Source: a virus
DNA length: 64,000 nt
Reading direction: 5' to 3' (one strand)
Virus record (IMG/VR): IMGVR_UViG_3300027839_000006
Location: 1 to 64,000 of that record
In this document: positions 1 through 64,000 of the stretch, in pieces
Layout of the letters: every line of letters begins with the position of its first letter
Position numbering within the stretch: the first letter of the stretch is position 1
The notes under the pieces: model-generated
What the model saw: only the letters and a program-made list of their open reading frames with translations
Told to the model about the DNA's origin: nothing
Databases searched by the model: none
Position numbers and translations under genes: made by a program

Positions 1-3000
1 CGTTTACATGAGAGGGTATTTCCCTGTTCGTGGGTTGTTTCGAGATATCGGAAACGAAGCTGACATCATAGGTGCTGATGGGTCTCTGACTACTGAAGAT
101 GGTCAGATTATGATCGATGACACGTATAGCAAGCTGACCGATGAAGAGATAGCAGCCGCAGCCGCAGCCGCAGCCGCAGCCGCTACGGCTGCCCCACCAG
201 TCCCAACGGACCACACCTATACGCTCGATGATCGGTATGCGTCTGGGGAAGACATTTCGGACCACCGAAAACTCTCAACACGGGATTCAGCAACCCCGGT
301 GCCGGTAGAAGGCGATGCCGCTGCACGGGCCACTACCGCTTACGAACACAACACAACAAATGCCGACAAGTCTCAAGCGGTAGCCGAGGCGATGGTGCTG
401 GCGATGCAGGTCTCTGCCCCAGAAGCAGGTGTTACGCATCACGACAACCCAAGGACCAACATTCTCAACGCCCATGAAGGGGGGCACAGCATACACACGG
501 CGACGGGCGAGCATCCCGAGGGCACGGCCCATGATTGGAAGTTCTATTCCGGTAGCACCTTCTTGGGATCGCCTTCCGATCCAGGGCGGGACAATAGGCC
601 AGAAGATGTGGCGAGTGCCGGGGATCGGTTCAACTACACGTCCTATGCAACGGCAATCGTTATGCAGGAGCAGGGGCTCATCCCTCCTGGCGGCAACGGT
701 TGGTACAACTCATTTAGTGAACCGGGTGCGGAGGGTTCATCGGAGATTCCACATTACGATTTCAGGGAGGGTTGGGATACCAATCCCGGGAACTTCATTG
801 CGGGTTGGTATATTTCTAAAGGGGAGTCCGGCGGGCGTGGGATCACGTTCACTGGAAATCCAGATGACGCACCGGGCGGCACGTTCAGATTCCGTAGTAT
901 GTACCCCGACGAGTTGATTGCAGAGGTCGAGCGGGTACGACTGTTAGCCGCAGCCGGGAAGTTCAACGGCGTTCCATCAGCATTTTCTATCTACCAAGCT
1001 CGTTTGGATGGTGACGACAGCATTTCTTGGGACGATAGCGCCCGACATCAAGCGATATCCTCATCGGCGGCACAGGCGACCTCCGAAGGGTCTGTTATTG
1101 ACAACGCCATTATTGACGAGTCTGTAAAGGGGCTTCACACCAAGGACGCATACGACGATCTCTTTTCTTACCCCTACTATCATGTCTTCCACGGGGTCGT
1201 GACCCAGGTTGACTTTCAGTTTTCGGGTGGGTTTCAGACGGCCAGCTTGAACTGTGCTTCGATGCTTCATTTCTGGGAGTACCAGAACATGAGTACGAAC
1301 GCTTCTTTCTTCGGCGCTCGCCCTACCAACTCCAAGCTCAACTACAGCCTACTGGGGCATAACTTCACGGGGATGCACCCGTATCAGATCATCTACACGT
1401 TGTTCCACGATACGGCGGGCGCTGCGGGCGGTGTTACCCATGCCATTAGGCAGCAGACCAACGTAGACGCAAAGATCGACGGGCAGGAGTCTTTGTTCTC
1501 GTTGAACATCAAGTATTGGGAGCAGCGTTTCCAACAGAGGATGATCGGCCTTCGGATGCACGGGGTATCTGGGGCGATGTATAACACTGTTCAAGCAGCG
1601 TTCCTTGGACGGCTTTCTACGGCGAATGCCAACAACTTGTTCAAGTCTCGATACCCAGGAATCGAGGGGTCAGCCCAAGCCAGGAGTCAAGTATCCAGCA
1701 TCTTCGATCAAGCAGTTGCTTTGGGTTTGGTCCAAGGAGACCGGAGGACAGCCCAGATCGCTCGAACGAAATGCGGTCTTGATGCAGGGGGTACGCACTC
1801 GGCGATGGGTGAGGCTAACTGGGGGCAGGCCGGACCACAAGACGCGGATTCCGATGGCAATCTCGAAAAAGATGACGTTGAACTCAATATGTTTGAGATG
1901 CAGGCGTTCGTCAAAGACCTTGGGCAGCTTGGGCAGATCAATATGTTCGAGTCGGCTTATGAGTCCAAGCTCGATATTATCAACAAGGTCTGTGAGGTCA
2001 CGGGCTTTGAGTTCTTCCAAGATGTAGATGGAGATTTCGTCTTCAAGCCTCCAATGTATAACCTCGACACATCTTCCAGCCGCATCTATCGGGTCGAGGA
2101 TATCGACCTCATTAGTTGTAACTGGTCAGAGAAGGAACCCGACTGCACATACATGACGGTCAAGGGCTCTCATTTCGCCAACATCGCAGGTACGGGGTTG
2201 GATAATGAGTGGGGTGTTCAAGGGACGTTCATTGATTACAAGCTCGTAGCGCAGTTTGGATGGCGTCCCGGGTCGTTCGAGACCGCTTACTTCAATGATC
2301 CAAGACAGATGTTCTTCGCAGCCGTCAACCGCACGGACATTCTGAATGTCGGTGTAAACTCTGGCAGTGTGACGATTCCTTTACGTCCAGAGCTTCGTCC
2401 CGGTTATCCGATCTACATCGCCCACTTGGACGCCTTTTACTACTGCAACTCGTTCGCTCATGCCTACCAAGCCGGGGGTCAATGTACTACGGCTCTTCAG
2501 TTGATCGGTAAGCGGGCAAAGTTTTTCGCTCCCGGTCGTACTGACATGGAGGGTATCGATGCGATTAGATTAGAGGACATGCTTCGCCCCCCGAAGCCTT
2601 TGTCGGTTTATGAGCAGATAGACGGGGAGTATATTCATCGAATCAAGGGGTATCCGAATGTTGTGATGGCACTCGACCCCACTGCTCTCAACCCAATGTT
2701 CTTCATCACTGGGGTTGATGGGGAAGCCTTGTCTCAACCTGACACTCTTCGTTCTTTGTTGAGGGCTGCCTCCAAAATGAATCAGGTAGTTACGGAGTGT
2801 ACCTCGCCCGCTGATAAGGCGAAGGGAGAGTTCAAGTATACGACGGGCGAGGGGACCAACATCACGACTACTTATATCACCATTGATCCAGAAGGTTCCG
2901 CCCGTGGTGAGGTTCGTTCAGACGGCCAGCTTGGTGGCTACACCACGGGAAGTGTCGGTGGAACCGTCGAGCTTTCTAATGTTGCGGCAGAGCGTGAAGA

Positions 3001-6000
3001 GATTTTGAGCACATCAGCCCCGGCTGCTGCTTCTTCTGCTGCATCAATCCGAGATCTTTCAGCCCAAATGGCGGCGAATAAGACAAGCCAAGCCAAACTC
3101 AAGAAGACTATGAAGTCTACCCCGATGGGGATAGCCCCAGCCCCGGTGCGTGGTAAGCCCACGCAGGGGACGCTCAACGACCACGCTAACTTTGCGACTC
3201 GGAGCGGCTTGGAACAGGATCTCGCCGAACTCTCTGCCGATTGGATAAAGCTGGATGCTGAACATACAGCATTACAGTCCCAGTATGCAGCTTCTCAAGA
3301 GGCTCATATCACCTCCAAGTTGACAGGTGCGACTGCAACGGCTGAACAACAGATGCTATCGGATATCATCAAGCTGGCAAGCCAGCACTTCAGTAGAGGG
3401 GAAGCTGCACGTTCCGGTTGGAACGATCTGGATAGCTCTTCCAACCTGTTGGATTTGATCAGCAACAAGAAGGCTATCTTCACGAATGGGGAACTCCCTG
3501 GACAGTATCGGTATTACTCATCAGCGGCCCCCACGGCTGATGATCAAGGTGACGCTTGGGATCTTATCCCCCCAGTAGGGACCGCCGCCCCCTTGGCAGA
3601 CCGAAGTCTAACTGGAGCAGGGGGGAATCTCAATCAAGCTACGAATACCCAATGGCTAACAGGTGCAAGGATCACGACGCCTTCACGGGAGCTAATGCCC
3701 CCCGAAGCAGCATTGGGCAGTGGAACCATCTTCAAGGGCTTGTATGTCGAAAGACATCCTGGCACTCGGGAGGTGATGGCAACCGAAGACATCCATCAGC
3801 TAATGTTCTCGATCCATAAGGTCAAAAAGAAGTTCCGTGTCGAGAGACAAGGGGTCAGGGTCAATCAATCAGCAAATATCACTTTTCAGCAGCTTGTAAA
3901 CGCCATTACGCAGATGTGGGCCCACACTTCGGCTGGGGGCCAGCGTGCTGACGATTGGGGGACCAGTGGATATTGGCCCGCCACAATCCCCGATGCTGAT
4001 TGGCGGGGCGGCAAGCCAGAAGGATCGACAGCGATGGCTAAGGGGGCCGCCGGGAACAAGGGAAGGATAAGTTGTGCATATGCACAAGTTCGACATCTGA
4101 TTTTTGGAGACACAGGCGGCACCTCGACAACTAACCCTGCCTACCGTTATCAACTCGAAGATGCCGGGGTGAATGGAACGGGAAGTATCTGGCTTCGGCC
4201 CATGTGTTTGTGGCACACACTCAACGAACTCATCCTGGATCACGACGACTCCGCCATGTTCGACCGGGCATCGGAGAAGCCGGACAAATGGACGTTCCAA
4301 GGGTCAAAGTCATCGCCGGATAGGGCATGGGACAGCGGTGCTGGGATGCAGGTTCCAAAACTCTGTATGTATAGGGGCAGTTCCAGTAACGACCAGATGA
4401 CCGCTTGGGCATACGTCTCCAAGCCAGCCTATTCGCTTGTACAGTCCTGGTCGATGGGCCAACCCGGGCTGATCACCTCCTGGGGCGCTAACAACTGCGG
4501 ACTTCCCACATGGGGCTTACGGGGCGGAGCAACCTTTCTCGATGATAACGCCTGCCCTGTGGCTATTCCTGTCAACATGACCATGAAGCAAGTTTTTTGC
4601 TGGCATTGGGACTTTGGTTTTGAGAACGGTCAGACTGGAAAAGCTGCGTTGCAATCCAAGCATTACACAGGCAGCAACGCCCCCTTCCGCAAGATAGCTT
4701 TCGAGCCAAAATACCCCGACAGGTGTTGTCAAATCCATCAACCCGGTTGGTATATTCATGGCGCATCACACTTCCCAGCGAATAGCGTAAGAGTCGGCAA
4801 TCTCAACAACGAGGATATAATGAACCTCTCTGCTCGATTTCAAGGCACCGAGGGTTACGCTTATTCGCTGTTCGGTACCGAGACAGATAGCGAGATGTGG
4901 CCGAACGTCGCTTGGGGTCAGATAGCGGGGGACAAAACATGGGGCATGACATTGGGCCTCATCATGTCAAGGGGGCTTGCGGTCGCCCCGTACAATAGAC
5001 AAGAGGTCTTTGAGGCTTTCCAGAGGGGTGCCATTCAGCAGTATGCGGCGGGGGTTTACAACATCTGGAAGAAAGCCAAGAGGTCGGGTTCGAGGGTCTT
5101 TTCTGGTGTCAACAGGATCATGTCAGATGTTTTTGATATTTCCGTCAACTCGACGGTGCGCCAAGACTATGTGACGGATTCTTGGAAGACTGTTGAGACG
5201 CAAGCTCCAGTGTTTCCTGTCAGCGATGCCAAAGGCTACACGGTGGTTGGAAACTATCGTTATGGCCGTGGATTGGACATCCTCGCTGACAACCCCATGC
5301 AAAACATGCAAAAGGTCGATCCTACAAGTGCTATCGACAAGAAGTACGTTGACGACTTTGTGCAGTCTTTGGTGTCAGGCACCCACAACCCTGACGAACA
5401 AGCGGTGATTGCCGATTCGAGTCGTGTGGTGACAGACCAGATTGCTAACTACTCATCGATGAGCGGCCAGGAGCAGTCGATCTACAACTTGGAAGTAGCT
5501 CTGGCTAACAACTTCTCCGCACAGGAGATCATTGATTATGGGCTTGGTCAATGGGATACCGAGGCTGACCATTTCGACCTCAACTTCCAGAACTGGTTGG
5601 CTAATAAGCAGTTTGAGGGCACCCAAAAGCTCGTCGTAGAGAACGCCGCCTATTCGTTAGCAGACCTTGGTTCTATTGTTGACGATCTGCCACCAGCCAG
5701 CGCCCATCGAGGTGCCGAGTCGTCTGTGGCGATGCGTGCCTTCAGCACAGACTTCGCCAACGTGCTTGCCCAGCAGGACATGGGCATGGCGGAGGCTTTC
5801 TCCGAGCTTGACTTCGGCTCTGACGGTAAGCCTTTGTTGGATGCCCCTTCAGTTGGACAAGTTCTCGAACAGGGGAGCAAGACCCCTCTGTGGCAAGATT
5901 ACCAAGCAGCGATTCGTGGCTACGTGAGTGAGAACTTATCTGGAGACAATGGTCCCTTCAGTGATGCCTGGGGTGACTTCCAAGACACTATCAATAAATC

Positions 6001-6106
6001 CGTTGCCGGTACGCAGGCCGCAGGTGCCGCTTTTGACCAAGCCGTTGATAATGAGAAAGCGGCGTCTGAAGCTGTAAAGACCTTTGACTGGGACACCGAG
6101 GATTAG
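1..6106 (+). CDS. Giant baseplate hub protein (T4 gp27 / P2 gpD / Mu gp44-like fold) with inserted domains; probably 5'-truncated (>=2032 aa)
   Basis: The frame is open back to the window edge (gtt tac atg = V-Y-M), so ATG at 8 may be internal. Hub-type segments: VFHGVVTQVDFQFSGG...LNC, ESKLDIINKVCEVTGFEFFQDVDGDFVFKPP, SGSVTIPLRPELRPGYPIYI...YYCNSFAH...TTALQL. It lies directly upstream of the spike gene, as in Mu gp44-gp45. Confidence 0.75.
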   Translation, partial: VYMRGYFPVRGLFRDIGNEADIIGADGSLTTEDGQIMIDDTYSKLTDEEIAAAAAAAAAAATAAPPVPTDHTYTLDDRYASGEDISDHRKLSTRDSATPVPVEGDAAARATTAYEHNTTNADKSQAVAEAMVLAMQVSAPEAGVTHHDNPRTNILNAHEGGHSIHTATGEHPEGTAHDWKFYSGSTFLGSPSDPGRDNRPEDVASAGDRFNYTSYATAIVMQEQGLIPPGGNGWYNSFSEPGAEGSSEIPHYDFREGWDTNPGNFIAGWYISKGESGGRGITFTGNPDDAPGGTFRFRSMYPDELIAEVERVRLLAAAGKFNGVPSAFSIYQARLDGDDSISWDDSARHQAISSSAAQATSEGSVIDNAIIDESVKGLHTKDAYDDLFSYPYYHVFHGVVTQVDFQFSGGFQTASLNCASMLHFWEYQNMSTNASFFGARPTNSKLNYSLLGHNFTGMHPYQIIYTLFHDTAGAAGGVTHAIRQQTNVDAKIDGQESLFSLNIKYWEQRFQQRMIGLRMHGVSGAMYNTVQAAFLGRLSTANANNLFKSRYPGIEGSAQARSQVSSIFDQAVALGLVQGDRRTAQIARTKCGLDAGGTHSAMGEANWGQAGPQDADSDGNLEKDDVELNMFEMQAFVKDLGQLGQINMFESAYESKLDIINKVCEVTGFEFFQDVDGDFVFKPPMYNLDTSSSRIYRVEDIDLISCNWSEKEPDCTYMTVKGSHFANIAGTGLDNEWGVQGTFIDYKLVAQFGWRPGSFETAYFNDPRQMFFAAVNRTDILNVGVNSGSVTIPLRPELRPGYPIYIAHLDAFYYCNSFAHAYQAGGQCTTALQLIGKRAKFFAPGRTDMEGIDAIRLEDMLRPPKPLSVYEQIDGEYIHRIKGYPNVVMALDPTALNPMFFITGVDGEALSQPDTLRSLLRAASKMNQVVTECTSPADKAKGEFKYTTGEGTNITTTYITIDPEGSARGEVRSDGQLGGYTTGSVGGTVELSNVAAEREEILSTSAPAAASSAASIRDLSAQMAANKTSQAKLKKTMKSTPMGIAPAPVRGKPTQGTLNDHANFATRSGLEQDLAELSADWIKLDAEHTALQSQYAASQEAHITSKLTGATATAEQQMLSDIIKLASQHFSRGEAARSGWNDLDSSSNLLDLISNKKAIFTNGELPGQYRYYSSAAPTADDQGDAWDLIPPVGTAAPLADRSLTGAGGNLNQATNTQWLTGARITTPSRELMPPEAALGSGTIFKGLYVERHPGTREVMATEDIHQLMFSIHKVKKKFRVERQGVRVNQSANITFQQLVNAITQMWAHTSAGGQRADDWGTSGYWPATIPDADWRGGKPEGSTAMAKGAAGNKGRISCAYAQVRHLIFGDTGGTSTTNPAYRYQLEDAGVNGTGSIWLRPMCLWHTLNELILDHDDSAMFDRASEKPDKWTFQGSKSSPDRAWDSGAGMQVPKLCMYRGSSSNDQMTAWAYVSKPAYSLVQSWSMGQPGLITSWGANNCGLPTWGLRGGATFLDDNACPVAIPVNMTMKQVFCWHWDFGFENGQTGKAALQSKHYTGSNAPFRKIAFEPKYPDRCCQIHQPGWYIHGASHFPANSVRVGNLNNEDIMNLSARFQGTEGYAYSLFGTETDSEMWPNVAWGQIAGDKTWGMTLGLIMSRGLAVAPYNRQEVFEAFQRGAIQQYAAGVYNIWKKAKRSGSRVFSGVNRIMSDVFDISVNSTVRQDYVTDSWKTVETQAPVFPVSDAKGYTVVGNYRYGRGLDILADNPMQNMQKVDPTSAIDKKYVDDFVQSLVSGTHNPDEQAVIADSSRVVTDQIANYSSMSGQEQSIYNLEVALANNFSAQEIIDYGLGQWDTEADHFDLNFQNWLANKQFEGTQKLVVENAAYSLADLGSIVDDLPPASAHRGAESSVAMRAFSTDFANVLAQQDMGMAEAFSELDFGSDGKPLLDAPSVGQVLEQGSKTPLWQDYQAAIRGYVSENLSGDNGPFSDAWGDFQDTINKSVAGTQAAGAAFDQAVDNEKAASEAVKTFDWDTED
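152..181 (+). repeat. (GCAGCC)x5 in-frame microsatellite encoding poly-Ala
   Basis: Five exact GCAGCC units give EEIAAAAAAAAAAATAAPP in the hub protein. Confidence 0.95.
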
Positions 6107-6107
6107 C

Positions 6108-8546
6108 ATGTTTGCAACATCACCATTTTCTGGATTTTCTACTTTTACTTCTTACCAGGGGCATCACCAGCTTCAACAAGCAAAGGCCCGTAAGAAGCTC
6201 CAAGAGGCACAACCGAGTCGAAACCCCCATTTGGGGGTGGGTCAAGTTGTCAACGTCAACTACGAAGAGTTTTTCGTTACGCTTCGTATTGTCATTGGGG
6301 ACGACTTTCAGAATCAACGTGTTCCTGTTCCAATCACTTTTCCTGGGGCTGGGGCACGACATTTCTTTGGATCAATGCCAGAGGTTGGAGACAACTGCGT
6401 GGTTGGTTGGATGCCCCAAGAGAGCGGGGGTGCCGGACCGAGAGATAATGAAGGAACCAAAACACCAGTAATCCTGGCTTGGATTCCACCCGGGGCTTGG
6501 CTTGGACACGACTGGGTTATTACCTCTCCCTTCACCGCCGACGAAGAAAGGATGGGACCACGGGGAGCGGCGATGGTCGAGGGGCAGTTCGCCCGTACTC
6601 GACACAAGAGGATGCACCTACGACCTGGGGATATTGGAGCAAGCTCTTCCAAAGGGTCAGACATCCTGTTGAATGAAGGGGTTTACATTACGAACCGTAA
6701 GGCGAATGAGCTACGGTTGAGAGACCAAGACCAAGCCTTTGTTGTTCGGTCACAGCAACAGTTTCATGTCATGTCAGGGGCACGGGTCTATGCGGGCATG
6801 ATCCAACGAGATGCCCACCTTCTTCAATCTGCCGTGTTCCATTCGAGGGGCTGGGCCACCGACCAGACAATGATGGGTAAAGACCAGAGCGGTGGGGGTG
6901 AACCTTGGATGGCAGGTTCGGCAATAGGTGCTCCCGATGCCGCCATTGATTTCTTGCGTATGCCTCGACCGCCTAATGTACGGTTTGAACCGATTTTGGC
7001 GTCCATAAAGGGGAAGACTGGGACTGACCCCGACAAAAAAGCCGTTTATGGGGGCAAGCCCATCTTTCGGGTCGCCTATAACGAACAAGGGTACACCAAT
7101 AATGCAGAGCTAACAGGTGCCAAGGCGTTCTCCGAGTATCGTATTGAAGTAGACCACACGACGGATGGGATACTTCCGGTTTCAGAACAGACAGAAGGGG
7201 TTGATCTTGACCGAATGTCGGGTAACCGTGGGCAGGCTTTCATTGAGTTTGCATTAGGGACCGTGGTCGGGAACAACGCCTTCAATGCAGACCGTGCTTT
7301 GTACGGGGTTCCGTTGAGGCCAGTGGTGTTTGACGGGCCGACTGCTACTCCTTCGATTTCTTCGGCTGCTGGCTTTGAACTCGGTGAACAAGCGGCCACG
7401 TTGTTTCGGGTACACCCAGTAGCTCCCGGGGATAAGTCACAGCACTCTGGAAGTTCATGGACATCTTTCACGAAGGACGGTCGATTCAAGGCCAGGATTG
7501 GGGGTCCAGAGGGAACCAACAGTGTCGAAGTGTCTGTTGCCGGGACGACTCGATTTGATACCGCAGGCTTGAATCTTTCAGTTGTGGGGCCTCTCGATTT
7601 ATCTTCTGGACCTGGGACAGATGGCGAGAACGTAGGGCTTCGACTCGGGTCGGCGGCAGGCGCAGTTGTCATTGAGTCTGGCGGGAAAATCGAAGGCGTT
7701 AGGGCAGTCAAAGCACTCCAAGAACCAGAAAGCGATAGCCCGATGGCAGCCGGTGCCCCAAAGGCCATCCCGAGTATGCTTCTCAAGGGCCAAGAGCTTC
7801 ACATGGAGTCAGAAGAGGGGGTTCTTATCGGGGCAGGCGGTTCCGCTACCATCACTGCGAAGTCTGGGATCTCTCTGAACTCACCCGGTCAGCAGATCAA
7901 CCTCAACGCAGGGGATGGGACCATTATCCTCCGTGCAAATGAGGTCCAACACGTTGCGATGGGGCGGGAGACCCAAAAATACTCGGGAGCTAATGGAGAT
8001 CGGATCACCGAGCTTCCTATGCGTCATACGAGCTTCACCGCAGGAGGCCCCATCTCCAATGGCGTCTGTTTCTATGAGGTTGTCGATGAAGTGGAGTACG
8101 CCAATGGCGGCAAACGGACCTCCTACGACTATGGGGACCGAGAATCGGTCTACAACATTGGGGCCGAGAAGACGATCTGCAAGACTGGCAAGGTCACTTG
8201 GGACGCTAACACGACCAGCAAGGATATTCCTGGGCTCAACCAAGTGACTTTTGGGGCCACTATTGGATTCATGGCCGAGATGCAGGTCGGTTCTGTGAAG
8301 ATGACTTCAACGGTAGGTTCCGCCAAGGTCGGGAGTAAGACAAAGACGACCATCGCTGCCTTGGGGCAGTGTGCCGTTGAGGGCAATACGATTGCTATGT
8401 CAGCCCCCGGAAGCCCTCTTGATAGTGGCGGGGTCATCTGTTCCGGCCACATCCACCCCATTATTGGGCAGCCCTTGGGTAGTATTATGTGTGGAAAAAT
8501 GGGTTCGATGACCATCACTATTAGGGTTGGAGCGTCAGCAGGATGA
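6108..8546 (+). CDS. Baseplate central spike (gp5/gpV/VgrG-like OB-fold plus beta-helix), about 812 aa
   Basis: ATG at 6108 follows GAGGA and the hub stop; the track's 6084 start overlaps the hub. OB-fold motif GQVVNVNYEE...VPITFPGAG...FFGSMPEVGDNCVVGW, a C-terminal run of short Gly/Ser/Thr-rich beta repeats, and an HxH motif (GHIHP) near the C-terminus. Confidence 0.8.
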   Translation: MFATSPFSGFSTFTSYQGHHQLQQAKARKKLQEAQPSRNPHLGVGQVVNVNYEEFFVTLRIVIGDDFQNQRVPVPITFPGAGARHFFGSMPEVGDNCVVGWMPQESGGAGPRDNEGTKTPVILAWIPPGAWLGHDWVITSPFTADEERMGPRGAAMVEGQFARTRHKRMHLRPGDIGASSSKGSDILLNEGVYITNRKANELRLRDQDQAFVVRSQQQFHVMSGARVYAGMIQRDAHLLQSAVFHSRGWATDQTMMGKDQSGGGEPWMAGSAIGAPDAAIDFLRMPRPPNVRFEPILASIKGKTGTDPDKKAVYGGKPIFRVAYNEQGYTNNAELTGAKAFSEYRIEVDHTTDGILPVSEQTEGVDLDRMSGNRGQAFIEFALGTVVGNNAFNADRALYGVPLRPVVFDGPTATPSISSAAGFELGEQAATLFRVHPVAPGDKSQHSGSSWTSFTKDGRFKARIGGPEGTNSVEVSVAGTTRFDTAGLNLSVVGPLDLSSGPGTDGENVGLRLGSAAGAVVIESGGKIEGVRAVKALQEPESDSPMAAGAPKAIPSMLLKGQELHMESEEGVLIGAGGSATITAKSGISLNSPGQQINLNAGDGTIILRANEVQHVAMGRETQKYSGANGDRITELPMRHTSFTAGGPISNGVCFYEVVDEVEYANGGKRTSYDYGDRESVYNIGAEKTICKTGKVTWDANTTSKDIPGLNQVTFGATIGFMAEMQVGSVKMTSTVGSAKVGSKTKTTIAALGQCAVEGNTIAMSAPGSPLDSGGVICSGHIHPIIGQPLGSIMCGKMGSMTITIRVGASAG

Positions 8547-9133
8547 GTGTTTCAACGATAGGGCTACCTCTCGCTTGTGCTGGCACTGGCACTGCTTACT
8601 CTTGGACTGGATCAGCAGGCGTTTCTTTCACCAGCGCCTTTGGGCGAGCGGTGAACTGGTGGCTTGGTCAGGGTACTTCTGTTCGACTTACCGGCGCTGT
8701 CATTGGGCTGATGGGAACCGGACAGGTGACGGGGAAGCTCATCATCTCCCCCGCCACCGGAGCCTATATGAGCTTCTTGTCTGCCTTTTCGATCACGGGG
8801 ATTCAAGCTCAAACGCTGGCAAGCATCTGCTCGCTCGGAGTTGTTGCAGGAGCCTCGACGACAGGTCTCTACAAAGGAGACTCCATCGGGGTCGCAACTG
8901 GTGTGGACTTGGGTAAGGTGACACTGGCAGATCCAACCACGTTGGCGGGGAGGATCATTGTGGAGTGGGGCAGCGGGCAGATCTATGGAGTGTGTATGAC
9001 GAGTCTTGCGAGCGCCCTGGCTTCTGGTGCAAGCGTCCAGACGTTGACGGGTATCGGTATAGGGGCCGTCACCCCGAAAGGTCCGGTTGCCCCCTGGCCT
9101 GGGGGCGGGGCTTCAACTTCAACTGTGCTTTAG
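8543..9133 (+). CDS. Gly/Ala/Thr-rich hypothetical virion protein, 196 aa; possible spike-associated tip protein
   Basis: ATGA overlap with the spike stop, GGAG upstream, and three loosely similar internal segments. Confidence 0.7.
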   Translation: MSVSTIGLPLACAGTGTAYSWTGSAGVSFTSAFGRAVNWWLGQGTSVRLTGAVIGLMGTGQVTGKLIISPATGAYMSFLSAFSITGIQAQTLASICSLGVVAGASTTGLYKGDSIGVATGVDLGKVTLADPTTLAGRIIVEWGSGQIYGVCMTSLASALASGASVQTLTGIGIGAVTPKGPVAPWPGGGASTSTVL

Positions 9134-9147
9134 ATGGTGGCTGATAG

Positions 9148-12100
9148 ATGGGATTTGATTTCTCTGGATATGTGCTCCGTGGTGCGACTTCTGCGGACTC
9201 CAACGCATCGACAACGGGGCTTGCCTCCAATGGCGTAGTGCGTGATGTGAAGGCCGTCCCTCATGTGGAGTCTTCTTCGCTTGGCAGACCCGCATACACA
9301 CTGAACAGCGACAACGGTGAAGCTCCCGCTTTGGTTGAGCTTGACGCTGACCAGTATCGAACCTCCATCTTGAACGCCCCCGCTGAAGGAACCACCGAAT
9401 ACATCATCTGGGCGGCGAACTCTTCTTCGATGGCTATCATCACCGGAGATGAGAATAACCCTGTAAATGCGTCGGGAGTTGTTGATCCGTGGGTGGAAGA
9501 AGGTGGGACCGGTATCCTCGCAAATGGTTCGGGTCTTCATGTGGTCGCCCAGAAAAGGGGTTGGCCGGGTGATCTAAACGATGGAGAACCAGCAGCCTCT
9601 CTGATTAGGACCGTGTTCCATGAAGAGGGCCGCTCAACTGCGGACCTTTCTCTCTTTCGTCGGAAAGACGCCTCTCGTAGCATTATCGTTTCAGACAAGG
9701 GCGACCGTTCTATATCTGGCATTGTCGGCGTGAGGGTGACCCGGGGAGATACCGGGCATGTTTTCATGTTCTGGGCTGGGCTCAATGCTGACACCAAGTC
9801 ATTAGAAAGTGCAGAAGAGGGCGACCTAACCAATATCTATGAGGCGTTTGAGTCGGTTGATCCAGACGCCGGAATCGTTACTATCAAGGCAGATAAGTTG
9901 GGGGTGTCTTATGACACCCAGATCCATGATGACTACGCTCGGGGAGCCGTTACTGAAGATGCCCTTCTGGACGATATCGCAGCGGCGTTCGGGGCTGATC
10001 AGCAGGGTAGCCCTGGACTCGGCGGCGGTTTTTCTTTCAAGCGAGGCGATTCGGTTAGTCGGGTCATGTACTTCATCGCTCCTTCTCGGTTCTGGTGGAC
10101 TCGTAATGATCCTTATGAGACCCGGTTCGGATACGACTTCAAGTACCGCAAGTTTCGACCCCTCAAGGGCACAGGCATCGTCAAGGTAGGCGCTCTTGCC
10201 GTTGAGACTACCTATGCCTTGATCCCCCCGCCTTCTGGCGTACAGGTCGGTGAATACTTGCCCGGGATACCAGGGGTGGCCGGGGCAGACGAGTATTCGA
10301 TGGTTCGGGTTGGAAGAATCCCAAATAGCGGCTCAACTCCGATTGCCGAGGCCGATGAGCTTGCCGAGCATGAGTTCAACGGCATGTTGGTTGTCTTGGA
10401 TGAGGATGTCTCTGAAGAGTTCAACTTCTCTGCTTACGACCCGCCCCTTGCCGGGATCGTTGGGGCTGCTACGGGAGAGGTGTTCTTCAATCCGAAGTTC
10501 GTCTTGGAATACGGCGGCCAATCTGTTTGGTATTCCTATCGGAGCTTCAACACGGAGGCGAACGCCTTTGTCGGGAAGCTCAAGGGGGCAGAGACGAATA
10601 AGATCCCCTTGTTCATCTCCCCGATCCCACCACCGGATACCCACCCTTTCATTCATTTTGGCTCTCGACGCCCGTTGACCCCGGTGCTCGTAGACACAGA
10701 CGCCGATCTCTACGACTTGGAGATCGGGTTGGTGACAGAGGTTGGGGTCTCTCTCACCACGGGACAACTGAAGTTCCATGATGAGGTGTACGGGTGGCCC
10801 GACCCCGAGAGCGAGTTTTTCAACTACCTGTATCTGGGCACTACCGTTTACTACAACGGTCTTGCTATGAACGCTATCTCCCAGCCCATCCAAAGCCCTT
10901 CCGAGATGATGTGGTTTGGAGAGGATGCTGATCAGGACACAGCCACCCCCATTCGTAGATGGGACATGGGTGACAACAAGGACATTTACGTCCAGACGGC
11001 ACAACCCTTCGGTGGGAACGGTCTTGGGGTCAGTGGGGTGCTTCATGTACCCGATGGGTCTGGGACTACCTTTGACGCTGACGGGAAGGTTGGGACACGT
11101 CAGGGAGGGGATAATAGCGCCGGTTGGACGGTTTCCGGTCTGGTTCGGTCCGTCAAGGTCCGTCATCTTGGCGTGGAAACTGTTGAGGTTGGGGATTCAT
11201 TCATCTTCTCGTCCAGAGGTGCTGTCGTTACTTTGGACGAGAGGGACTATGCCTTCGATCCAAACGGGTTCTTTATGCCCGACAAGGCCCTGTCAGTTTC
11301 CCAGCTACCTTTCTTTGATTGGAATGTCACTGGTGGGCGTGGTGTCGTTGCCAAGTCTCCAGAGAAAGAAGACGGCCAAGGCTGGATGGGCGAGACGACG
11401 GGCTATGTGGACCTCGACGGGCATGGCAACTTCGGGTCAGCGGTCATGCTTCCCCGTAAGGAACGGAAGCGAATCGCCACAGAGCTAAACGACTGGTTGG
11501 CTCCTGGGTCGGCAGTGACCGGACTCGTTTACTTCCAGCAGAGCTTGTTCAAGCCCTCAACCTATACATATAGGGCTCGGCTTACTTCCAAGGTCCGTGA
11601 CGAGTTTACATTTGTAGGGACCGAGATCCTCCGCTTCGCCGTCAACGGGACACCCTATACCTGGGACGCCCATGCTTTAGGGGATGGGACGTTCGATATC
11701 TTGGAGGTGGTGGAGTCTCTCAAGGCTTCCGCAGCCGATGAAGGCTATACGACCCCGGCAGGGGATTCCATCACGACACTCCAAGATGAGATCGATTGTG
11801 TGTTGAACCAGACGGGAGCCTTCGTCGGGGGTGCCGAGGTCGGGGCGCTTGCTGCTAACGTGGAAGATGTCGGCGGCTACATCATCTTGTCTGGTTACGA
11901 TAGAATCGAGATTGGATGGGGACCAAACGGCACTAAAGACCTCGATGCTTGTGCTGCTTTGGGGCTCCTTCCTGGGTGGTACGCCGAGGATGGGCGGGAC
12001 AACTGGCTATCTGACTCTGGAATCTCCTTTGGGCTGGAGCGCAGCCCTTTCAACCGAGACCGGTCTTCTGAACGGCCTGACTTTATCCACCAGTATCGGG

Positions 12101-15100
12101 TGAAGAACCACAAGATCTCCCCTCAAGGCGGGGTCCAACCTTATCCTGTCATGCTGGTTGATTATCCTCCATTGGAGGACATTCCTGGCTATGGGGAAGG
12201 GGTCTTCTTCCAGACCCAAAACACCATCAAAGTTGGGGGTGGTGAACAGAGTCAGGTTCGGTTCTTGAGGCAACTGATTGATGTCTTCTATGTCTTCGGA
12301 GAGAACGCCTTTCTGTGGCTTGAGAAAGAGGACATCGTTGAATCAGTAGAGGCCCCATTACGGGGACTCCCGTTGGGGAAGCAGTCAATCATCCCAGAGA
12401 GCCTGTTGGGTTGTGAGCCTAACCCCAACATGGGGTTGTTTGTAGCTGAAGAGGGCGGTTCCTTCGAGCTAAAGGTGCAGGATGATGAGTACCTCATGTT
12501 GGATGGCGGCAATCCCGGTGTAGCTATGCTCATCGACCGGGTTGGGAGCTATGTCGGCACGGGCGGCCAGGGCGAGTTCATTGAGGGCGAGACGGGGTTC
12601 ACAAACACCTTCGCTGCCCAAGACGACAACTTCCTTATGATGGTGGAGACCACCATCCAAGAAGCAGGCGAAGACGAGGAAGTCGGAACAAGCGATGATC
12701 CAGAACCCTTCGAGGAACCAGGACCAGTTCTCCCAGGCTACAAACTCAAGATCCTGTCTGGTGATGCCCTTGGCTGGTACGAAGTCATAGAGGTTGTAGA
12801 CGAGCACACTTTGGTCGTGACGCCACCTTTCCCCACTTCGGCGGGTCAAGATGGGGACTACAAGGTTCCGTGGGAGATATACGACGGGATGCTCGACTCG
12901 GAGTATGACCCGGCTGTTGTAGCCGACGCTTTGTTTACGCAGTGGACCCATCTTCCCGAAGAGCCTTTCAAGATCCGCACGTTGGCCCCGCTTGGGAATG
13001 TCCCAAGATTTGCGACTCAAGAAGAGACTCGTTTACAAGCTATTGTTTCAGACGCTTTGATTAGCGAACGGTTGATTAGCCTTCGGTTTGGGTTGGATCA
13101 CGAAGCCGAAGATGGATCGAACGTGGTAGAGCTAAAGCGTCTGCCCTCTGAAGAACTGGGTGTGGTCGGCAACAACACGCTGATGATTCCCGGTGTGCAT
13201 CCTGCGACCCCCCAGGAGGGTTTCACGGATGGGCGGATCGAAGCCCAGGCTTTTTATGTCCAACTTGGGACCGCCGCTTTCACCTTCGAGTCGGGTCTCT
13301 TGATAGCTGTGACGGATGAGAGCAGCGACGAATGGGATAACCCCGGTGCTGGTTCCGCCGTTGCGTACAACCCAAACACACGGAAGCTCCGCTTCGGAAC
13401 ATCACTACTGTCTTCCTATGCGTCGGCTGTTGTGTATGTGATCGGATCGTGGATGCCCCCAGAGCAGTTGGCTCCAGGTCACGCAGAGTTCCATCCCGTG
13501 ACAGGCTACTTGAACTTCTCCAAAGCAGACATGGACGCCCGTGGACCGCAGATGGTTGCGGAAGGGGAGACCGAAGAAGGCGGGACAGCCGCCTCTTACA
13601 CCTTGGGGATTCCTGTTTACTTCGTTGAACAGATGATCACGACGGATCGAATCGACATCGCTTGCAACCCGATAGGCGGGGCGTTTGTCTTCTTGCGACC
13701 GCTTCGGGAGCGCCTAATCGTTGAGTGTGAGTATTCGGTTGCTGACGACGAAGGCAACCCGAAGCTGATCTATGAGCTTCGGGAGGACGGCACCGTTCTC
13801 TACAACAAGGACACTGGTAAGCCGGTCCCAGAACTCGATGAGAACGGGGACGTGATCTACGACGAAGTACGGGAGTTCTTGCCCCTTTACATTCGTAGCG
13901 AAGAGGCGACCAAGGTCGATGCTTACACGTATTCGTTCAACCCGCCCGAAAGCGACGAGTTTCAGCGCACTGCTTTTGAGGACATTGAGCCAATGGTTTG
14001 GCTCAACTCCCACATGCTCAACTATGGCACTGACGCAGAAGTAGAGATTGATTTCGAGAACAACTTGATCCGGCTGTCCCAGGAAGGGCCAACGCCCGTT
14101 CTCCCTTCAATCATAACCGAGATGCTGTTTAGTGAGTTCTCACCCGACACACCGAGGGTGACGATTAGCTATGCCGTATTGGAGACCTATGGTGGAGAGA
14201 AGGTCTACAACACCTCAAAGTCACCGATTTATCGTCCTCCTTTCTTCTTGGAGAAAGGCGTAGACTCGTTCGTTTTGGAAACAGACCGAACAGAGGGGAT
14301 GCGGGTTGGGATGCTCTTCCGTATCGGAGCGGCCACCTTCTACATCAAGGATGCCTCTTACGACGAAGAGGCCGATGAGACTACCGTTACCATCTTCCCA
14401 ACAACACGAAGCGAAGTCGGAAGCCGCTCCCCGGGGAAGGACGTTCTCTCACTACTGTCGGACCGCCCTGTGACACTTGAAGTTGATGGTCTGGAAGTTC
14501 CCGAGACTTCACCTCAAGGCTTTTTGCTTGATCTGGATGACACCCAACATGGCGGTGATGGCACCGACGATAGCGGGATTGAATGGGAGCCCGTTAGTCA
14601 GGGATCTAACCGTATTGAGTTCCAGGGTAATCTCCTACGGTTTGCTGTACCCGGCCACTTGATGGAGATTGGTGGATACCCCTACTTGATCCACGAAGCC
14701 ATGATGTCCACAGATGGCTTGAAAACGGTGGTTCTTACCACCCAGACTTTCTATACCGGGCATAGCATGGCCTACGATGCCGTCCGGTTGAGCGTGCGCC
14801 CGATTTATCCACCAGATTGGCGAAACCCGTTGGGGGTGAACCCCATTCTTGCCAGTGAGGGGTTCGAGTTTGTTCGTTATGGGGAGAAGGATTCCGCAGG
14901 GAATGAGTTACCGGGTCGGACCCTCGTCTTGGGCGCTGAATACACCATTGATGAGACTTCGGGGGCTACCTTCCTTCTTGCGCCGTTGGAGCCAACCCTA
15001 CTCCCAAACCAGCGTATTCTGCTCCATTATACGAAGGTCAACATGCTTGCCCCTGCGTATGACCCGGCAAGTCTGACGTACCGATTTCCCAGGTTCTACG

Positions 15101-18100
15101 CCGAGTACCGATACAACACCCTCCCCAGCTTGGAGAATGGCCTCTTGGGGGCGAAGGTGTACTCCACGTATTCCTTTCATCACCCAGACACCTTTTATAC
15201 CCGCATCGTTCCTGTTGAATCGTATTCGATTGAAGCCGCCGAAGAGATCATGGGCGACATGAGCAGCAGACAAGGCGGCCAAGGCCCCATGCTGACGGCT
15301 GGACAATCGATGAATGAGAAGGACGTTGGGATGCGAAGCATCACGACGGACCGGAGCAACCTGACCGACAAGGACCGTGTTGCCCGCTTGTTCCTCGACT
15401 TCTACAACTCGGTCATCGTGGCCTTTGAGCAGGTCAAGGAGTGCTTGGATGGTTCCCTGGTCGGGGATCGAGATGGCAAGTTCCGTTACTTCATCGGGCG
15501 TGGAAAGGATACCCCGCCCCCTGGATGGGAAGACTCAATCACTGGGTTGCTGAACCCCCGAAACATCTTCTCGATGATCTACGAGGAAGAAAGCAACTTC
15601 CCCATCTTCAAGAACGACTGGCTCTACGATCCTCGCTATTCGACAATGGATTGGGGAACCATTGATGGTGATTGGATGGATGCAGAGGATCGGGAGATCT
15701 TCATGCAACGCCAATCGAAGCTGGTGATGAACGATGTAGATGATCTCGTTCTGACGGACCAAAGGCTCGTATGGGTTTGGTATTGGATCTTCCTCTTCCC
15801 GATCCCCTGGCCCAAGCCCAAGGGGGTCTTCGAGAGACTCTCTCAACCTAACGAACTGTCCCGTATCTTCCCCGAATCTGGCACAGCTTTCTTCCGAACC
15901 CACCCCGGGCTGAAGCACGATCTATCGAGGCGGGGGCAAGTCTCTGCCCGAGAAGATTGGTCCGGTTGGTACAGCATCTTGAAGCTGTTGGAGGCTGGTT
16001 CTTGGAGTTGGTCCGAAGGCATCACGTTACCGGTGTTTGGATCAACCTGGGGCAAGGTAAGCGGATACATTGAGAACCCAGTCGTCGGTCGGATGAAGTA
16101 CATCGATGACATGGTGCTCAATGACAGGTTTCCGAGAGCACGTATCTGGGACTACTTCCCGTCAGGTATCGCAGCAGGCGCATTTGGTCTGGATGAAGAC
16201 GGTGCGCTCCGTCCTGCCGAAGCCATTGAACGCCCGTGCATGATCGCTACTCCGATGAAGATCTCCGAGTTGCCAATCAACCCAGAGACCGGGATGCCCG
16301 ACATCGACCTGTTCATGTCCAACGGGAACGACGGGAGTAACCAGAACCCACCTTCTGGCGTTCACATGGATCTGGGTACGGGCGACTTCAACCTCATCAC
16401 GCCAGCGTGGCACGATTGGTGGAAGGGTGACATTACCATCGCCATTGGTAAGCCCAGTGGAGAGCGGCTTTCAGTCATCGATTCCGGCGAAAACGCCCCG
16501 GTCAGAGTTGACCAGATTCTCTATGGTTGTGTTGTTACCTTCAAGGACAGTGGAGGGGATGCCATCACGAATGGATCGGCTCTCTGCTGGCGTAACAAGG
16601 ACGGCGATGCGGGGCTTCCCATCCAATCGACCGTCACTGGTTCTCCTGTCACACAGGGGGACACGCTCTATGACCAGAAGGCTGACAATCAGTTCCAAGA
16701 AGGTGACTTTGATGACCCTCCGACAGCCGATGACTTGGAGAAGATCCTCGACGCCTCCCCAGACTATGATTACACATACAGCCGGAAGAAAGGCCAACTG
16801 AAAGACCGCACCTTCTGGCAAGTCCCCAAGTCCAACTTCTGGGAACAACCTTGGGGCCTGAACCCCCCTCGCCCTTGTACCGAGTTGGAAGCCATTGTCA
16901 CGTTCCACAACCAAGACATTGAGCCGAATAAGAATCTCCCAGCCTTGTTGGGTGAGGACAAGAATGACAGCGGGGACTACACCCTCCCTTACTTGAGGAC
17001 GACGAACACGGAGCTTGATCGGTTCCGGCAGCTTTCCGATCTGATTACGGAGATCCTCACGGCCAAGAGCCCCAGTATCAACCTCATGGATGGTGTGTTC
17101 TGGAGTCTCGATGACGGGGACGGATCATTGTCGATAGATGACGGCGGGGGCAGCCCAGAAGGTGTGTTTACGGGAGACGAGTTCTTGGATGGGGAGACAG
17201 AAGTTCCCCACGGGATGCGTGAAGGAGACATGATCTATCTCTCTTCAGCATCTTTGGTGGGGGGTACGTTCACTGGCTGGCATCGAGTAGCGAAGGTAAC
17301 CACTGCCACCAACTTCTCTTTGGCACTGTTTCAAGAGGACGGTGACTACACAGGAAGCATCACGGACAACCGTTACGTCGTAGCGAGACCTTTCACTACC
17401 TTCATTGATGCGTGGATCGCTATCTTGTTTGAAGGTGACCCCGTTGAGGGTGGCTCTGGAGTTGTGGGTGGCGAGTATATCTATCCAGATGAAGTTCGTG
17501 GGAGTGACGGGACCATTGTTACCGAGCTTTCCACGACGGCTTCAGTCTTTACCAACGATGCTGATGTAGTCGGATACGTCCCACCAGCGGCCCTACTGAC
17601 CAACGAACGGCATAACGAACTCGAATACAACGCTTCAACCCCTGGTAAGGGCAACGTACAGTCCCATGACATTCTGCTCGTTGAGGTGGCAGGCGAGGGC
17701 GTCACCCTACCTGCTGGTTGCCAGGGGCTCCTGTCGGTCGGCAGGATCTATCGGAACCAGACCGAGGTTGGCCTTACCGGCGATTACGACGACTACATTG
17801 ATGGCGATGGCGATGCGGTTCCTGCCGAAGAGGGTGGGGCAGACTTGGCTTACCACACGGTAGTTGAACCCCCTCGCTTCATCACCCAGACGGCCCGTGG
17901 AGATGCTCTACGGTATCAGTTGGACAACTACCTTGTTCACATCCACGGAGCGACCACAAGCTACCCAAGTGGCGTCTTTGAACATGATTGGACCGCTGGA
18001 CCAGCAGCCGGAAACACGGCTGATTTTTCGGGCTCTGATCCCGTAGAGGGCGATCCTTTCGACAACACGAATACGTCTGGTGTGGGGATCATTGAAGACC

Positions 18101-21100
18101 GAACCAAGGGCATCGAGTTCGACATACACCCCGATACAGGGGAGACGGGTACGGGGCACGGGCGCATCATCTTTGATTTCTCAAGTTTGGGTCAGATCGA
18201 ACTTGGGGACGCTGCGTTGGATGGCGGCGAACTCGCTAACGTCACGGAAAACGGTTCACACGCCACGCTTATGACCGACTCGGATGATACCTGGAAGGGT
18301 AGCGGCGGGCTGAATCGAATCCTCAATACGGACGGCAACAAGATCGTCCTACGGATCTTCGCCCGTGAGTACCTCGCTTGGGAACAAGATCCAGACGGGG
18401 TTCCAGATTCAGGGGATGAGTTCAAGGTGACGGTCAATCCAGGGGATGAGCTTCTTCGGGTTGAGTTCTTCAACGATGGTGGCACCAAGAAGATGCTGAC
18501 CACCTTTGCGGGCGGTCAGTGGGACCACAACCGAGCAACCACCCCAGACGATAGTGTTGGTGTGGGCGGAAGCTCTGCCGGTTGGAGAACGGACCAGCAG
18601 TTCGAGCCTACCTCCATCACCTTTGGATCGTTCGACGGCAACATAGAGGGCTACGAGAGCGAAGATGACTTGGACAAGTTCAAGTGCATCGTCATCGAGT
18701 TCGACCGTCTGGAGCAAACTGCCCCAGGTCTGGTGGATCTGAACGATACACCCCTTCAACTGCGAGGCTTCCCAGGTATCCCAACGGAAGCGGGGTACCA
18801 TAATCTCGGTTCAAGTTGGGGAACCAATGCGTATCTCGATCCAGACGGGGACGGGAACAACGACGATGACATCACAGAAGGCTCCCGGTTGGGATCTTCC
18901 CCTGACCCAGCCGTTCATCGTTCAACCTATAAGTATGACTTCTCCTTCTCTGTTGAGGCGGTGAGCGATACGGATGCAGGGGTGGACGGCCAATCTACGA
19001 CGGCTTGGATTGATGAAGACCGCCTCTCGTTCAACGAGGTCTTGGACCTTCGTCTGGCCCGTGGCCGGGGCGTGCGACACCCGATTGGACGACAAGACCT
19101 AACGACAGCGTTGATGATCCATCACTGTGTTGTCGAGAGTGCTGATGATGCCGCTGGCGTAGAGACCGACATTCAATCCAACCTCTATATCAATGGCGTT
19201 GACAGCGAAGACAACCCTGTGCCCTTCACGTTCTTGGAACGAGACCCAGACCATCACTTGGAGTTCCCCAAGGTCTACGGCGAGGGCAACTACAGGATTG
19301 GGTGTTGGCGTGCTGGTAACGCTTCTCACGACGGAAGCGAGCGTGGTGTCTTACGGGTGATGCCCCTGGAGGGGTGGGCTACTGCTATTCCTCCCCAGGC
19401 TGACTTCTCGTTCCTCTTCAAGATCGAGCACTTCAACCTCGATGGGGTTGTCCACGATCCGGCTGATCCAGAATCGATCCTCGACCCCAACCGGACCGGG
19501 GTATTGACTACCGTTGAACTGCTTTCTGAAGGTGAGGCTAACGGAGGGGACCATGCCATATTAGGGAAAGTGCCCTTCACTTATGGCACCGTTCAAGTCA
19601 CGCTTTCCGATGGGAGGGATGACCCAGCCGCAGGTGAGCTTGACGGAACCGATCCGCTGGTCGAACTGGTCATGGAAGGCGGCTACATCACAGGGATCAC
19701 GATCCTCAACCCAGGCCAGGGGCTTCCAACGGATCTCCAACCCGAGGCTGGGTGGGTGTACCCATCCTCGATGCCTGCCGATTTCGATATCACAGTGACG
19801 CACGTCCCCGGCAACCTGCCTATTGCTGCGGACCGGCTTCGATTCACGTTGATCCCCTCTACGGAATACCATGAGACTGGGACGGTATCGACTGACCCAG
19901 CCGCTCTGGGTTTGTTCTGCCGTGGCTACGGGACCATCAGAGATGGGTCTCATAGCATTGTTTCTGGCATCGAGATCGATCCAGCAGTCTCAATAACCAA
20001 TGGCTCCGACACAGACGGCGGGTATCACGGAGGGGATTTGGGAGCCGTAGTTCCCGGGGATATCCTTGTCATCAAGGGTGGGTCCACAGCAGTAGAAGAC
20101 ACCCTCTCGGGCGGTTACTCCCAACGTGGGTCTATCAAGTCTGGGACTTATGTTGTCAGGCACACCGTCGATCCTAATGTCTTTCCTGACGGGACAGCCC
20201 ACTTCCCTGAAGGTGATGATCTGCTGGCCTTGTCTTTGAAGAATACGATTGGCTCCGAGGGGTGGGTTTCTACAAGTTTCCCCCTTGTAGATGACGACAT
20301 AGCGAGTCTGAATGACGACAACGAGCCTCTCGATGAAGATGGGGTGGTGATCCCCTCCCCCAACCCTGACAACATTGTCCCCGGTATGGACATGGCCGTT
20401 AGTTTCGAGTTCGAGTTCGATGATGAGTCGGCAGTCACAGGGCTGACCAGCGCCACAGTCCGTATCAACGACTTGGTTTACTTTGAGGGCTCTCCCTCCA
20501 GTAATGAAGGAGATCTTACGGGCCACTCTTTCCCTGTCCCCGGTGGGGTCAAACACCTCCAAGTGACGAGTGGCGGTACGGGCTACGAGGTTGGGGATAC
20601 CATTACGATTGCGGGAGCCGGTACAGGTGCCACTGGAGTTGTGACCCTTGTAGACGAAGATGGGGTGATCACAGGGGTCCGTGTTCTCAATGCAGGCAGT
20701 GAGTACACCGCAGCCGCTACCGCTACCGTAGTCTCTGATGATGGGGCGGCAGCTACTCTCGCAGTAACAGTGTGGGAAGACTGCCGGATCTTCATCATTG
20801 TCAAAGCAAATGGCATGAACTCTTTGGTCATCTCTGCCCCCTACACGGCCTTGGAATCCAAAGACCCAGACGTAAGCACCAAGGGAGTGTTTACGCTCGA
20901 TGTTGCCCACCTGGAGCTTTTCATTGGGGCTGACGGGCAACCCATCGCTGATGCTGCTGATGCTGCTGATGTGCAAGCCCAAGCAATCTTCGATGAGTTC
21001 TACCTCAAGCTCGTTACGTTGAACTACTCGATGGTTGATCCAACGCTGTCTCGGGGTCTGACCAAGAATCTGCAAGTCTCGGGGATGGTGTACTTCCCTA

Positions 21101-23973
21101 TCCGTATTGATTCTTCGGTCTGGGGCACTCTTCCAGACAACAATGTCGTTGGCTTCCGATACGACCTCGATGGAGACCAGCAAGCGGCCTACGGGTTTGC
21201 AGGCATTTCCCTTGCCACCAAGGTTGGTCTCACTCGTACAGATGAGGACGGGGTGGAAACGGCGGGTGCGGATTCGGCGACCCAGGTCTACGCTTTCGAT
21301 CCTCTATTGGTAGAGGACACCGTGGATATGGCGGTGGTGGCTAACCTTGGCATCGAAGAAGACAACAACGGGGCACCGGGGGATTACAAGATCCGCATCT
21401 ACGCTGACTTGATGAATAAGCCCAACGAGTTCATCGCTGATGTGAACAAGCCGGTCTTCAAGGGCGTGCCTTCGATGTTGGACATTTCCGACTGGCCCCA
21501 ACTTGTAGATGATGCAGCCCCGGTGGAAAGCCCGACCGTATTGACGCCTTGGACTGCTATCCGAGAGTTCGCTATGGGTGCCGCTTGTATCTTGCCTGGA
21601 GACAAGTTCAAGACAATCGTTCCGTTCTTGAACGCTGTTCCGGCAGACGTGGGGAATGAGGTTGGAGCGTCAGGCTTCTGGGCGATGGCAGGGATCTTTA
21701 CCGAGCCCTCATACCCATTGTCTGCCCAGAACTACTACGCAGACTACGATTGGATGGGTGCTCCTGACGACCCGAGCTACAACCATGTTCGGGTTGTGGA
21801 CGACCGGGGAACTTATGATCCAGAGACCGAGACACCCTCAGTGCCTCTTTTGAGCGGCGTACCAGAGGATACTATTGGGTTCCGTTTCGATGATGGTTTA
21901 CACCAGACCCTCTCCCCTGAAGTGGACCGTGCGCCTTACAGCGAACAGGTTGAGATTGAGATCCGCCGTATCCGCCGTTTCCACGGTGTCCAAGAGACAC
22001 TGGCAGGACAGTTTGAGCCGCTTCGCTTTGCATATGAGATCCGTCGAGGCATCCCCACTGCCTACGAGATTGATCCCCACAAGAAGACAGGGACCATACA
22101 CGCCGAGGGGTTCCTTTCAGATGCCTTTGGATTCTACGTTGATCCAAGCCGCCCTGATCACGATGAGGTTATCCATGAGTTCTCGGGCACCCAACTTGGT
22201 GGCTTTGACAACTCCGATGTGAATATCGCTCCAGGGGACACTTTCCGGTTGCTCTTGAATGGTGTCTTGATCGATGAAACCGAAGTTATCGGTCGGGGAA
22301 GCCGTATTGCATCTTGGGATGTTGCGTTCCAATCCCTCGCAGCATCCCTTGGCCCGAAAGGCGCTTGGAATGTCATGGGGACGAAGTTCCGTTGGGAGAA
22401 CTCCGCCTCAAGCCTGCGGGTTAGAACACCGGGCATCACGGACGAGACTTTCTTGGCAGCAGCCGCAGCCGGGGATGATCTGGCGGCACTCGGGTACTCC
22501 TTTGAGATCTACCTTCGCCAAGCGCCTGTTCCCCATGAGCAGTCAAACGAGCAGTTGTTGGATCTCATCACGGACATGAAGATCCATGAGACCAAGCCGG
22601 ACTACGAGACCCAACTCGGGGGCTATGTCCCGGCAATCCCTCTCTTGTCCACTACACCGGACTCTGATGAGGACGGGCTACCAGACGGGGAGCTTGACCC
22701 CGATACAGGAAACCCAAAGACCTGGGATCTCTATGCCAACCGTCTTTATGATGACCTTGCCGCTCCTGATGCGGGAGGCTTCGGGGCTTTGGGGATCGTA
22801 GAAGGAGACATCATCCTCATTGATATCGCCGGGACAGTAGAAGGCCCCCTCGGGTATCCCGACATTGTTGAACGAGGGGCACGTCCGTTTGGTGATCGGG
22901 GAATCAAGGCGAGAGATGGTCAACAAGGAGTCACGGGAGAGGACACCTTCAAGGAAGGGCACCCCTCCAAGCTGGACGACAACCGAGGCTATTACACGGT
23001 GGCTTCCGTAGAGAGTGACCATCTTGTTTTGACCCCGGGATACGTCAAGGAGTTCTCGGGCATCGATGGTGTTGATGTCACATTCCCAGAAACGGTGCCT
23101 GCACAAGAGGTTCTCGGGTATGCCATTTATCCAACGATCCACGAATCTCCTTTGCGGGCCGGTGATTTCTTCAAGGAACCAGATGAGTTGACCGAAGGAC
23201 AGATGGATCTCCGACCCACTCAATATGCAGGCATACAGAACAGTGGCGGCGTGGTCCTTGATTCAGACGAAGAGAACTCGTTTGATGTCAACGACTTCTC
23301 TATCAGGCCCTTCGGCTACAAGGTCATCCGACCCTCCCGGTTGTTTACTGAAGAGACCATTGACTTTGTTTTGATGGTCCGAGAGCGGATGCTCTCCTTC
23401 ATGGAGACGCTTCGTGGGCCGCTCATGGGGAACAAGACCGGGACGTACTACGACTTCCAAGATGAGAACCATGCGTGGGACATTGGGTATCCGGCAGTGC
23501 CGGAGTCTGGGAAGGGCGTTTATCACAACGATCTGATCATCGACCTCATCGGTCGGGTTGATGTTGCCCCGTTCGCCAACGATTCAGATTGCCTGTCTCT
23601 CTTGGATCGGCGGTTTTGGATCTTGGACACCCAACTCGACACCCTGACCCCGGGGAATGACGGCTTGTCCATGAGGAAGATGCAGTACGACACAGGCGAC
23701 AGCCCATACACCGGTTACAACGCTCTGAAGAACTTTGACTTCCCAGAAGGTACTGCGGCACCGGCATTGGTTCGGCCTGTATTGCCTGACCGAATCGATG
23801 AAGTGCTCAACATTCGGGACCGTTTTCGTGATCTTCGCTATACGTGGCTCTCTTATAGGACCAACCGACAGGATGGCTTGATTGTTCGAGCCCTCATGTT
23901 TGACCGGGATGTCCCCAAGATGATGAGGGAACGTGAAGAGTTCATTTTGAGGGCCAGATCCGGGATATTCTAA
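9148..23973 (+). CDS. Giant acidic multidomain structural protein, 4941 aa, function unassigned
   Basis: Uninterrupted 14.8-kb ORF with GGTGG upstream. D/E/G/P-rich and beta-rich. Contains DxDxDG-type loops, a GTGY...GVITGVRVLNAGSEY phage-type repeat, and several GD-x-hydrophobic...G-x-Y/W modules. Confidence 0.85.
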   Translation: MGFDFSGYVLRGATSADSNASTTGLASNGVVRDVKAVPHVESSSLGRPAYTLNSDNGEAPALVELDADQYRTSILNAPAEGTTEYIIWAANSSSMAIITGDENNPVNASGVVDPWVEEGGTGILANGSGLHVVAQKRGWPGDLNDGEPAASLIRTVFHEEGRSTADLSLFRRKDASRSIIVSDKGDRSISGIVGVRVTRGDTGHVFMFWAGLNADTKSLESAEEGDLTNIYEAFESVDPDAGIVTIKADKLGVSYDTQIHDDYARGAVTEDALLDDIAAAFGADQQGSPGLGGGFSFKRGDSVSRVMYFIAPSRFWWTRNDPYETRFGYDFKYRKFRPLKGTGIVKVGALAVETTYALIPPPSGVQVGEYLPGIPGVAGADEYSMVRVGRIPNSGSTPIAEADELAEHEFNGMLVVLDEDVSEEFNFSAYDPPLAGIVGAATGEVFFNPKFVLEYGGQSVWYSYRSFNTEANAFVGKLKGAETNKIPLFISPIPPPDTHPFIHFGSRRPLTPVLVDTDADLYDLEIGLVTEVGVSLTTGQLKFHDEVYGWPDPESEFFNYLYLGTTVYYNGLAMNAISQPIQSPSEMMWFGEDADQDTATPIRRWDMGDNKDIYVQTAQPFGGNGLGVSGVLHVPDGSGTTFDADGKVGTRQGGDNSAGWTVSGLVRSVKVRHLGVETVEVGDSFIFSSRGAVVTLDERDYAFDPNGFFMPDKALSVSQLPFFDWNVTGGRGVVAKSPEKEDGQGWMGETTGYVDLDGHGNFGSAVMLPRKERKRIATELNDWLAPGSAVTGLVYFQQSLFKPSTYTYRARLTSKVRDEFTFVGTEILRFAVNGTPYTWDAHALGDGTFDILEVVESLKASAADEGYTTPAGDSITTLQDEIDCVLNQTGAFVGGAEVGALAANVEDVGGYIILSGYDRIEIGWGPNGTKDLDACAALGLLPGWYAEDGRDNWLSDSGISFGLERSPFNRDRSSERPDFIHQYRVKNHKISPQGGVQPYPVMLVDYPPLEDIPGYGEGVFFQTQNTIKVGGGEQSQVRFLRQLIDVFYVFGENAFLWLEKEDIVESVEAPLRGLPLGKQSIIPESLLGCEPNPNMGLFVAEEGGSFELKVQDDEYLMLDGGNPGVAMLIDRVGSYVGTGGQGEFIEGETGFTNTFAAQDDNFLMMVETTIQEAGEDEEVGTSDDPEPFEEPGPVLPGYKLKILSGDALGWYEVIEVVDEHTLVVTPPFPTSAGQDGDYKVPWEIYDGMLDSEYDPAVVADALFTQWTHLPEEPFKIRTLAPLGNVPRFATQEETRLQAIVSDALISERLISLRFGLDHEAEDGSNVVELKRLPSEELGVVGNNTLMIPGVHPATPQEGFTDGRIEAQAFYVQLGTAAFTFESGLLIAVTDESSDEWDNPGAGSAVAYNPNTRKLRFGTSLLSSYASAVVYVIGSWMPPEQLAPGHAEFHPVTGYLNFSKADMDARGPQMVAEGETEEGGTAASYTLGIPVYFVEQMITTDRIDIACNPIGGAFVFLRPLRERLIVECEYSVADDEGNPKLIYELREDGTVLYNKDTGKPVPELDENGDVIYDEVREFLPLYIRSEEATKVDAYTYSFNPPESDEFQRTAFEDIEPMVWLNSHMLNYGTDAEVEIDFENNLIRLSQEGPTPVLPSIITEMLFSEFSPDTPRVTISYAVLETYGGEKVYNTSKSPIYRPPFFLEKGVDSFVLETDRTEGMRVGMLFRIGAATFYIKDASYDEEADETTVTIFPTTRSEVGSRSPGKDVLSLLSDRPVTLEVDGLEVPETSPQGFLLDLDDTQHGGDGTDDSGIEWEPVSQGSNRIEFQGNLLRFAVPGHLMEIGGYPYLIHEAMMSTDGLKTVVLTTQTFYTGHSMAYDAVRLSVRPIYPPDWRNPLGVNPILASEGFEFVRYGEKDSAGNELPGRTLVLGAEYTIDETSGATFLLAPLEPTLLPNQRILLHYTKVNMLAPAYDPASLTYRFPRFYAEYRYNTLPSLENGLLGAKVYSTYSFHHPDTFYTRIVPVESYSIEAAEEIMGDMSSRQGGQGPMLTAGQSMNEKDVGMRSITTDRSNLTDKDRVARLFLDFYNSVIVAFEQVKECLDGSLVGDRDGKFRYFIGRGKDTPPPGWEDSITGLLNPRNIFSMIYEEESNFPIFKNDWLYDPRYSTMDWGTIDGDWMDAEDREIFMQRQSKLVMNDVDDLVLTDQRLVWVWYWIFLFPIPWPKPKGVFERLSQPNELSRIFPESGTAFFRTHPGLKHDLSRRGQVSAREDWSGWYSILKLLEAGSWSWSEGITLPVFGSTWGKVSGYIENPVVGRMKYIDDMVLNDRFPRARIWDYFPSGIAAGAFGLDEDGALRPAEAIERPCMIATPMKISELPINPETGMPDIDLFMSNGNDGSNQNPPSGVHMDLGTGDFNLITPAWHDWWKGDITIAIGKPSGERLSVIDSGENAPVRVDQILYGCVVTFKDSGGDAITNGSALCWRNKDGDAGLPIQSTVTGSPVTQGDTLYDQKADNQFQEGDFDDPPTADDLEKILDASPDYDYTYSRKKGQLKDRTFWQVPKSNFWEQPWGLNPPRPCTELEAIVTFHNQDIEPNKNLPALLGEDKNDSGDYTLPYLRTTNTELDRFRQLSDLITEILTAKSPSINLMDGVFWSLDDGDGSLSIDDGGGSPEGVFTGDEFLDGETEVPHGMREGDMIYLSSASLVGGTFTGWHRVAKVTTATNFSLALFQEDGDYTGSITDNRYVVARPFTTFIDAWIAILFEGDPVEGGSGVVGGEYIYPDEVRGSDGTIVTELSTTASVFTNDADVVGYVPPAALLTNERHNELEYNASTPGKGNVQSHDILLVEVAGEGVTLPAGCQGLLSVGRIYRNQTEVGLTGDYDDYIDGDGDAVPAEEGGADLAYHTVVEPPRFITQTARGDALRYQLDNYLVHIHGATTSYPSGVFEHDWTAGPAAGNTADFSGSDPVEGDPFDNTNTSGVGIIEDRTKGIEFDIHPDTGETGTGHGRIIFDFSSLGQIELGDAALDGGELANVTENGSHATLMTDSDDTWKGSGGLNRILNTDGNKIVLRIFAREYLAWEQDPDGVPDSGDEFKVTVNPGDELLRVEFFNDGGTKKMLTTFAGGQWDHNRATTPDDSVGVGGSSAGWRTDQQFEPTSITFGSFDGNIEGYESEDDLDKFKCIVIEFDRLEQTAPGLVDLNDTPLQLRGFPGIPTEAGYHNLGSSWGTNAYLDPDGDGNNDDDITEGSRLGSSPDPAVHRSTYKYDFSFSVEAVSDTDAGVDGQSTTAWIDEDRLSFNEVLDLRLARGRGVRHPIGRQDLTTALMIHHCVVESADDAAGVETDIQSNLYINGVDSEDNPVPFTFLERDPDHHLEFPKVYGEGNYRIGCWRAGNASHDGSERGVLRVMPLEGWATAIPPQADFSFLFKIEHFNLDGVVHDPADPESILDPNRTGVLTTVELLSEGEANGGDHAILGKVPFTYGTVQVTLSDGRDDPAAGELDGTDPLVELVMEGGYITGITILNPGQGLPTDLQPEAGWVYPSSMPADFDITVTHVPGNLPIAADRLRFTLIPSTEYHETGTVSTDPAALGLFCRGYGTIRDGSHSIVSGIEIDPAVSITNGSDTDGGYHGGDLGAVVPGDILVIKGGSTAVEDTLSGGYSQRGSIKSGTYVVRHTVDPNVFPDGTAHFPEGDDLLALSLKNTIGSEGWVSTSFPLVDDDIASLNDDNEPLDEDGVVIPSPNPDNIVPGMDMAVSFEFEFDDESAVTGLTSATVRINDLVYFEGSPSSNEGDLTGHSFPVPGGVKHLQVTSGGTGYEVGDTITIAGAGTGATGVVTLVDEDGVITGVRVLNAGSEYTAAATATVVSDDGAAATLAVTVWEDCRIFIIVKANGMNSLVISAPYTALESKDPDVSTKGVFTLDVAHLELFIGADGQPIADAADAADVQAQAIFDEFYLKLVTLNYSMVDPTLSRGLTKNLQVSGMVYFPIRIDSSVWGTLPDNNVVGFRYDLDGDQQAAYGFAGISLATKVGLTRTDEDGVETAGADSATQVYAFDPLLVEDTVDMAVVANLGIEEDNNGAPGDYKIRIYADLMNKPNEFIADVNKPVFKGVPSMLDISDWPQLVDDAAPVESPTVLTPWTAIREFAMGAACILPGDKFKTIVPFLNAVPADVGNEVGASGFWAMAGIFTEPSYPLSAQNYYADYDWMGAPDDPSYNHVRVVDDRGTYDPETETPSVPLLSGVPEDTIGFRFDDGLHQTLSPEVDRAPYSEQVEIEIRRIRRFHGVQETLAGQFEPLRFAYEIRRGIPTAYEIDPHKKTGTIHAEGFLSDAFGFYVDPSRPDHDEVIHEFSGTQLGGFDNSDVNIAPGDTFRLLLNGVLIDETEVIGRGSRIASWDVAFQSLAASLGPKGAWNVMGTKFRWENSASSLRVRTPGITDETFLAAAAAGDDLAALGYSFEIYLRQAPVPHEQSNEQLLDLITDMKIHETKPDYETQLGGYVPAIPLLSTTPDSDEDGLPDGELDPDTGNPKTWDLYANRLYDDLAAPDAGGFGALGIVEGDIILIDIAGTVEGPLGYPDIVERGARPFGDRGIKARDGQQGVTGEDTFKEGHPSKLDDNRGYYTVASVESDHLVLTPGYVKEFSGIDGVDVTFPETVPAQEVLGYAIYPTIHESPLRAGDFFKEPDELTEGQMDLRPTQYAGIQNSGGVVLDSDEENSFDVNDFSIRPFGYKVIRPSRLFTEETIDFVLMVRERMLSFMETLRGPLMGNKTGTYYDFQDENHAWDIGYPAVPESGKGVYHNDLIIDLIGRVDVAPFANDSDCLSLLDRRFWILDTQLDTLTPGNDGLSMRKMQYDTGDSPYTGYNALKNFDFPEGTAAPALVRPVLPDRIDEVLNIRDRFRDLRYTWLSYRTNRQDGLIVRALMFDRDVPKMMREREEFILRARSGIF

Positions 23974-23984
23974 TGAGGTGAGAG

Positions 23985-24257
23985 ATGTCTGACGACCCAA
24001 CCATATCCGAGGCCATGACCGAGGAAGAGATCCAGAGGATGCTCGGGGATCTCAAAAAGAAAGGCGCTGAACCTGGGGCGTGGGGAAAGACCGTGCCTGG
24101 GAAGCACAGCCATCCATTTGTTGAACGGCAAAAAGCCTCTTTGGAAAGCATGAAGAAGGTTTTTGAGGCCCAAGTACAGCAGGATCAAGAACAGATTGAA
24201 GCCCTCCAAGAGATGCTCCAGCGATTGAAGCATGGAGGGGGAAGCTACCGTGGCTGA
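23985..24257 (+). CDS. Small coiled-coil protein, 90 aa
   Basis: Strong RBS (GAGGTG). Heptad-like C-terminal half SLESMKKVFEAQVQQDQEQIEALQEMLQRLK. Fills the gap between its neighbours. Confidence 0.75.
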   Translation: MSDDPTISEAMTEEEIQRMLGDLKKKGAEPGAWGKTVPGKHSHPFVERQKASLESMKKVFEAQVQQDQEQIEALQEMLQRLKHGGGSYRG

Positions 24258-27180
24258 GATTACAACAGGGGAATGGTACGGCGGCAAGCTCTTTGAGTGG
24301 CCCGAAGAGATCTACAAGTTCAAGGAGTACGTCAACGAGATCGCTCAATGGCTGATTGCGGCATTAGAGATCGCCTCAATGGCTTTGGAGATCATCAAAG
24401 CCTATCTCATCTGCTTCCTTGATCCGCTGTTGGCCTTGGTCAAAGCCATCATCGCCGAGATTCGAGCCTTCCTTCGAGACTTTGCTCAAATCGGGGTCTA
24501 TCTCACGGGGGATTTCCCTATCTACGGCAACGGCTACCTGGGGGACTTTGGTCCCTCGCCTTCCACAGACTTGAGCACGGTCTGGCCGCTCAAGAACCTA
24601 ATCGGCGGGTTTAGTGCGGCTGAAAGGCGCATGATCGGAAGGCTGGCTAATCGAGCAGACCCGGGACGGCCTGACGTTTCCCCAAGGGTCAAAGTTCTTG
24701 CAATCTCTTTCTATGTCACCGCTGACTTTACAGCCATCTACGGCATGATTCGAGCTATTCGAGCTTTCATCAAGCTCTTCAAGATAGATGCTCCAAGCGA
24801 CGGCGGCCTACCGCAACCCTCTGGTTTAGGTTTGGCTTACGGTAGTGACGCCAGTCTTGGGGGTGCATCAGAGTTCCTCACTATTTTCGAGGCACAGGCC
24901 GATGCCGGGGGGGCCGAACCAGCCTTGTTGACAGCGACCTGGGGCCTAAACGAGCCGGGGTCCGCAGTATTTGGGATCACCCTCCCACTGATTGGACCCC
25001 CAGGTTGGATGATCGAAGTATCGACCGAACCCGCTGGTCTGCCTCTGTATATTGAGCGACAAAGCGAAACTGATGCTACTCCAGCAGCAAGCGGAAGCGG
25101 CGCTCGTCGGCAATCCACCGAGAGTGTTCCAATCTACGTGGCGAAGAAGGAACTAACTCAACTGGTCCTTTATGGTGGTGCTGATCAGTTGGCTATCGAT
25201 GATGCCTATGGGTACAACAAGCAGGGCACAGGCGATGACGGCCACCTGAAAGACGGGGGTCACAGACTTTTCTCCAAGATTGGGGGGTCTGAACTACCTG
25301 TACCTTTGGATATGCTCAAGGACGGTGACACGTACTACTTCCAAAGGACATTCTATCTTTCATCGGGAGCAGCCCTGCTCGACGGACCCCCCTCTTCGTC
25401 GTTTTCCCAAACGATGCTGAAAAAGGATCTGCCGCATAAAGCAAAGATCTCCAAAGGGGCTGGAGGGAAGATTGAGTTCACGGACGACGGCTTTGCCCCG
25501 ACCTACTACGTTCGAGTGAGGGCGGTTGATTCAAACGTAAACGATGGGGGACCACCGGATGGCGGCGGCTTCGATTCGGAGTTTCGCTATCGTTATATCT
25601 TCGACACCCGAAACGTGGATGCAGGGGGCATTGTTGCCCCGATCTTTCCAACCATCAATGGTGAATCCTTGGATGGTTCTTGTGCTGGCCGACCCTCTTC
25701 CATAAGTGAACTTGGTATCCCAGGAGACAATACAGCAGACGTACTAATGTCTATTAGGACGGCATTGGCAATCTTGATTCTGGCCCGTGTTGACATGAAC
25801 TCTATTGACGAGCTTGATCCTGACCGAGCCCCCATTGACGAGACGTTCATCATGGGCACTTCTGCTTCTACGGCCACATTCCTTTCTATGCCGATGGATG
25901 CGAGGCTGACGACAGCAGGTCGTGCAACCGGATTGGAGTTTGCTCGCCCGTTGATTGAAGAGATGTTGGGTTCTGACCCCACCGCCTTCTACGACAAGAC
26001 CTCTACGGATGCGGCGTTTGTGGACGATATCTCCAGCCGAGTCCAAATGATGGCAAAGAAGATCTATGGTCGCATGGGAAATCTTGGGGACGCATTAGAA
26101 GAGATGCTTGCCGAAGAGACTGAACACTTGCGAACTGTGAAGTGGGACGATCTTTGGCCTGACGCTGGCAGTTATGCCGCAGGCAATAGGACGATCCTTG
26201 AATCCGTTACGAGCGGCATAGGAACACGGGGGTTGGTTCGGAACCTTCAATGCGAATATCAGAATGATCCCGAGGGACTCGCCGCCCTTATGTTAGGCAC
26301 CAGCCCCAACGGGGAGATACGCACCGACACCACCAGCATCGACTATTTTTCGGTGTCCCAGGAGATGTCGATTGCCGGGGATGTACCGCTGATCCTTTCC
26401 GGTGAAGGTCTTGCGAAACTCAAAAAACACTACGAAGATGCTTGTGATACGGACGCCTTGGCTCGATTACAGTCGGCTATTGCGGCCAATCCCCAAGGGG
26501 TGCCCGTCGTTTCCCCCGAAGAGTTGGCGGTGATGGTGCCGGAGGGTGGCCCTGGCACGACACAGGCGGCACAGCCAGAAATGATCTCTTATGCCCAGCC
26601 GAACTTCCCAGTGATTCGAGGGACCGGCACTGGTTCCAAGAAGTCTTGGGTGTCGTGTCGGACTCTGCTTCGACAAGACGGGGAGTTGTTCAGGCAAGCA
26701 GGTCTCGTCTTGAATATCGCTGTTGCAGCCCAACGGAAAAAATCAGCTTGGATGTATTGGCGTATCGGTCCCATGCTGGACCTTGAGAAGTTCTTTCAAG
26801 CGATCATCAACTGGATTGAGTCAGCCGCTAAAGCAATCCAAGCAATCATCGACACCATTCTGGAGTACATCAACTACATCCAGCAGCGGATCTATGAGGT
26901 TCAGGCACTCATTAGGAAGATCAACGCCATCATCCAATCCATCTTCCTCTTTGAGATCCCTGCCGGATATGTGTCTTTCTACTACTCTGACGGGACGGAC
27001 GGCTTGCTAATGGACTTCATGTCCTCTGAAAACAAGCCCACGGACGCCCCTACGGCATGGGGGGCTTGTGCGCTGGCGGTTGTCCCTCTTATCCCCTACT
27101 CCGATTGGCTCCTTGGCTTACTTTTCCCCAGCTTGTTCGAGGAAGACACAGAGACTACGGGTGGGGAGGCAGCTACCTAA
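24250..27180 (+). CDS. Hypothetical structural protein (about 976 aa) with long amphipathic helices at both ends
   Basis: GTG at 24250 lies downstream of GGAGGGG (track start is 24232). N-terminal IAQWLIAALEIASMALEIIKAYL..., C-terminal FFQAIINWIESAAKAIQAIIDTILEYINYIQQRI..., and an FN3-like YYVRVRAVD strand. Confidence 0.8.
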   Translation: MAEITTGEWYGGKLFEWPEEIYKFKEYVNEIAQWLIAALEIASMALEIIKAYLICFLDPLLALVKAIIAEIRAFLRDFAQIGVYLTGDFPIYGNGYLGDFGPSPSTDLSTVWPLKNLIGGFSAAERRMIGRLANRADPGRPDVSPRVKVLAISFYVTADFTAIYGMIRAIRAFIKLFKIDAPSDGGLPQPSGLGLAYGSDASLGGASEFLTIFEAQADAGGAEPALLTATWGLNEPGSAVFGITLPLIGPPGWMIEVSTEPAGLPLYIERQSETDATPAASGSGARRQSTESVPIYVAKKELTQLVLYGGADQLAIDDAYGYNKQGTGDDGHLKDGGHRLFSKIGGSELPVPLDMLKDGDTYYFQRTFYLSSGAALLDGPPSSSFSQTMLKKDLPHKAKISKGAGGKIEFTDDGFAPTYYVRVRAVDSNVNDGGPPDGGGFDSEFRYRYIFDTRNVDAGGIVAPIFPTINGESLDGSCAGRPSSISELGIPGDNTADVLMSIRTALAILILARVDMNSIDELDPDRAPIDETFIMGTSASTATFLSMPMDARLTTAGRATGLEFARPLIEEMLGSDPTAFYDKTSTDAAFVDDISSRVQMMAKKIYGRMGNLGDALEEMLAEETEHLRTVKWDDLWPDAGSYAAGNRTILESVTSGIGTRGLVRNLQCEYQNDPEGLAALMLGTSPNGEIRTDTTSIDYFSVSQEMSIAGDVPLILSGEGLAKLKKHYEDACDTDALARLQSAIAANPQGVPVVSPEELAVMVPEGGPGTTQAAQPEMISYAQPNFPVIRGTGTGSKKSWVSCRTLLRQDGELFRQAGLVLNIAVAAQRKKSAWMYWRIGPMLDLEKFFQAIINWIESAAKAIQAIIDTILEYINYIQQRIYEVQALIRKINAIIQSIFLFEIPAGYVSFYYSDGTDGLLMDFMSSENKPTDAPTAWGACALAVVPLIPYSDWLLGLLFPSLFEEDTETTGGEAAT

Positions 27181-28190
27181 TGGGCTCTTTTGGAGGAATG
27201 TCGAGGCTTCGGACCGGATACTGGAGAGGTATCCGAGATTGGCTCTTGCGAGAAGGCGTTGACGTTGAACGTCGGATTCAAGCCATTGGTGTGGAACGAA
27301 ACCGTATTGGAACGATCACTGTCGTCTACGGTCAAAAGGGTGTTGGGGCAAGTGTCATTAGGACAGAGAGCCGCCGAGCATTTGCGGTGTCCCCAGGATC
27401 TTCTTTGGAGAAGTTGGTTCAGGCTTACGTTATGATGGGCGGCAATCCATTGGACATTTCAATGTTCATGCTACCTGATAGAACCGTACACATCTCATCT
27501 GCCAAGGACCACAATGATGTGGATGTATATGAGGAAGTATACCCCTATGGTGGTGTAGCCGCCCCCGTCAGTGCCCACGGCCCAGAAGACACCACGATGG
27601 ATCGAGGGTCTTTACCAGACGGTGCCCCGGTTCAAGCAAGTGATTACAGTTCATACCCAGGTGGGAAGCTCAATCTCAAGAAATATAGTGCAGAGCGCAT
27701 TGGGGGCCAAGCACGGTTGGTTTGGTTGGATGTTCATACGAGCACTTCCCACACTATCCATAAGGCAAGGCGGTGGGCGAACCAAGAGATTGCGGAGAAG
27801 CTCCATCTACTTGAACACAAGATCATCAAGCTCATGGATCTTCGTGAACAGCTTTGGGACGAGTATTACTTCGAGCTTGGTCAAGCCTGGGCAGGAACGA
27901 TTGCGGCGTTTGACGCCACTGCTATGCCGAGCAAGCTGATTGACGGGCAAGACCTTTCCTTTGTCGATGATGAGGACGATTCTGATTCCATGTTTGGGGA
28001 CCGGGGGATTTACGTGAAGGTTCATACCTTGGCCTCCATCGTCTCGGACCTCGATGACATTTTCTTCGTTCAACAGAAATCCGGTCAGACCATGTTCGTC
28101 CCTCAATATGATGATCTATTGGTCAATACGCAGTGGGCTTATGGAGATTTACCGCAGGGCGAGGAAGCCTTGCTCACCTTGATGATGTAA
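27180..28190 (+). CDS. Hypothetical protein, about 336 aa
   Basis: TAATG stop/start overlap at 27178-27182 with GGGGAGG upstream supports a start at 27180 rather than 27057. Helical segment EKLHLLEHKIIKLMDLREQL. Confidence 0.75.
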   Translation: MGSFGGMSRLRTGYWRGIRDWLLREGVDVERRIQAIGVERNRIGTITVVYGQKGVGASVIRTESRRAFAVSPGSSLEKLVQAYVMMGGNPLDISMFMLPDRTVHISSAKDHNDVDVYEEVYPYGGVAAPVSAHGPEDTTMDRGSLPDGAPVQASDYSSYPGGKLNLKKYSAERIGGQARLVWLDVHTSTSHTIHKARRWANQEIAEKLHLLEHKIIKLMDLREQLWDEYYFELGQAWAGTIAAFDATAMPSKLIDGQDLSFVDDEDDSDSMFGDRGIYVKVHTLASIVSDLDDIFFVQQKSGQTMFVPQYDDLLVNTQWAYGDLPQGEEALLTLMM

Positions 28191-28191
28191 C

Positions 28192-28223
28192 CGTTTTCCG
28201 CTCTATACACCCCCTTATGGTGG
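28192..28223 (+). promoter_or_regulatory. Intergenic motif copy 1 (putative late promoter)
   Basis: CGTT-TTCC-GCT-CTATA-N11-GGTGG; aligns without gaps to the copies at 34456, 45127 and 57032. Confidence 0.5.
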
Positions 28224-28240
28224 GAGCTTTGGACCACCAT
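28217..28240 (+). promoter_or_regulatory. Inverted repeat overlapping the RBS and start codon of the gp25-like gene
   Basis: ATGGTGG (28217-28223) is the exact reverse complement of CCACCAT (28234-28240); 10-nt loop GAGCTTTGGA. Confidence 0.5.
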
Positions 28241-29378
28241 GAGTATCGATGTCAGACTTACATATTCTTGCCCCCACATCACCGTGGAAGAGGTGGTAGA
28301 GGTGTTAGACAGACAGGTGTTGAAGACGAGACAACCTGTTGCTTCTACCAAGCTGGTTAGGGTGTTGGTCAATGATGTGTTTGAGATCCCCTCCGAGGGG
28401 TCATATTCCCAGGCTCAGTTGATCAGTAGAGTTGGCCCTTACTTCATCGTAAAGAACGAGCAGGAGTTTGTAGTCACCGGGTCATCCGAGACCGTGACTT
28501 TGGCTCTTACCTCTACCGAGGACACCGGCAGGTCACTAACGACTAATGAGTTGGTTGCTCTTCTTCGGCCACTTACGACGACCCTGCACTTTGAGAATAA
28601 AGGCGGGGCACTCTTGATTCGGGATACCTCGAACATTGGGCCAAGGTCTTCCTTGCGTCTTTCTGGGTCCGCAGCCGAGAACCTCTTTCCTCATCAGACA
28701 GGAGACCGGGGAAAACAACTCTGGCCTGGGTGGGACATTTGGACGCCCCCTGGAATGATTACCTCCAAGTACGTTCGGTTCCGTTCCCCCATTCGGTCTA
28801 ATCCAAGGATTACTGTGACCTACCCCGTCCGTCGCACCCGTTGTCTTCGATGTCGGGGTGGAGAGGTCGAGAACGATCCTCGCTTCACGGAAGCAGGCCA
28901 GATGATCTTGGTTGAGAATGAGAACCTATTGAATCAGTTGGTGTTGAAATCCTTGCTGACAGATAAGGGTTCTAACCCCTATTTCAAGGGGTATGGGACG
29001 CTCCTTCGGAGTAGAATCGGCAAGAAGGCCACAACAGGGATCGCCGCTTCGATATCTCAAGATGTGACGAGATGCCTTGAGAAAGTGAAACAGTGGCAGG
29101 GAACCCAGTCAGGGTATCAGTACGTTAGCCGTAAAGAGCGGCTTTCAGAGATCGTGTCCGTAGACACGTCCCCACACAAAGACGACCCCTCGACTTTCAT
29201 GGTGGACGTTGTTGTCCGTAATGCTTCTCGGTCACCAATCCGCATTTCAGTGATTTACACGGTTCCTGGGGTGGTGGCACGGTTGATTAGGGACGGTATT
29301 CCGTTGGCACAAGTAGGAGATACCGGGGGCACGTTGGTAGCTCTCGCAGACCTCAACCCAAGACGGGGAGCCTTCTAA
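28239..29378 (+). CDS. Baseplate wedge / sheath initiator protein (T4 gp25 / P2 gpW-like C-terminal domain) with N-terminal extension, 379 aa
   Basis: C-terminal ENENLLNQLVLKSLLTDKGSNPYFKGYGTLLRSRIG...ERLSEIVSVD fits the GPW/gp25 pattern. Immediately upstream of the gpJ-like gene. CPH and CLRC motifs in the extension. Confidence 0.8.
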   Translation: MSIDVRLTYSCPHITVEEVVEVLDRQVLKTRQPVASTKLVRVLVNDVFEIPSEGSYSQAQLISRVGPYFIVKNEQEFVVTGSSETVTLALTSTEDTGRSLTTNELVALLRPLTTTLHFENKGGALLIRDTSNIGPRSSLRLSGSAAENLFPHQTGDRGKQLWPGWDIWTPPGMITSKYVRFRSPIRSNPRITVTYPVRRTRCLRCRGGEVENDPRFTEAGQMILVENENLLNQLVLKSLLTDKGSNPYFKGYGTLLRSRIGKKATTGIAASISQDVTRCLEKVKQWQGTQSGYQYVSRKERLSEIVSVDTSPHKDDPSTFMVDVVVRNASRSPIRISVIYTVPGVVARLIRDGIPLAQVGDTGGTLVALADLNPRRGAF

Positions 29379-32300
29379 TGTCTGAAGTAACCTTTCTTTG
29401 CCCCGATGGGGCCTCTCGATCTGACTTCGTGTTCACGACAGACGTGGAGTACCGCTTCTTCATTGGGACATGCCCCGCAGACACCGCCTATATGCAGATT
29501 TCTGTGTTTGGTGGTCCGATGTTGGATGATCCAGACCTTATCACTTTCGAGGGGGATAGCTTCATTATCCCCAACCCCACCAAGTATCCAAATGGGATGC
29601 GGTTGCTGCCTGGGCAAAACCTAATCGAAGTACGGGCAATAAGAACTTCGGGGGGCATCACACCCACATCCTCTATCCAAGCCACGTTATCTCAAGACGA
29701 TGCTCTTCTTCTTTATGCTGCCCCAACTGGGTTGAGGATGGATCGAGAAAATGGGTTTGTCCGCTTCGTCATAGAGTACACGCAGGGTGATTCTTTTCAA
29801 GGGTTCAACGTCTACGCAAGCCCCGACCCTGGTGGGACAACGGGCTACATCAAGTTGAACCCGACCTTGATCACGGACCTGTATACGACAGAGGAAGTCG
29901 TTACTCCTTTGGGTGAGTTGCAGGCAGATACGGCGATTGTCCTCGATGAAAACGGGAAGCCGCTGGCAGATCCCCTATATTTCCGAGTGACTGGAGAGCA
30001 AGAGGGTCGGTCAGGGAACGCCCTTCAGATGGACATCAATGAACGTATAGCTGTTTCAGAGACATCCCGGCATCTTCGTACAACTCTCTTGTTAGAGTCA
30101 GTAGCGAAGAAAACCTACTATGCCTTTGAGCATCAAAGGGATGCCGTTTACACAACCCCAGGTCGCTCCACGATTCCAAACTCGATTCTGGCGGGAACCC
30201 CAGTAACAGACGATCTCTATTACGTTGCTGCGGCGGTGTACTACGACTCAACCACTTTGAGGGAGTATTCGTCTCCTTTTTCTGTTGAGGTGACGGGCAA
30301 GCCTCTTGTAGTGACCCCGCAGATAGGTACATTCCCCGCTACGTCTCGGCGTCGGATTCTCAATGAACTGACCCAATCGATTCATCGCAGTAATCCTCAT
30401 GTAGCGGTTCAACCGGGGTCCGTGCTGCGAGACGTGTTCATTGATCCAATGTCGTCAGAATCACAGAGACTCCGGTTCATCCTGGAGTTTCTACACGCAG
30501 CACAATCTTTTTCAACACTGCTTGTCATTGATGATCCGACAGGGAGTGGGGTGTCTGTTGACACGAAACTCTCCCCTTACAAGCAGGCAATCGGGCAAGC
30601 CTTCTATTTGAGCAACACCCTTGATGTGCAAGCTCTCATTGATATGTGTTTCAGCAAGCTCGCCCACAACCTTGGGATTTCACGGAGGTTGGGGACCAGG
30701 GCACGGGGAGAGGTAACTTTCTATACCCCTACTCGACCGACACAGACCATCACAATACCGCTTGGGACAGTTGTTACAGGTGGGGGTAGGGAGTTCAAGA
30801 CAACCTCTGCGGCACGGATTCCAGCCACCTTGTCAGCGCAATACTATGATTCTGGGACAGGCACGTACCGAGTTCGAGCTTACGTTCGAGACGCTGGGGT
30901 CGGAGCCTCTGGAAATCTGTCAGCAGGACAGATGTCTTCTTTCAGTTCTTCTGGGCTATCAAGTGTTTCAGTAATGAACGAGTCCGCTACCTTTGGGGGC
31001 CTTGATAGAGAAGGCAACACGGCTTTAGCCATTAGAGCTATGGGGGCGATTGCCAGTGTCGATAGCGGTACGCTTCGGGGGTACGAACAAACTGTGGCTT
31101 CGATGGCAGGGGTGATTGAGTCGAAAGTTGTGGTGGCAGGCGATTCTTTGATGAAGCGTGACTACGACTACACCTTGGGACAGAACCGGGGTGGGAAGGT
31201 TGATATCTATGTTCGAGGTTTACAACTTTCCACAGTCACGGACACTTTCGCCTTTTCGTTCGAGACAGCCTATGACGTAGTGTTTGAGCCTGTGGGAGAC
31301 CCTCAAGATCTTATCTTTCAGTCCCAAGATGAAACACTTTCCGAGGACAACCCCATCATTGAGATGTTGAACTTCCCAGATAGGACACCCCCGCTGGGTA
31401 TTCTGAACGCCTCGACCGGAGGCCGATTCGTGCTTGATGGTCTGGAGATTCTTTCTTACGACACGATTCAGATTTCCAGCGAGTTCAATGACCCCGCAGA
31501 CATTGATGTGACTGATGTCATCACGGGAGATTACCGCTATCGGACCAGTCTTCAGTTTACCCCCACCCGACAGCCCGTTAGCTCGGTTGTTTTGATGGAA
31601 GGTTCTGATGGAACGATTTTATCGTCCCAGGACTATGTTCTCTATCGACTTGATGATCCCCTGGTCATGGGAAGATCCTCTACGGCAGCAAACTATGTTC
31701 AAGTGGATAGTGCCACCAGCATTGGAACGGTTCTTCAAGTTGACGGTGAAGAGCACCTTATCCTTGGGGCCAACATTGAGTATCTCTTCATGCTCGGGGC
31801 CAACAAGCTGACCATTGTGATCAAGGATAGCGAAGGCACAGTCTTCAATGGACCCGAGGAAAATAACCCCGATTACCGGATCATTTCTCCCGAAGATTCC
31901 CAGACAACTTTTGGTATTCAGAGGACTGAAGACACCGAGATCATTTCTGGGCAGGAGGTCTTCATTGATTACTCCCATGATGAGAACTTTACGATCCAAT
32001 ACATGACGAACTCCTTGATTGGGACGACCCAAAACTCCCTGGAAGCAGACCGCCACTTGACCGCAGATATTGTAGTCAAGGAGGCCACGAAGACGGCTGT
32101 TGATATTTCTGCCACGATTGTGCTGGCCTCGGGAGCAAATGTTGAGACAGTTGAGAATGAGATCCGCAACAAGCTGGTCAATCTTTTCAACAGCCTTCAA
32201 CTCGGGGTTGCCCTACGTCATTCAGATGTATTGGAGCAGCTTGATTCGACCTCTGGCGTTTCTTATGTCGTGGTGCCGTTGACCCGACTGGCCCGACAAG

Positions 32301-32887
32301 AGGGTTCATTGGTGATTCGGGAGAGGTTAGACACCTCTGAATCGGAAGATACTTTGTTCATCAAGAGTTGGTCTTCTGATTTGGTCCACACGTACTTGGT
32401 TACAGGGCCTCTTTCTTCGGCCACTCTGAATGGGGGCGGTGAGGGAAATGAATATCGAGCCATTCAACAGGATGGCTTGGATTTGGTGTTGGAAACCATC
32501 ATCCCGAATGAAGCAGGACAGCCTCTTCAGAAGAAGGTTGGCAAGTGCTTCATCATCGGGAACGGTGGCGTTATGATTCCTGGCTACAACGATGATGACA
32601 CTGTGGCAGCAACCTATCCAAAGATGGATCAAAACGAGCGTTACGAACAGTCAATGTCCATGACCCAAAATCGGGTTTTGGTCACGGTAGCTGCTTCAGA
32701 TTCCCCTACGAACCACAACTATGAGGTGACTTACTATGTGGGTGAAGATCTGGGTGTCGGGAACATTGAGCCAGAAGCGATTGAGTATCTGACAGCCGGG
32801 AACTTCGACTTCATCTTCGATGAGGACACTCCGAGAGTTACTTCTCGGAGTACATATAGTCGCACCACGTCCACGGGAACCTACTGA
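29378..32887 (+). CDS. Baseplate J-like wedge protein (P2 gpJ / Mu gp47 / T4 gp6 family), extended, 1169 aa
   Basis: PGSVLRDVFIDP, LAHNLGISRRLGTRARGEVTF, TIPLGTVV, GASGN, NESATFGGLDRE, GTLRGY, GGKVDIYV, and C-terminal LGVALRHSDVLEQL...GVSYV. N-terminal Ig/FN3-like extension. Confidence 0.9.
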   Translation: MSEVTFLCPDGASRSDFVFTTDVEYRFFIGTCPADTAYMQISVFGGPMLDDPDLITFEGDSFIIPNPTKYPNGMRLLPGQNLIEVRAIRTSGGITPTSSIQATLSQDDALLLYAAPTGLRMDRENGFVRFVIEYTQGDSFQGFNVYASPDPGGTTGYIKLNPTLITDLYTTEEVVTPLGELQADTAIVLDENGKPLADPLYFRVTGEQEGRSGNALQMDINERIAVSETSRHLRTTLLLESVAKKTYYAFEHQRDAVYTTPGRSTIPNSILAGTPVTDDLYYVAAAVYYDSTTLREYSSPFSVEVTGKPLVVTPQIGTFPATSRRRILNELTQSIHRSNPHVAVQPGSVLRDVFIDPMSSESQRLRFILEFLHAAQSFSTLLVIDDPTGSGVSVDTKLSPYKQAIGQAFYLSNTLDVQALIDMCFSKLAHNLGISRRLGTRARGEVTFYTPTRPTQTITIPLGTVVTGGGREFKTTSAARIPATLSAQYYDSGTGTYRVRAYVRDAGVGASGNLSAGQMSSFSSSGLSSVSVMNESATFGGLDREGNTALAIRAMGAIASVDSGTLRGYEQTVASMAGVIESKVVVAGDSLMKRDYDYTLGQNRGGKVDIYVRGLQLSTVTDTFAFSFETAYDVVFEPVGDPQDLIFQSQDETLSEDNPIIEMLNFPDRTPPLGILNASTGGRFVLDGLEILSYDTIQISSEFNDPADIDVTDVITGDYRYRTSLQFTPTRQPVSSVVLMEGSDGTILSSQDYVLYRLDDPLVMGRSSTAANYVQVDSATSIGTVLQVDGEEHLILGANIEYLFMLGANKLTIVIKDSEGTVFNGPEENNPDYRIISPEDSQTTFGIQRTEDTEIISGQEVFIDYSHDENFTIQYMTNSLIGTTQNSLEADRHLTADIVVKEATKTAVDISATIVLASGANVETVENEIRNKLVNLFNSLQLGVALRHSDVLEQLDSTSGVSYVVVPLTRLARQEGSLVIRERLDTSESEDTLFIKSWSSDLVHTYLVTGPLSSATLNGGGEGNEYRAIQQDGLDLVLETIIPNEAGQPLQKKVGKCFIIGNGGVMIPGYNDDDTVAATYPKMDQNERYEQSMSMTQNRVLVTVAASDSPTNHNYEVTYYVGEDLGVGNIEPEAIEYLTAGNFDFIFDEDTPRVTSRSTYSRTTSTGTY

Positions 32888-34440
32888 TGGCTTACGGGGA
32901 CGGTGGAGATGGTGGAGACTCCACCAAGAAGACTTCTGGCCTTCCCAGGAGAGGCAGTCAGCTAAAGGGGGGTCCAGATCTTCCCAAAAACTCTTATGTT
33001 GAAGGGTCCAAGAAGATTGTCCCGGGTTCAGTCCCCCTCAACCCAAGCTCTATCCGACCTGTTGGACAGCAGTACCATGATGTTATCAAGAAGCAGACCG
33101 AAAACATCATGGGATTCTTCACCGCTGTTCTTCCCAGCAACTATGTAAGTCAGGTTCGTGGGCCGTTTTACACACTTCAGTTTCAGTCCGCAGCCGAACA
33201 GATTGCGAAGATCCAGATTGAAGCCCAGGAAGCCTTTGCTGATTCGGACTATGACTTCACCCGACCCGAGTTCCTTTGGCAGATCCTTGGGACTCTGGTT
33301 TTCCCTGCTCACGGTCTTGAGGGTACACCAGACATTCCCATCGACCATGAATACCGCCATTTCTTGCGGAGCATGGTGGTGCTTTTCCTCAAGGGGGCAC
33401 GTCCAGCAACTATTGAAGCTGGTATTACATTACTGACAGACGCTAACCTGACCCTAATCGAGAAGTCCCTGGAAACAAAGAGGACGACGGGTGCTGCTTA
33501 CGGGTTGGATGAGCAGTTCGAGTTTGAGGTTAGCTTGGACAAGATCCAGTACACCACGGAAGAAGACGGCCATTCTCACACCATGCTGTTGGACAGCCGG
33601 GGCACTGGAAAGACCACGGAAACCATCGGGCAAGATGGGAACCACACCCATGAGATCCTTCGGTTCGTAGTACAAGCCTCCCTTGATGACGGCCACTCAC
33701 ACGATCTGGTGTCCGAGTTCCCCGAAGACCCCACACGTCTTCAGTACAACGCAGAGATGGTCCTTCGGGCACTCAAGCCCGCCCATACAGCCTACCAGTA
33801 CCGCTACCTGTTTCGAGAAGCCTTTGGGACGCTGTTCGATGACAGCATGAGCTTCACCCAGGAACAGTTCCATTATGAGGATTTACGCAAGTTCTGTGCA
33901 GGGGCAACCCGAGTCGCAGGGATTGGGGAGACCTTGGTGGACAGGCGGTTGTTCAGAGACCCAACCAAGAGCTTTCGGTGGATCAAGCCCGGTGCCGAGT
34001 TGAACATCACGGCAGGACCGAATCTGGGGCCTTACCGGGTACAGGATGTCTTGGTCTTCACCGTGGGCCAAGACAGCACCCTACGCCCTTACACCACGTC
34101 CAGCGGGTTGGGGGGATCTCTCACGGTCGATGGGGATCGGATTACGGACCCAGACCAAAACTTCACTCTCGCCCAAGAGGGGGAGATCCTGACCATTTTA
34201 GAAGGCCCCAACACGGGCAGCTATCGCCTTGCTTACTTGCTTGGATCGGGCGGCGGCCCCGTAGGGTTTGCAGTCGGCCCCGCTACTTCAGTCCGAGTAG
34301 AGCCGACCACCCTTCGCCTGGATACACGGATGCCGGTCTCTCTTGAAGAACAAGCCTATACAGTGTCCGTAGATAGACTGGGAACGAGAGTTCCCCAAGT
34401 TGTGGAGGGAGAGGATGCCACAGAGCTTTTTTACCTCTGA
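32887..34440 (+). CDS. Baseplate protein I-like (P2 gpI / Mu gp48 family) with His-rich insert and C-terminal repeats, 517 aa
   Basis: TGATG-coupled to gpJ. YRHFLRSMVVLFLKGA...IE and LRALKPAHT motifs are typical of gpI-like proteins. Confidence 0.75.
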   Translation: MAYGDGGDGGDSTKKTSGLPRRGSQLKGGPDLPKNSYVEGSKKIVPGSVPLNPSSIRPVGQQYHDVIKKQTENIMGFFTAVLPSNYVSQVRGPFYTLQFQSAAEQIAKIQIEAQEAFADSDYDFTRPEFLWQILGTLVFPAHGLEGTPDIPIDHEYRHFLRSMVVLFLKGARPATIEAGITLLTDANLTLIEKSLETKRTTGAAYGLDEQFEFEVSLDKIQYTTEEDGHSHTMLLDSRGTGKTTETIGQDGNHTHEILRFVVQASLDDGHSHDLVSEFPEDPTRLQYNAEMVLRALKPAHTAYQYRYLFREAFGTLFDDSMSFTQEQFHYEDLRKFCAGATRVAGIGETLVDRRLFRDPTKSFRWIKPGAELNITAGPNLGPYRVQDVLVFTVGQDSTLRPYTTSSGLGGSLTVDGDRITDPDQNFTLAQEGEILTILEGPNTGSYRLAYLLGSGGGPVGFAVGPATSVRVEPTTLRLDTRMPVSLEEQAYTVSVDRLGTRVPQVVEGEDATELFYL

Positions 34441-34455
34441 TTTCAGGGCGGGCTT

Positions 34456-34487
34456 CCATATCCCTTCAATAGCTCCCCTTGATTGAG
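34456..34487 (+). promoter_or_regulatory. Intergenic motif copy 2 (putative late promoter)
   Basis: CCAT-ATCC-CTT-CAATA-N11-TTGAG; the most divergent copy. Confidence 0.4.
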
Positions 34488-34514
34488 GATCGCACTTGAT
34501 GGAGAGGTTCACCC

Positions 34515-37500
34515 ATGTCGGCCAGTATTCTAACAACGATTGAACGTGACGGGCTGATGCTCGTCGCAACATACACGGACGTAAGTGCCGAAGTTGCCCG
34601 AAAGGGCGACGTAATCCACTGCGAGGCGAAAGACCCTGGTCCGCACACCACGTTTTCGTGGAGCCTTGTATTCACGCCAGATTCCCCCAACGGGTCGGAA
34701 TCAGCAGCGGGGCTGGAGACACCCCCTGGCGTAAGCGGGACTGTCTGTCAGTTCACGGTTGACCATGAAGGGGCCTATTTGGTCCGGTTGGTGGTTGATG
34801 CGGGACTTCCTTCCGAGCAGACACGCTTTGTTCGGATTCGTTACCAGACCCTCTTCGGGGATGTACGTCTTGTTGCTGCGGGCGAGCGACGGGATGCCGT
34901 AGGGGTCATTCCCTATGATCTGACGACTGAGGGGTGGGCAAACCAGCAGAACCAGAACCTCCAGAAACTCCTTGCTTACGTTCGACGTGTCAGCACTTCT
35001 GGCCGAGTGCTGTACGTCGATGCGAACCGAGGACGCCATACGTGGGAAGCTGGGCAAGGGATCAACGACGAACAAAACACGGTCCATCTGCCCGGTTCAG
35101 ACCCAGCCGCTCTGGAGGTTTCGGGCATCACGACTGGTGCCGAGGGGTTCGCTGACTTCTCGTCAATCAATGCAGCTATCGCTTATGCCCATTGTTGTGC
35201 AGAGCGTGATGAAGCGGCCCTAACACCCGAGCATCCTTACTACGTCTTGATCTACCCCGGCCTCTACATCGAGGACGTGGTGTTCGAGGAAAACGTCCAT
35301 CTCATCGGTCTTCATGCTCCAGAGAAGTATGTCCGTGGGGTGGTGGTCCAGACCGCTGCAACAAGCACCAGCCACATCTATTCGGGGGATAGCGATACAG
35401 ATCTGGTCATCTGTAAGAACATCGTCTTCGAGAACCTGCGCCCTGAATCTACCAAACCTGTGGTGGATGTTCGTCGTGGGATGATGCAGATGGAGGGCTG
35501 TTCGATCCGACAAACGGTTGGTACGGGTCCAAGTGCCTTACGGGTAGTGACCACTGATATCGCCCACATGGCATCAGCGGATTTAGACAACTGTTCTGTT
35601 ACCAACGGGATCTCCAACGAGGCGATGTGCGCCATCATGGCGGGCAGCGATAATGGCAGCCTGTCTTTGAAGGATTGTTACGTTCAAGGGCCTTCTGGAA
35701 TCCGGTTGAACGGGGACTTTGGCAACGGGATCTACGAAGATTACACGGCCAATCTCGTTCGGAGTAAGATTCTGTCCTCACACGCTGACGGGACTACAAT
35801 CAGTTCTTCAGCAGATGCCCTGCACATCGTCCACTCGAAAGTTCAGGGCAACGACCCCGACAAGAGACTTGTCGTGGGAGGGGGCGGTAAAGCAGGCGAT
35901 CTCCGTCTGTATCTGAACCACAGTGATCTTGGTGCCGCCGACATTCAGTTCAACACGACCAATGTCACCGGAACCTCAAAGATCTACCTCGAATCGTCCA
36001 CCTATGGGGGATTCACGTTCCCCGCAGCCGCTCCCGAGGTGGTATCCGAGACCCAAGGCAAGTCCGTCAAGCACCTTTCGGTCTATGCGGACCCCTTCAA
36101 TAATGGGACGGTAGCTGTACCTGCTCCCCACCAGTTGGGTGCCGAGAGCGTACAGGATGCCGTAGACGACCTCACGGTCCTGGCGACTCCCCTGTCCTCT
36201 TCAACGGACGGGTCCAATGTATTCATGGGCCTCGACGGGGCGTATGACGCTTTCACCAGTGTCGATCCGCCTCTCAAGGGTTCAGGCCACGGTCGGCGTA
36301 TCGTCGCTGATGCAGGCCCCGTTCAGATCATCCAAGCGGCTGCCCCGGATCTTCCGGGGGTTACGGTCGGTGCGGGTGCAGGCAACAAGAACGGCCACTT
36401 GCAGGTCGAAGGCAGTGTTGAGGTCGGGGGTATCGATACCCCCGAGATCATCCTTGAGCCAAACCCCTTCCTGGCTGGCCCGCACATCTTGATGGGCGAC
36501 ACTATCTGGCCGTCCGACATCGTTGCGTGTGGGGAAACGATCACCAACCATCGGTCTTTGCCAGCAGCGATTGTTCAAGCTCGTTCAACGTCTGTTGCCC
36601 ATAACTACAACATGCGCCTTCAGACGCAGAGCACCAGCAACGCATCCAATGGATCAATCGGCTGGCTCATCCTTCGGGCAGGTGACTCACTCGACAAGGC
36701 GACGATTGGCCCCCATGCGGGCGGTGTCTACCTCCAAGCAGGTAGCTATCTGAACGATCTGGCTTCTGTCGGGAACGACTGCTCCCCGGGAACGATCTTC
36801 TTGGCCCCTGGCTATGCCACGGCTGATGCGGTCCTCACGGGTGAAGAACAATACGGTTGGGTCCGACTCGTTGATTTGAGTGGAGCCAGCTTCGCCACGT
36901 TGACTGCCCAAGGGGCACCCGGCGCTTTCGGGGCCGGGGGTAGCATAACAGATGCGGCGGGCAAGATCGTCATCGCCACTGCGATGGGCCATGTAAAGGC
37001 CAGCATCACGGTAGGCATGGACATCGCGGCAGTTATCGCTGCGTTCAATGATCCAGATGAAGGCGGAGGGCTCCTGGTCGCCAGCGATGACGGCGCAGGA
37101 AAGCTCGTTCTGACTTCCACGGATCGAGGGCCACTTGCAGAGATCCTGTATGTCTTCGATGAGCCCACGGACGGCGGGGCTGCCAATGCGGTCTGCCAGA
37201 CCGTGGGTAACCTCCGAGTCTCTTCGGGTAGCGGGGCTGCTCCCCATGCGGTGTATTCGGCGGGTTCTTACGACTCGTTCGTCAACATTCATGCTCCCGA
37301 GCACAACAAGATCGAGATCGGGGCAGGTGGTCTCGTAGGTTCAATGACCTACGACGCAGACACCGGGAAGCTCACGGTCCCCGGTGCTATTGATCCTACC
37401 TGTGTGATCTTCGCTGAAGCCGATCATACGGCTGCTGACGGAGACGGCACGGTAGGCGGTGTAACTACGATTGCAGGCCAAGGGGCCATCTTCGTCAGTA

Positions 37501-38975
37501 ACGGGGCAGGTGGTCTGATCGACAACGGTCTCTACTACCGCCGAGAGTCAAACGCCGCTCCGATGCCAGTCGTCACAGGTAGCGGGAATCCCGGCGAGGT
37601 AGCCCTTTGGGGGGCCGATGCAACGCTTGAGGGCGATGCAGCACTGACTTGGGACTCTGTGACGGGCCTCTCGTTCGACATGGACTCCGCTTCGATGATT
37701 CGTGTCATCGACAACGGTGTACTCGGGACCAACGCAGACCCACAGGTGCAGTTGCTCGACAAGGAGAATGGGGCTGGGAATGATCCAGTTCTCCAGGCTG
37801 CTTGGGGTTTTCTCAACCCGGCTAACACCCACGTCTCACTGAAGAACTTTCACGACCCGGGCAACATCGATCTTGTCACGACCAACGGCGACATCATCAT
37901 CCCGAATGGGAATGTCCACGTTGAGGCTGGGAAGATTGGTATTGGAGTTGCGCCCGTAGCTCACTTGAGTATCGAGGATGCAGCCAGCGACCCCGTGATC
38001 TCCCTCAAGCGTGCCACCTCTCACTGGAACCTCATCGCTCATCATGCAGATGACTACTTCGCAATCAACGAAGAGGGTGAAGGTTCGCCCTTCGTCGTTA
38101 TCCCTGGTGGAAATGTAGGCATCGGTACAACCGCTCCCACGGAGAACCTTCAGATCGGAGGCGGCGGTGAAAGTAAAGACGGTGATCTAATGCTGTTCTC
38201 CGATGCGGGGGATTCACATTCCCTGTTCATCATGGACGCCCTCGGGCTGCACGACGACCAAGCTGGCATCTACTGGCGACATGGCGGCTCGAACAAGTGG
38301 AGCATCACTACCAGGGCCGATGGAGACTTGGACATTTATGACCGTCAAGGTGGCGGCACGTCGATGCTCCACTTCCAACATGCGGCTGACGGTTGTATTG
38401 GCGTTGGTACAGATGCCGCTCTGGTCGAGAAGCTGGAAGTCGCTGGTGCCGTCAAGATCGGTGCTTCGGCAGATGCAGACGCCGCAGTGGGTACACTCCG
38501 CTACGACGGTAATGACTTCCAGGGGCGCACGGGTGCCGGTTGGGAGAGCCTGACAGGTGGTGCGGTCTTGAGTGTCCACACGGACATTCAAGCGGACATT
38601 ACCCTGACGGCAGCCGAGTATATCAATGCAGTCTACGTCGGAGTCAATGCAGCCCAGGCTGATCCTGCTAACAACACTGACATCAACGTGGAGTTGCCGA
38701 ATACAGAGGCTACTGGAGCTTTGATCGGTCGAAGGATTCACATCAAAGACGAGACCGCTGGTGGTGCTCCGAGCTTGACGTGGAATGACGATGGTGATGA
38801 TCCACCAGTAACTCCCGAGGTTCCAGTCAAGATAACGGTGTCCACTGCTGGTGGGGGCGGCCAGATCGATACCTCTACGGATGCCGTGGAGATGACGGAG
38901 GATAACCAGTCCTTGCTGGTGATTTGTGTAGATAACAATGGTGGTGCTGGCCCAGCCAAGTGGTTCATCATCTGA
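34515..38975 (+). CDS. Tail fibre / tailspike-like protein: PKD/Ig N-terminus, pectin-lyase-like beta-helix, fibre repeats, 1486 aa
   Basis: RBS GGAGAGG. FSWSLV...FTVDHEGAYLVRLVV (PKD-like). LYVDA...FSSINAAI...VLIYPGLYIEDV...VHLIG (beta-helix cap). AESVQDAVDDL linker. KIGIG/GNVGIGTTAP/CIGVG repeats. C-terminal VELP...GRRIHIKD...GQID...KWFII fibre-end domain. Confidence 0.8.
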   Translation: MSASILTTIERDGLMLVATYTDVSAEVARKGDVIHCEAKDPGPHTTFSWSLVFTPDSPNGSESAAGLETPPGVSGTVCQFTVDHEGAYLVRLVVDAGLPSEQTRFVRIRYQTLFGDVRLVAAGERRDAVGVIPYDLTTEGWANQQNQNLQKLLAYVRRVSTSGRVLYVDANRGRHTWEAGQGINDEQNTVHLPGSDPAALEVSGITTGAEGFADFSSINAAIAYAHCCAERDEAALTPEHPYYVLIYPGLYIEDVVFEENVHLIGLHAPEKYVRGVVVQTAATSTSHIYSGDSDTDLVICKNIVFENLRPESTKPVVDVRRGMMQMEGCSIRQTVGTGPSALRVVTTDIAHMASADLDNCSVTNGISNEAMCAIMAGSDNGSLSLKDCYVQGPSGIRLNGDFGNGIYEDYTANLVRSKILSSHADGTTISSSADALHIVHSKVQGNDPDKRLVVGGGGKAGDLRLYLNHSDLGAADIQFNTTNVTGTSKIYLESSTYGGFTFPAAAPEVVSETQGKSVKHLSVYADPFNNGTVAVPAPHQLGAESVQDAVDDLTVLATPLSSSTDGSNVFMGLDGAYDAFTSVDPPLKGSGHGRRIVADAGPVQIIQAAAPDLPGVTVGAGAGNKNGHLQVEGSVEVGGIDTPEIILEPNPFLAGPHILMGDTIWPSDIVACGETITNHRSLPAAIVQARSTSVAHNYNMRLQTQSTSNASNGSIGWLILRAGDSLDKATIGPHAGGVYLQAGSYLNDLASVGNDCSPGTIFLAPGYATADAVLTGEEQYGWVRLVDLSGASFATLTAQGAPGAFGAGGSITDAAGKIVIATAMGHVKASITVGMDIAAVIAAFNDPDEGGGLLVASDDGAGKLVLTSTDRGPLAEILYVFDEPTDGGAANAVCQTVGNLRVSSGSGAAPHAVYSAGSYDSFVNIHAPEHNKIEIGAGGLVGSMTYDADTGKLTVPGAIDPTCVIFAEADHTAADGDGTVGGVTTIAGQGAIFVSNGAGGLIDNGLYYRRESNAAPMPVVTGSGNPGEVALWGADATLEGDAALTWDSVTGLSFDMDSASMIRVIDNGVLGTNADPQVQLLDKENGAGNDPVLQAAWGFLNPANTHVSLKNFHDPGNIDLVTTNGDIIIPNGNVHVEAGKIGIGVAPVAHLSIEDAASDPVISLKRATSHWNLIAHHADDYFAINEEGEGSPFVVIPGGNVGIGTTAPTENLQIGGGGESKDGDLMLFSDAGDSHSLFIMDALGLHDDQAGIYWRHGGSNKWSITTRADGDLDIYDRQGGGTSMLHFQHAADGCIGVGTDAALVEKLEVAGAVKIGASADADAAVGTLRYDGNDFQGRTGAGWESLTGGAVLSVHTDIQADITLTAAEYINAVYVGVNAAQADPANNTDINVELPNTEATGALIGRRIHIKDETAGGAPSLTWNDDGDDPPVTPEVPVKITVSTAGGGGQIDTSTDAVEMTEDNQSLLVICVDNNGGAGPAKWFII

Positions 38976-38994
38976 TTGAGCTTACGGGGCTGGA

Positions 38995-41900
38995 ATGACG
39001 GACCCAAATGATTGTCTTGAACTATCGCCCTTTGGGCCATTCTCTACGGATGACGTGGTGGTCCCACCCGCTCATCCTGAAGGGGCTGGCTATGGGGGTT
39101 CGAGCTATGGTCTCAAGGACTATGGAGACGGCACCCTTGGCGGTGTCCCCAAGGTCTTTGGCGGGGGCTACGGTAGAGAGGGTGTAGGGTTCGCTCCGTA
39201 TGGCGGTGGCGTTTTTCCAGCGACCCCTTTCGCTATCAGCGGCGGGTACGGTGGAGATCCTTACGGCTTCATGGGCTTCGGCTCAAAGGAGTTGGGAGAC
39301 CCAAGAGTATCGTCTGCTATTTCGATCAGTGGAACACAGGTCGAGGTCTTCTTCACGGAACCAATGGACCCACGGAATCCGGCCCTGTCCGATCCGGCGT
39401 CCTATGATCTAATCGCTTTAGTTGGGGCGGAGACAGCCATCTTGTCCGTCTCTGTTGGGAATGTCAGTTCCGTAGATGCTGGTGCTGACATCCCAATCCC
39501 CGAGTATACGGAACCAGCTTCCCTACCCCCCGTTGGTTCCGTGGGACCGAGCGGAGGATACGGAGGTACTTTCGACCCTCCGCCCGGTTCTGACTCTGGG
39601 GGTGGTGCTTTCGGCGTCCCCGGCTACGGGTCGGCTGACTTCGTTGCAGTTCCTTGGACCGCCTACGCTGAAGATGCAGACGAAGAACGAATCACGTCAG
39701 ACGGCGTGACTTCCATCATCCTCACACATCTCGGTACGACCCTTGGCGGCACCTACAAGGTCAAGGTAGTCGTTGGGATCACGGATATTGCGGGGAACGA
39801 GGTAGTCATTCCCACGGACATCGGAGAGGGCGCTAACCTCGACGTGATCCAGTCGAACGAAGCAGTGTTCTTCGCTCGGGGAGATGCTCCTACATACACC
39901 GTGACTCCGGTTGCTGGTGACAGACTGCTTCTCAACTTCAGCAGCGACATGCTGAAGGCAGAAGAGTTCTCCCCTGGAACCAAGTTCTTACCCTCTTATG
40001 CGTTCGCTCCGGTCGATCCATACCCGGTTGATCTGACCGTCCTCCTTGCAGAGCACCCTCACAACTACGAGTCGGACAAGGTTCTGCTCTCGGTGAAGGG
40101 GATGACGAGCATCGAGTACGGCAGCACTCTTTCACCGGCCTCGGCGATCAGCTACGACGGGAGCTACCTCCCGAATGAATCTTCAGACTTTTCGGGATCT
40201 GAAGTAGGCACTGGATCATCCTACGCTTCGACTGTCCTCTCGATGACTAAAGAGGTCGGCGATACCTACGGCTGGCAGTTCCTCGACCTCTCGGGTCGGA
40301 TCATTCCGATCACGTCCACGTACCGCACGGACATCACGTTCGATGCTGGCAACGCCGCTGTAATGCCCATCATGGGCGAGAACGACACGCTTGCCCAGTT
40401 GGTGATTGCAGACGGAGAGACCAAACTTTCCATTTCTTTGTCCAAACTTTCGGGACAAGATGTTTTGTCCATTGGGGAGTATGCAGACCTTCCAGCAGTG
40501 TGGTCTGAAGGCGTCCACACAATCACTGTAATCCGCAATCAGAAGGCTGGTATCTACGCTTTCTTGTTCGATGGGACTCCCATCGGAGCTATCGGTACGG
40601 CCTTCATTGAAGAGCCTGCGGATTTCGCTGGCGTCTCCTTGGATCTTTCAGCAACTTACAAAGTTTCTAACTTTCGTCTTCATTCGGTGGGGTTCGGGGC
40701 GACCGGGACGCTGTATTCCTCATTGTGGAACTTTATGCACGATGTCGAGGCGCTCTTCACGGGGTCCGACTTACTCACCAAGGATCATCTGCTGACCCAG
40801 AGAGGTCCGTTGGTCAAAGGGTGGGGGGACGCTACCCCCGCTACCAAGCAGGATGTTGAGGTCAGGGTAAACGACACCCCCGTCGAGATAGCGGGGGTCA
40901 ACCCATACACAGGAAGAATCTCAACGGTCATTCCAATCCCGAAGATGCCTGTTGGGGACATGGCTATCTCTGTTGACTACAAGTGGTTCGCTACACCTGT
41001 GATGGAGATGCGTGGCCTAAACTGGGAAGGTCTGACCCTCAACAAGTGGGATCTTTCCAGCGCCCACCATGATCCCCCGGCACACGGGGAACAGATCCAA
41101 GACGAGACACACCCGAAGGGCGCTCCCGACACAGCACGGTTTCCGATGGGGACAACTCTCGGTCCTCTTGACCGTAGGACACCCCTTCATATCGGGCATC
41201 GGTATCTGGGGTTCGAGCGGGCGTACACAGCCAGCTTGAACAGCCCTGTCACGTTGCTGTTGAACCAGAACCCAAACTCGGTTGCGGTAAACAAGTTCGA
41301 GGACACTCCGGTTCCGATTACGGCCTACTACGAGGGGCTGAACAAGCCGACTGATGTGTACTACTTGGAGGACGGGACTCTCTATGACGGCCCGAGGCAC
41401 GTCATGGCGAACGGCACGATGTATACGGGCGCTTCGCATACGCCGTTTTCCGAGCCGTTGGGCTCTTGGAACCTCTTTGGGCAAGACGACGGCGGTGTCG
41501 ATGCGGGTCAAGGCACCTATACACTGACAGATGAGGGTAACGGAGAGCCTGGAGTGGCTTTCTATCACCGCCTCGTCGAGTTGACGCATCCCACGACGGT
41601 ACGACTGGTGGCCCGGTTCAAGACCGTGGGGTCAGAGCCTCACGGGGTCTTTACCGGGATGTGCTTTGGAACCCACAACAACCGCAACCTGTACTTGGTT
41701 GGTGCGCTTGAGGTGCCGTCCCACAACGAAGATGACGACCCGGTTCAACATATCGGACTGCTCCAAGACGGGGCGAACCCCCATCTCATAGAGTCTTGGA
41801 TTATCGGTCCTCAAGTCCCCATTGAGATCCTCAACCAGACAACAGCCAAGGCCATCACGTCGGACCTCCCCCATGATCTGGAAGAGGGGGCGAGGTTTCA

Positions 41901-44900
41901 GATCTTCGATGGCTCCCAGGAAGGCACCTATCTGATTGAGGCTCTGGTCCACCAGACAGACGGCACCTCTACGATCACTGTTGAAGGAGAGTTTCCTGCT
42001 GAAGCTGGCCTCTGGGACAACACTTACTTCACGGTTGTCTTGGAATCTAAACATTCAGAGACGCTCTCCTACGTTCTGACGGTCGATCCAATAGAGAAGA
42101 AGGCCAAGCTATACGTGTCTGGGGAACTTTCGGGGATGTTCCTTGATCTGACGGACCCCCCTTCCTTCACAGAGCCCGCCTTGGTCCCCTTGCTCTTGAA
42201 CACCCAGAAGGAAGGGCAGGTCTTCTGGGGCTCCGTAGATCGTCAGGCAACCAACTCTTCCGTGTGGTCTTTCTTCAGGTATTCCGTCAGCCCCGACTAC
42301 GAGATCGTTCATTCGCAGGGGCTTTCGGTGTTCACAGAGATGAACGCTCTACCCCAGGACAACCCAAACGACGTTGAGTGGTTTCGGGAACAGATCTTCG
42401 GGTATTCGGAGATCGATGCGACCGCAGATGCACTGTTGCTCAAGAGCACGTCTGCCTCGTCCTCTGCTGATCTGGCATACAGGTACACCCGGTTGGAGCC
42501 TTATTTGGCTCCTGACGCCCAGATCGATGTCGATGCCAAGTTCCGTGTCGATAGCGGCATCCTTGGTGCGGGAGACGCCCAAGTAGAGGTCCGAGACACC
42601 CGCAAAAGGGTTCTCTTGAGTGCCCTTTGTTACATGGAAGCTGAAGGGTTGAGGTTGAGGCGGTTGGTTTCCATGCCCTCGTCTTCGTTGTCCTGTCTGT
42701 ATCTTCCCCAGGACGACCCCAACGGGGCCTGGGAAAAGTTAGGGGCTCTCGGGCACAAGATTGAAGGCCAGACCCTTGTGACTACCCATAGTGGGGAAGT
42801 CGGGGGTCAACTGGTTGGTTGGGAGACCTCTCTTGATCTTTCATCTATGTCTTTTGAGGACACTGGCAGCCGGATAGCAGAAGCCCGGTTCGCCGTGAAG
42901 TCCTTTGAGGTAGACGACGAGGGAAGGACCGGCATCACCTTCCAAGTGTGGGCTGGCGGGGTGTTATCCCCCAGAGCGGTACTTGTGACTCTTCGATACG
43001 TCGGAGAGGAACCGGCAGTCACAATCAATCAGACCTCTGGAGCCCCTATTGGGGAGTTTCTGTTCGATTGGACAGATGGGGAGTTCCATACCTATCGAGT
43101 TCTAATCGATGCTGTGGGAGACACGGTGGTCCTCGTCTTGGATGATGCCATTAGTGTTCCCCTGGAGTTCACGGCGCTCCCTTCGGTAGCGAGCAACACC
43201 AAGCTCATCTTTGGGCATCACGGCGGCACTGCGGAAGTTCATTGGGATTCGGTGTCTGTCCATGTTCAGCCTCCCCCAGATGCCAAGCGCACCTTGGGAG
43301 TCTGGAGAGGTCGTGATCCAGACAACATCAACAACTGGGAACTGCCCCGTATCGATTCTTCCACGGCCCCTAACTCTTCCCCTACCGGGCCGGTTATCGA
43401 GGAAATGGATTGGCGCAACTCGTTGGACATTCGTATCCATAGAGACCCCGAATGGGGCGTGACAATCCTTCGCACAGATCTACCACCGCCTCCGTACTTT
43501 GATGGGGAGTGGGCAACGGACATCACGTCTCCCAGTGCCGGTTGGATCAATGTCGAATACAGGAACCTGCCGGATATCGGCTATGAGGAAACCTTCGGTG
43601 TAGTCACGTTTGGCGCACTCGATCCCCGGTCTGTTAGCCAGCAACGATGGGAGTCGCTGCGTTACCGCATCTACAACCATCCGACTGATGATCTGCGTTC
43701 CCCCGAGCACATGATCCTCAATCAATCCAACATCATCACGTCTGGGGAGACGACAGAGGACATTTATCCCGAGAAAGTCGTCTTGGAGACGCTCGATTCT
43801 TCACGGGTTTCGTTGAAGGCTGCTCACATCTACGCTTCACGGATCTTCAAGGTGTTGGAGGGGGATACCATCATCCCTTCAGACAACTGGGACTTCGATA
43901 TTTCCAGTCAGTTGATCACATTGACGGCCACAACCTTCTCCGATGAACACGTTACGGCCACTATTATCTTCACGTCGGACCATGACGTTCCGACAACCGA
44001 GACCTATCTCAAGAGCCAGCCCCTCCACGACAGCATCACTCTCTTGAACGAAGGCACCCCGGCCTTCGCCCGTAACCAGACGGCGGACGCCATTAGAGGC
44101 ATCACGACCGGGGCTCAAATCAGCTACTTCTATGATGTCTTGAACAGTGACCAAGACTTCGTGTTGAACGACCCCTTCAAGGCGGTCACGTTCGCTGACG
44201 ATCCAGAGTCCCTCTATGACTCGATGAAGTTCTTTGAGATCTCCAACGACGGAGATATTGGACTCCTGACCACCCTTTGTGATGATAGGTCTCCAGCCCA
44301 CGGCTTCCGAGAGATCGCTCTGGAAGGCTCCCTGTTCCAACAGCAACATTCCGGTATCCCCAAGCCCGACTATGAGCAGTACGGAGGGATGCCCGGGACG
44401 ATCCTATTCGCAAGCGGTGGGAACCAGACTCTCGGTGGGAACTTGGCGGGCGGCGAGTCTGTTCGCCAAGGCACAACAATGACATGGCCTGTGGCTCATG
44501 GGGGCATAGACCAGAAGACGACTTGGAACATTACGTTGGATCAAGTTATCTTGGACGCTACGGACCTGGAGAGCCCAGACAACTATCACCGGCATCTGCA
44601 TGAGCAGATACTCTTCCTCGGCTCCCAATCAGACAATGTAGCCCCTACGGGACATGCCCTCGTTACTCGGTTCCCAGACGGGATTCCTGACGCTCCAGAC
44701 GGGTTTTTGGGTATCCACAATCACGGTGCTTGCTTGGCGACGATGGAGCAAGCCGCCGCTCATTCTCGGCTGGGACCGTGGGGCGGGTTGTCTTCATTGG
44801 TGCCTACGCCCATCCCTGGAAGGCGTGGAGAGCTTTTGGAGCAGCAGATTGAGGTTGGCTCGGAAGAATATGGGGAGGTGTTCCGTACCGGATCTTTGCT

Positions 44901-45114
44901 ATATGGGGGGAATCCTTTGCAACCGGACGGCATTCCGGCGTTGGGCAACGGTATGGTCTTGCAAGGGGGGGCGATGTTGCCTGACGGTTCCGCACACACT
45001 TTTGTCCTTCAATCTCCAGACGCCACTCCAACTTATGGTGGATACGGCGGCGATCCCTACGGCGGCGAGACCGAAGGTGGGGTTGGTGGGGGATCTGGAT
45101 CGATTGACTATTGA
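38995..45114 (+). CDS. Large virion structural protein with Ig-like and lectin-like beta-sandwich domains and GYG-rich termini, 2039 aa
   Basis: PRVSSAISISGTQVEVFFTEPMD (Ig/SbsA-like). WSEGVHTITVIR...FLFDG and WTDGEFHTYRVLI...LVLDD (ConA/LamG-like). GGYGGDPYG occurs at both ends. Confidence 0.8.
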   Translation: MTDPNDCLELSPFGPFSTDDVVVPPAHPEGAGYGGSSYGLKDYGDGTLGGVPKVFGGGYGREGVGFAPYGGGVFPATPFAISGGYGGDPYGFMGFGSKELGDPRVSSAISISGTQVEVFFTEPMDPRNPALSDPASYDLIALVGAETAILSVSVGNVSSVDAGADIPIPEYTEPASLPPVGSVGPSGGYGGTFDPPPGSDSGGGAFGVPGYGSADFVAVPWTAYAEDADEERITSDGVTSIILTHLGTTLGGTYKVKVVVGITDIAGNEVVIPTDIGEGANLDVIQSNEAVFFARGDAPTYTVTPVAGDRLLLNFSSDMLKAEEFSPGTKFLPSYAFAPVDPYPVDLTVLLAEHPHNYESDKVLLSVKGMTSIEYGSTLSPASAISYDGSYLPNESSDFSGSEVGTGSSYASTVLSMTKEVGDTYGWQFLDLSGRIIPITSTYRTDITFDAGNAAVMPIMGENDTLAQLVIADGETKLSISLSKLSGQDVLSIGEYADLPAVWSEGVHTITVIRNQKAGIYAFLFDGTPIGAIGTAFIEEPADFAGVSLDLSATYKVSNFRLHSVGFGATGTLYSSLWNFMHDVEALFTGSDLLTKDHLLTQRGPLVKGWGDATPATKQDVEVRVNDTPVEIAGVNPYTGRISTVIPIPKMPVGDMAISVDYKWFATPVMEMRGLNWEGLTLNKWDLSSAHHDPPAHGEQIQDETHPKGAPDTARFPMGTTLGPLDRRTPLHIGHRYLGFERAYTASLNSPVTLLLNQNPNSVAVNKFEDTPVPITAYYEGLNKPTDVYYLEDGTLYDGPRHVMANGTMYTGASHTPFSEPLGSWNLFGQDDGGVDAGQGTYTLTDEGNGEPGVAFYHRLVELTHPTTVRLVARFKTVGSEPHGVFTGMCFGTHNNRNLYLVGALEVPSHNEDDDPVQHIGLLQDGANPHLIESWIIGPQVPIEILNQTTAKAITSDLPHDLEEGARFQIFDGSQEGTYLIEALVHQTDGTSTITVEGEFPAEAGLWDNTYFTVVLESKHSETLSYVLTVDPIEKKAKLYVSGELSGMFLDLTDPPSFTEPALVPLLLNTQKEGQVFWGSVDRQATNSSVWSFFRYSVSPDYEIVHSQGLSVFTEMNALPQDNPNDVEWFREQIFGYSEIDATADALLLKSTSASSSADLAYRYTRLEPYLAPDAQIDVDAKFRVDSGILGAGDAQVEVRDTRKRVLLSALCYMEAEGLRLRRLVSMPSSSLSCLYLPQDDPNGAWEKLGALGHKIEGQTLVTTHSGEVGGQLVGWETSLDLSSMSFEDTGSRIAEARFAVKSFEVDDEGRTGITFQVWAGGVLSPRAVLVTLRYVGEEPAVTINQTSGAPIGEFLFDWTDGEFHTYRVLIDAVGDTVVLVLDDAISVPLEFTALPSVASNTKLIFGHHGGTAEVHWDSVSVHVQPPPDAKRTLGVWRGRDPDNINNWELPRIDSSTAPNSSPTGPVIEEMDWRNSLDIRIHRDPEWGVTILRTDLPPPPYFDGEWATDITSPSAGWINVEYRNLPDIGYEETFGVVTFGALDPRSVSQQRWESLRYRIYNHPTDDLRSPEHMILNQSNIITSGETTEDIYPEKVVLETLDSSRVSLKAAHIYASRIFKVLEGDTIIPSDNWDFDISSQLITLTATTFSDEHVTATIIFTSDHDVPTTETYLKSQPLHDSITLLNEGTPAFARNQTADAIRGITTGAQISYFYDVLNSDQDFVLNDPFKAVTFADDPESLYDSMKFFEISNDGDIGLLTTLCDDRSPAHGFREIALEGSLFQQQHSGIPKPDYEQYGGMPGTILFASGGNQTLGGNLAGGESVRQGTTMTWPVAHGGIDQKTTWNITLDQVILDATDLESPDNYHRHLHEQILFLGSQSDNVAPTGHALVTRFPDGIPDAPDGFLGIHNHGACLATMEQAAAHSRLGPWGGLSSLVPTPIPGRRGELLEQQIEVGSEEYGEVFRTGSLLYGGNPLQPDGIPALGNGMVLQGGAMLPDGSAHTFVLQSPDATPTYGGYGGDPYGGETEGGVGGGSGSIDY

Positions 45115-45126
45115 TCTTGTCTGCTG

Positions 45127-45158
45127 CGGTAGTCGGTCTATCGACACCCAGAAGTAGA
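45127..45158 (+). promoter_or_regulatory. Intergenic motif copy 3 (putative late promoter)
   Basis: CGGT-AGTC-GGT-CTATC-N11-GTAGA, followed by GGAG and ATG at 45179. Confidence 0.55.
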
Positions 45159-45178
45159 GATCGATATGGAGTAGATGA

Positions 45179-45814
45179 ATGGCCCAGTATAGAGAACGAT
45201 TGCGGAGAACCCGGTCAGCCTTCAAGGTTGGTCTGGGACTAAAGCTCGCAGATTATCTGGACGCCCCGCACGGTAGGTTCATTTTCCACATGGAAGATGC
45301 TCGCACGGGTGGGGTGCTAACCCATTGGGAACGAGACAATGTGATCACCCGAGATGCGGGTGTTCAAGCGGCTCGTTTGTTCCGTAATAGTGTGGAACCC
45401 AACCACGGATGCAACATGCTGTCGGTGGGTACGGGAGCCACGGGTAACCTTCTCTCTCCTGATGCCCCAAGCGCAGAGCAACGGCGACTCAACAACGAGA
45501 TTTCACGGAAGTCCTTTGCTTCCACGACCTTCCGCAATCCAGATGGTGTGGCAGTGTCTTATCCCACCAATGTTGTGGATTTTACGACGACATTCGGAGA
45601 GGCAGAAGCGGTAGGGCCTCTGAACGAAATGGGCCTTGTGTCCACTGTTTCAGCTAACCCGACCGTGTTGAACCCCAATCCGAACGCTTATCCCACGTAT
45701 GACGCTACGTTGGATGTTACAGAATATGATGTGCTCTTGAACTACTTGACCTTCAGTGTAGTCACCAAACCGAGCACAGCCATTCTGACGATCACTTGGC
45801 GTCTAACCTTTTGA
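45179..45814 (+). CDS. Tail-fibre attachment / collar-type baseplate protein, 211 aa
   Basis: NVITRDAG...LSVGTG...LNNEISRK...FTTTFGEAEAVGPLNEMGL...VTKPSTAILTITWRLTF resembles the fibre N-terminal adaptor fold that is often a standalone gene in large myophages. Confidence 0.65.
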   Translation: MAQYRERLRRTRSAFKVGLGLKLADYLDAPHGRFIFHMEDARTGGVLTHWERDNVITRDAGVQAARLFRNSVEPNHGCNMLSVGTGATGNLLSPDAPSAEQRRLNNEISRKSFASTTFRNPDGVAVSYPTNVVDFTTTFGEAEAVGPLNEMGLVSTVSANPTVLNPNPNAYPTYDATLDVTEYDVLLNYLTFSVVTKPSTAILTITWRLTF

Positions 45815-45826
45815 TGAGGTCGAGGA

Positions 45827-48800
45827 ATGGCTATCAAGGACCACGATAAGCATTACGACGACCTCGCGGGCGCAGTCCCGGGACAACCTAATCAGGTTTC
45901 CCGTCATCTGAAGCTCGGGGAGCGGTCGCTCAATCAAGTCGTCTATCAGTCGGGGAAGCCCGTTCTCGACGCAGAACTGAACTTGAGCCAGGACATCTCC
46001 GAGTACACTCGGCAGCTTCTCGCCCGCCGAGAAGCCCAGTCCGGTTGGCTGAAGGGTCAGACTTTCCGAGACGGCTATTTGGATTTCACTTTCCAGCACT
46101 CCTGTGACGAAGGTTTCGCTCCGAACACCTTTAGCATGAAGAAAATGGTCGCCCTCGTTGCCGGTAATCCGGTTGTCGTGGAGTACACCGATACTTCAGT
46201 GGGTGGTGGAAACACCATCACGTTGCCTGCCCCGACCACCTATGACGGCACGAACGCCACGATCAAGAGGACCGATTTCGTCTTCTTGGAAGTGTGGAAG
46301 ACTCTTGTTGCCCCAAGCCCCAGAGCTTGGGCGACGGTTACGATCCATGAGTGTGGCACGCCCCCTCTTCTGGAGGTGGGTGTAGATGAGGTAGCCATTA
46401 CGGTTCCCGTCAGTGCCGGAGGTAGCGGCCTCCAGACTCACTTTGTCGTGGCCGCCGAAGGTACAGGCTACCCCTCGATCCCCGATTCCACGAACTGGGA
46501 GATCGGAGCCAACGGATGCTCCACAGCAGATTATCTGGCCCATGCCATCAACAATGCGGTCATTGGGGTTACCGCCTACACGAACGGTACGGAAGTGATC
46601 ACCTTGAAGGCGAATCTTCAAGGTGCTTCGGGCAACACGATCTCTATCGAAGTCGTATCCACGGAGGCCACAGAGATCGTCATCCCGGGTGGGCTGTTCA
46701 CTGGCGGCGAAGACCGCCCCAACAAGCCCGCTCAAAACAAGATCTGGCGGCACGGCAACGTGCAGTCCCCAGAAGTGACATGGCTTGAGGACGATCTGGC
46801 CGACCCCTTCATTGATACCGAGTCTACGCAGAGGATTCAGCTTCAGTACCGCATCCGAGCAACCGGAGCGGGTGAGGGTGTCAACTATAAGATACACCCA
46901 GACGGGTTCACCACACCACGGAACATTCCCGGTGGTGAGGGTCAAACGAACGCACAGGGCGCTCTGTCTGTCCCGGTAGACGAATACCCCTTCGTCCCGG
47001 CAGACCGTGAGAGCGTTAGGGACAACTCTGATGCAGTTGCCTATGGAATCCAAGACGATGGGCTTTTCGTTGCAGGAGACGGGTCCGAGGAAGCCGCAGC
47101 GGCACTTGGAGCCGTAGATGGCTTTGTTTATGCCATTCCGATTGGTTTTGTGTTCCGCAGAAACGACATCTGGAACGCTCCAGAAGCCTTCAAGGGCTTC
47201 GACCCGAGGAACAATGCTAACGGCGCTCCTACGCATGACCACGGCGGGTACAACGGCCCCTTGGGGGTTATCCCTGCGGGCCACTCTGACCGCCCAGATG
47301 CGTTGTTCAGCGATTGTATTGATGCCAATGACATCCTGGACCTCCGCCGCCATGTGGCGATGGCGGGGCATGATCTAAAGGCCGAGCTTCAATACCAAAT
47401 CCAGTCTCTTCTGGATGGGGAGTTCCGAACTTGGGCCATCGATTCTTCCGACAAGGACACTCTCGGAGGGTCTTCCGGCAACGTCTCTACTCGATTCTTG
47501 GTTTGTAACGAGATCGGGAGAGAGCAGGGCAAGGGAGGCAACCCCCCTCATTCGGGTGACACCCAACGGGGCACTACGATTCGGAGTTTCGACCATATCG
47601 CCCGCCGATTCGGCGACCAAGCTGTGGTCGAGAGAATGACATTCGCTTTCTGGCCTGGAGACCGGGCGGCCTCTGGGGCTGTACCAGACGGAATCCCTGG
47701 TCAACTCAATGACGGCAAGTACGTCTCCAAGACAGGCAACGGAAACCGTTGGTCAGAAGACGATGTACTCCACTTGAACCTGGGTAGCTTCGACGCTTCA
47801 ACTTTGGGTGGTGTGTTCTCTGGGGGAGCCTGGGCCAACAGCTTCCCAGACGGGCCTTATGTCACGCAGTTCGCCCCTCCCGGCATGGTGATTACCGATG
47901 TCTGGCTGGTTCACCATGACGATGGTCACTACGACGCAACCGAACCCGTGGACCAAAGAGTGCAGATCAAGCACATTGATGGGCTTGGGACCGCTCATGT
48001 TGAGCTTCATTTGGATGCCAACGATGACACGGTTTCCGGTGGGTTGCCGGTCATTTTGAACTCCAATGATGAGTACAAGCTCGTCCGCTCTGCCGGTGAT
48101 GATCTGGCTCTCCTTGCAGGCTCTCCACGTCGAATCTTCGTTGAAGTCGAGGTGTCCTATCCAATCGGCTACGGCCTGACGGACACCCCAGATGAGAAAG
48201 TCGAACCCGATCCAGAGGTTTACCCCTTTGGAGAGATCATTCAGTGCGGCGGCGTACCCCCGACCGACATGGAACACCCCCTTCCTCCCCAATGGCGTCC
48301 TGGCTATCGGGAGGTCAAGCTGGAGTATGTCGCAGGACATAACGGTGGTGGGGCACCCATTGGGTCTGTCCCGGGACATGAAGAACAGATCGTCAGCACG
48401 ACACAAAATCAACTGCGGCTGCCCCGACGAGTTTACCGGAGCGGGAGCCACCTCCTTACCGTATCCGACGTTCCTGCTACGGCACCCGTAGGTGTAAACG
48501 ACGACCAGAGTGCCTATGGGTCCAGCGAGAGAGTCATCTCGTTGGCAAATCTATTGAGTGGGACTCAAACACTCTGCCAAGTGACATACTTCGCTCAAGA
48601 CCCCCTACCGAACTGGGGAGGCGCAGGAACGGGCTATCAGATCGCTGCCTATTTCCGGTCCAACGCACCCCAGACATGCGGTGTGAAGGAAGGGGACATC
48701 AACGGCCCGCTTGCTGGTGGGCAACTCCCATCGAAGTTGGAAGTCGAACCTCTCATCATGGCCGATAACCTGTGGACGGGTCAGGTCGGCATGGGTTCTG

Positions 48801-49366
48801 TGGATTCGTCCTTCCCTTACATCGCCCCATTGGACCAAATCCCTATCAATGATGGGTCAGGTCTATCCGGTGAAGTTGGGGGAGATGAAGCCTGGGTCGC
48901 TGGTCAAACCCATGAGTGGTATTTCTGCGCTACGGCGCAAACCAGTGTTGACGACTTTGACGCAACGACTGGACTGTTGTCACTTCACCCATTTGTCCCG
49001 GCTGACAGGACACAACTCCTGCGGCTCGGGGGCGACGAAAACGAGCAGAAGCCTCGAAAGGACATGGAGTTCCGAGCTTACTATCCGTTTGCGGATGACA
49101 GCACGTATCGACCGACGATCATGTCCCAACCTTTGTCGGGAGCAGTTCGCCATAAAGTGTTTATCCCCATGTTAGTTCGAGCAACCGAGGATGCTAAAGG
49201 TGCCGCTGGTGGGATTCTTTATCGACGCAACGAAATGCTTTTGATTGTATTGAGCCGATTCGCCGCACTCGACACTGATAACACCGTGGTCTTCACCGAT
49301 GATGGGAACACGACCTGTGCCGCTGTATATCGAACCAAGAACCTTCTTCTCACGGTGGGAGACTAA
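45827..49366 (+). CDS. Baseplate/fibre-associated structural protein with DUF4815/DUF6519-like N-terminus, 1179 aa
   Basis: RBS GAGG. VVYQSGKPVLDAELNLSQ, RTDFVFLEVW, ESTQRIQLQYRIR and DGFVYAIPIGFVFRRN...RPD...DILDLR motifs resemble myophage and eCIS baseplate accessory proteins. Confidence 0.65.
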   Translation: MAIKDHDKHYDDLAGAVPGQPNQVSRHLKLGERSLNQVVYQSGKPVLDAELNLSQDISEYTRQLLARREAQSGWLKGQTFRDGYLDFTFQHSCDEGFAPNTFSMKKMVALVAGNPVVVEYTDTSVGGGNTITLPAPTTYDGTNATIKRTDFVFLEVWKTLVAPSPRAWATVTIHECGTPPLLEVGVDEVAITVPVSAGGSGLQTHFVVAAEGTGYPSIPDSTNWEIGANGCSTADYLAHAINNAVIGVTAYTNGTEVITLKANLQGASGNTISIEVVSTEATEIVIPGGLFTGGEDRPNKPAQNKIWRHGNVQSPEVTWLEDDLADPFIDTESTQRIQLQYRIRATGAGEGVNYKIHPDGFTTPRNIPGGEGQTNAQGALSVPVDEYPFVPADRESVRDNSDAVAYGIQDDGLFVAGDGSEEAAAALGAVDGFVYAIPIGFVFRRNDIWNAPEAFKGFDPRNNANGAPTHDHGGYNGPLGVIPAGHSDRPDALFSDCIDANDILDLRRHVAMAGHDLKAELQYQIQSLLDGEFRTWAIDSSDKDTLGGSSGNVSTRFLVCNEIGREQGKGGNPPHSGDTQRGTTIRSFDHIARRFGDQAVVERMTFAFWPGDRAASGAVPDGIPGQLNDGKYVSKTGNGNRWSEDDVLHLNLGSFDASTLGGVFSGGAWANSFPDGPYVTQFAPPGMVITDVWLVHHDDGHYDATEPVDQRVQIKHIDGLGTAHVELHLDANDDTVSGGLPVILNSNDEYKLVRSAGDDLALLAGSPRRIFVEVEVSYPIGYGLTDTPDEKVEPDPEVYPFGEIIQCGGVPPTDMEHPLPPQWRPGYREVKLEYVAGHNGGGAPIGSVPGHEEQIVSTTQNQLRLPRRVYRSGSHLLTVSDVPATAPVGVNDDQSAYGSSERVISLANLLSGTQTLCQVTYFAQDPLPNWGGAGTGYQIAAYFRSNAPQTCGVKEGDINGPLAGGQLPSKLEVEPLIMADNLWTGQVGMGSVDSSFPYIAPLDQIPINDGSGLSGEVGGDEAWVAGQTHEWYFCATAQTSVDDFDATTGLLSLHPFVPADRTQLLRLGGDENEQKPRKDMEFRAYYPFADDSTYRPTIMSQPLSGAVRHKVFIPMLVRATEDAKGAAGGILYRRNEMLLIVLSRFAALDTDNTVVFTDDGNTTCAAVYRTKNLLLTVGD

Positions 49367-49368
49367 CG

Positions 49369-52300
49369 ATGCCCCGGAAAAAGAATCCTGGTGATATCCG
49401 GGTTGGGGCGGGTTCTCGATCCGTTGAAGAAACCAACTGGACACTTACTCCCGGTAAGGCGGGGAAAGTCGATGAGGCAGATGCTTCTCATGCAGAAGCC
49501 GAACATGACCACGGCATTGGCCCTGGTGGTGTTGGATCATCTCCCCTGAAAACCCACATCGATGATGAGACCGGAGCCCATCCGGCAGCCTCTATCTCTA
49601 TTGATGGGAACCCAGGTGGGGTGTTTACGGCAGATGATGTCGAAGGTGCCCTGGACGAACTTTCAGCACTGATCCCTCCGAAGCCTCCCAAGGTTGGCTA
49701 CGAGCGGTGCTTCCTTGATCTGACTGGAATCCCCGATTGGGGCGTTCTGAAGTTGACCGATGCGTCTTTGCTTTTCCGAAGCCCCGCTATCTTTACGCAT
49801 ACATCCAACCCACCGGCATCGATCTATCCCTACTATTGGCACCCCACTCACCCGGCTTGGGAACACAGGCCCTTTGAGGCAGAGGGCAAGCAGTTCGACA
49901 ATGACTACACGATGGCGGGGGAGCAGTGGTCTCAAGGCGGTGACGATCCGTGGACAGACCACACCTTCAATATCCACGCTGTTACCTATTCGGGCGGCGG
50001 TGCAGGTCTAACCCACGCCGGGGCGTTCACTCGATCAGATAACAACAATGTGCATGAGCGAGTAGACACTGTTCGTATCTACCCTGCGTATGACATCGGA
50101 ACAGGAACGAACGTCGATGACAACGGACTGATTCCGGTCGTTCTATCTGGGATGATTCACCCGGCAGACCGTGGTCTTCTCGCTTTGATCTACTGGCCTC
50201 CTGGTGGAGACATCGCAGCGTTCATGGCCCAGGATCTTGCCGAGCAGGTTCCCGCCGCCATCTTGTTGGGGCAGGGGATCTTGGGCCAAGGCTGTCCATG
50301 TGACGGCGACCCAGGTGGCATCTTCCTTATGGGTGAAGACGAGAACGGAGACTTCGATCCCTATGAGTGGCCGGGAGCCGCTGCGGGGCAAAGCTCCCTT
50401 CAAGAACTGCACAGTGGCATTCGATATGATGGCCTCATCTTCAGTCAGGACTCTCCGTATTACAACTTCGATGAGCTACAAGATGAGTCTAAAGAGATTG
50501 GTTCCTTCGTCCTCAATGGGACCGAAGTCACCTTTACCGTAACGAATCACCTATTTGATGAAGCTGATGTAGTCAGTGTTCGAGAGAACTCAACACATCC
50601 TTGGTTGAACACTGACTGGATCATTGAGTTGGTAGACAACGACCACTTCCTAATCCGCTTGGGCGAGGATGTCGGTTCGGCCACCGTTGACCCTGCGGAC
50701 GGCAAGGTGTTCCGTAAGGTTGGTGCCAACAAGGCCCATTACCCAGACGAGGTTCACACGCCCTACCCAGGTCAGGTTCGGTTAGGCACCGACCCCCAAG
50801 CTGGGCAAGCTATCCCCAATGGTATTCCCATTCTTGGTGCTTACTCCAAGGCTCGGGCAGGCGGGAACGACAACAACTTCTTCCGCTACCGTCTCCCTTA
50901 TCTGAACGAATACTCGAATGAAGCCTGTTGGCGTCTGAAGTGGACCCCTACGAGTGAGAAGGGGCGTTACTACCTAAAGCCTGCTGTTGCCCTTGAGCCC
51001 GACGATTTGCTGGCACAAGCAGGCGACTATCCCGACTTCACGAAGGACTATTGGCCCTTCCAGTTGGGTAGATATCGACACCGCTTCCTCATCAATGCTT
51101 GTCCTTGCGTGGGTATCGAGAACGCTCCCTTTGATTTGGGCAGCTATGTTCTGGTCCACTTCAAGAAAGAAGTCTATTTTGAGGACATGGTGGCCCGGGG
51201 CGAAATGCCCACCAAGGACCGCATCTACTCTGCTTATCTGGCTCACTTCGATGATCCAGAGCATGTCTCAAACGCTGCCAACGCTGAAGAAAGTGGGTGG
51301 CAGGCGCTCATTGGACCCGACTTCAACCGGGCACCCTGGTCTTATCACGTCATGCGAGCATCGATTCTCGCAGATATGCGAGAAAGCTCTGACGCCCCGA
51401 CCATCTCAAACGCTGCCTTTGACTACGAGACGGTTGGCGACAATGTGATGTGGGTCTCTGGAGTGGCATATTTCCACCCCACACAGGCAGATGGTACGGC
51501 AGGTTTCTGGCTCAAGGACGTGACCACTTCGGCTGCTGGTCTTTGGGCAAACAACTATCGGACTTCTGACCATCTCCAACGAGTGTTGAACACACCGAAC
51601 CCGGCCTTGCTCGGGGTAGCCCCCTTCTCGTACACCACCCATGTTCCTGACTGGGTGGATACGGATGGTGTTGGCAAGCCACGGCGACAACGTGTCGAGT
51701 TCGACATGGAATATCTGCTTGGAGCGGTCCCCGGTTTCGGGGTGGATCTTGCACCCATCGCTACCGCCGCCGCTAACATCTCCGTGGATACAATGAAGCT
51801 GTCAGGGGATGCCGCTTTTGCATCCTTCTCGTCCGACGCTCATCCCCGGGCTTGGTTCCGACGACCTCTGGGACACACAACGTATAGTCCCGCAAGCACC
51901 GTTCTTCCGACCATCGGTGTCTCACTGATGCTCCCCAACGGTCTCAAGTTACTGAACCACTCATCTGCTTTGAGCCTCTACCCCATCTTTGGGAACTTCT
52001 TTGAGGGCGGCATCCCCCTCCTTTCATTGACTGGCGGGTTGATGGCTGACAAGCCACTCGCCATCTGGAAAGACTCTGTTGAATGGTTCTTGGATGAGTC
52101 ATACAGGTACTCGCTTGATTGGTCCCTGGCTCTCAATGGGGGTGATATCCAAGATGAGTTGAACGCTCGTTTGGCAGGCCCAGGGCTTCCATATACTTCG
52201 GGCAACCCCCAACCCATCGAAGTACCTGTACGTGCAGCCCATACTCCGACCATTACAGCGGTCATCAACAGTGAAGCTGTGGACTGCGACTGGAACAACG

Positions 52301-55300
52301 CTTCTTGGCTGCAAGCTGGTTTGCACGAACAGTCCCTTACAGTCTTTACCGATCCCGGTGAGGCTCAAGTTGCAGGGCTACCAGACCGGAACCCTCCAAT
52401 GTTTGAGGGGCTCCAATCTCCGTTCCCGGCAAGAGGCATCCTTCTGTACCCCCAGACGAGCTACACGGGAACCCACCGCCCCCTGGCAGGCGAAGACTAC
52501 GCAGGCAACGCCCAACCCGACTATTCCGGCATCACGGGCGACCGTGGCTATGTTCGCTGCTTCAACGTGGGGTTCTCTCGGACAGACTATGGATCTTCCG
52601 CAGCGGGTCAGCCATTCTTTACCCTTCGCCTTTGGGGCCTGCATGTAAGCGATATCGCTTACATGGCACCCGGTCCTGGATCATATTCCATCTCTGTTCA
52701 AGTCAAAGTCCCCGGGCTGACGACTTGGATGGATCTTGGCCGTCCCGATGGGGCAGGCCCCTCCAAACAAGACCCCAAGCTCGATGGAGCAGGGTGTCTT
52801 GTTCGTGGGCCAGAAACGAAGAACAACCCCGCTGAACCCGTTACAGGATTGGTCTCCTGTGACTTGAAAGTGAACGTCGGCCCGGTAGCTAATCTCTTTG
52901 AGAGTACCGGCCATGACTTTGTGGCTGGCGAGGTTCCTGTACTGATCAAGGTGGTCTTGAAAGACCGAGAGAGTACGCTGCAAGGGAATCCGAATGTACT
53001 CCAGTACGATTTCCGCCATCGTTGGGACAGCGAGGACGGAGATTTTGATGGGGGACCACACCCAGACTTCGAGTCAGGGTTGGTTCGTGGGTTGGTTGGC
53101 ATCGAGATTCTTCATCCCGAGGGTCATGCCGCCCCCAGTCCTGCGGCGCTGCCCCCCGGTTTGCCTGTGGTCACCGCCCCAGCCCCATTCTCTGTGGAGC
53201 TTGATGTGGCAGCAGCCGCATCGGCTGCTCAAGCCATCTCCTTCGCTATCGCTGCAACAGTAGCGTCTCAACAGGTGGTCCAACAGAGCTTTACGACTCT
53301 GTTTCCAAGTCTTATGGTAGGGCTCAACGAGGCCATCGCTGCTGCTCAAGCACAATCAAGTGCTGCCTCCAGCACTGCATCCCCGATTCAGGTCTTCGAC
53401 TACCAGCCCACGGTAGAAGGGCTCGATCCAAGTGCCACACTGACGGTGGCCCCAGCGGCTCTGGTAGAGGCCCTGGAGGGGTTGGAGACTATGTTCGCCT
53501 CCAAGACCGAAATCTTCCAAGCGTTTGATCCAGTTGCTAACCCACTGTTAGCAACAGAGTTGATTGGCACTACTGGAGGTTGGGGTTCTATGGACGGTGT
53601 TGATGTCGGTGTTGATCCCTTTGGGGTCAATGCAGCGCAGTTGGCATTGAACGTAGCGAACGCCGATCTGGTCGCCGTACAATCCTCTTACGATGAGGCT
53701 GTTGCCTCTCTCGCTGCCCTTACGACTGCCGTTACTACTCTGTATGATCACTATACAGCGGAGGGTACTGATCCTACGAGCGAAACCGTTTACAATGGGT
53801 TGATCGCAGCACAGACCACAGCGCAGCAGCAAGTTGACCAACTTGGGGCCGCTCTTGCGGCGGCTCTCGCAGCCGTTGAGGCCGCATCCGCCGATCTGGC
53901 TCAAGCCAATGCACGCACAGCCCAATCACAAGCAGCCAGCGCAACTGCAACTTCGACAGACGCCGAGAATCAGGCAGCCGCAGCCGTAGCGAACGATGCC
54001 GCACATGCAGCCGTTACATCAGCAGCCGCAGCCGTAGCCGATTACCAAGCGGCGATTGTATCGGTGACCGATGCAATCGCGACACTGATTGCTGCGTCTG
54101 CTCCCACTGGACCCGGTTCCATCGTGGCTACGCTGCAAGCCATTCTTGCAGCGAACGAAGCGGCATTGGCCGAAGCTATGGCAACGCAAGAGGCGGCGAA
54201 CGCCACATACGTCGAGACACAAGCAGTCCTCGCATTGGCACAAGCCGCTTACGACGCCTCACTCGCCCCCACGGTATCAACGTCTCTGTGGACTCTTGCT
54301 ACTCACGCCTCTGATCCTGCTGTGCCTGCCGGAAGTGTGCTTGCGTTTAGTAGTTACAGTGGCACAGCCCCGACCCTTACGGTCTCACATGACCCAACCC
54401 TTGGCATCGCCGCACACCTGTTTGGGTCTGACGCAAACGGGATTCTCCTGACCTACGGTCCCGGGTTCTCAATGGGTGCGTTGTTGGCGTTGTTGGAGTC
54501 GCATTATGCGGCGGATAACGCATCCGCCATGTTCTACGACGGGAGTAACTGGCTGGTGTCAAACACCATGCTTGGCACTGGTGCGGATTTCTTCCTCGCA
54601 GGAGCCACTGAATCGTTGAATCTCGGCCCCGCCGAGTTGGGTGCAAATGGTGCTGGTACGTGGGTCGCCCAGGCTGTGGATCACTCCGTTATTTGGTCGA
54701 TCAGCACCTACTCTTCCGTACAACCGGGTCAAAACACGGGCGCAACTGCTTGGGGTGACCTGACTTTCACTGCGTCTACGGCCAACATCCCAGCCGGGGT
54801 GACGGGCGTGCTGGTCGAATACGATGCGAACGCCGCTGCGGGCTCGGTGGTAGAACTTTCTACCACCCCCAACCTAACCTTGAAGTATGGCCCCGGGGTT
54901 CAACTCTCGGCGTTGATGGATGCCTGGGCAAACTCCAACCTCATCCCTGGAACAGAGGCGACGTTCGTCACAGCCATAGGGACATACGACTCTTCGGCGT
55001 TGGCGGCCAGCGCCGAAGATGGCTTCATTCAGACTATCGGACACTTCTCTCTGGAACTGGTAGCCAACACTTTCGCTGAAACACCCACGGCGATTTCGGG
55101 TGAGTGGACATTGGTTACCCAGGACTTCACAACTTCATGGTCGCTGATGACCCCCACACCGACAGCCATTGGGACATTCGCTGTTACCCAAACTGTCATC
55201 GGCCCCGCTACGGTTTCCCCTCAAGTGGGGATTCAGATCGAATACGACGCCAGCGTGGCAGATTATTCTGGAACCACGGTCGGCGATCCCGGTTCGGATA

Positions 55301-56970
55301 CCTACCAAATCAAGTACGGCGACATCACTCTCGCCACTTTGATGGGGTCCATCGATAGTGATCCAAACCTCCAGTCGGCTGGTATTCGGACTACTGTCGC
55401 AACGCTCGATGAGCAGAATGCCTCATTCATAAGTGGAACATCCCCTTGGGATATGGCTCTGAAGCAAGGCGATAACGTCATCGACTTTGATGAGCAGGCG
55501 TGGGGAGCCACTTCATCAGTGACCTGGACATCTCTACCAGTCTTCGTAGCGGCAACATGGACCATTCTGGAGATAGATGACTTCCTGCGGCTTGGACATG
55601 AGGTCGATCCTGCTGAAACCCGAAGTATTCAAGCCTCGTATGACGCTGCCCGCACCCCGCACGAAGTACAGGTCAGTTTCAATGCCTCATCTGGACTCAC
55701 AACGATTACCTACGGGGCCAACACCACCCTCAGTGAACTGATGATGGGCTGGGAGCTTTACGTCAGTGACAACAACCTTTCCAGTCCAGCAGCGGTGACA
55801 GCGGGTAATCACCCGGCTGAAGTTGATGGTCTCCCCGGCTTGGGCGATGACAGCATCTCTGGGGCTGAACTCGTAGCCAACGGCGGGGATATTCCGTTGC
55901 TGGGCATTACGAGTGATACTTACGGTTTCTGGAGTCGCAACCTTCCCATAGCGGTGATGGGTCAGGCGACCGTTGTTACGGCAACCCAGACCGTCACACC
56001 TTATCTGACTGACTTCACCTTCACTTGGGACATGCCCGAAGAGTTCGACAACGCTGGTACTGTCATCCCTGCCATCGGCAACTTGGAAGTCACTCACACG
56101 GCGGTCCCAACTACCGCTTTCAGCAGCTACTATCCCTATGGGCAAGGCATTAGCATCACGCACGATTCAACCCTCTCGACCTCGTTTGGCAGTCAAATAA
56201 CAGGGATCGCACCGAATCAGATCGTAGCTATCACGTACAATGACAGCCAGCCGATAGCTCTACTGATGGCCCACATCAAGACCGTTCTCGAAGCACTGCC
56301 ATTAGCTAATGGCAGCACCGTTACGGTGACACTTGGCGGGGTCGATGCCAATGCAGTACAGAGTGACCCCACCGCTAATGTAATGACTCAACTTGGAAGC
56401 CAAAGGCTCCTGTTTGATACGCCCACGTCTTTGAACTTGAACACTCCGGCCCCTGCTTCTTGGGGCTACACGGCGGCGTACAACGAATGGCAGGTTGCAT
56501 GGACCATTGGTGTCTCGGGGGAAGCTAACAACCCGAACCAAGACCAATCGCACGAACTGGTGCTCTCACGGATGAGCGTACATACCCCCGAGGCACCCCC
56601 GCCTTTTTACAGCATCAGTTTTGAGTACGATTCCACGGCAGCCGCCGGTTCCGTGAATCCCGTGCAGAACGACATAAATGACCCCACGGCAGGTGTAGTT
56701 TGGAAGTACGGGGTCAATGTCTCGATGATGGACCTAATGTATGCCATTGACGTTTCTGCTTCTTGGGGAGGTAGTGATACCCCGTCCAGATTCTCGACAT
56801 TGGACGGGAACACTCGGGACGAAGTTCCCGGTGGAGTGGCCGGAGACTTTACACTCGTCGCATATGACTCAGAGGGCAACGCCGCCAAGGCTCTGTTCCT
56901 ACCAGCAATCCAGACATGGGATAGCACTGACACGGTGGTCCCAACCCCTGCGACATGGGACACAGTATAA
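49369..56970 (+). CDS. Giant fibre-like protein: globular N-terminal half, Ala-rich coiled-coil stalk, six C-terminal repeats, 2533 aa
   Basis: RBS GGGAG. HIDDETGAHPAASI...ADDVEGALDEL fibre-linker motif. Composition changes abruptly after VRGLVGIEILHP. Confidence 0.8.
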   Translation: MPRKKNPGDIRVGAGSRSVEETNWTLTPGKAGKVDEADASHAEAEHDHGIGPGGVGSSPLKTHIDDETGAHPAASISIDGNPGGVFTADDVEGALDELSALIPPKPPKVGYERCFLDLTGIPDWGVLKLTDASLLFRSPAIFTHTSNPPASIYPYYWHPTHPAWEHRPFEAEGKQFDNDYTMAGEQWSQGGDDPWTDHTFNIHAVTYSGGGAGLTHAGAFTRSDNNNVHERVDTVRIYPAYDIGTGTNVDDNGLIPVVLSGMIHPADRGLLALIYWPPGGDIAAFMAQDLAEQVPAAILLGQGILGQGCPCDGDPGGIFLMGEDENGDFDPYEWPGAAAGQSSLQELHSGIRYDGLIFSQDSPYYNFDELQDESKEIGSFVLNGTEVTFTVTNHLFDEADVVSVRENSTHPWLNTDWIIELVDNDHFLIRLGEDVGSATVDPADGKVFRKVGANKAHYPDEVHTPYPGQVRLGTDPQAGQAIPNGIPILGAYSKARAGGNDNNFFRYRLPYLNEYSNEACWRLKWTPTSEKGRYYLKPAVALEPDDLLAQAGDYPDFTKDYWPFQLGRYRHRFLINACPCVGIENAPFDLGSYVLVHFKKEVYFEDMVARGEMPTKDRIYSAYLAHFDDPEHVSNAANAEESGWQALIGPDFNRAPWSYHVMRASILADMRESSDAPTISNAAFDYETVGDNVMWVSGVAYFHPTQADGTAGFWLKDVTTSAAGLWANNYRTSDHLQRVLNTPNPALLGVAPFSYTTHVPDWVDTDGVGKPRRQRVEFDMEYLLGAVPGFGVDLAPIATAAANISVDTMKLSGDAAFASFSSDAHPRAWFRRPLGHTTYSPASTVLPTIGVSLMLPNGLKLLNHSSALSLYPIFGNFFEGGIPLLSLTGGLMADKPLAIWKDSVEWFLDESYRYSLDWSLALNGGDIQDELNARLAGPGLPYTSGNPQPIEVPVRAAHTPTITAVINSEAVDCDWNNASWLQAGLHEQSLTVFTDPGEAQVAGLPDRNPPMFEGLQSPFPARGILLYPQTSYTGTHRPLAGEDYAGNAQPDYSGITGDRGYVRCFNVGFSRTDYGSSAAGQPFFTLRLWGLHVSDIAYMAPGPGSYSISVQVKVPGLTTWMDLGRPDGAGPSKQDPKLDGAGCLVRGPETKNNPAEPVTGLVSCDLKVNVGPVANLFESTGHDFVAGEVPVLIKVVLKDRESTLQGNPNVLQYDFRHRWDSEDGDFDGGPHPDFESGLVRGLVGIEILHPEGHAAPSPAALPPGLPVVTAPAPFSVELDVAAAASAAQAISFAIAATVASQQVVQQSFTTLFPSLMVGLNEAIAAAQAQSSAASSTASPIQVFDYQPTVEGLDPSATLTVAPAALVEALEGLETMFASKTEIFQAFDPVANPLLATELIGTTGGWGSMDGVDVGVDPFGVNAAQLALNVANADLVAVQSSYDEAVASLAALTTAVTTLYDHYTAEGTDPTSETVYNGLIAAQTTAQQQVDQLGAALAAALAAVEAASADLAQANARTAQSQAASATATSTDAENQAAAAVANDAAHAAVTSAAAAVADYQAAIVSVTDAIATLIAASAPTGPGSIVATLQAILAANEAALAEAMATQEAANATYVETQAVLALAQAAYDASLAPTVSTSLWTLATHASDPAVPAGSVLAFSSYSGTAPTLTVSHDPTLGIAAHLFGSDANGILLTYGPGFSMGALLALLESHYAADNASAMFYDGSNWLVSNTMLGTGADFFLAGATESLNLGPAELGANGAGTWVAQAVDHSVIWSISTYSSVQPGQNTGATAWGDLTFTASTANIPAGVTGVLVEYDANAAAGSVVELSTTPNLTLKYGPGVQLSALMDAWANSNLIPGTEATFVTAIGTYDSSALAASAEDGFIQTIGHFSLELVANTFAETPTAISGEWTLVTQDFTTSWSLMTPTPTAIGTFAVTQTVIGPATVSPQVGIQIEYDASVADYSGTTVGDPGSDTYQIKYGDITLATLMGSIDSDPNLQSAGIRTTVATLDEQNASFISGTSPWDMALKQGDNVIDFDEQAWGATSSVTWTSLPVFVAATWTILEIDDFLRLGHEVDPAETRSIQASYDAARTPHEVQVSFNASSGLTTITYGANTTLSELMMGWELYVSDNNLSSPAAVTAGNHPAEVDGLPGLGDDSISGAELVANGGDIPLLGITSDTYGFWSRNLPIAVMGQATVVTATQTVTPYLTDFTFTWDMPEEFDNAGTVIPAIGNLEVTHTAVPTTAFSSYYPYGQGISITHDSTLSTSFGSQITGIAPNQIVAITYNDSQPIALLMAHIKTVLEALPLANGSTVTVTLGGVDANAVQSDPTANVMTQLGSQRLLFDTPTSLNLNTPAPASWGYTAAYNEWQVAWTIGVSGEANNPNQDQSHELVLSRMSVHTPEAPPPFYSISFEYDSTAAAGSVNPVQNDINDPTAGVVWKYGVNVSMMDLMYAIDVSASWGGSDTPSRFSTLDGNTRDEVPGGVAGDFTLVAYDSEGNAAKALFLPAIQTWDSTDTVVPTPATWDTV
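54280..56800 (+). repeat. Six degenerate protein-level repeats (about 130-175 aa period)
   Basis: Recurring W...[ILV]x[ILV]x[YH]D...[ILVW][TK]Y[GN]x3-4[LMI]xxL[LM], with anchors near 54450, 54880, 55310, 55705, 56230 and 56700. Confidence 0.7.
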
Positions 56971-57031
56971 CCATGCTTGGAGCACTTGATGAAGCAGTTG
57001 ATATTTGAGCTTTTTTGGATGGCCGGTGCCC

Positions 57032-57063
57032 CGATAGTCCCACTATACGGCACACCTTGTAGA
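57032..57063 (+). promoter_or_regulatory. Intergenic motif copy 4 (putative late promoter)
   Basis: CGAT-AGTC-CCA-CTATA-N11-GTAGA, followed by GGAG and ATG at 57083. Confidence 0.55.
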
Positions 57064-57082
57064 GCACGGAGAGTCGAGTCTC

Positions 57083-60000
57083 ATGGCAACAGATAAGGAA
57101 CTGCTTGAAAAGTTGCGTAAGGCCCTCGAAGAAAAGGGCCATACGACAGCTTTGCGTGAACCGTGGCAAGAACACCTTGACCGGCATACCTCTGTGTCTT
57201 CAACGGCGTCTTTGCAGGCGTCCGAGATCTTCTCGGACTTCGCTGGATCGTGGGCTGCTTCCTATCAAGTAGACCCCACCGCCACAGATCTGGACAAGAT
57301 CTCCAACGAGCGGCTGCCCCCTTCTCCTGCGAAGATGACCTCCAAGCTCGGTCTCCCGGGCTACCCCGAAGTCAACTTCATCCCGTACAGCCACAACACG
57401 AATCGTTTTGGCGTCAAGGGGCCATCTCTTTTAGGCCATCCGATCTCTTTCGAGGTCATCGGGCCAACCGCCAAGTCTCCCAACGTGGACTGGCAGTGGT
57501 TTCTTCAAGAAGGCTCCAGTGAAGACCGCCTCTATTTGGATCTTGGGGCGAACCTCCAAGATCCAAATGGAAGCAGTGTTCTGGCTCCTTCGATCACCAG
57601 CCTGCAAGACGGTTATGGGGATCTCTACGGTGACAACAGTCAGGCCGGGATCTATGTCATCATCACCCAGACGGGTGAGAACTCCAAGACGGACACCCAA
57701 GTAACGGGTGTTGGTGACGGCTACATCGCTCTGGAGGGCGTTGCAGGCCCGGGTGGGGGTCTCCGAGAGGCGATTCGTGCCAAGACCGGAGCCTCGAAGT
57801 ATGAAATCTTCCGAGTTGTCTCCTGGTCAAACGACTACCTGCAACTCGATCCGGGTAAGCGGATTCGAGACCACTTTGACATCTCGGCCAGCACAGACCC
57901 GATCATCCGGTCGATCATGTTGGTTCGACCAAAGGCCACTCGAATGGTCTCCATCCCCGGTACAGGGGATGCGAAGGGACAAGAACGTGCCCTCGTTGTG
58001 GTTCCTCCCGAGCGGTCCCTCAACTCCGATCTGAAGCCTCCTTATGAGTACGACAACGCTGCTCCTGGCTCATGGCGAACCGAGGGGTTCTACGGAGCTT
58101 GGCCCGGTCTGGGTAATGGCGACTCAAATCTTTACGCTCAAGGGTCGTCTCTTCCGGTCCCTCGGATCGTGGGCCGGTCCCGGGCTTTGCTCCCATCTAC
58201 TTTGGAAGTCCCTGGCGTACCCCCCAATCTTCTCGTACTCAAGGCCGCCACTTACTCGGGGGTTGAAGATGCGAGGGATGAGCTAAAGGCCGGGGATGTC
58301 ATCCATCTCCATGAGGTCTATTCTGACGAACTTGCGGAGGTAGCTCCGAAACTGACCGCCTCACCACATGGTTGGTGGGAAGTAACCAGTGTTCCTGCCC
58401 GTGGGGGGACAGACCAGTTTATCCAGCTTCGAGGGATCGAGGAAGTAAACCCACGCACGGGTAAGGCTCACTTCGGTCCGTGGGCAATCGACGGGTCAGG
58501 CCAAGATCTCTCACAACCGGTCCCGCAGGTTTGGGTCAAGTTCACGATCCACAAGCCCATCAAAGACTTGTGGAGCAACACAGGTACGGGGTATCAGTTT
58601 GATCTGGACGCTCTGAAGAGCGCCCGCTTGACCAACTTGATTGACCCTTCTTGGGTCCGTGAGTCTGGTAAGGCCATTGAGATTGGGCACGAAACGGTCT
58701 GGGCCAAGGCCGATAAGGCCATCTTCGATACCACGTCTTCACAGCAGGGTCTTTCTGGAACGAACGCAAACCCAGGCAGCTTGCTGGACCTCGGTTTCCG
58801 AATGGTCCTCTTCCCCGCTATGGCGTCGGGGGATCATCTGGTCCCAGACTTCGCCAACCCGATTGATAGCCTGGAGGTTCGTTTAGATGAGGATGCTGCT
58901 GACGAACGGCAGTATCTCACTATCGACTATTCAGCAGGCATCGTGGTCCTCTCTCACTCCCCCAAGCTGGGGTGTGAGCTTGATCCTCATGGGTTGATTG
59001 GGCAGATCACCGACTTGAACCCTCGGGGTGAGCTTGTTCTCTTTGCTTCCTGTGTTCCGTACTCGATGGAGATGGGACAGCTTGGATCAAGCATCCGAGT
59101 CACTTCGGGAGCGATGGAGCCCGACTGGTGCCTCCCCGATTCGACCCAAGCCGATGTCTATGGTGCCCGTCACCGTGTAGATATCAAGACGGATGTTGAT
59201 GGGGCACCACAGATCGTAGGCAGTCAGGTCTTGGGTCAATCCCTCGTCTTGGCGCTGGCTGTTCCAGCCACACCGATGGAGTTCAAGAAGTCCCTGGCGG
59301 CTTTCCCGGTCGCTGGTCACATCGAGATTCTTCAGTCGAGCGAGGCCCCGGCGTTTACCACAACGTCATCGACCACGGACACTATCCGACTCTCGACGTT
59401 CTCCTATAACGGAGTGGACGTATACACAGACTCGGACGGCCCGTGGGTTCGGTTGCGAAATGTCTATGGCGGTGCGGACGCTGGCAATAGCGTAACGGTC
59501 AATCACGACGGGGAGTTCCTCGTCGTATTCCGCAAGGACTTCTACCCAGAGACCGTGATCGACTCCACGGGAGACTCTGACTTCTCCTATCAGTTGGACA
59601 CGACACACGGTTCTGCCAAGCGTACAAAGACCCTCCGGTTTGCTCACGCCAACCTGTTCGAGAACCTCGACGGAACCATCACGGTTTACCCAACAGCCGT
59701 TGACGGACCAGCAGAGGAACTGCGGGCCTTCTTCCCACTTGGGGGGCCAGACGACACTGCTCGATTCCATTTGGTCCCCGAGACGCAGATGTGGACCGCA
59801 GACAGCGGCCCGTGTCGGGATGATGGGGAGCATGAGGTCGGTATTGAGATCAAGCGGGGACGCTTCTTCTCGTCCATGCGAGTGGATGTTCGCCAAGACC
59901 ACATGCGGTACTGGCGGTTCACCAACCTCGTATCGAAGCTGGAGCTTCAAGCACCACAAGGACTTGAGACGCCACCAGATACTTTCGTAGCCCACATCAA

Positions 60001-63000
60001 CACCGGGCAGGATGCAACTCAACCCCTGCCTCCGCACTACATGGACTGGATGCCCCAATCTGAAGGGGCTCTCTGCGCCGTCATTGAGGGTTCAGTCATC
60101 TTCTCCAGAGGACTGGCCGAGCTTGGTAGTTCAGCGGTCTCGGCATCAACGGAAAGCGCCCGATTCGTTCTCAATGCCCGTATGTATATGGGACTCGACA
60201 GTCAGTTCTTTGCTGGCCGCCCGTCTTTCCGTGATGAGTATGCACAACGAGACACCTTCCCGTCCCGTGGGTTGGAATCCCAGATCGCAGGTATTCTTGC
60301 AGAGGCCGAAGAAGGCCCCGCCAACCCGATCAACTGGTTCGCCCACACTGCCGAGGTGTGGAACAACGACCTCAATGCTGATCGGTGGGAAGTCCGAGCC
60401 AAAGAGCTACGTGAAGACGTAAACAACCACTACGGACGGCAGCGTCATGGTGGGATGGGCAAGATTGCTTCGTTCTACACGGACGCTCTTGAGTCCCCGA
60501 ACTACAAAGAAGACACACGATTGGCCTTTACGGAACGTCAAGTTTCGACGCTCCCGACCAAGCCGTATCTGTTGTCTGATCCCATCCCCCAGGACGGGAT
60601 GGCGTTCCCAGAGGGCTATCGGTACATCCTAACGGTCAAGTCGGCTGACCCGAAGAACGGCAACGCCTCCAAGTGGATCACTGCCCAGGTCATTAGTACC
60701 GATGAGATGCCGGTCACAACTGATCCAAATGTTGTTGCCCACTACCTCAACAATGCGATTTACGATGGCACCGTTTCCAACAACATCGATGCAGAGTTGG
60801 ACAACGCAGGGTTCTTCAAGACCCTTGGGGCGGGTGCTTCTTATGCAGCCGGTAACAGTCTTCTCGGGACGAGTACATTAGTATCCAACCTGACCCGTAA
60901 CCCCATGCTTACCCGGGATGAACGCCAGTTTTTGTGGTGCGGCCCCGGTGATCCACGACACCCCGAACACGTTATCGGAGGCTCCAACGATACTGGTAAG
61001 GTTGCCCTGCTTTGCGGTGGCTGGGGTTCTGCTTCTGCTGAAAGTTCTGCTGGCAGCCATCGAGACTTTACTAATGTCGTTGTTGAGTTCACCCATACAG
61101 CAGACTTTGGAGACGCCGGGTGCTCTGGTTGTGAAGATCTGGCCGAGTTCCTTGGCGGAGACTTCGCTCTCGACCGGCCTACATGCGGGTTGTTCTTCGG
61201 AGGGCACGCATGGGAGACCTTCCAAGTCGGTGCCCAAGCCTACGGGACAGACCTTCCGATAGAGGGCTCGCAGCTATTCGTTGGCAGTCAGGTTTACACA
61301 CTCACCGCCGATGACAACGTAGTACATCCCGACAAACCCTTCGTTGGCACCAATGTCCGTATTGCTTCGGGTGGTTTCGACACACTGAAGAACTTGGTTC
61401 GAGCAATCAGTACACACTCTGGGGACAGGGTGTGGATGTTCCTCCCTCCCGAGTACCTTCAGGACCAAACATCACAAGCCATTATTGAGAACGCTCCCGG
61501 TCACATTATTCGTCAAGAAGAAGATGTCACCCAACTCCGGTGGGTGGGTGGTCGTCAAAACGACCCGGCCAACCCGTGGTTGACGTTTTCGCAACCGGGC
61601 GGCGCTTCAGATCTACATGCCACTGTTTGGTGGTATCGCCCAGCCCCCGCAGTGAACACGGATGTCAATCCGTGGGAGTTTGGCAGTGGCTTGGACGGTA
61701 ACAAAACCGAGGCCCGACTTTCGGATGCCCTCGGGTTCCTTCAGCGTGGAACCCCCCCGTTGGGTTCAATGGCCGGTTCCTTTCCCATTAGGGGCACCTA
61801 TGGCGACACAGAGGCACTGGTCCTCGGGATGCCGAAGGGAGATAGCCCCTATTACAGTGGCCCCCAGGCAGGAACAGGGCTCCCGAAGATTCACGGCAAA
61901 CATGCCATCCCGGGCTACCTGGGACGGTGGGCGTGGGACATTGAGAACACCATTGATCCTATTGATGTCACAGACCCCACTACCGCAGGCATCGGTCAGA
62001 TCCTTGCCACTTACGGTGTAGGGGCTCATTCAGAGAACCATTTTTCCAGCCAGTTGGCGAACCGTACCAGTTTGGAAATGGCGGGCGTGGCCCCCGATGG
62101 GTTTATCAACACGACGCCCCATCCCCACCATCTCCAAGTTGGGGATGAAGTCACTATCTCGGGCTCATCCCTCCAGCTTCCTTGGCTCGGTGAGCACAAA
62201 GCTCTGAATGGTCGCCATCGGGTGATCGCACTCTCCACCGACCAAGATGGGAACACAGACCCGTTCAAGTTCCAGATTGATCTGGGGGACGGCACCGGCT
62301 CTGTAATCCAAGACCCAATCGACAACTTCTATGAGTTCCACGGTCTCGGGGAAGTCTCTGTTGGTAAGACCTTCCAAACAACGGATACCCGTTGTGGGTT
62401 CGGCGAACAGCAAACTGGCTACGAGTCCTTCCTTGTCTACGCAGTGGAACTGGATCGTCACGACACCGCAGCCCTTCTGAAGAAGAAAACAGTACGGGAC
62501 TTCATCGGAGTCGGGGACATTATCACTGGCCGCTCATTGAGCATCGCCGGGGATGAGACCTATCCGTTCGTTCCTGTTGAGGGGCAGCGTAACGATCCTT
62601 CGTTCCACGGCCTTGTCTTTGATCCTCTCGCTCCGTTGTCTCTGAAGACCGGGGCTGTGGATGAACAAGGCGCTCCGGTAACCGTAGACAAGATCGGTAG
62701 CTCGGCCTTTACGTTCCTTGTCCATCGGACGATGAACACGGACCGGGCAGCATGGCCGAGTTCGGAGCAAGCCCAACTTGCATCGGCGCTCCCCAGTCAC
62801 CTCCGAATGTCGGAAGTGCAGCCGTATGACTTCGGGTTCAGCACCCCAGACCGGGCGTTCCCGGTTGGTGAATCCTTCAGCATTTCGATCATCGCTAATG
62901 CGAACGCCATCACGTCTTCGGGGACTTTCAAGAGCCTGTATTCCGCTTTGTACGGGATACATGGAAAGGGATACACAGGTACTTCGGCCACCCCCGGTCT

Positions 63001-64000
63001 CGATGGCGGCTCTGTTACGTCATGGCCTGGAGAGTCTTCGATTCCCAACGCCATCTTCATGGCTGGCGGTCGGATCAACCTTCTGTCCAACCTCAACCCA
63101 ACGGCCCCCGCAGGGTTGGTGTTCTCATCACCGACGCCCGGGGTCTCCGACGTAAACGCAGAAGAGCGTTATGCCACGACCTACATTGAACACGGGGTCT
63201 TTGTCTCTACGTTCAATGCCCATCATCCTTCTCCGCACTCGTCCTACAAGCTGCCTACTATTGGTGTTGGCGCTCCCCTCGATTCTGCTGGGCTCCATTC
63301 AGCGTTCTCCACTCTTCGGGGCAACACGGAAGCCCAGTTCAAGGGGGGATCTTCAATCGGTGGGGTGGGTGGTCTTCGGATCTCCGGTGACGCCACCATA
63401 TGGCTGAAGAATGTTCGGGGGATGGGCGGTAAGAACGCTTACGTCCGACGCTCTCCCACTATCTATTACACAAAGTCCCCCTCGGGTGCTCCTGCCCTCG
63501 GCAACACCACTACCGGTCCCATCACGTCCTTCGGTCGTGATGCTGTCTCGGGGCACACCCCCAGTGGGTTCTCTGCTTCCAAGCGGACAACTGTAAATAG
63601 TGATGGAGCAACGCTCCATCTCCAAGAAGCGACGATTGAGATCGGCCTTACCAGGGCTGATCTTGCTTCATTCCGATACGCCACAGGCAACCCCGAGTTC
63701 CCTGCGTTGCGAGACGATGTTCACGAACCCTTACAGGACCAAGACAGCGACGGTTATTGGGATGACCAAGGCGAGGGCGAGCGTATGCTCCACTACGCCA
63801 ACGCCGTCGATTCCGTAGACCTCCCTGTTCCAGCCCGGTTCTTGACTGGCAGCTATCTCACGCTATCCCCCACCCAACCCCCTGGTTGGGATGAGGCAGG
63901 AAGTCCGAATACCCGGTCAAGCAGCAAGGTGCTTACGGATCTTCGACTTGACGAACAAGGTAACCCCACCCTCACCAACCCCAATGACGGGTCTTGGAGG
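57083..64000 (+). CDS. Giant putative structural protein, 3'-truncated (>2306 aa); not in the supplied ORF track
   Basis: ATG at 57083 (MATDKELLEKLRKALEEKGH...) after GGAG. My manual translation stays open to ...NPTLTNPNDGSWR at 64000. Contains YLTIDYSAGIVVL, HHLQVGDEVTISG...LNGRHRV and DQDSDG motifs like the neighbouring structural proteins. Confidence 0.85.
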   Translation, partial: MATDKELLEKLRKALEEKGHTTALREPWQEHLDRHTSVSSTASLQASEIFSDFAGSWAASYQVDPTATDLDKISNERLPPSPAKMTSKLGLPGYPEVNFIPYSHNTNRFGVKGPSLLGHPISFEVIGPTAKSPNVDWQWFLQEGSSEDRLYLDLGANLQDPNGSSVLAPSITSLQDGYGDLYGDNSQAGIYVIITQTGENSKTDTQVTGVGDGYIALEGVAGPGGGLREAIRAKTGASKYEIFRVVSWSNDYLQLDPGKRIRDHFDISASTDPIIRSIMLVRPKATRMVSIPGTGDAKGQERALVVVPPERSLNSDLKPPYEYDNAAPGSWRTEGFYGAWPGLGNGDSNLYAQGSSLPVPRIVGRSRALLPSTLEVPGVPPNLLVLKAATYSGVEDARDELKAGDVIHLHEVYSDELAEVAPKLTASPHGWWEVTSVPARGGTDQFIQLRGIEEVNPRTGKAHFGPWAIDGSGQDLSQPVPQVWVKFTIHKPIKDLWSNTGTGYQFDLDALKSARLTNLIDPSWVRESGKAIEIGHETVWAKADKAIFDTTSSQQGLSGTNANPGSLLDLGFRMVLFPAMASGDHLVPDFANPIDSLEVRLDEDAADERQYLTIDYSAGIVVLSHSPKLGCELDPHGLIGQITDLNPRGELVLFASCVPYSMEMGQLGSSIRVTSGAMEPDWCLPDSTQADVYGARHRVDIKTDVDGAPQIVGSQVLGQSLVLALAVPATPMEFKKSLAAFPVAGHIEILQSSEAPAFTTTSSTTDTIRLSTFSYNGVDVYTDSDGPWVRLRNVYGGADAGNSVTVNHDGEFLVVFRKDFYPETVIDSTGDSDFSYQLDTTHGSAKRTKTLRFAHANLFENLDGTITVYPTAVDGPAEELRAFFPLGGPDDTARFHLVPETQMWTADSGPCRDDGEHEVGIEIKRGRFFSSMRVDVRQDHMRYWRFTNLVSKLELQAPQGLETPPDTFVAHINTGQDATQPLPPHYMDWMPQSEGALCAVIEGSVIFSRGLAELGSSAVSASTESARFVLNARMYMGLDSQFFAGRPSFRDEYAQRDTFPSRGLESQIAGILAEAEEGPANPINWFAHTAEVWNNDLNADRWEVRAKELREDVNNHYGRQRHGGMGKIASFYTDALESPNYKEDTRLAFTERQVSTLPTKPYLLSDPIPQDGMAFPEGYRYILTVKSADPKNGNASKWITAQVISTDEMPVTTDPNVVAHYLNNAIYDGTVSNNIDAELDNAGFFKTLGAGASYAAGNSLLGTSTLVSNLTRNPMLTRDERQFLWCGPGDPRHPEHVIGGSNDTGKVALLCGGWGSASAESSAGSHRDFTNVVVEFTHTADFGDAGCSGCEDLAEFLGGDFALDRPTCGLFFGGHAWETFQVGAQAYGTDLPIEGSQLFVGSQVYTLTADDNVVHPDKPFVGTNVRIASGGFDTLKNLVRAISTHSGDRVWMFLPPEYLQDQTSQAIIENAPGHIIRQEEDVTQLRWVGGRQNDPANPWLTFSQPGGASDLHATVWWYRPAPAVNTDVNPWEFGSGLDGNKTEARLSDALGFLQRGTPPLGSMAGSFPIRGTYGDTEALVLGMPKGDSPYYSGPQAGTGLPKIHGKHAIPGYLGRWAWDIENTIDPIDVTDPTTAGIGQILATYGVGAHSENHFSSQLANRTSLEMAGVAPDGFINTTPHPHHLQVGDEVTISGSSLQLPWLGEHKALNGRHRVIALSTDQDGNTDPFKFQIDLGDGTGSVIQDPIDNFYEFHGLGEVSVGKTFQTTDTRCGFGEQQTGYESFLVYAVELDRHDTAALLKKKTVRDFIGVGDIITGRSLSIAGDETYPFVPVEGQRNDPSFHGLVFDPLAPLSLKTGAVDEQGAPVTVDKIGSSAFTFLVHRTMNTDRAAWPSSEQAQLASALPSHLRMSEVQPYDFGFSTPDRAFPVGESFSISIIANANAITSSGTFKSLYSALYGIHGKGYTGTSATPGLDGGSVTSWPGESSIPNAIFMAGGRINLLSNLNPTAPAGLVFSSPTPGVSDVNAEERYATTYIEHGVFVSTFNAHHPSPHSSYKLPTIGVGAPLDSAGLHSAFSTLRGNTEAQFKGGSSIGGVGGLRISGDATIWLKNVRGMGGKNAYVRRSPTIYYTKSPSGAPALGNTTTGPITSFGRDAVSGHTPSGFSASKRTTVNSDGATLHLQEATIEIGLTRADLASFRYATGNPEFPALRDDVHEPLQDQDSDGYWDDQGEGERMLHYANAVDSVDLPVPARFLTGSYLTLSPTQPPGWDEAGSPNTRSSSKVLTDLRLDEQGNPTLTNPNDGSWR

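Follow-up and report, generated by a model that had tools for sequence, protein, structure and literature searches.

An oversized baseplate and tail-fiber module, probably from an uncultivated, contractile-tailed huge phage

The window, as we call the whole 64,000-nt stretch analyzed here (positions 1 to 64,000 of the IMG/VR record IMGVR_UViG_3300027839_000006), holds 16 genes by ORF listing, all co-oriented on the plus strand: 15 long ORFs, numbered g1 to g15, and one 90-aa ORF. About 99% of the sequence is coding, with ∼350 nt of intergenic DNA in total, and the listing contains no minus-strand ORF with any support. Six of the encoded proteins reach 1400 aa or more (2133, 4941, 1486, 2039, 2533 and >2305 aa); chance does not produce open frames of 4 to 15 kb, and each of the six has a syntenic homolog of similar length in other genomes. 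A preliminary description had counted 16 co-oriented genes and six products of this size and had recognized the order hub, spike, gp25, gpJ, gpI and fibers; both counts agree with the ORF listing, once the 90-aa ORF is included, and with our recount of the lengths. Pfam and PHROG scans of the 15 long proteins gave matches only for g4 (one small module), g7, g8, g12 and, marginally, g13, and the searches run returned no functional annotation for g3-g6, g10, g11, g14 and g15. Homology or fold identifies four proteins, g2, g7, g8 and g9. We read the window as very probably the baseplate and tail-fiber module of a contractile-tailed huge phage that has not been cultivated.

The protein encoded by g8 (nt 29378-32887, 1169 aa) is a gpJ/gp6/TssF-like wedge protein. 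It matches Pfam Baseplate_J (PF04865) with an E-value of 5.7e-23 (82 bits, above the cut-off of 21.1) and phrog_6 at 4.3e-29, in clear agreement with the gpJ call made beforehand, and its homologs in relatives measure 1125 to 1239 aa, including gp241 (1239 aa) of the cultured phage Tunturi_5. Its upstream neighbor g7 (nt 28239-29378, 379 aa) encodes a gp25/gpW-like sheath initiator, in which the match covers the C-terminal ∼130 aa and follows an N-terminal extension of ∼210 aa. The score of g7 against PF10934 (E-value of 4e-4, 20.8 bits) lies below the cut-off of 32.9, phrog_2669 ("baseplate protein") is matched at 2.6e-7, and a profile search of the PDB returned three matches only, all of them sheath initiators and all weak (E-values of 0.04-0.13); the earlier gp25 call rests on this PHROG match and on the sole PDB profile matches. 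The g7 gene ends at the nucleotide where g8 starts (29378), and a gp25-like gene directly upstream of a gpJ-like gene is also found in the relatives G001, G002 and LR745208 and in Tunturi_5, where the g7 homolog is gp242.

The third wedge gene, g9 (nt 32887-34440, 517 aa), encodes a gpI/Mu gp48/TssG-like protein, an assignment backed, like the earlier gpI call, by the predicted fold, whose conserved core corresponds to that of gpI, Mu gp48 and TssG and which has a C-terminal β-barrel. One of 30 members of the g9 family reached an E-value of 0.11 for PF10076, and alignment of the family profile with single Mu proteins by hhalign was insignificant except for one segment, in which the KPAH motif of the family aligned with Mu gp48 (E-value of 0.003 but a probability of 10%). 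A g9 profile searched against the PDB gave noise only, including chance matches to ACE2. Together, g7, g8 and g9 would make up the conserved core of the wedge, which initiates the sheath and sets off contraction. Wedge proteins of the gpJ/gpI type are characteristic of contractile systems. A non-contractile tail with a siphovirus-type tip complex would account for the absence of a sheath profile match in the relatives, whose genomes yielded neither Phage_sheath_1 nor Terminase_6C and gave only sub-threshold scores for Terminase_6N, but it is highly improbable for a locus that encodes a gp25-type sheath initiator as well as g8 and g9. It is also at odds with Tunturi 5, a cultured relative whose contractile tail was seen by electron microscopy (PMC11924767).

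Toward the 5′ end of the window, g2 (nt 6108-8546, 812 aa) is a predicted central spike. In its predicted fold, an N-terminal OB-fold is followed by β structure, as in the solved spikes of the gpV/gp5/VgrG type, and the top 11 Foldseek matches are all central spikes (E-values of 2.7e-5 to 1e-2); the model aligns over 97-197 residues with P2 gpV, Mu gp45, PhiTE and the R2 pyocin spike. These matches support the preliminary spike call, and the assignment rests on fold: g2 itself has no Pfam match, phmmer against the PDB was silent, hhalign of the family profile against single Mu proteins was insignificant, a sequence match to VgrG (6sjl) is weak (E-value of 0.038), and a precomputed DUF2345 annotation is present on two of 120 g2 relatives. 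A g2 trimer would act as the membrane-piercing spike attached beneath g1 (we infer the stoichiometry here, as for all parts). The next gene, g3 (nt 8543-9133), encodes a Gly/Thr/Ala/Ser-rich protein of 196 aa with no family match in the Pfam and PHROG scans and with positional orthologs in G001 and G002 (27-33% identity); it may cap the spike tip.

The protein at the hub position, g1 (nt 2-6106), begins upstream of the window, where its first 99 aa are encoded; joining the upstream sequence to the window gives a full length of 2133 aa (2137 aa in the database copy). The metagenome contig Ga0209501_10000591 reaches ∼43 kb further upstream, and exact copies of the window's proteins are carried on contigs of 155 and 209 kb. 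The domain map of g1 runs from an N-domain through a variable insert and a conserved core to a second variable region and a conserved C-domain. The insert carries a LAS/M15-like motif (nt 512-760), and in the three sequences compared (window, G001 and G002) the elements H..G.A.D, PPGG.G.Y and PH.D are invariant; we take the HxxGxAxD ... HxD ligand motifs (His-Asp-His) to be signatures of M15 zinc peptidases. The isolated insert gave no Pfam (M15) match at E-values up to 5 and, as a three-sequence profile, no PDB match. The g1 family has at least 623 member proteins and, grouped at 50% identity, 1473 clusters. In relatives of g1, SLT, Amidase_2 and tail-lysozyme domains occupy the same site as the g1 insert; judged from the sequences, the lysin inserts of this family are modular, and cell-wall hydrolase domains are swapped at a fixed site.

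The preliminary description called g1 a hub. Its position supports the label, as g1 ends at 6106, directly upstream of the spike gene, which starts at 6108, and so do, indirectly, its homolog gp254 in Tunturi_5 and the links to PHROGs of lysin activity: small relatives of g1 match phrog_52 (1.7e-7) as well as phrog_1015 ("tail protein with lysin activity"), and phrog_52 also matches the 1686-aa ortholog in LR745208, although Mu and Tunturi_5 gave no match to it. The expected profile is missing, however, since the gp27/gpD type (Phage_GPD) is absent from g1 and also, at E-values up to 10, from the genomes of three relatives. Searches of the PDB with g1 by phmmer and with a profile of its core were silent, a profile search of 1.84 billion proteins listed only close relatives and no bridge to canonical hubs, and hhalign of the family profile with the single Mu gp44 sequence was insignificant (E-value of 0.3).

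We considered whether g1 might instead be a lysin of the tail lumen or tail tip, comparable to a C-terminal extension of a tape measure or to phiKZ gp181, in which case the true hub would be another protein, such as the product of the 668-aa upstream gene. This is rather doubtful. It would explain why g1 matches neither a gp27/gpD/VgrG profile nor a PDB sequence and why its PHROG links read "tail protein" or "tail protein with lysin activity" and not "baseplate hub", and the 668-aa protein does have a PG_binding_1 motif and a Tunturi_5 homolog, gp255. Yet g1 lies directly upstream of the spike gene, as in Mu; in Tunturi_5, the g1 homolog gp254 (E-value of 6e-19) lies two genes downstream of an annotated tape measure gene of its own; the conserved N-domain and core of g1 are Gly/Pro/aromatic-rich, unlike helical tape measures; and in the best hhalign segment, albeit an insignificant one, the N-domain falls on residues 16-40 of Mu gp44. 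We favor g1 as a hub with a putative gp27-like fold, which would sit at the tail-tip hub position and use its hydrolase-type insert to open the peptidoglycan locally.

Between the spike and the wedge lies the most unusual element of the block, g4 (nt 9148-23973), which encodes a non-repetitive protein of 4941 aa without a match to a known fold. Five other genomes encode homologs (3642-4008 aa) that align end to end, and in the examined genomes that have it the family is encoded between spike and wedge, with the exception of LR745208, in which these genes occupy separate loci. No internal repeats were found. Pfam, PDB (phmmer) and Atlas searches gave no match, with all ESM Atlas scores for the N-terminus below 0.9; a g4 profile against the PDB returned only plastocyanin (E-value of 0.04), which we judged to be a chance match. 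The sole recognizable part is a small module at aa 3794-3883 shared with PHROG baseplate-wedge and other virion families, for which blastn and tblastn against phages gave no match. Two candidate identities were rejected. A tape measure would not fit the lack of repeats, the Gly/Asp/Val/Thr-rich composition or the separate tape measure upstream of the Tunturi_5 hub homolog, and a two-barrel RNA polymerase is discounted by the sole DxDG-like motif, DRDGK, which has no third Asp.

The genes that follow are a 90-aa ORF (nt 23985-24257) whose predicted product is charged and helical-looking and whose end overlaps the start of g5; g5 itself (nt 24232-27180, 982 aa), with N-terminal segments that are hydrophobic by hydropathy and syntenic homologs of 1013 and 1084 aa; and g6 (nt 27180-28190, ∼336 aa), directly upstream of the gp25-like g7 and kept next to the gp25 homolog in G001, G002 and LR745208. 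Neither Pfam nor PHROG matched g5, for which the ESM Atlas also gave nothing, and Pfam did not match g6. The roles that we assign to g3-g6 are putative: g4, the 90-aa ORF, g5 and g6 are conserved additions specific to the clade, and they would most probably form structural layers in an enlarged baseplate. More tentatively, and as a possibility that we hold short of probable, the g4 family (3642-4941 aa) may constitute a previously unrecognized class of tail-tip machine component, either a giant scaffold of an extra baseplate layer or a spike-associated ejected protein. To our knowledge, such an extra layer is present in no solved contractile system, and if the proposal is true then these would be, together with the multi-kilobase fibers, the most massive baseplates known.

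An alternative is that g4, and perhaps g5, is not built into the baseplate at all but is cargo or an ejection protein that enters the host together with the spike, on the model of T6SS effectors encoded beside VgrG or of the giant virion proteins that N4-like and crAss-like phages inject. The location of both genes directly after the spike and its tip candidate is in keeping with this idea, as are the hydrophobic helices of g5, which could insert into membranes, and the absence of a structural-protein family match over most of g4. We nonetheless think it unlikely, given that the small module of g4 matches baseplate-wedge and other virion families, that Pfam found no enzymatic motif in this Gly/Asp/Thr/Val-rich protein and that a protein of ∼540 kDa would be hard to thread through the tail tube. 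On the preferred, structural reading, a conserved protein of ∼4000-5000 aa without a known fold belongs to the baseplate module.

Nearly all that is known of huge phages comes from metagenomes, and the majority of their virion genes are unannotated. A synteny search of IMG/VR, as the preliminary description had proposed, recovered the whole block at 27-65% identity in UViG_3300028422_000919 (402 kb) and UViG_3300037805_000644 (223 kb), which resemble the window gene for gene and with similar sizes. Most window genes are also matched in LR745208.1, a 485-kb "uncultured phage" in which, unlike in the window, spike, hub and g4 are at separate loci, and hub and g4 homologs (the only two genes compared) are present in UViG_3300028840_001395 (436 kb; CheckV 100% complete). 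None of these four genomes has been annotated or characterized. The 402-kb and 436-kb genomes have terminal repeats. In G001, nine genes that precede the hub gave nothing useful in a PHROG scan.

This synteny with huge-phage genomes argues that the block is viral. Homologs of the spike, gp25, gpJ and gpI are common to phages, eCIS and T6SS, and several of the top fold matches are eCIS chains, so that a giant eCIS or T6SS-like locus of a cellular genome is an alternative to consider. The evidence is against it: the closest whole-block relatives are terminal-repeat viral genomes of 402-436 kb and the deposited 485-kb phage genome, and the cultured myovirus Tunturi_5 has five of the window's genes, with a tape measure upstream of the hub homolog, the usual arrangement in phages. 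We regard a cellular origin as almost certainly wrong. The profiles of g7 and g8, the folds of g2 and g9 and the synteny with phage genomes of 223-485 kb instead bear out the proposal of a very large adsorption and injection apparatus of a jumbo-phage lineage.

In Mu and P2 (gp44-gp45-gp46-gp47-gp48; gpD, gpV, gpW, gpJ, gpI), the order is the same, namely the hub-position gene, spike, gp25-, gpJ- and gpI-like genes and fibers, and profile or fold similarity links the spike, gp25, gpJ and gpI; Mu gp44 and P2 gpD have no sequence-level match in the window. The part sizes given earlier for the window hold (g1 with >2034 aa inside it, against >2032 as first stated, then 812, 379, 1169 and 517 aa), and those quoted for Mu agree with the Mu record (379, 197, 145, 360 and 180 aa); the window's parts are thus 2.6-5.6 times the Mu lengths (about 3-6 times for P2 and Mu). 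Unlike in Mu and P2, a 19-kb block, g3-g6, splits the spike from gp25, and six giant downstream proteins stand where those phages have one fiber and a chaperone. A conserved contractile core persists inside a module roughly ten times larger than that of Mu. In the baseplate of T4 (gp27, gp5, gp25, gp6, gp7, gp53, gp8-gp12), large wedge proteins and many peripheral proteins surround a conserved core, and the hub-spike complex has its own lysin, a lysozyme on the spike protein gp5. The window is similar in having a complex baseplate around a conserved core and a candidate lysin with the hub-spike complex, but its hydrolase-type insert is in the hub-position protein and not on the spike, and no T4-family profile matched beyond the gp25 and gp6 (Baseplate_J) classes.

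The nearest cultured relative, Tunturiibacter phage Tunturi_5 (PP885688), is a 309-kb myovirus in which large genes likewise separate gp25 from the spike region. The intervening genes differ (RCC1-repeat proteins), its proteins are only 22-34% identical to those of the window, its hub-position protein has 883 aa versus 2133, and a search of 49 kb of its tail region detected no g4 homolog. The core parts that it shares with the window, though not g4, could be approached structurally in Tunturi 5. The apparatus is unusually massive, as described earlier, and no characterized phage equals it in part sizes, but the block is not unique: many huge-phage genomes from metagenomes have the same oversized block. 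The enlargement is typical of the clade, with similar-sized parts in hundreds of metagenomic relatives, and the window phage is at the upper end: its proteins are the longest compared with the huge-phage relatives (g4 by ∼1000 aa, g10 by ∼470, g14 by ∼1270 and g15 by >340). The block provides an anchored parts list of the tail tip for a widespread clade.

Downstream of the wedge genes, g10 (nt 34515-38975, 1486 aa; conserved over its N-terminal ∼930 aa, with a lineage-specific C-terminus) and g11 (nt 38995-45114, 2039 aa) encode putative peripheral baseplate or fiber proteins. In LR745208, the g9 counterpart is fused to a g11-like protein, which suggests that g11 contacts g9. Fiber-like proteins are encoded by g14 (nt 49369-56970, 2533 aa), with counterparts in relatives for the first ∼1250 aa only, and probably by g15 (nt 57083-64000, running off the window; >2305 aa), with counterparts for the first ∼870 aa only. 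The "fibers" label for g10-g15 comes mostly from position, and we use it provisionally. The conserved N-terminal parts of these proteins would dock on the wedge and the variable or extended C-terminal parts would face the host, making the C-terminal extensions of the fiber-like proteins candidate host-range determinants. Two genes in this stretch have annotated homologs. The virion structural protein g12 (nt 45179-45814, 211 aa) matches phrog_5417 at 8e-21 and Tunturi_5 gp222 ("virion structural protein") at an E-value of 9e-15. For g13 (nt 45827-49366, 1179 aa), a profile search of the PDB was silent or gave noise, but its N-terminal modules match the annotated tail fiber protein gp247 of Tunturi_5, and in the relatives another giant gene carries this N-terminal module again.

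The listing of ORFs comprises 15 long ORFs, every one on the + strand and here called g1 to g15 in order, and a 90-aa ORF (23985–24257, +) lies between g4 and g5, overlapping the g5 start by 26 nt, which completes the 16 co-oriented genes counted in the preliminary description. Its product is charged and possibly helical. Gaps between genes sum to ∼350 nt, and GC is even along the window (51–58%). Similar short elements in the longer intergenic gaps at 28191–28238, 34441–34514, and 56971–57082 (CGTTTT-N4-TCTAT, CCATAT-N4-TCAAT, and CGATAG-N4-ACTAT) may be promoters. The six proteins of at least 1400 aa noticed earlier are g1, g4 (4941 aa), g10 (1486 aa), g11 (2039 aa), g14 (2533 aa), and g15 (>2305 aa, running off the window). 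The start of g1 lies 99 codons upstream of the window and was taken from a metagenome contig, L007, identical to the window across the overlap; full-length g1 is 2133 aa, and the same protein, from a 155-kb contig, is 2137 aa in the database. The sizes first given for g2, g7, g8, and g9 (812, 379, 1169, and 517 aa) are right, provided that g2 begins at ATG 6108.

The gene order is that of Mu (hub, spike, gp46, gp47, gp48, fibre) with parts 2.6 to 5.6 times longer than Mu's, in agreement with the proposal of a super-sized baseplate of canonical order, and no match to a characterized phage at similar protein sizes was found. Unlike Mu, the window has ∼19 kb of extra genes between the spike and the gp25-like gene, and six giant proteins where Mu has one fibre. 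We regard the window as a variant of the contractile-tail baseplate.

The preliminary description had favored a jumbo-phage lineage and named as its rival an extracellular contractile injection system (eCIS) in a cellular genome. A search of IMG/VR for synteny using local tblastn found the whole g1–g15 block, at 27 to 65% identity, in UViG_3300028422_000919 (402 kb, direct terminal repeats), with similar protein sizes, and likewise in UViG_3300037805_000644 (223 kb); within the block, g3 was matched just as a positional orthologue (27–33% identity). The hub and g4 are present in UViG_3300028840_001395 (436 kb, terminal repeats, CheckV 100%), and LR745208, deposited as "uncultured phage" (485 kb), carries most of the genes, with spike, hub, and g4 at separate loci. 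The nearest cultured relative, the Tunturiibacter phage Tunturi 5, a 309-kb myovirus with a tail observed in extended and contracted states (PMC11924767), has g1, the gene upstream of it, g7, g8, g12, and the g13 N-terminus in common with the window. These relatives settle the question in favor of a phage, and an eCIS is very unlikely. Sheath and terminase Pfam models stayed below threshold in the relatives' genomes, which fits the divergence of the clade, since PHROG likewise gave no useful match for nine tail genes that precede the hub in a syntenic huge-phage relative (G001). Enlargement is a trait of a widespread, uncharacterized huge-phage clade and not of this genome alone, with this phage at the clade's upper extreme in size.

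Within the wedge core, g8 is clearly a Baseplate_J protein, as proposed from its gpJ-like motif (PF04865, E 5.7e-23; phrog_6, 4.3e-29). The gp25 assignment of g7 stood in part: its C-terminal third holds a gp25-type domain matched by phrog_2669 (2.6e-7), and a four-sequence profile found just three matches in the PDB, all sheath initiators (phi812 ORF61, diffocin CD1370, and pyocin PA0617), but PF10934 fell below the cut-off (E 4e-4). In LR745208.1 (L006 23370–28661), the homologue of the gpI-like g9 is fused with a g11-like protein in a single 1763-aa ORF, and g10 is absent; this fusion suggests contact between g9 and g11.

The gp27/gpD hub profile anticipated for g1 was not found: gp27/gpD/VgrG profiles matched neither g1, its relatives, nor the relatives' genomes, and both PDB profile searches and hhalign of g1 against Mu gp44 and gp43 were negative; a gp27-like fold would be read from position only. 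We consider the alternative, that g1 is not the hub proper, unlikely. Distant small relatives of g1 (724–842 aa) gave PHROG hits to phrog_52 ("tail protein"; 1.7e-7) and to phrog_1015 ("tail protein with lysin activity"), and phrog_52 also matches the 1686-aa LR745208 orthologue at the equivalent of g1 residues ∼840–923. The tape measure annotated in Tunturi_5 lies two genes upstream of that phage's g1 homologue, gp254, which is itself annotated "tail protein with lysin activity". A three-genome alignment divides g1 into a conserved N-domain (1–115), a variable insert (115–470), a strongly conserved core (480–1010), a variable region, and a conserved C-domain (1800–2030). At the insert site, other family members carry an SLT (193–312), Amidase_2 (158–269), or tail lysozyme domain (185–257), and an M23 peptidase is found in one member, at 1091–1185. 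We therefore predict that g1 is a tail-tip protein at the hub position that carries an exchangeable module of the cell-wall hydrolase type. The window's own insert holds a motif set (H..G.A.D / PPGG.G.Y / PH.D, nt 512–760), invariant in two relatives, that resembles LAS/M15 peptidases; Pfam and PDB profile searches of the insert gave no support for an M15-like assignment. By sequence matching, the g1 family is very large, with at least 623 proteins in a word search and 1473 clusters at 50% identity, mostly of 1300 to 1800 aa, in an exhaustive profile search. One 724-aa distant relative lies on a 329.8-kb contig classed as a provirus in IMG/VR (IMGVR_UViG_3300028840_008160), where a g4 homologue was not found. 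The gene preceding g1 (L007 121–2127) encodes a 668-aa homologue of Tunturi_5 gp255 "virion structural protein", with a poly-Ala linker and a PG_binding_1 motif just below the cut-off (E 2e-4).

The family of g4 is the element most worth follow-up. Homologues of 3642 to 4008 aa in five genomes align with it end to end, best conserved over 1–2600 and 4250–4941, and the window's extra ∼1000 aa sit in the variable center; internal repeats were not found. Searches against Pfam, PDB, and Atlas gave no match to g4, the exception being a small module (aa 3794–3883) common to PHROG baseplate-wedge and other virion families. No matches were obtained for g3, g5, g6, or the 90-aa ORF; the g5 N-terminus has hydrophobic segments.

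Among the peripheral genes, g10, g14, and g15 are conserved just across their N-terminal 870 to 1250 aa and are much longer than the relatives' versions, as would be expected of fibres whose distal parts differ between lineages. For g14, the C-terminal half (53100–56970, from ∼aa 1250) has nothing corresponding to it in the syntenic relatives G001 and G002, where the homologues are 1264 and 1268 aa long, and is a lineage-specific extension. Conserved along its whole length, g13 matched no solved structure, and its N-terminal modules match an annotated Tunturi_5 tail fibre. In the relatives, these modules recur (G001 228285–229124; G002 55600–57000; LR745208 312102–312938) at the beginning of a second giant gene, located downstream of the block (2114 aa in G001, 2121 aa in G002), so that two proteins may share one docking module.

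Follow-up and report, generated by a model that had tools for sequence, protein, structure and literature searches.

Phage T4 has a wall hydrolase for penetration in its virion: the tail lysozyme gp5, located on the spike at the tail tip. In Bacillus phage 0305phi8-36, gp147, a homologue of the T4 hub protein gp27 termed "hyperplastic", was described with peptidoglycan-degrading domains (Hardies et al. 2007, PMC2147016). Transglycosylase, NlpC/P60 and M23 domains are attached to the N- and C-termini of its gp27-like part, and these domains are exchangeable, with different ones in relatives (PMC2147016). Among peptidases, the LAS group has the zinc-binding motif H-x(3-6)-D...H (PMC4087270) and includes the L,D-endopeptidase VldE of S. 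pneumoniae (PMC11667670). In Peptidase_M15_3 (PF08291) and M15A, as represented by E. coli MepK (YcbK), the Streptomyces albus Zn DD-peptidase (1lbu) and the Hedgehog N-terminal domain, a common H-x6-D...H triad is set in (S)xHxxGxAxD, with a helix and then the GGxGxY and HxD strands after it.

The window analysed here (64,000 nt; positions 1 to 64,000 of IMG/VR virus record IMGVR_UViG_3300027839_000006) cuts the 5' end of a tail gene at its start (Table 1). A single open frame holds EHPEGTAHDW, which fits H-x2-G-x-A-x-D, together with GGNGWY (nt 689-706, contained in GLIPPGGNGWYNSF) and PHYDFR, which confirms the sequence-only observation. A near-identical full-length version of the protein (P0003, 2137 aa) was obtained in a word-indexed protein search, and its residue 102 corresponds to M1 of the window protein (nt 8). 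The wall-hydrolase-like domain is fused into a structural tail protein, i.e. it forms a module within this continuous 2137-aa tail-gene ORF. Immediately upstream of the motifs lies a poly-Ala/Pro linker, EEIAAAAAAAAAAATAAPPVP, partly encoded by a perfect (GCAGCC)x5 repeat (nt 152-181), and the hub core follows downstream; both features had already been recognised from the letters. The GC content of the insert is 0.58-0.61 compared with about 0.52-0.55, which is uninformative because it is only slightly raised.

Table 1 Features of the carrier gene and its putative peptidase module (nucleotide positions in the window; residues in module numbering)
Feature	Position	Strand	Basis or remark
Giant hub-like tail protein	2..6106	+	ORF 5'-truncated; homologues found
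Last part of conserved N-terminal hub segment, VYMRGYFPVRGL	2..37	+	Strand immediately before the insertion
N-side linker, acidic then poly-Ala/Pro	38..211	+	Sequence and translation
M15/LAS-like putative zinc peptidase module, 277 aa	212..1042	+	Homology chain, alignments, hhalign
Arg81 (NPR)	452..454	+	Aligned with the SGYR Arg by hhalign and one MAFFT alignment, not by a second MAFFT alignment
GEHPEGTAHD, counterpart of SxHxxGxAxD	506..535	+	Holds His101 (CAT, 512-514) and Asp108 (GAT, 533-535), putative zinc ligands 1 and 2
PPGGNGWYN, counterpart of the Peptidase_M15_3 GGxGxY strand	683..709	+	Alignments
HYDFR, counterpart of PF08291 FvHxD	752..766	+	Holds His181 (CAT, 752-754), putative zinc ligand 3
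C-side linker, Ser/Ala-rich	1043..1168	+	3-aa indel between window and P0003
Conserved hub core, restarting at YPYYHVFHG	1169..2728	+	Alignment to homologues

The hub core has 25 homologues in IMG/VR at 38-60% identity and six more at 26-36%, and is 44% identical to a homologue in LR745208. On the N-terminal side, residues 1-111 of P0003 (and also of L113) match the first 109 residues of the LR745208 homologue at 50% identity. From GYFPVKG to YPYYPVFHG this homologue has 22 aa, whereas the counterpart stretch in the window protein comprises ~375 aa, made up of the module and its low-complexity linkers. As the N-terminal homology runs up to GYFPV and the lengths beyond it are 22 aa versus ~375 aa, the earlier description of the motif segment as inserted is justified, and the data support the picture of a hub-like tail protein whose N-terminal domain carries an inserted domain in one of its loops. 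The loop measures only 14-40 aa in L114, L117, L128, L135 and L137, and 237-331 aa in other homologues.

Inspection of this loop for different domains in hub homologues, suggested in the sequence-only reading as a check, provided the strongest support. The insert of L131 is an Amidase_2 domain (E 1.7e-17), that of L124 matches SLT above the cut-off, and that of L127 is NlpC/P60-like (hhalign score 31.5 versus 12.6 +/- 2.5 for shuffles). In the LR745208 homologue, a Glucosaminidase domain is located elsewhere in the protein (aa 1013-1135). A SleB-like assignment of the L121 insert was discarded, its hhalign score of 12.9 being at shuffle level.

Within the module family, H101, G104, A106, D108, G160, G161, G163, Y165, H181 and D183 (nt 758-760) are invariant across six aligned modules sharing just 18-30% identity with the window module; as ten residues persist at this level of divergence, the motifs go beyond chance. 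P158 and N166, which flank the invariant G160, G161, G163 and Y165, are likewise invariant in the family. A separate MAFFT alignment places the invariant residues in the ligand columns of PF08291, and His101-x6-Asp108 with His181 matches the LAS zinc-binding motif. His101, Asp108 and His181 are likely metal ligands, and we infer that the metal is zinc. The helix, the GGxGxY strand and the HxD strand follow in the same order as in PF08291/M15A, and the P-x-x-N stretch after the SGYR position of PF08291 is also aligned with the module.

The module differs from PF08291 in falling below every HMM threshold, in having HHDNPR in place of SGYR, and in two expansions, one of ~25 residues from the Asp strand to the helix and one of ~10 ahead of the third His. 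Moreover, ~75 aa at its N-terminus and ~90 aa at its C-terminus are without PF08291 counterpart, and it is embedded in a structural protein. The Ser of SxH and the Arg of SGYR had been noted earlier as not evident. The former part of this caveat stands, as the Ser is replaced by Gly in the window module; Ser is found in P0004, L116, L118 and L129. The latter part holds only for some alignments: hhalign and one of the MAFFT alignments pair Arg81 with the SGYR Arg of the family and the SSYR Arg of L118, a second MAFFT alignment leaves it out of register, and seeded MAFFT puts the SGYR Arg on an Asp. An H-x-H motif is absent from the module and also from the sampled PF08291 domains.

A module with 59% identity to that of the window is found in P0004, an unrelated protein of 1140 aa. 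More distant relatives are hub inserts in L116, L118, L122, L125 and L129; L116 matches the window module with a BLASTP E of 8.8e-12 and ~33% identity over the 135 aa aligned by BLAST. Comparison of the group {window, P0004, L116} with {L129, L122, L118, L125} gave an hhalign probability of 96% (P 2.3e-9). The profile of all seven modules was in turn compared with 30 diverse PF08291 domains collected through a genome search, resulting in an hhalign score of 42 (P 7.3e-6, probability 84%). In 200 column shuffles the mean score was 10.6 (sd 2.0, maximum 18.8), so that the real score lies ~15 sd above, and with two unrelated families as controls, NlpC/P60 and Phage_GPD, P was 0.09-0.12. The proposed kinship to M15/LAS peptidases is thus borne out at the level of the family profile, in which the proposed His/Asp/His residues are invariant. 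Language-model features of the core point in the same direction: nine of the 30 named matches are clusters carrying PF08291 (best 0.90), and one is Hedgehog.

Smaller sets of sequences gave marginal or weak values. Window module and P0004 alone reached hhalign P 0.02 against M15_3, with 2 of 300 shuffles equally high, and the block-PSSM statistic stood at p about 0.01-0.04, both marginal. With an M15_3 HMM, hmmsearch of 261 sequences returned the P0004 module at E 0.056 and the window module at E 2.1, both weak. The HMM search against PF08291 that the sequence-only reading had proposed failed with the window protein alone. Pfam provided nothing at E up to 10 for the protein in full length, its module or the core, i.e. 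below the PF08291 gathering threshold; NCBIfam and PHROGs were likewise empty for all three, in the case of the module even at E 10, and the related M15-like inserts were without match in Pfam (E up to 1) and PHROGs. PDB sequence searches gave nothing relevant to the module. HMMER comparison of the module with 1.84 billion representatives returned 0 matches, missing even the module's own cluster and P0004. The word-indexed protein search retrieved only two proteins of the near length class, P0003 and P0004, and none among shorter proteins, IMG/VR scans with the module or single inserts returned just those inserts, and neither P0004 nor the L129 insert had a relative among GenBank phages. Searches of proteins and genome contigs with MepK as query found only near-identical enterobacterial sequences. 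A candidate M23-like assignment of the P0004 N-terminus was dropped, being without Pfam support.

The AlphaFold model calculated from the natural two-sequence alignment was unusable (pLDDT 32). A second model, from an alignment seeded with M15_3 sequences, reached pLDDT 61.6 with 70-90 in the core; because of this seeding it is not independent of the family assignment. In a wide structure search, the top matches of the seeded model were the LAS proteins 9flh, 1lbu, 2ibg and 6rmg, all weak (Z 3.9-4.4), and Foldseek with the same model gave no match. The best of them, the C-terminal LAS domain of VldE (9flh; Z 4.4, rmsd 3.0 over 80 residues), is a weak and non-independent match, with sequence similarity to the module that is undetectable.

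In summary, we attribute the module with a probability of roughly 0.75 to a highly diverged LAS-type zinc peptidase, closest to MEROPS M15A/Peptidase_M15_3, which would serve as virion-associated peptidoglycan hydrolase on a hub-like protein at the tail tip of a large phage with a contractile tail. Of this, the data show the insertion, the homology of the insert family to M15_3, the invariance of the triad and the interchangeable wall hydrolases at the same site. The module is tethered by two flexible low-complexity linkers in the N-terminal-domain loop of the carrier, possibly in three copies per tail. When the tail tip meets the wall, the tethered and presumably catalytically active peptidase may cut peptide stems or cross-links, and the tube would then pass. 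The arrangement is comparable to gp147 of 0305phi8-36, a large-myovirus hub with exchangeable peptidoglycan-degrading domains, and differs from it in that a single M15-like module resides inside a loop of the N-terminal domain rather than on the termini. Compared with the T4 gp5 glycosidase on the spike, a metallopeptidase-like domain is found here on a hub-like protein, and the gene that comes next, an 820-aa putative spike, showed no recognisable hydrolase.

The likeness to M15 might be fortuitous, with an unrelated fold (e.g. a receptor-binding or decoration domain) bearing H..G.A.D, GG.G.Y and H.D. The absence of the module from all HMM libraries would agree with this, as would the fact that the sole structural support stems from a seeded alignment. 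Still, such a coincidence is very improbable in light of the ~15 sd by which the family profile exceeds shuffles with control families unmatched, of the language-model matches indicating the same family, and of the motifs, which follow the PF08291 order and coincide with the predicted secondary-structure elements expected for them, in the unseeded model as well. A LAS fold that is non-hydrolytic, acting as a wall-binding or regulatory domain like degenerate LytM factors and anchoring the tail tip to peptidoglycan, would account for the Gly at the SxH position, the DNPR in place of SGYR and two loops much longer than those of PF08291; there is precedent in catalytically inactive LAS domains, which are reported to exist (PMC8416486). 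We consider such a function unlikely, as all three putative metal ligands, together with the Asp that follows the third His, stay unchanged in modules with just 18-30% identity to the window module, and as the loop of relatives houses members of catalytic families (Amidase_2, SLT, NlpC/P60-like). Degenerate LytM-type domains typically lose ligands, which here are kept.

For the carrier, designation as hub-like draws on gene order and on PHROG labels of distant homologues, and it may possibly be another tail-tip protein (Tal-like or central-fibre) instead of a gp27/gpD hub. The lysin reading would then stand, and the claim that the activity is carried on the hub rather than on the spike would be wrong. 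Such an identity would be in line with the Pfam hub families (Phage_GPD and relatives), which do not match the carrier, with the non-significant hhalign result for a profile of the N-terminal part of 14 hub homologues against Phage_GPD (P 0.066), and with the PHROG labels, which read just "tail protein" or "tail protein with lysin activity". The gene order makes it doubtful: a tape-measure-like gene (1231 aa) lies two genes before the carrier, and the 820-aa gene comes next, followed later by a gp25-like sheath initiator and Baseplate_J. This order agrees with that of Mu/P2-type baseplate modules. A comparable one exists in Tunturiibacter phage Tunturi_5. Its gp254 (883 aa), which is distantly homologous to the carrier core (23.5% identity, E 3e-14) and annotated as "tail protein with lysin activity", is located three genes past the tape measure, a position after the tape measure like that of the carrier.

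Returning to the module as a hub-borne peptidase, a wider reading can be given even odds. The GYFPV-YPYY loop of the hub-like protein would be a dedicated enzyme socket in this clade of large, uncultured phages, in which at least four wall-degrading classes (M15-like, Amidase_2, SLT and NlpC/P60-like) are swapped between low-complexity linkers faster than the carrier diverges and are also exchanged with unrelated proteins, and the M15-like inserts would represent a new subfamily invisible to current HMM libraries. Exchange with unrelated proteins is suggested because the window module shares 59% identity with its counterpart in the non-hub P0004 and, over the 135 aa aligned by BLAST, only ~33% with that in the sister hub L116. 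As hubs with exchangeable wall-degrading domains were already published in 2007 (PMC2147016), the value of the finding is incremental. It adds a diverged M15/LAS branch unseen by the libraries, which could yield an HMM for the annotation of huge phages. One loop of a conserved tail protein as exchange site for several wall-hydrolase classes is a compact case of modular evolution in the machinery by which phages penetrate. Where phages are uncultured, the kind of hydrolase that their hub bears may give a clue to the wall structure of the host and, if the socket reading is true, the insert type could predict host wall chemistry.

The three motifs from which the sequence-only reading had proposed an M15-like zinc domain inserted into a baseplate hub were found at the positions it gave, within an open reading frame cut by the window start. 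About 101 residues are missing upstream, as seen from P0003, a near-identical full-length protein (2137 aa) in a protein collection, and from a metagenome contig of 99% identity (L113). The proposed poly-Ala/Pro linker is likewise present upstream of the motifs. Part of it is written in perfect copies of a hexanucleotide, (GCAGCC)x5, at 152–181, a slippage-prone tract bordering the inserted module on its upstream side. Between the window and P0003, the linker downstream of the module shows a 3-aa indel.

Coordinates of the carrier, its module and neighbouring tail genes (window positions unless prefixed by L113)
Feature	Position (nt)	Strand	Basis or location
Carrier ORF, cut by window start	2..6106	+	translation
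Acidic/poly-Ala linker, 58 aa	38–211	+	N-side of module
Module, 277 aa	212–1042	+	limits from P0004 match
EHPEGTAHDW	His at 512, Asp at 533	+	sequence
GGNGWY	689–706	+	sequence
PHYDFR	His at 752	+	sequence
Ser/Ala linker, 42 aa	1043–1168	+	C-side of module
820-aa gene, putative spike	6084–8546		after carrier gene
196-aa gene, putative tip	8543–9133		after 820-aa gene
gp25-like sheath initiator	28239–29378		downstream of carrier
Baseplate_J	29378–32887		downstream of carrier
Tape-measure-like protein, 1231 aa	L113:3243–6938		two genes upstream of carrier gene

That the domain is inserted is evident from a homologue in LR745208, a 485-kb uncultured phage, residues 1–109 of which are 50% identical to carrier residues 1–111. 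The stretch from GYFPVKG to YPYYPVFHG spans 22 residues in this homologue, whereas ~375 residues separate the same two strands in the window protein. The module limits are fixed by P0004 (1140 aa, JGI), the sole close relative found for it among 5.8 billion protein clusters, because its similarity to the window protein (59% identity) covers exactly that stretch and nothing else. As the module is common to two otherwise unrelated proteins, it appears to be mobile between such proteins. P0004 is not a hub protein and its flanks match nothing; a segment near aa 175–215 (DHGSITVIYGNL...) looks M23-like by eye, without Pfam support. A HMMER scan of cluster representatives with a 267-aa segment gave no matches, though P0003 and P0004 occur in a related collection; their representatives may lack or exclude the searched stretch.

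Taken by itself, the window protein provides negative or marginal evidence for an M15 assignment. It gave no match in Pfam, including the suggested PF08291 (Peptidase_M15_3, here M15_3), NCBIfam or PHROGs even at E 10, and the module gave none among PDB sequences. AlphaFold modelling of the module from a two-sequence alignment reached a pLDDT of 32. Compared with a diverse M15_3 alignment built from 30 genomic PF08291 domains, window plus P0004 gave an hhalign score of 20 (P 0.02; as high in 2/300 column shuffles), with Pro-x-x-Asn, HxxGxAxD, GGxGxY and HxD falling on the family motifs. A block-PSSM statistic for M15 likeness gave p about 0.01–0.04. Language-model features of the module core retrieved PF08291-bearing clusters in 9/30 named matches (best 0.90) and also Hedgehog, which is treated as a lead only.

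The relation to M15_3 is settled by the carrier homologues. The conserved core outside the insert is present at 31 IMG/VR loci, with loops of 14–40 aa in several and 237–331 aa in others. Five distinct inserts could be aligned with the window module (L116, L118 with identical copies, L122, L125 and L129), and several carry motifs more canonical than its own; those of L118 read SSYR...SNHGTGAATD...GGHGMY...HYDYRG and those of L116 SPHHSGTAID...GGIGWY...HHDWRG. The window module matched the L116 insert by BLASTP (E 8.8e-12), and a profile of window, P0004 and L116 matched the other four inserts (hhalign Prob 96%, P 2.3e-9). In a six-sequence alignment, with members 18–30% identical to the window module, H101, G104, A106, D108, A146, P158, G160, G161, G163, Y165, N166, H181 and D183 are invariant (module numbering). 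All three proposed zinc ligands, His101, Asp108 and His181, belong to this set and match the LAS definition H-x(3-6)-D...H (PMC4087270). A seven-sequence profile scored 42 against M15_3 (hhalign P 7.3e-6, Prob 84%, 120 columns), as compared to 10.6 ± 2.0 (maximum 18.8) in 200 shuffles, and the five IMG/VR inserts without window and P0004 scored 40.6. The NlpC/P60 and Phage_GPD control profiles gave P 0.09–0.12, and inserts outside the M15-like group gave P about 0.5 against M15_3. At the profile level, the proposed M15/LAS relation is supported. In the window module, Gly replaces the SxH Ser and the SGYR segment is altered.

A second AlphaFold model was built from an alignment of seven natural modules and 24 PF08291 domains, in which MAFFT alone placed H101, A106, D108, G163 and H181 in invariant columns. 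Mean pLDDT was 61.6 and pTM 0.66, with core helices and strands at 70–90. Foldseek with this model returned no match. In a wide structural search over 48,161 chains, ranks 1, 3, 4 and 5 went to LAS proteins (VldE 9flh, the Zn DD-peptidase 1lbu and two Hedgehog entries), at Z of only 3.9–4.4. Because the alignment was seeded with PF08291, the model is a consistency check rather than independent proof.

Other enzymes occupy the same loop, as the sequence-only reading had asked of hub homologues: Amidase_2 in the L131 group (E 1.7e-17), SLT in L124 (25.7 bits vs. a cut-off of 21.3), and an NlpC/P60-like insert in L127/L134 (hhalign score 31.5, P 1e-4, shuffles 12.6 ± 2.5) with catalytic Cys and His aligned. 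The L121 insert (L121:1352–2224, 291 aa) matched neither Pfam, PHROGs and PDB sequences nor the M15_3 and NlpC/P60 profiles, and may be an unrecognised wall-active domain; its assignment as SleB was rejected, as profile comparison gave no match. The LR745208 homologue (L114:5686–10743) has no loop insert; its C-terminal half contains, at aa 1013–1135, a Glucosaminidase domain (PF01832, 33 bits), so that a wall hydrolase can occupy a second site in the carrier family. PHROG "endolysin" matches also fall in that half. In a maximum-likelihood tree of cores, a single supported clade (21 rows) contains every insert-bearing protein, with the states none, SLT, three M15-like kinds, NlpC/P60-like, Amidase_2 and unknown interleaved; all outgroups are without insert. 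The window protein is sister to that of L116, with support 98/97. The two cores are 64% identical in the tree alignment and 60% by tblastn, whereas the two modules share only ~33% over the 135 aa aligned by BLAST and the P0004 module is closer (59%), which suggests module exchange or fast divergence.

The gp25-like sheath initiator and Baseplate_J indicate a contractile tail. The tape-measure-like gene and two smaller genes upstream in L113 are syntenic with LR745208; the 1231-aa protein, Ala/Gly/Lys/Met-rich with a strongly hydrophobic segment (LGPIGIALIGIVAIVGVIAAVI), is homologous to the LR745208 protein at the same position (E 1e-36). Short distant carrier homologues match the PHROGs "tail protein" and "tail protein with lysin activity", the latter also the annotation of a distant homologue in Tunturi_5, three genes after the tape measure. 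The 820-aa and 196-aa genes had no match in Pfam or PHROGs, nor the 820-aa protein among PDB sequences. The carrier matched no Pfam hub family, and a profile of its homologues gave P 0.066 against Phage_GPD (hhalign), so "baseplate hub" is a putative assignment from gene position.

The module would be flexibly tethered to the hub-like protein, in three copies per tail if the carrier is trimeric like known hubs, and during penetration would cut peptidoglycan peptides using His/Asp/His-bound zinc, with Asp183 as candidate catalytic residue. Given the Gly in place of the SxH Ser and the altered SGYR segment, the module could differ in specificity or be less active. Exchangeable wall-degrading domains on hubs were described in 2007 for gp147 of phage 0305phi8-36 and relatives (PMC2147016). 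New are a diverged M15-like subfamily undetected by current libraries, its siting within an N-terminal loop of the carrier, and evidence for this loop as a swap site of several hydrolase classes.
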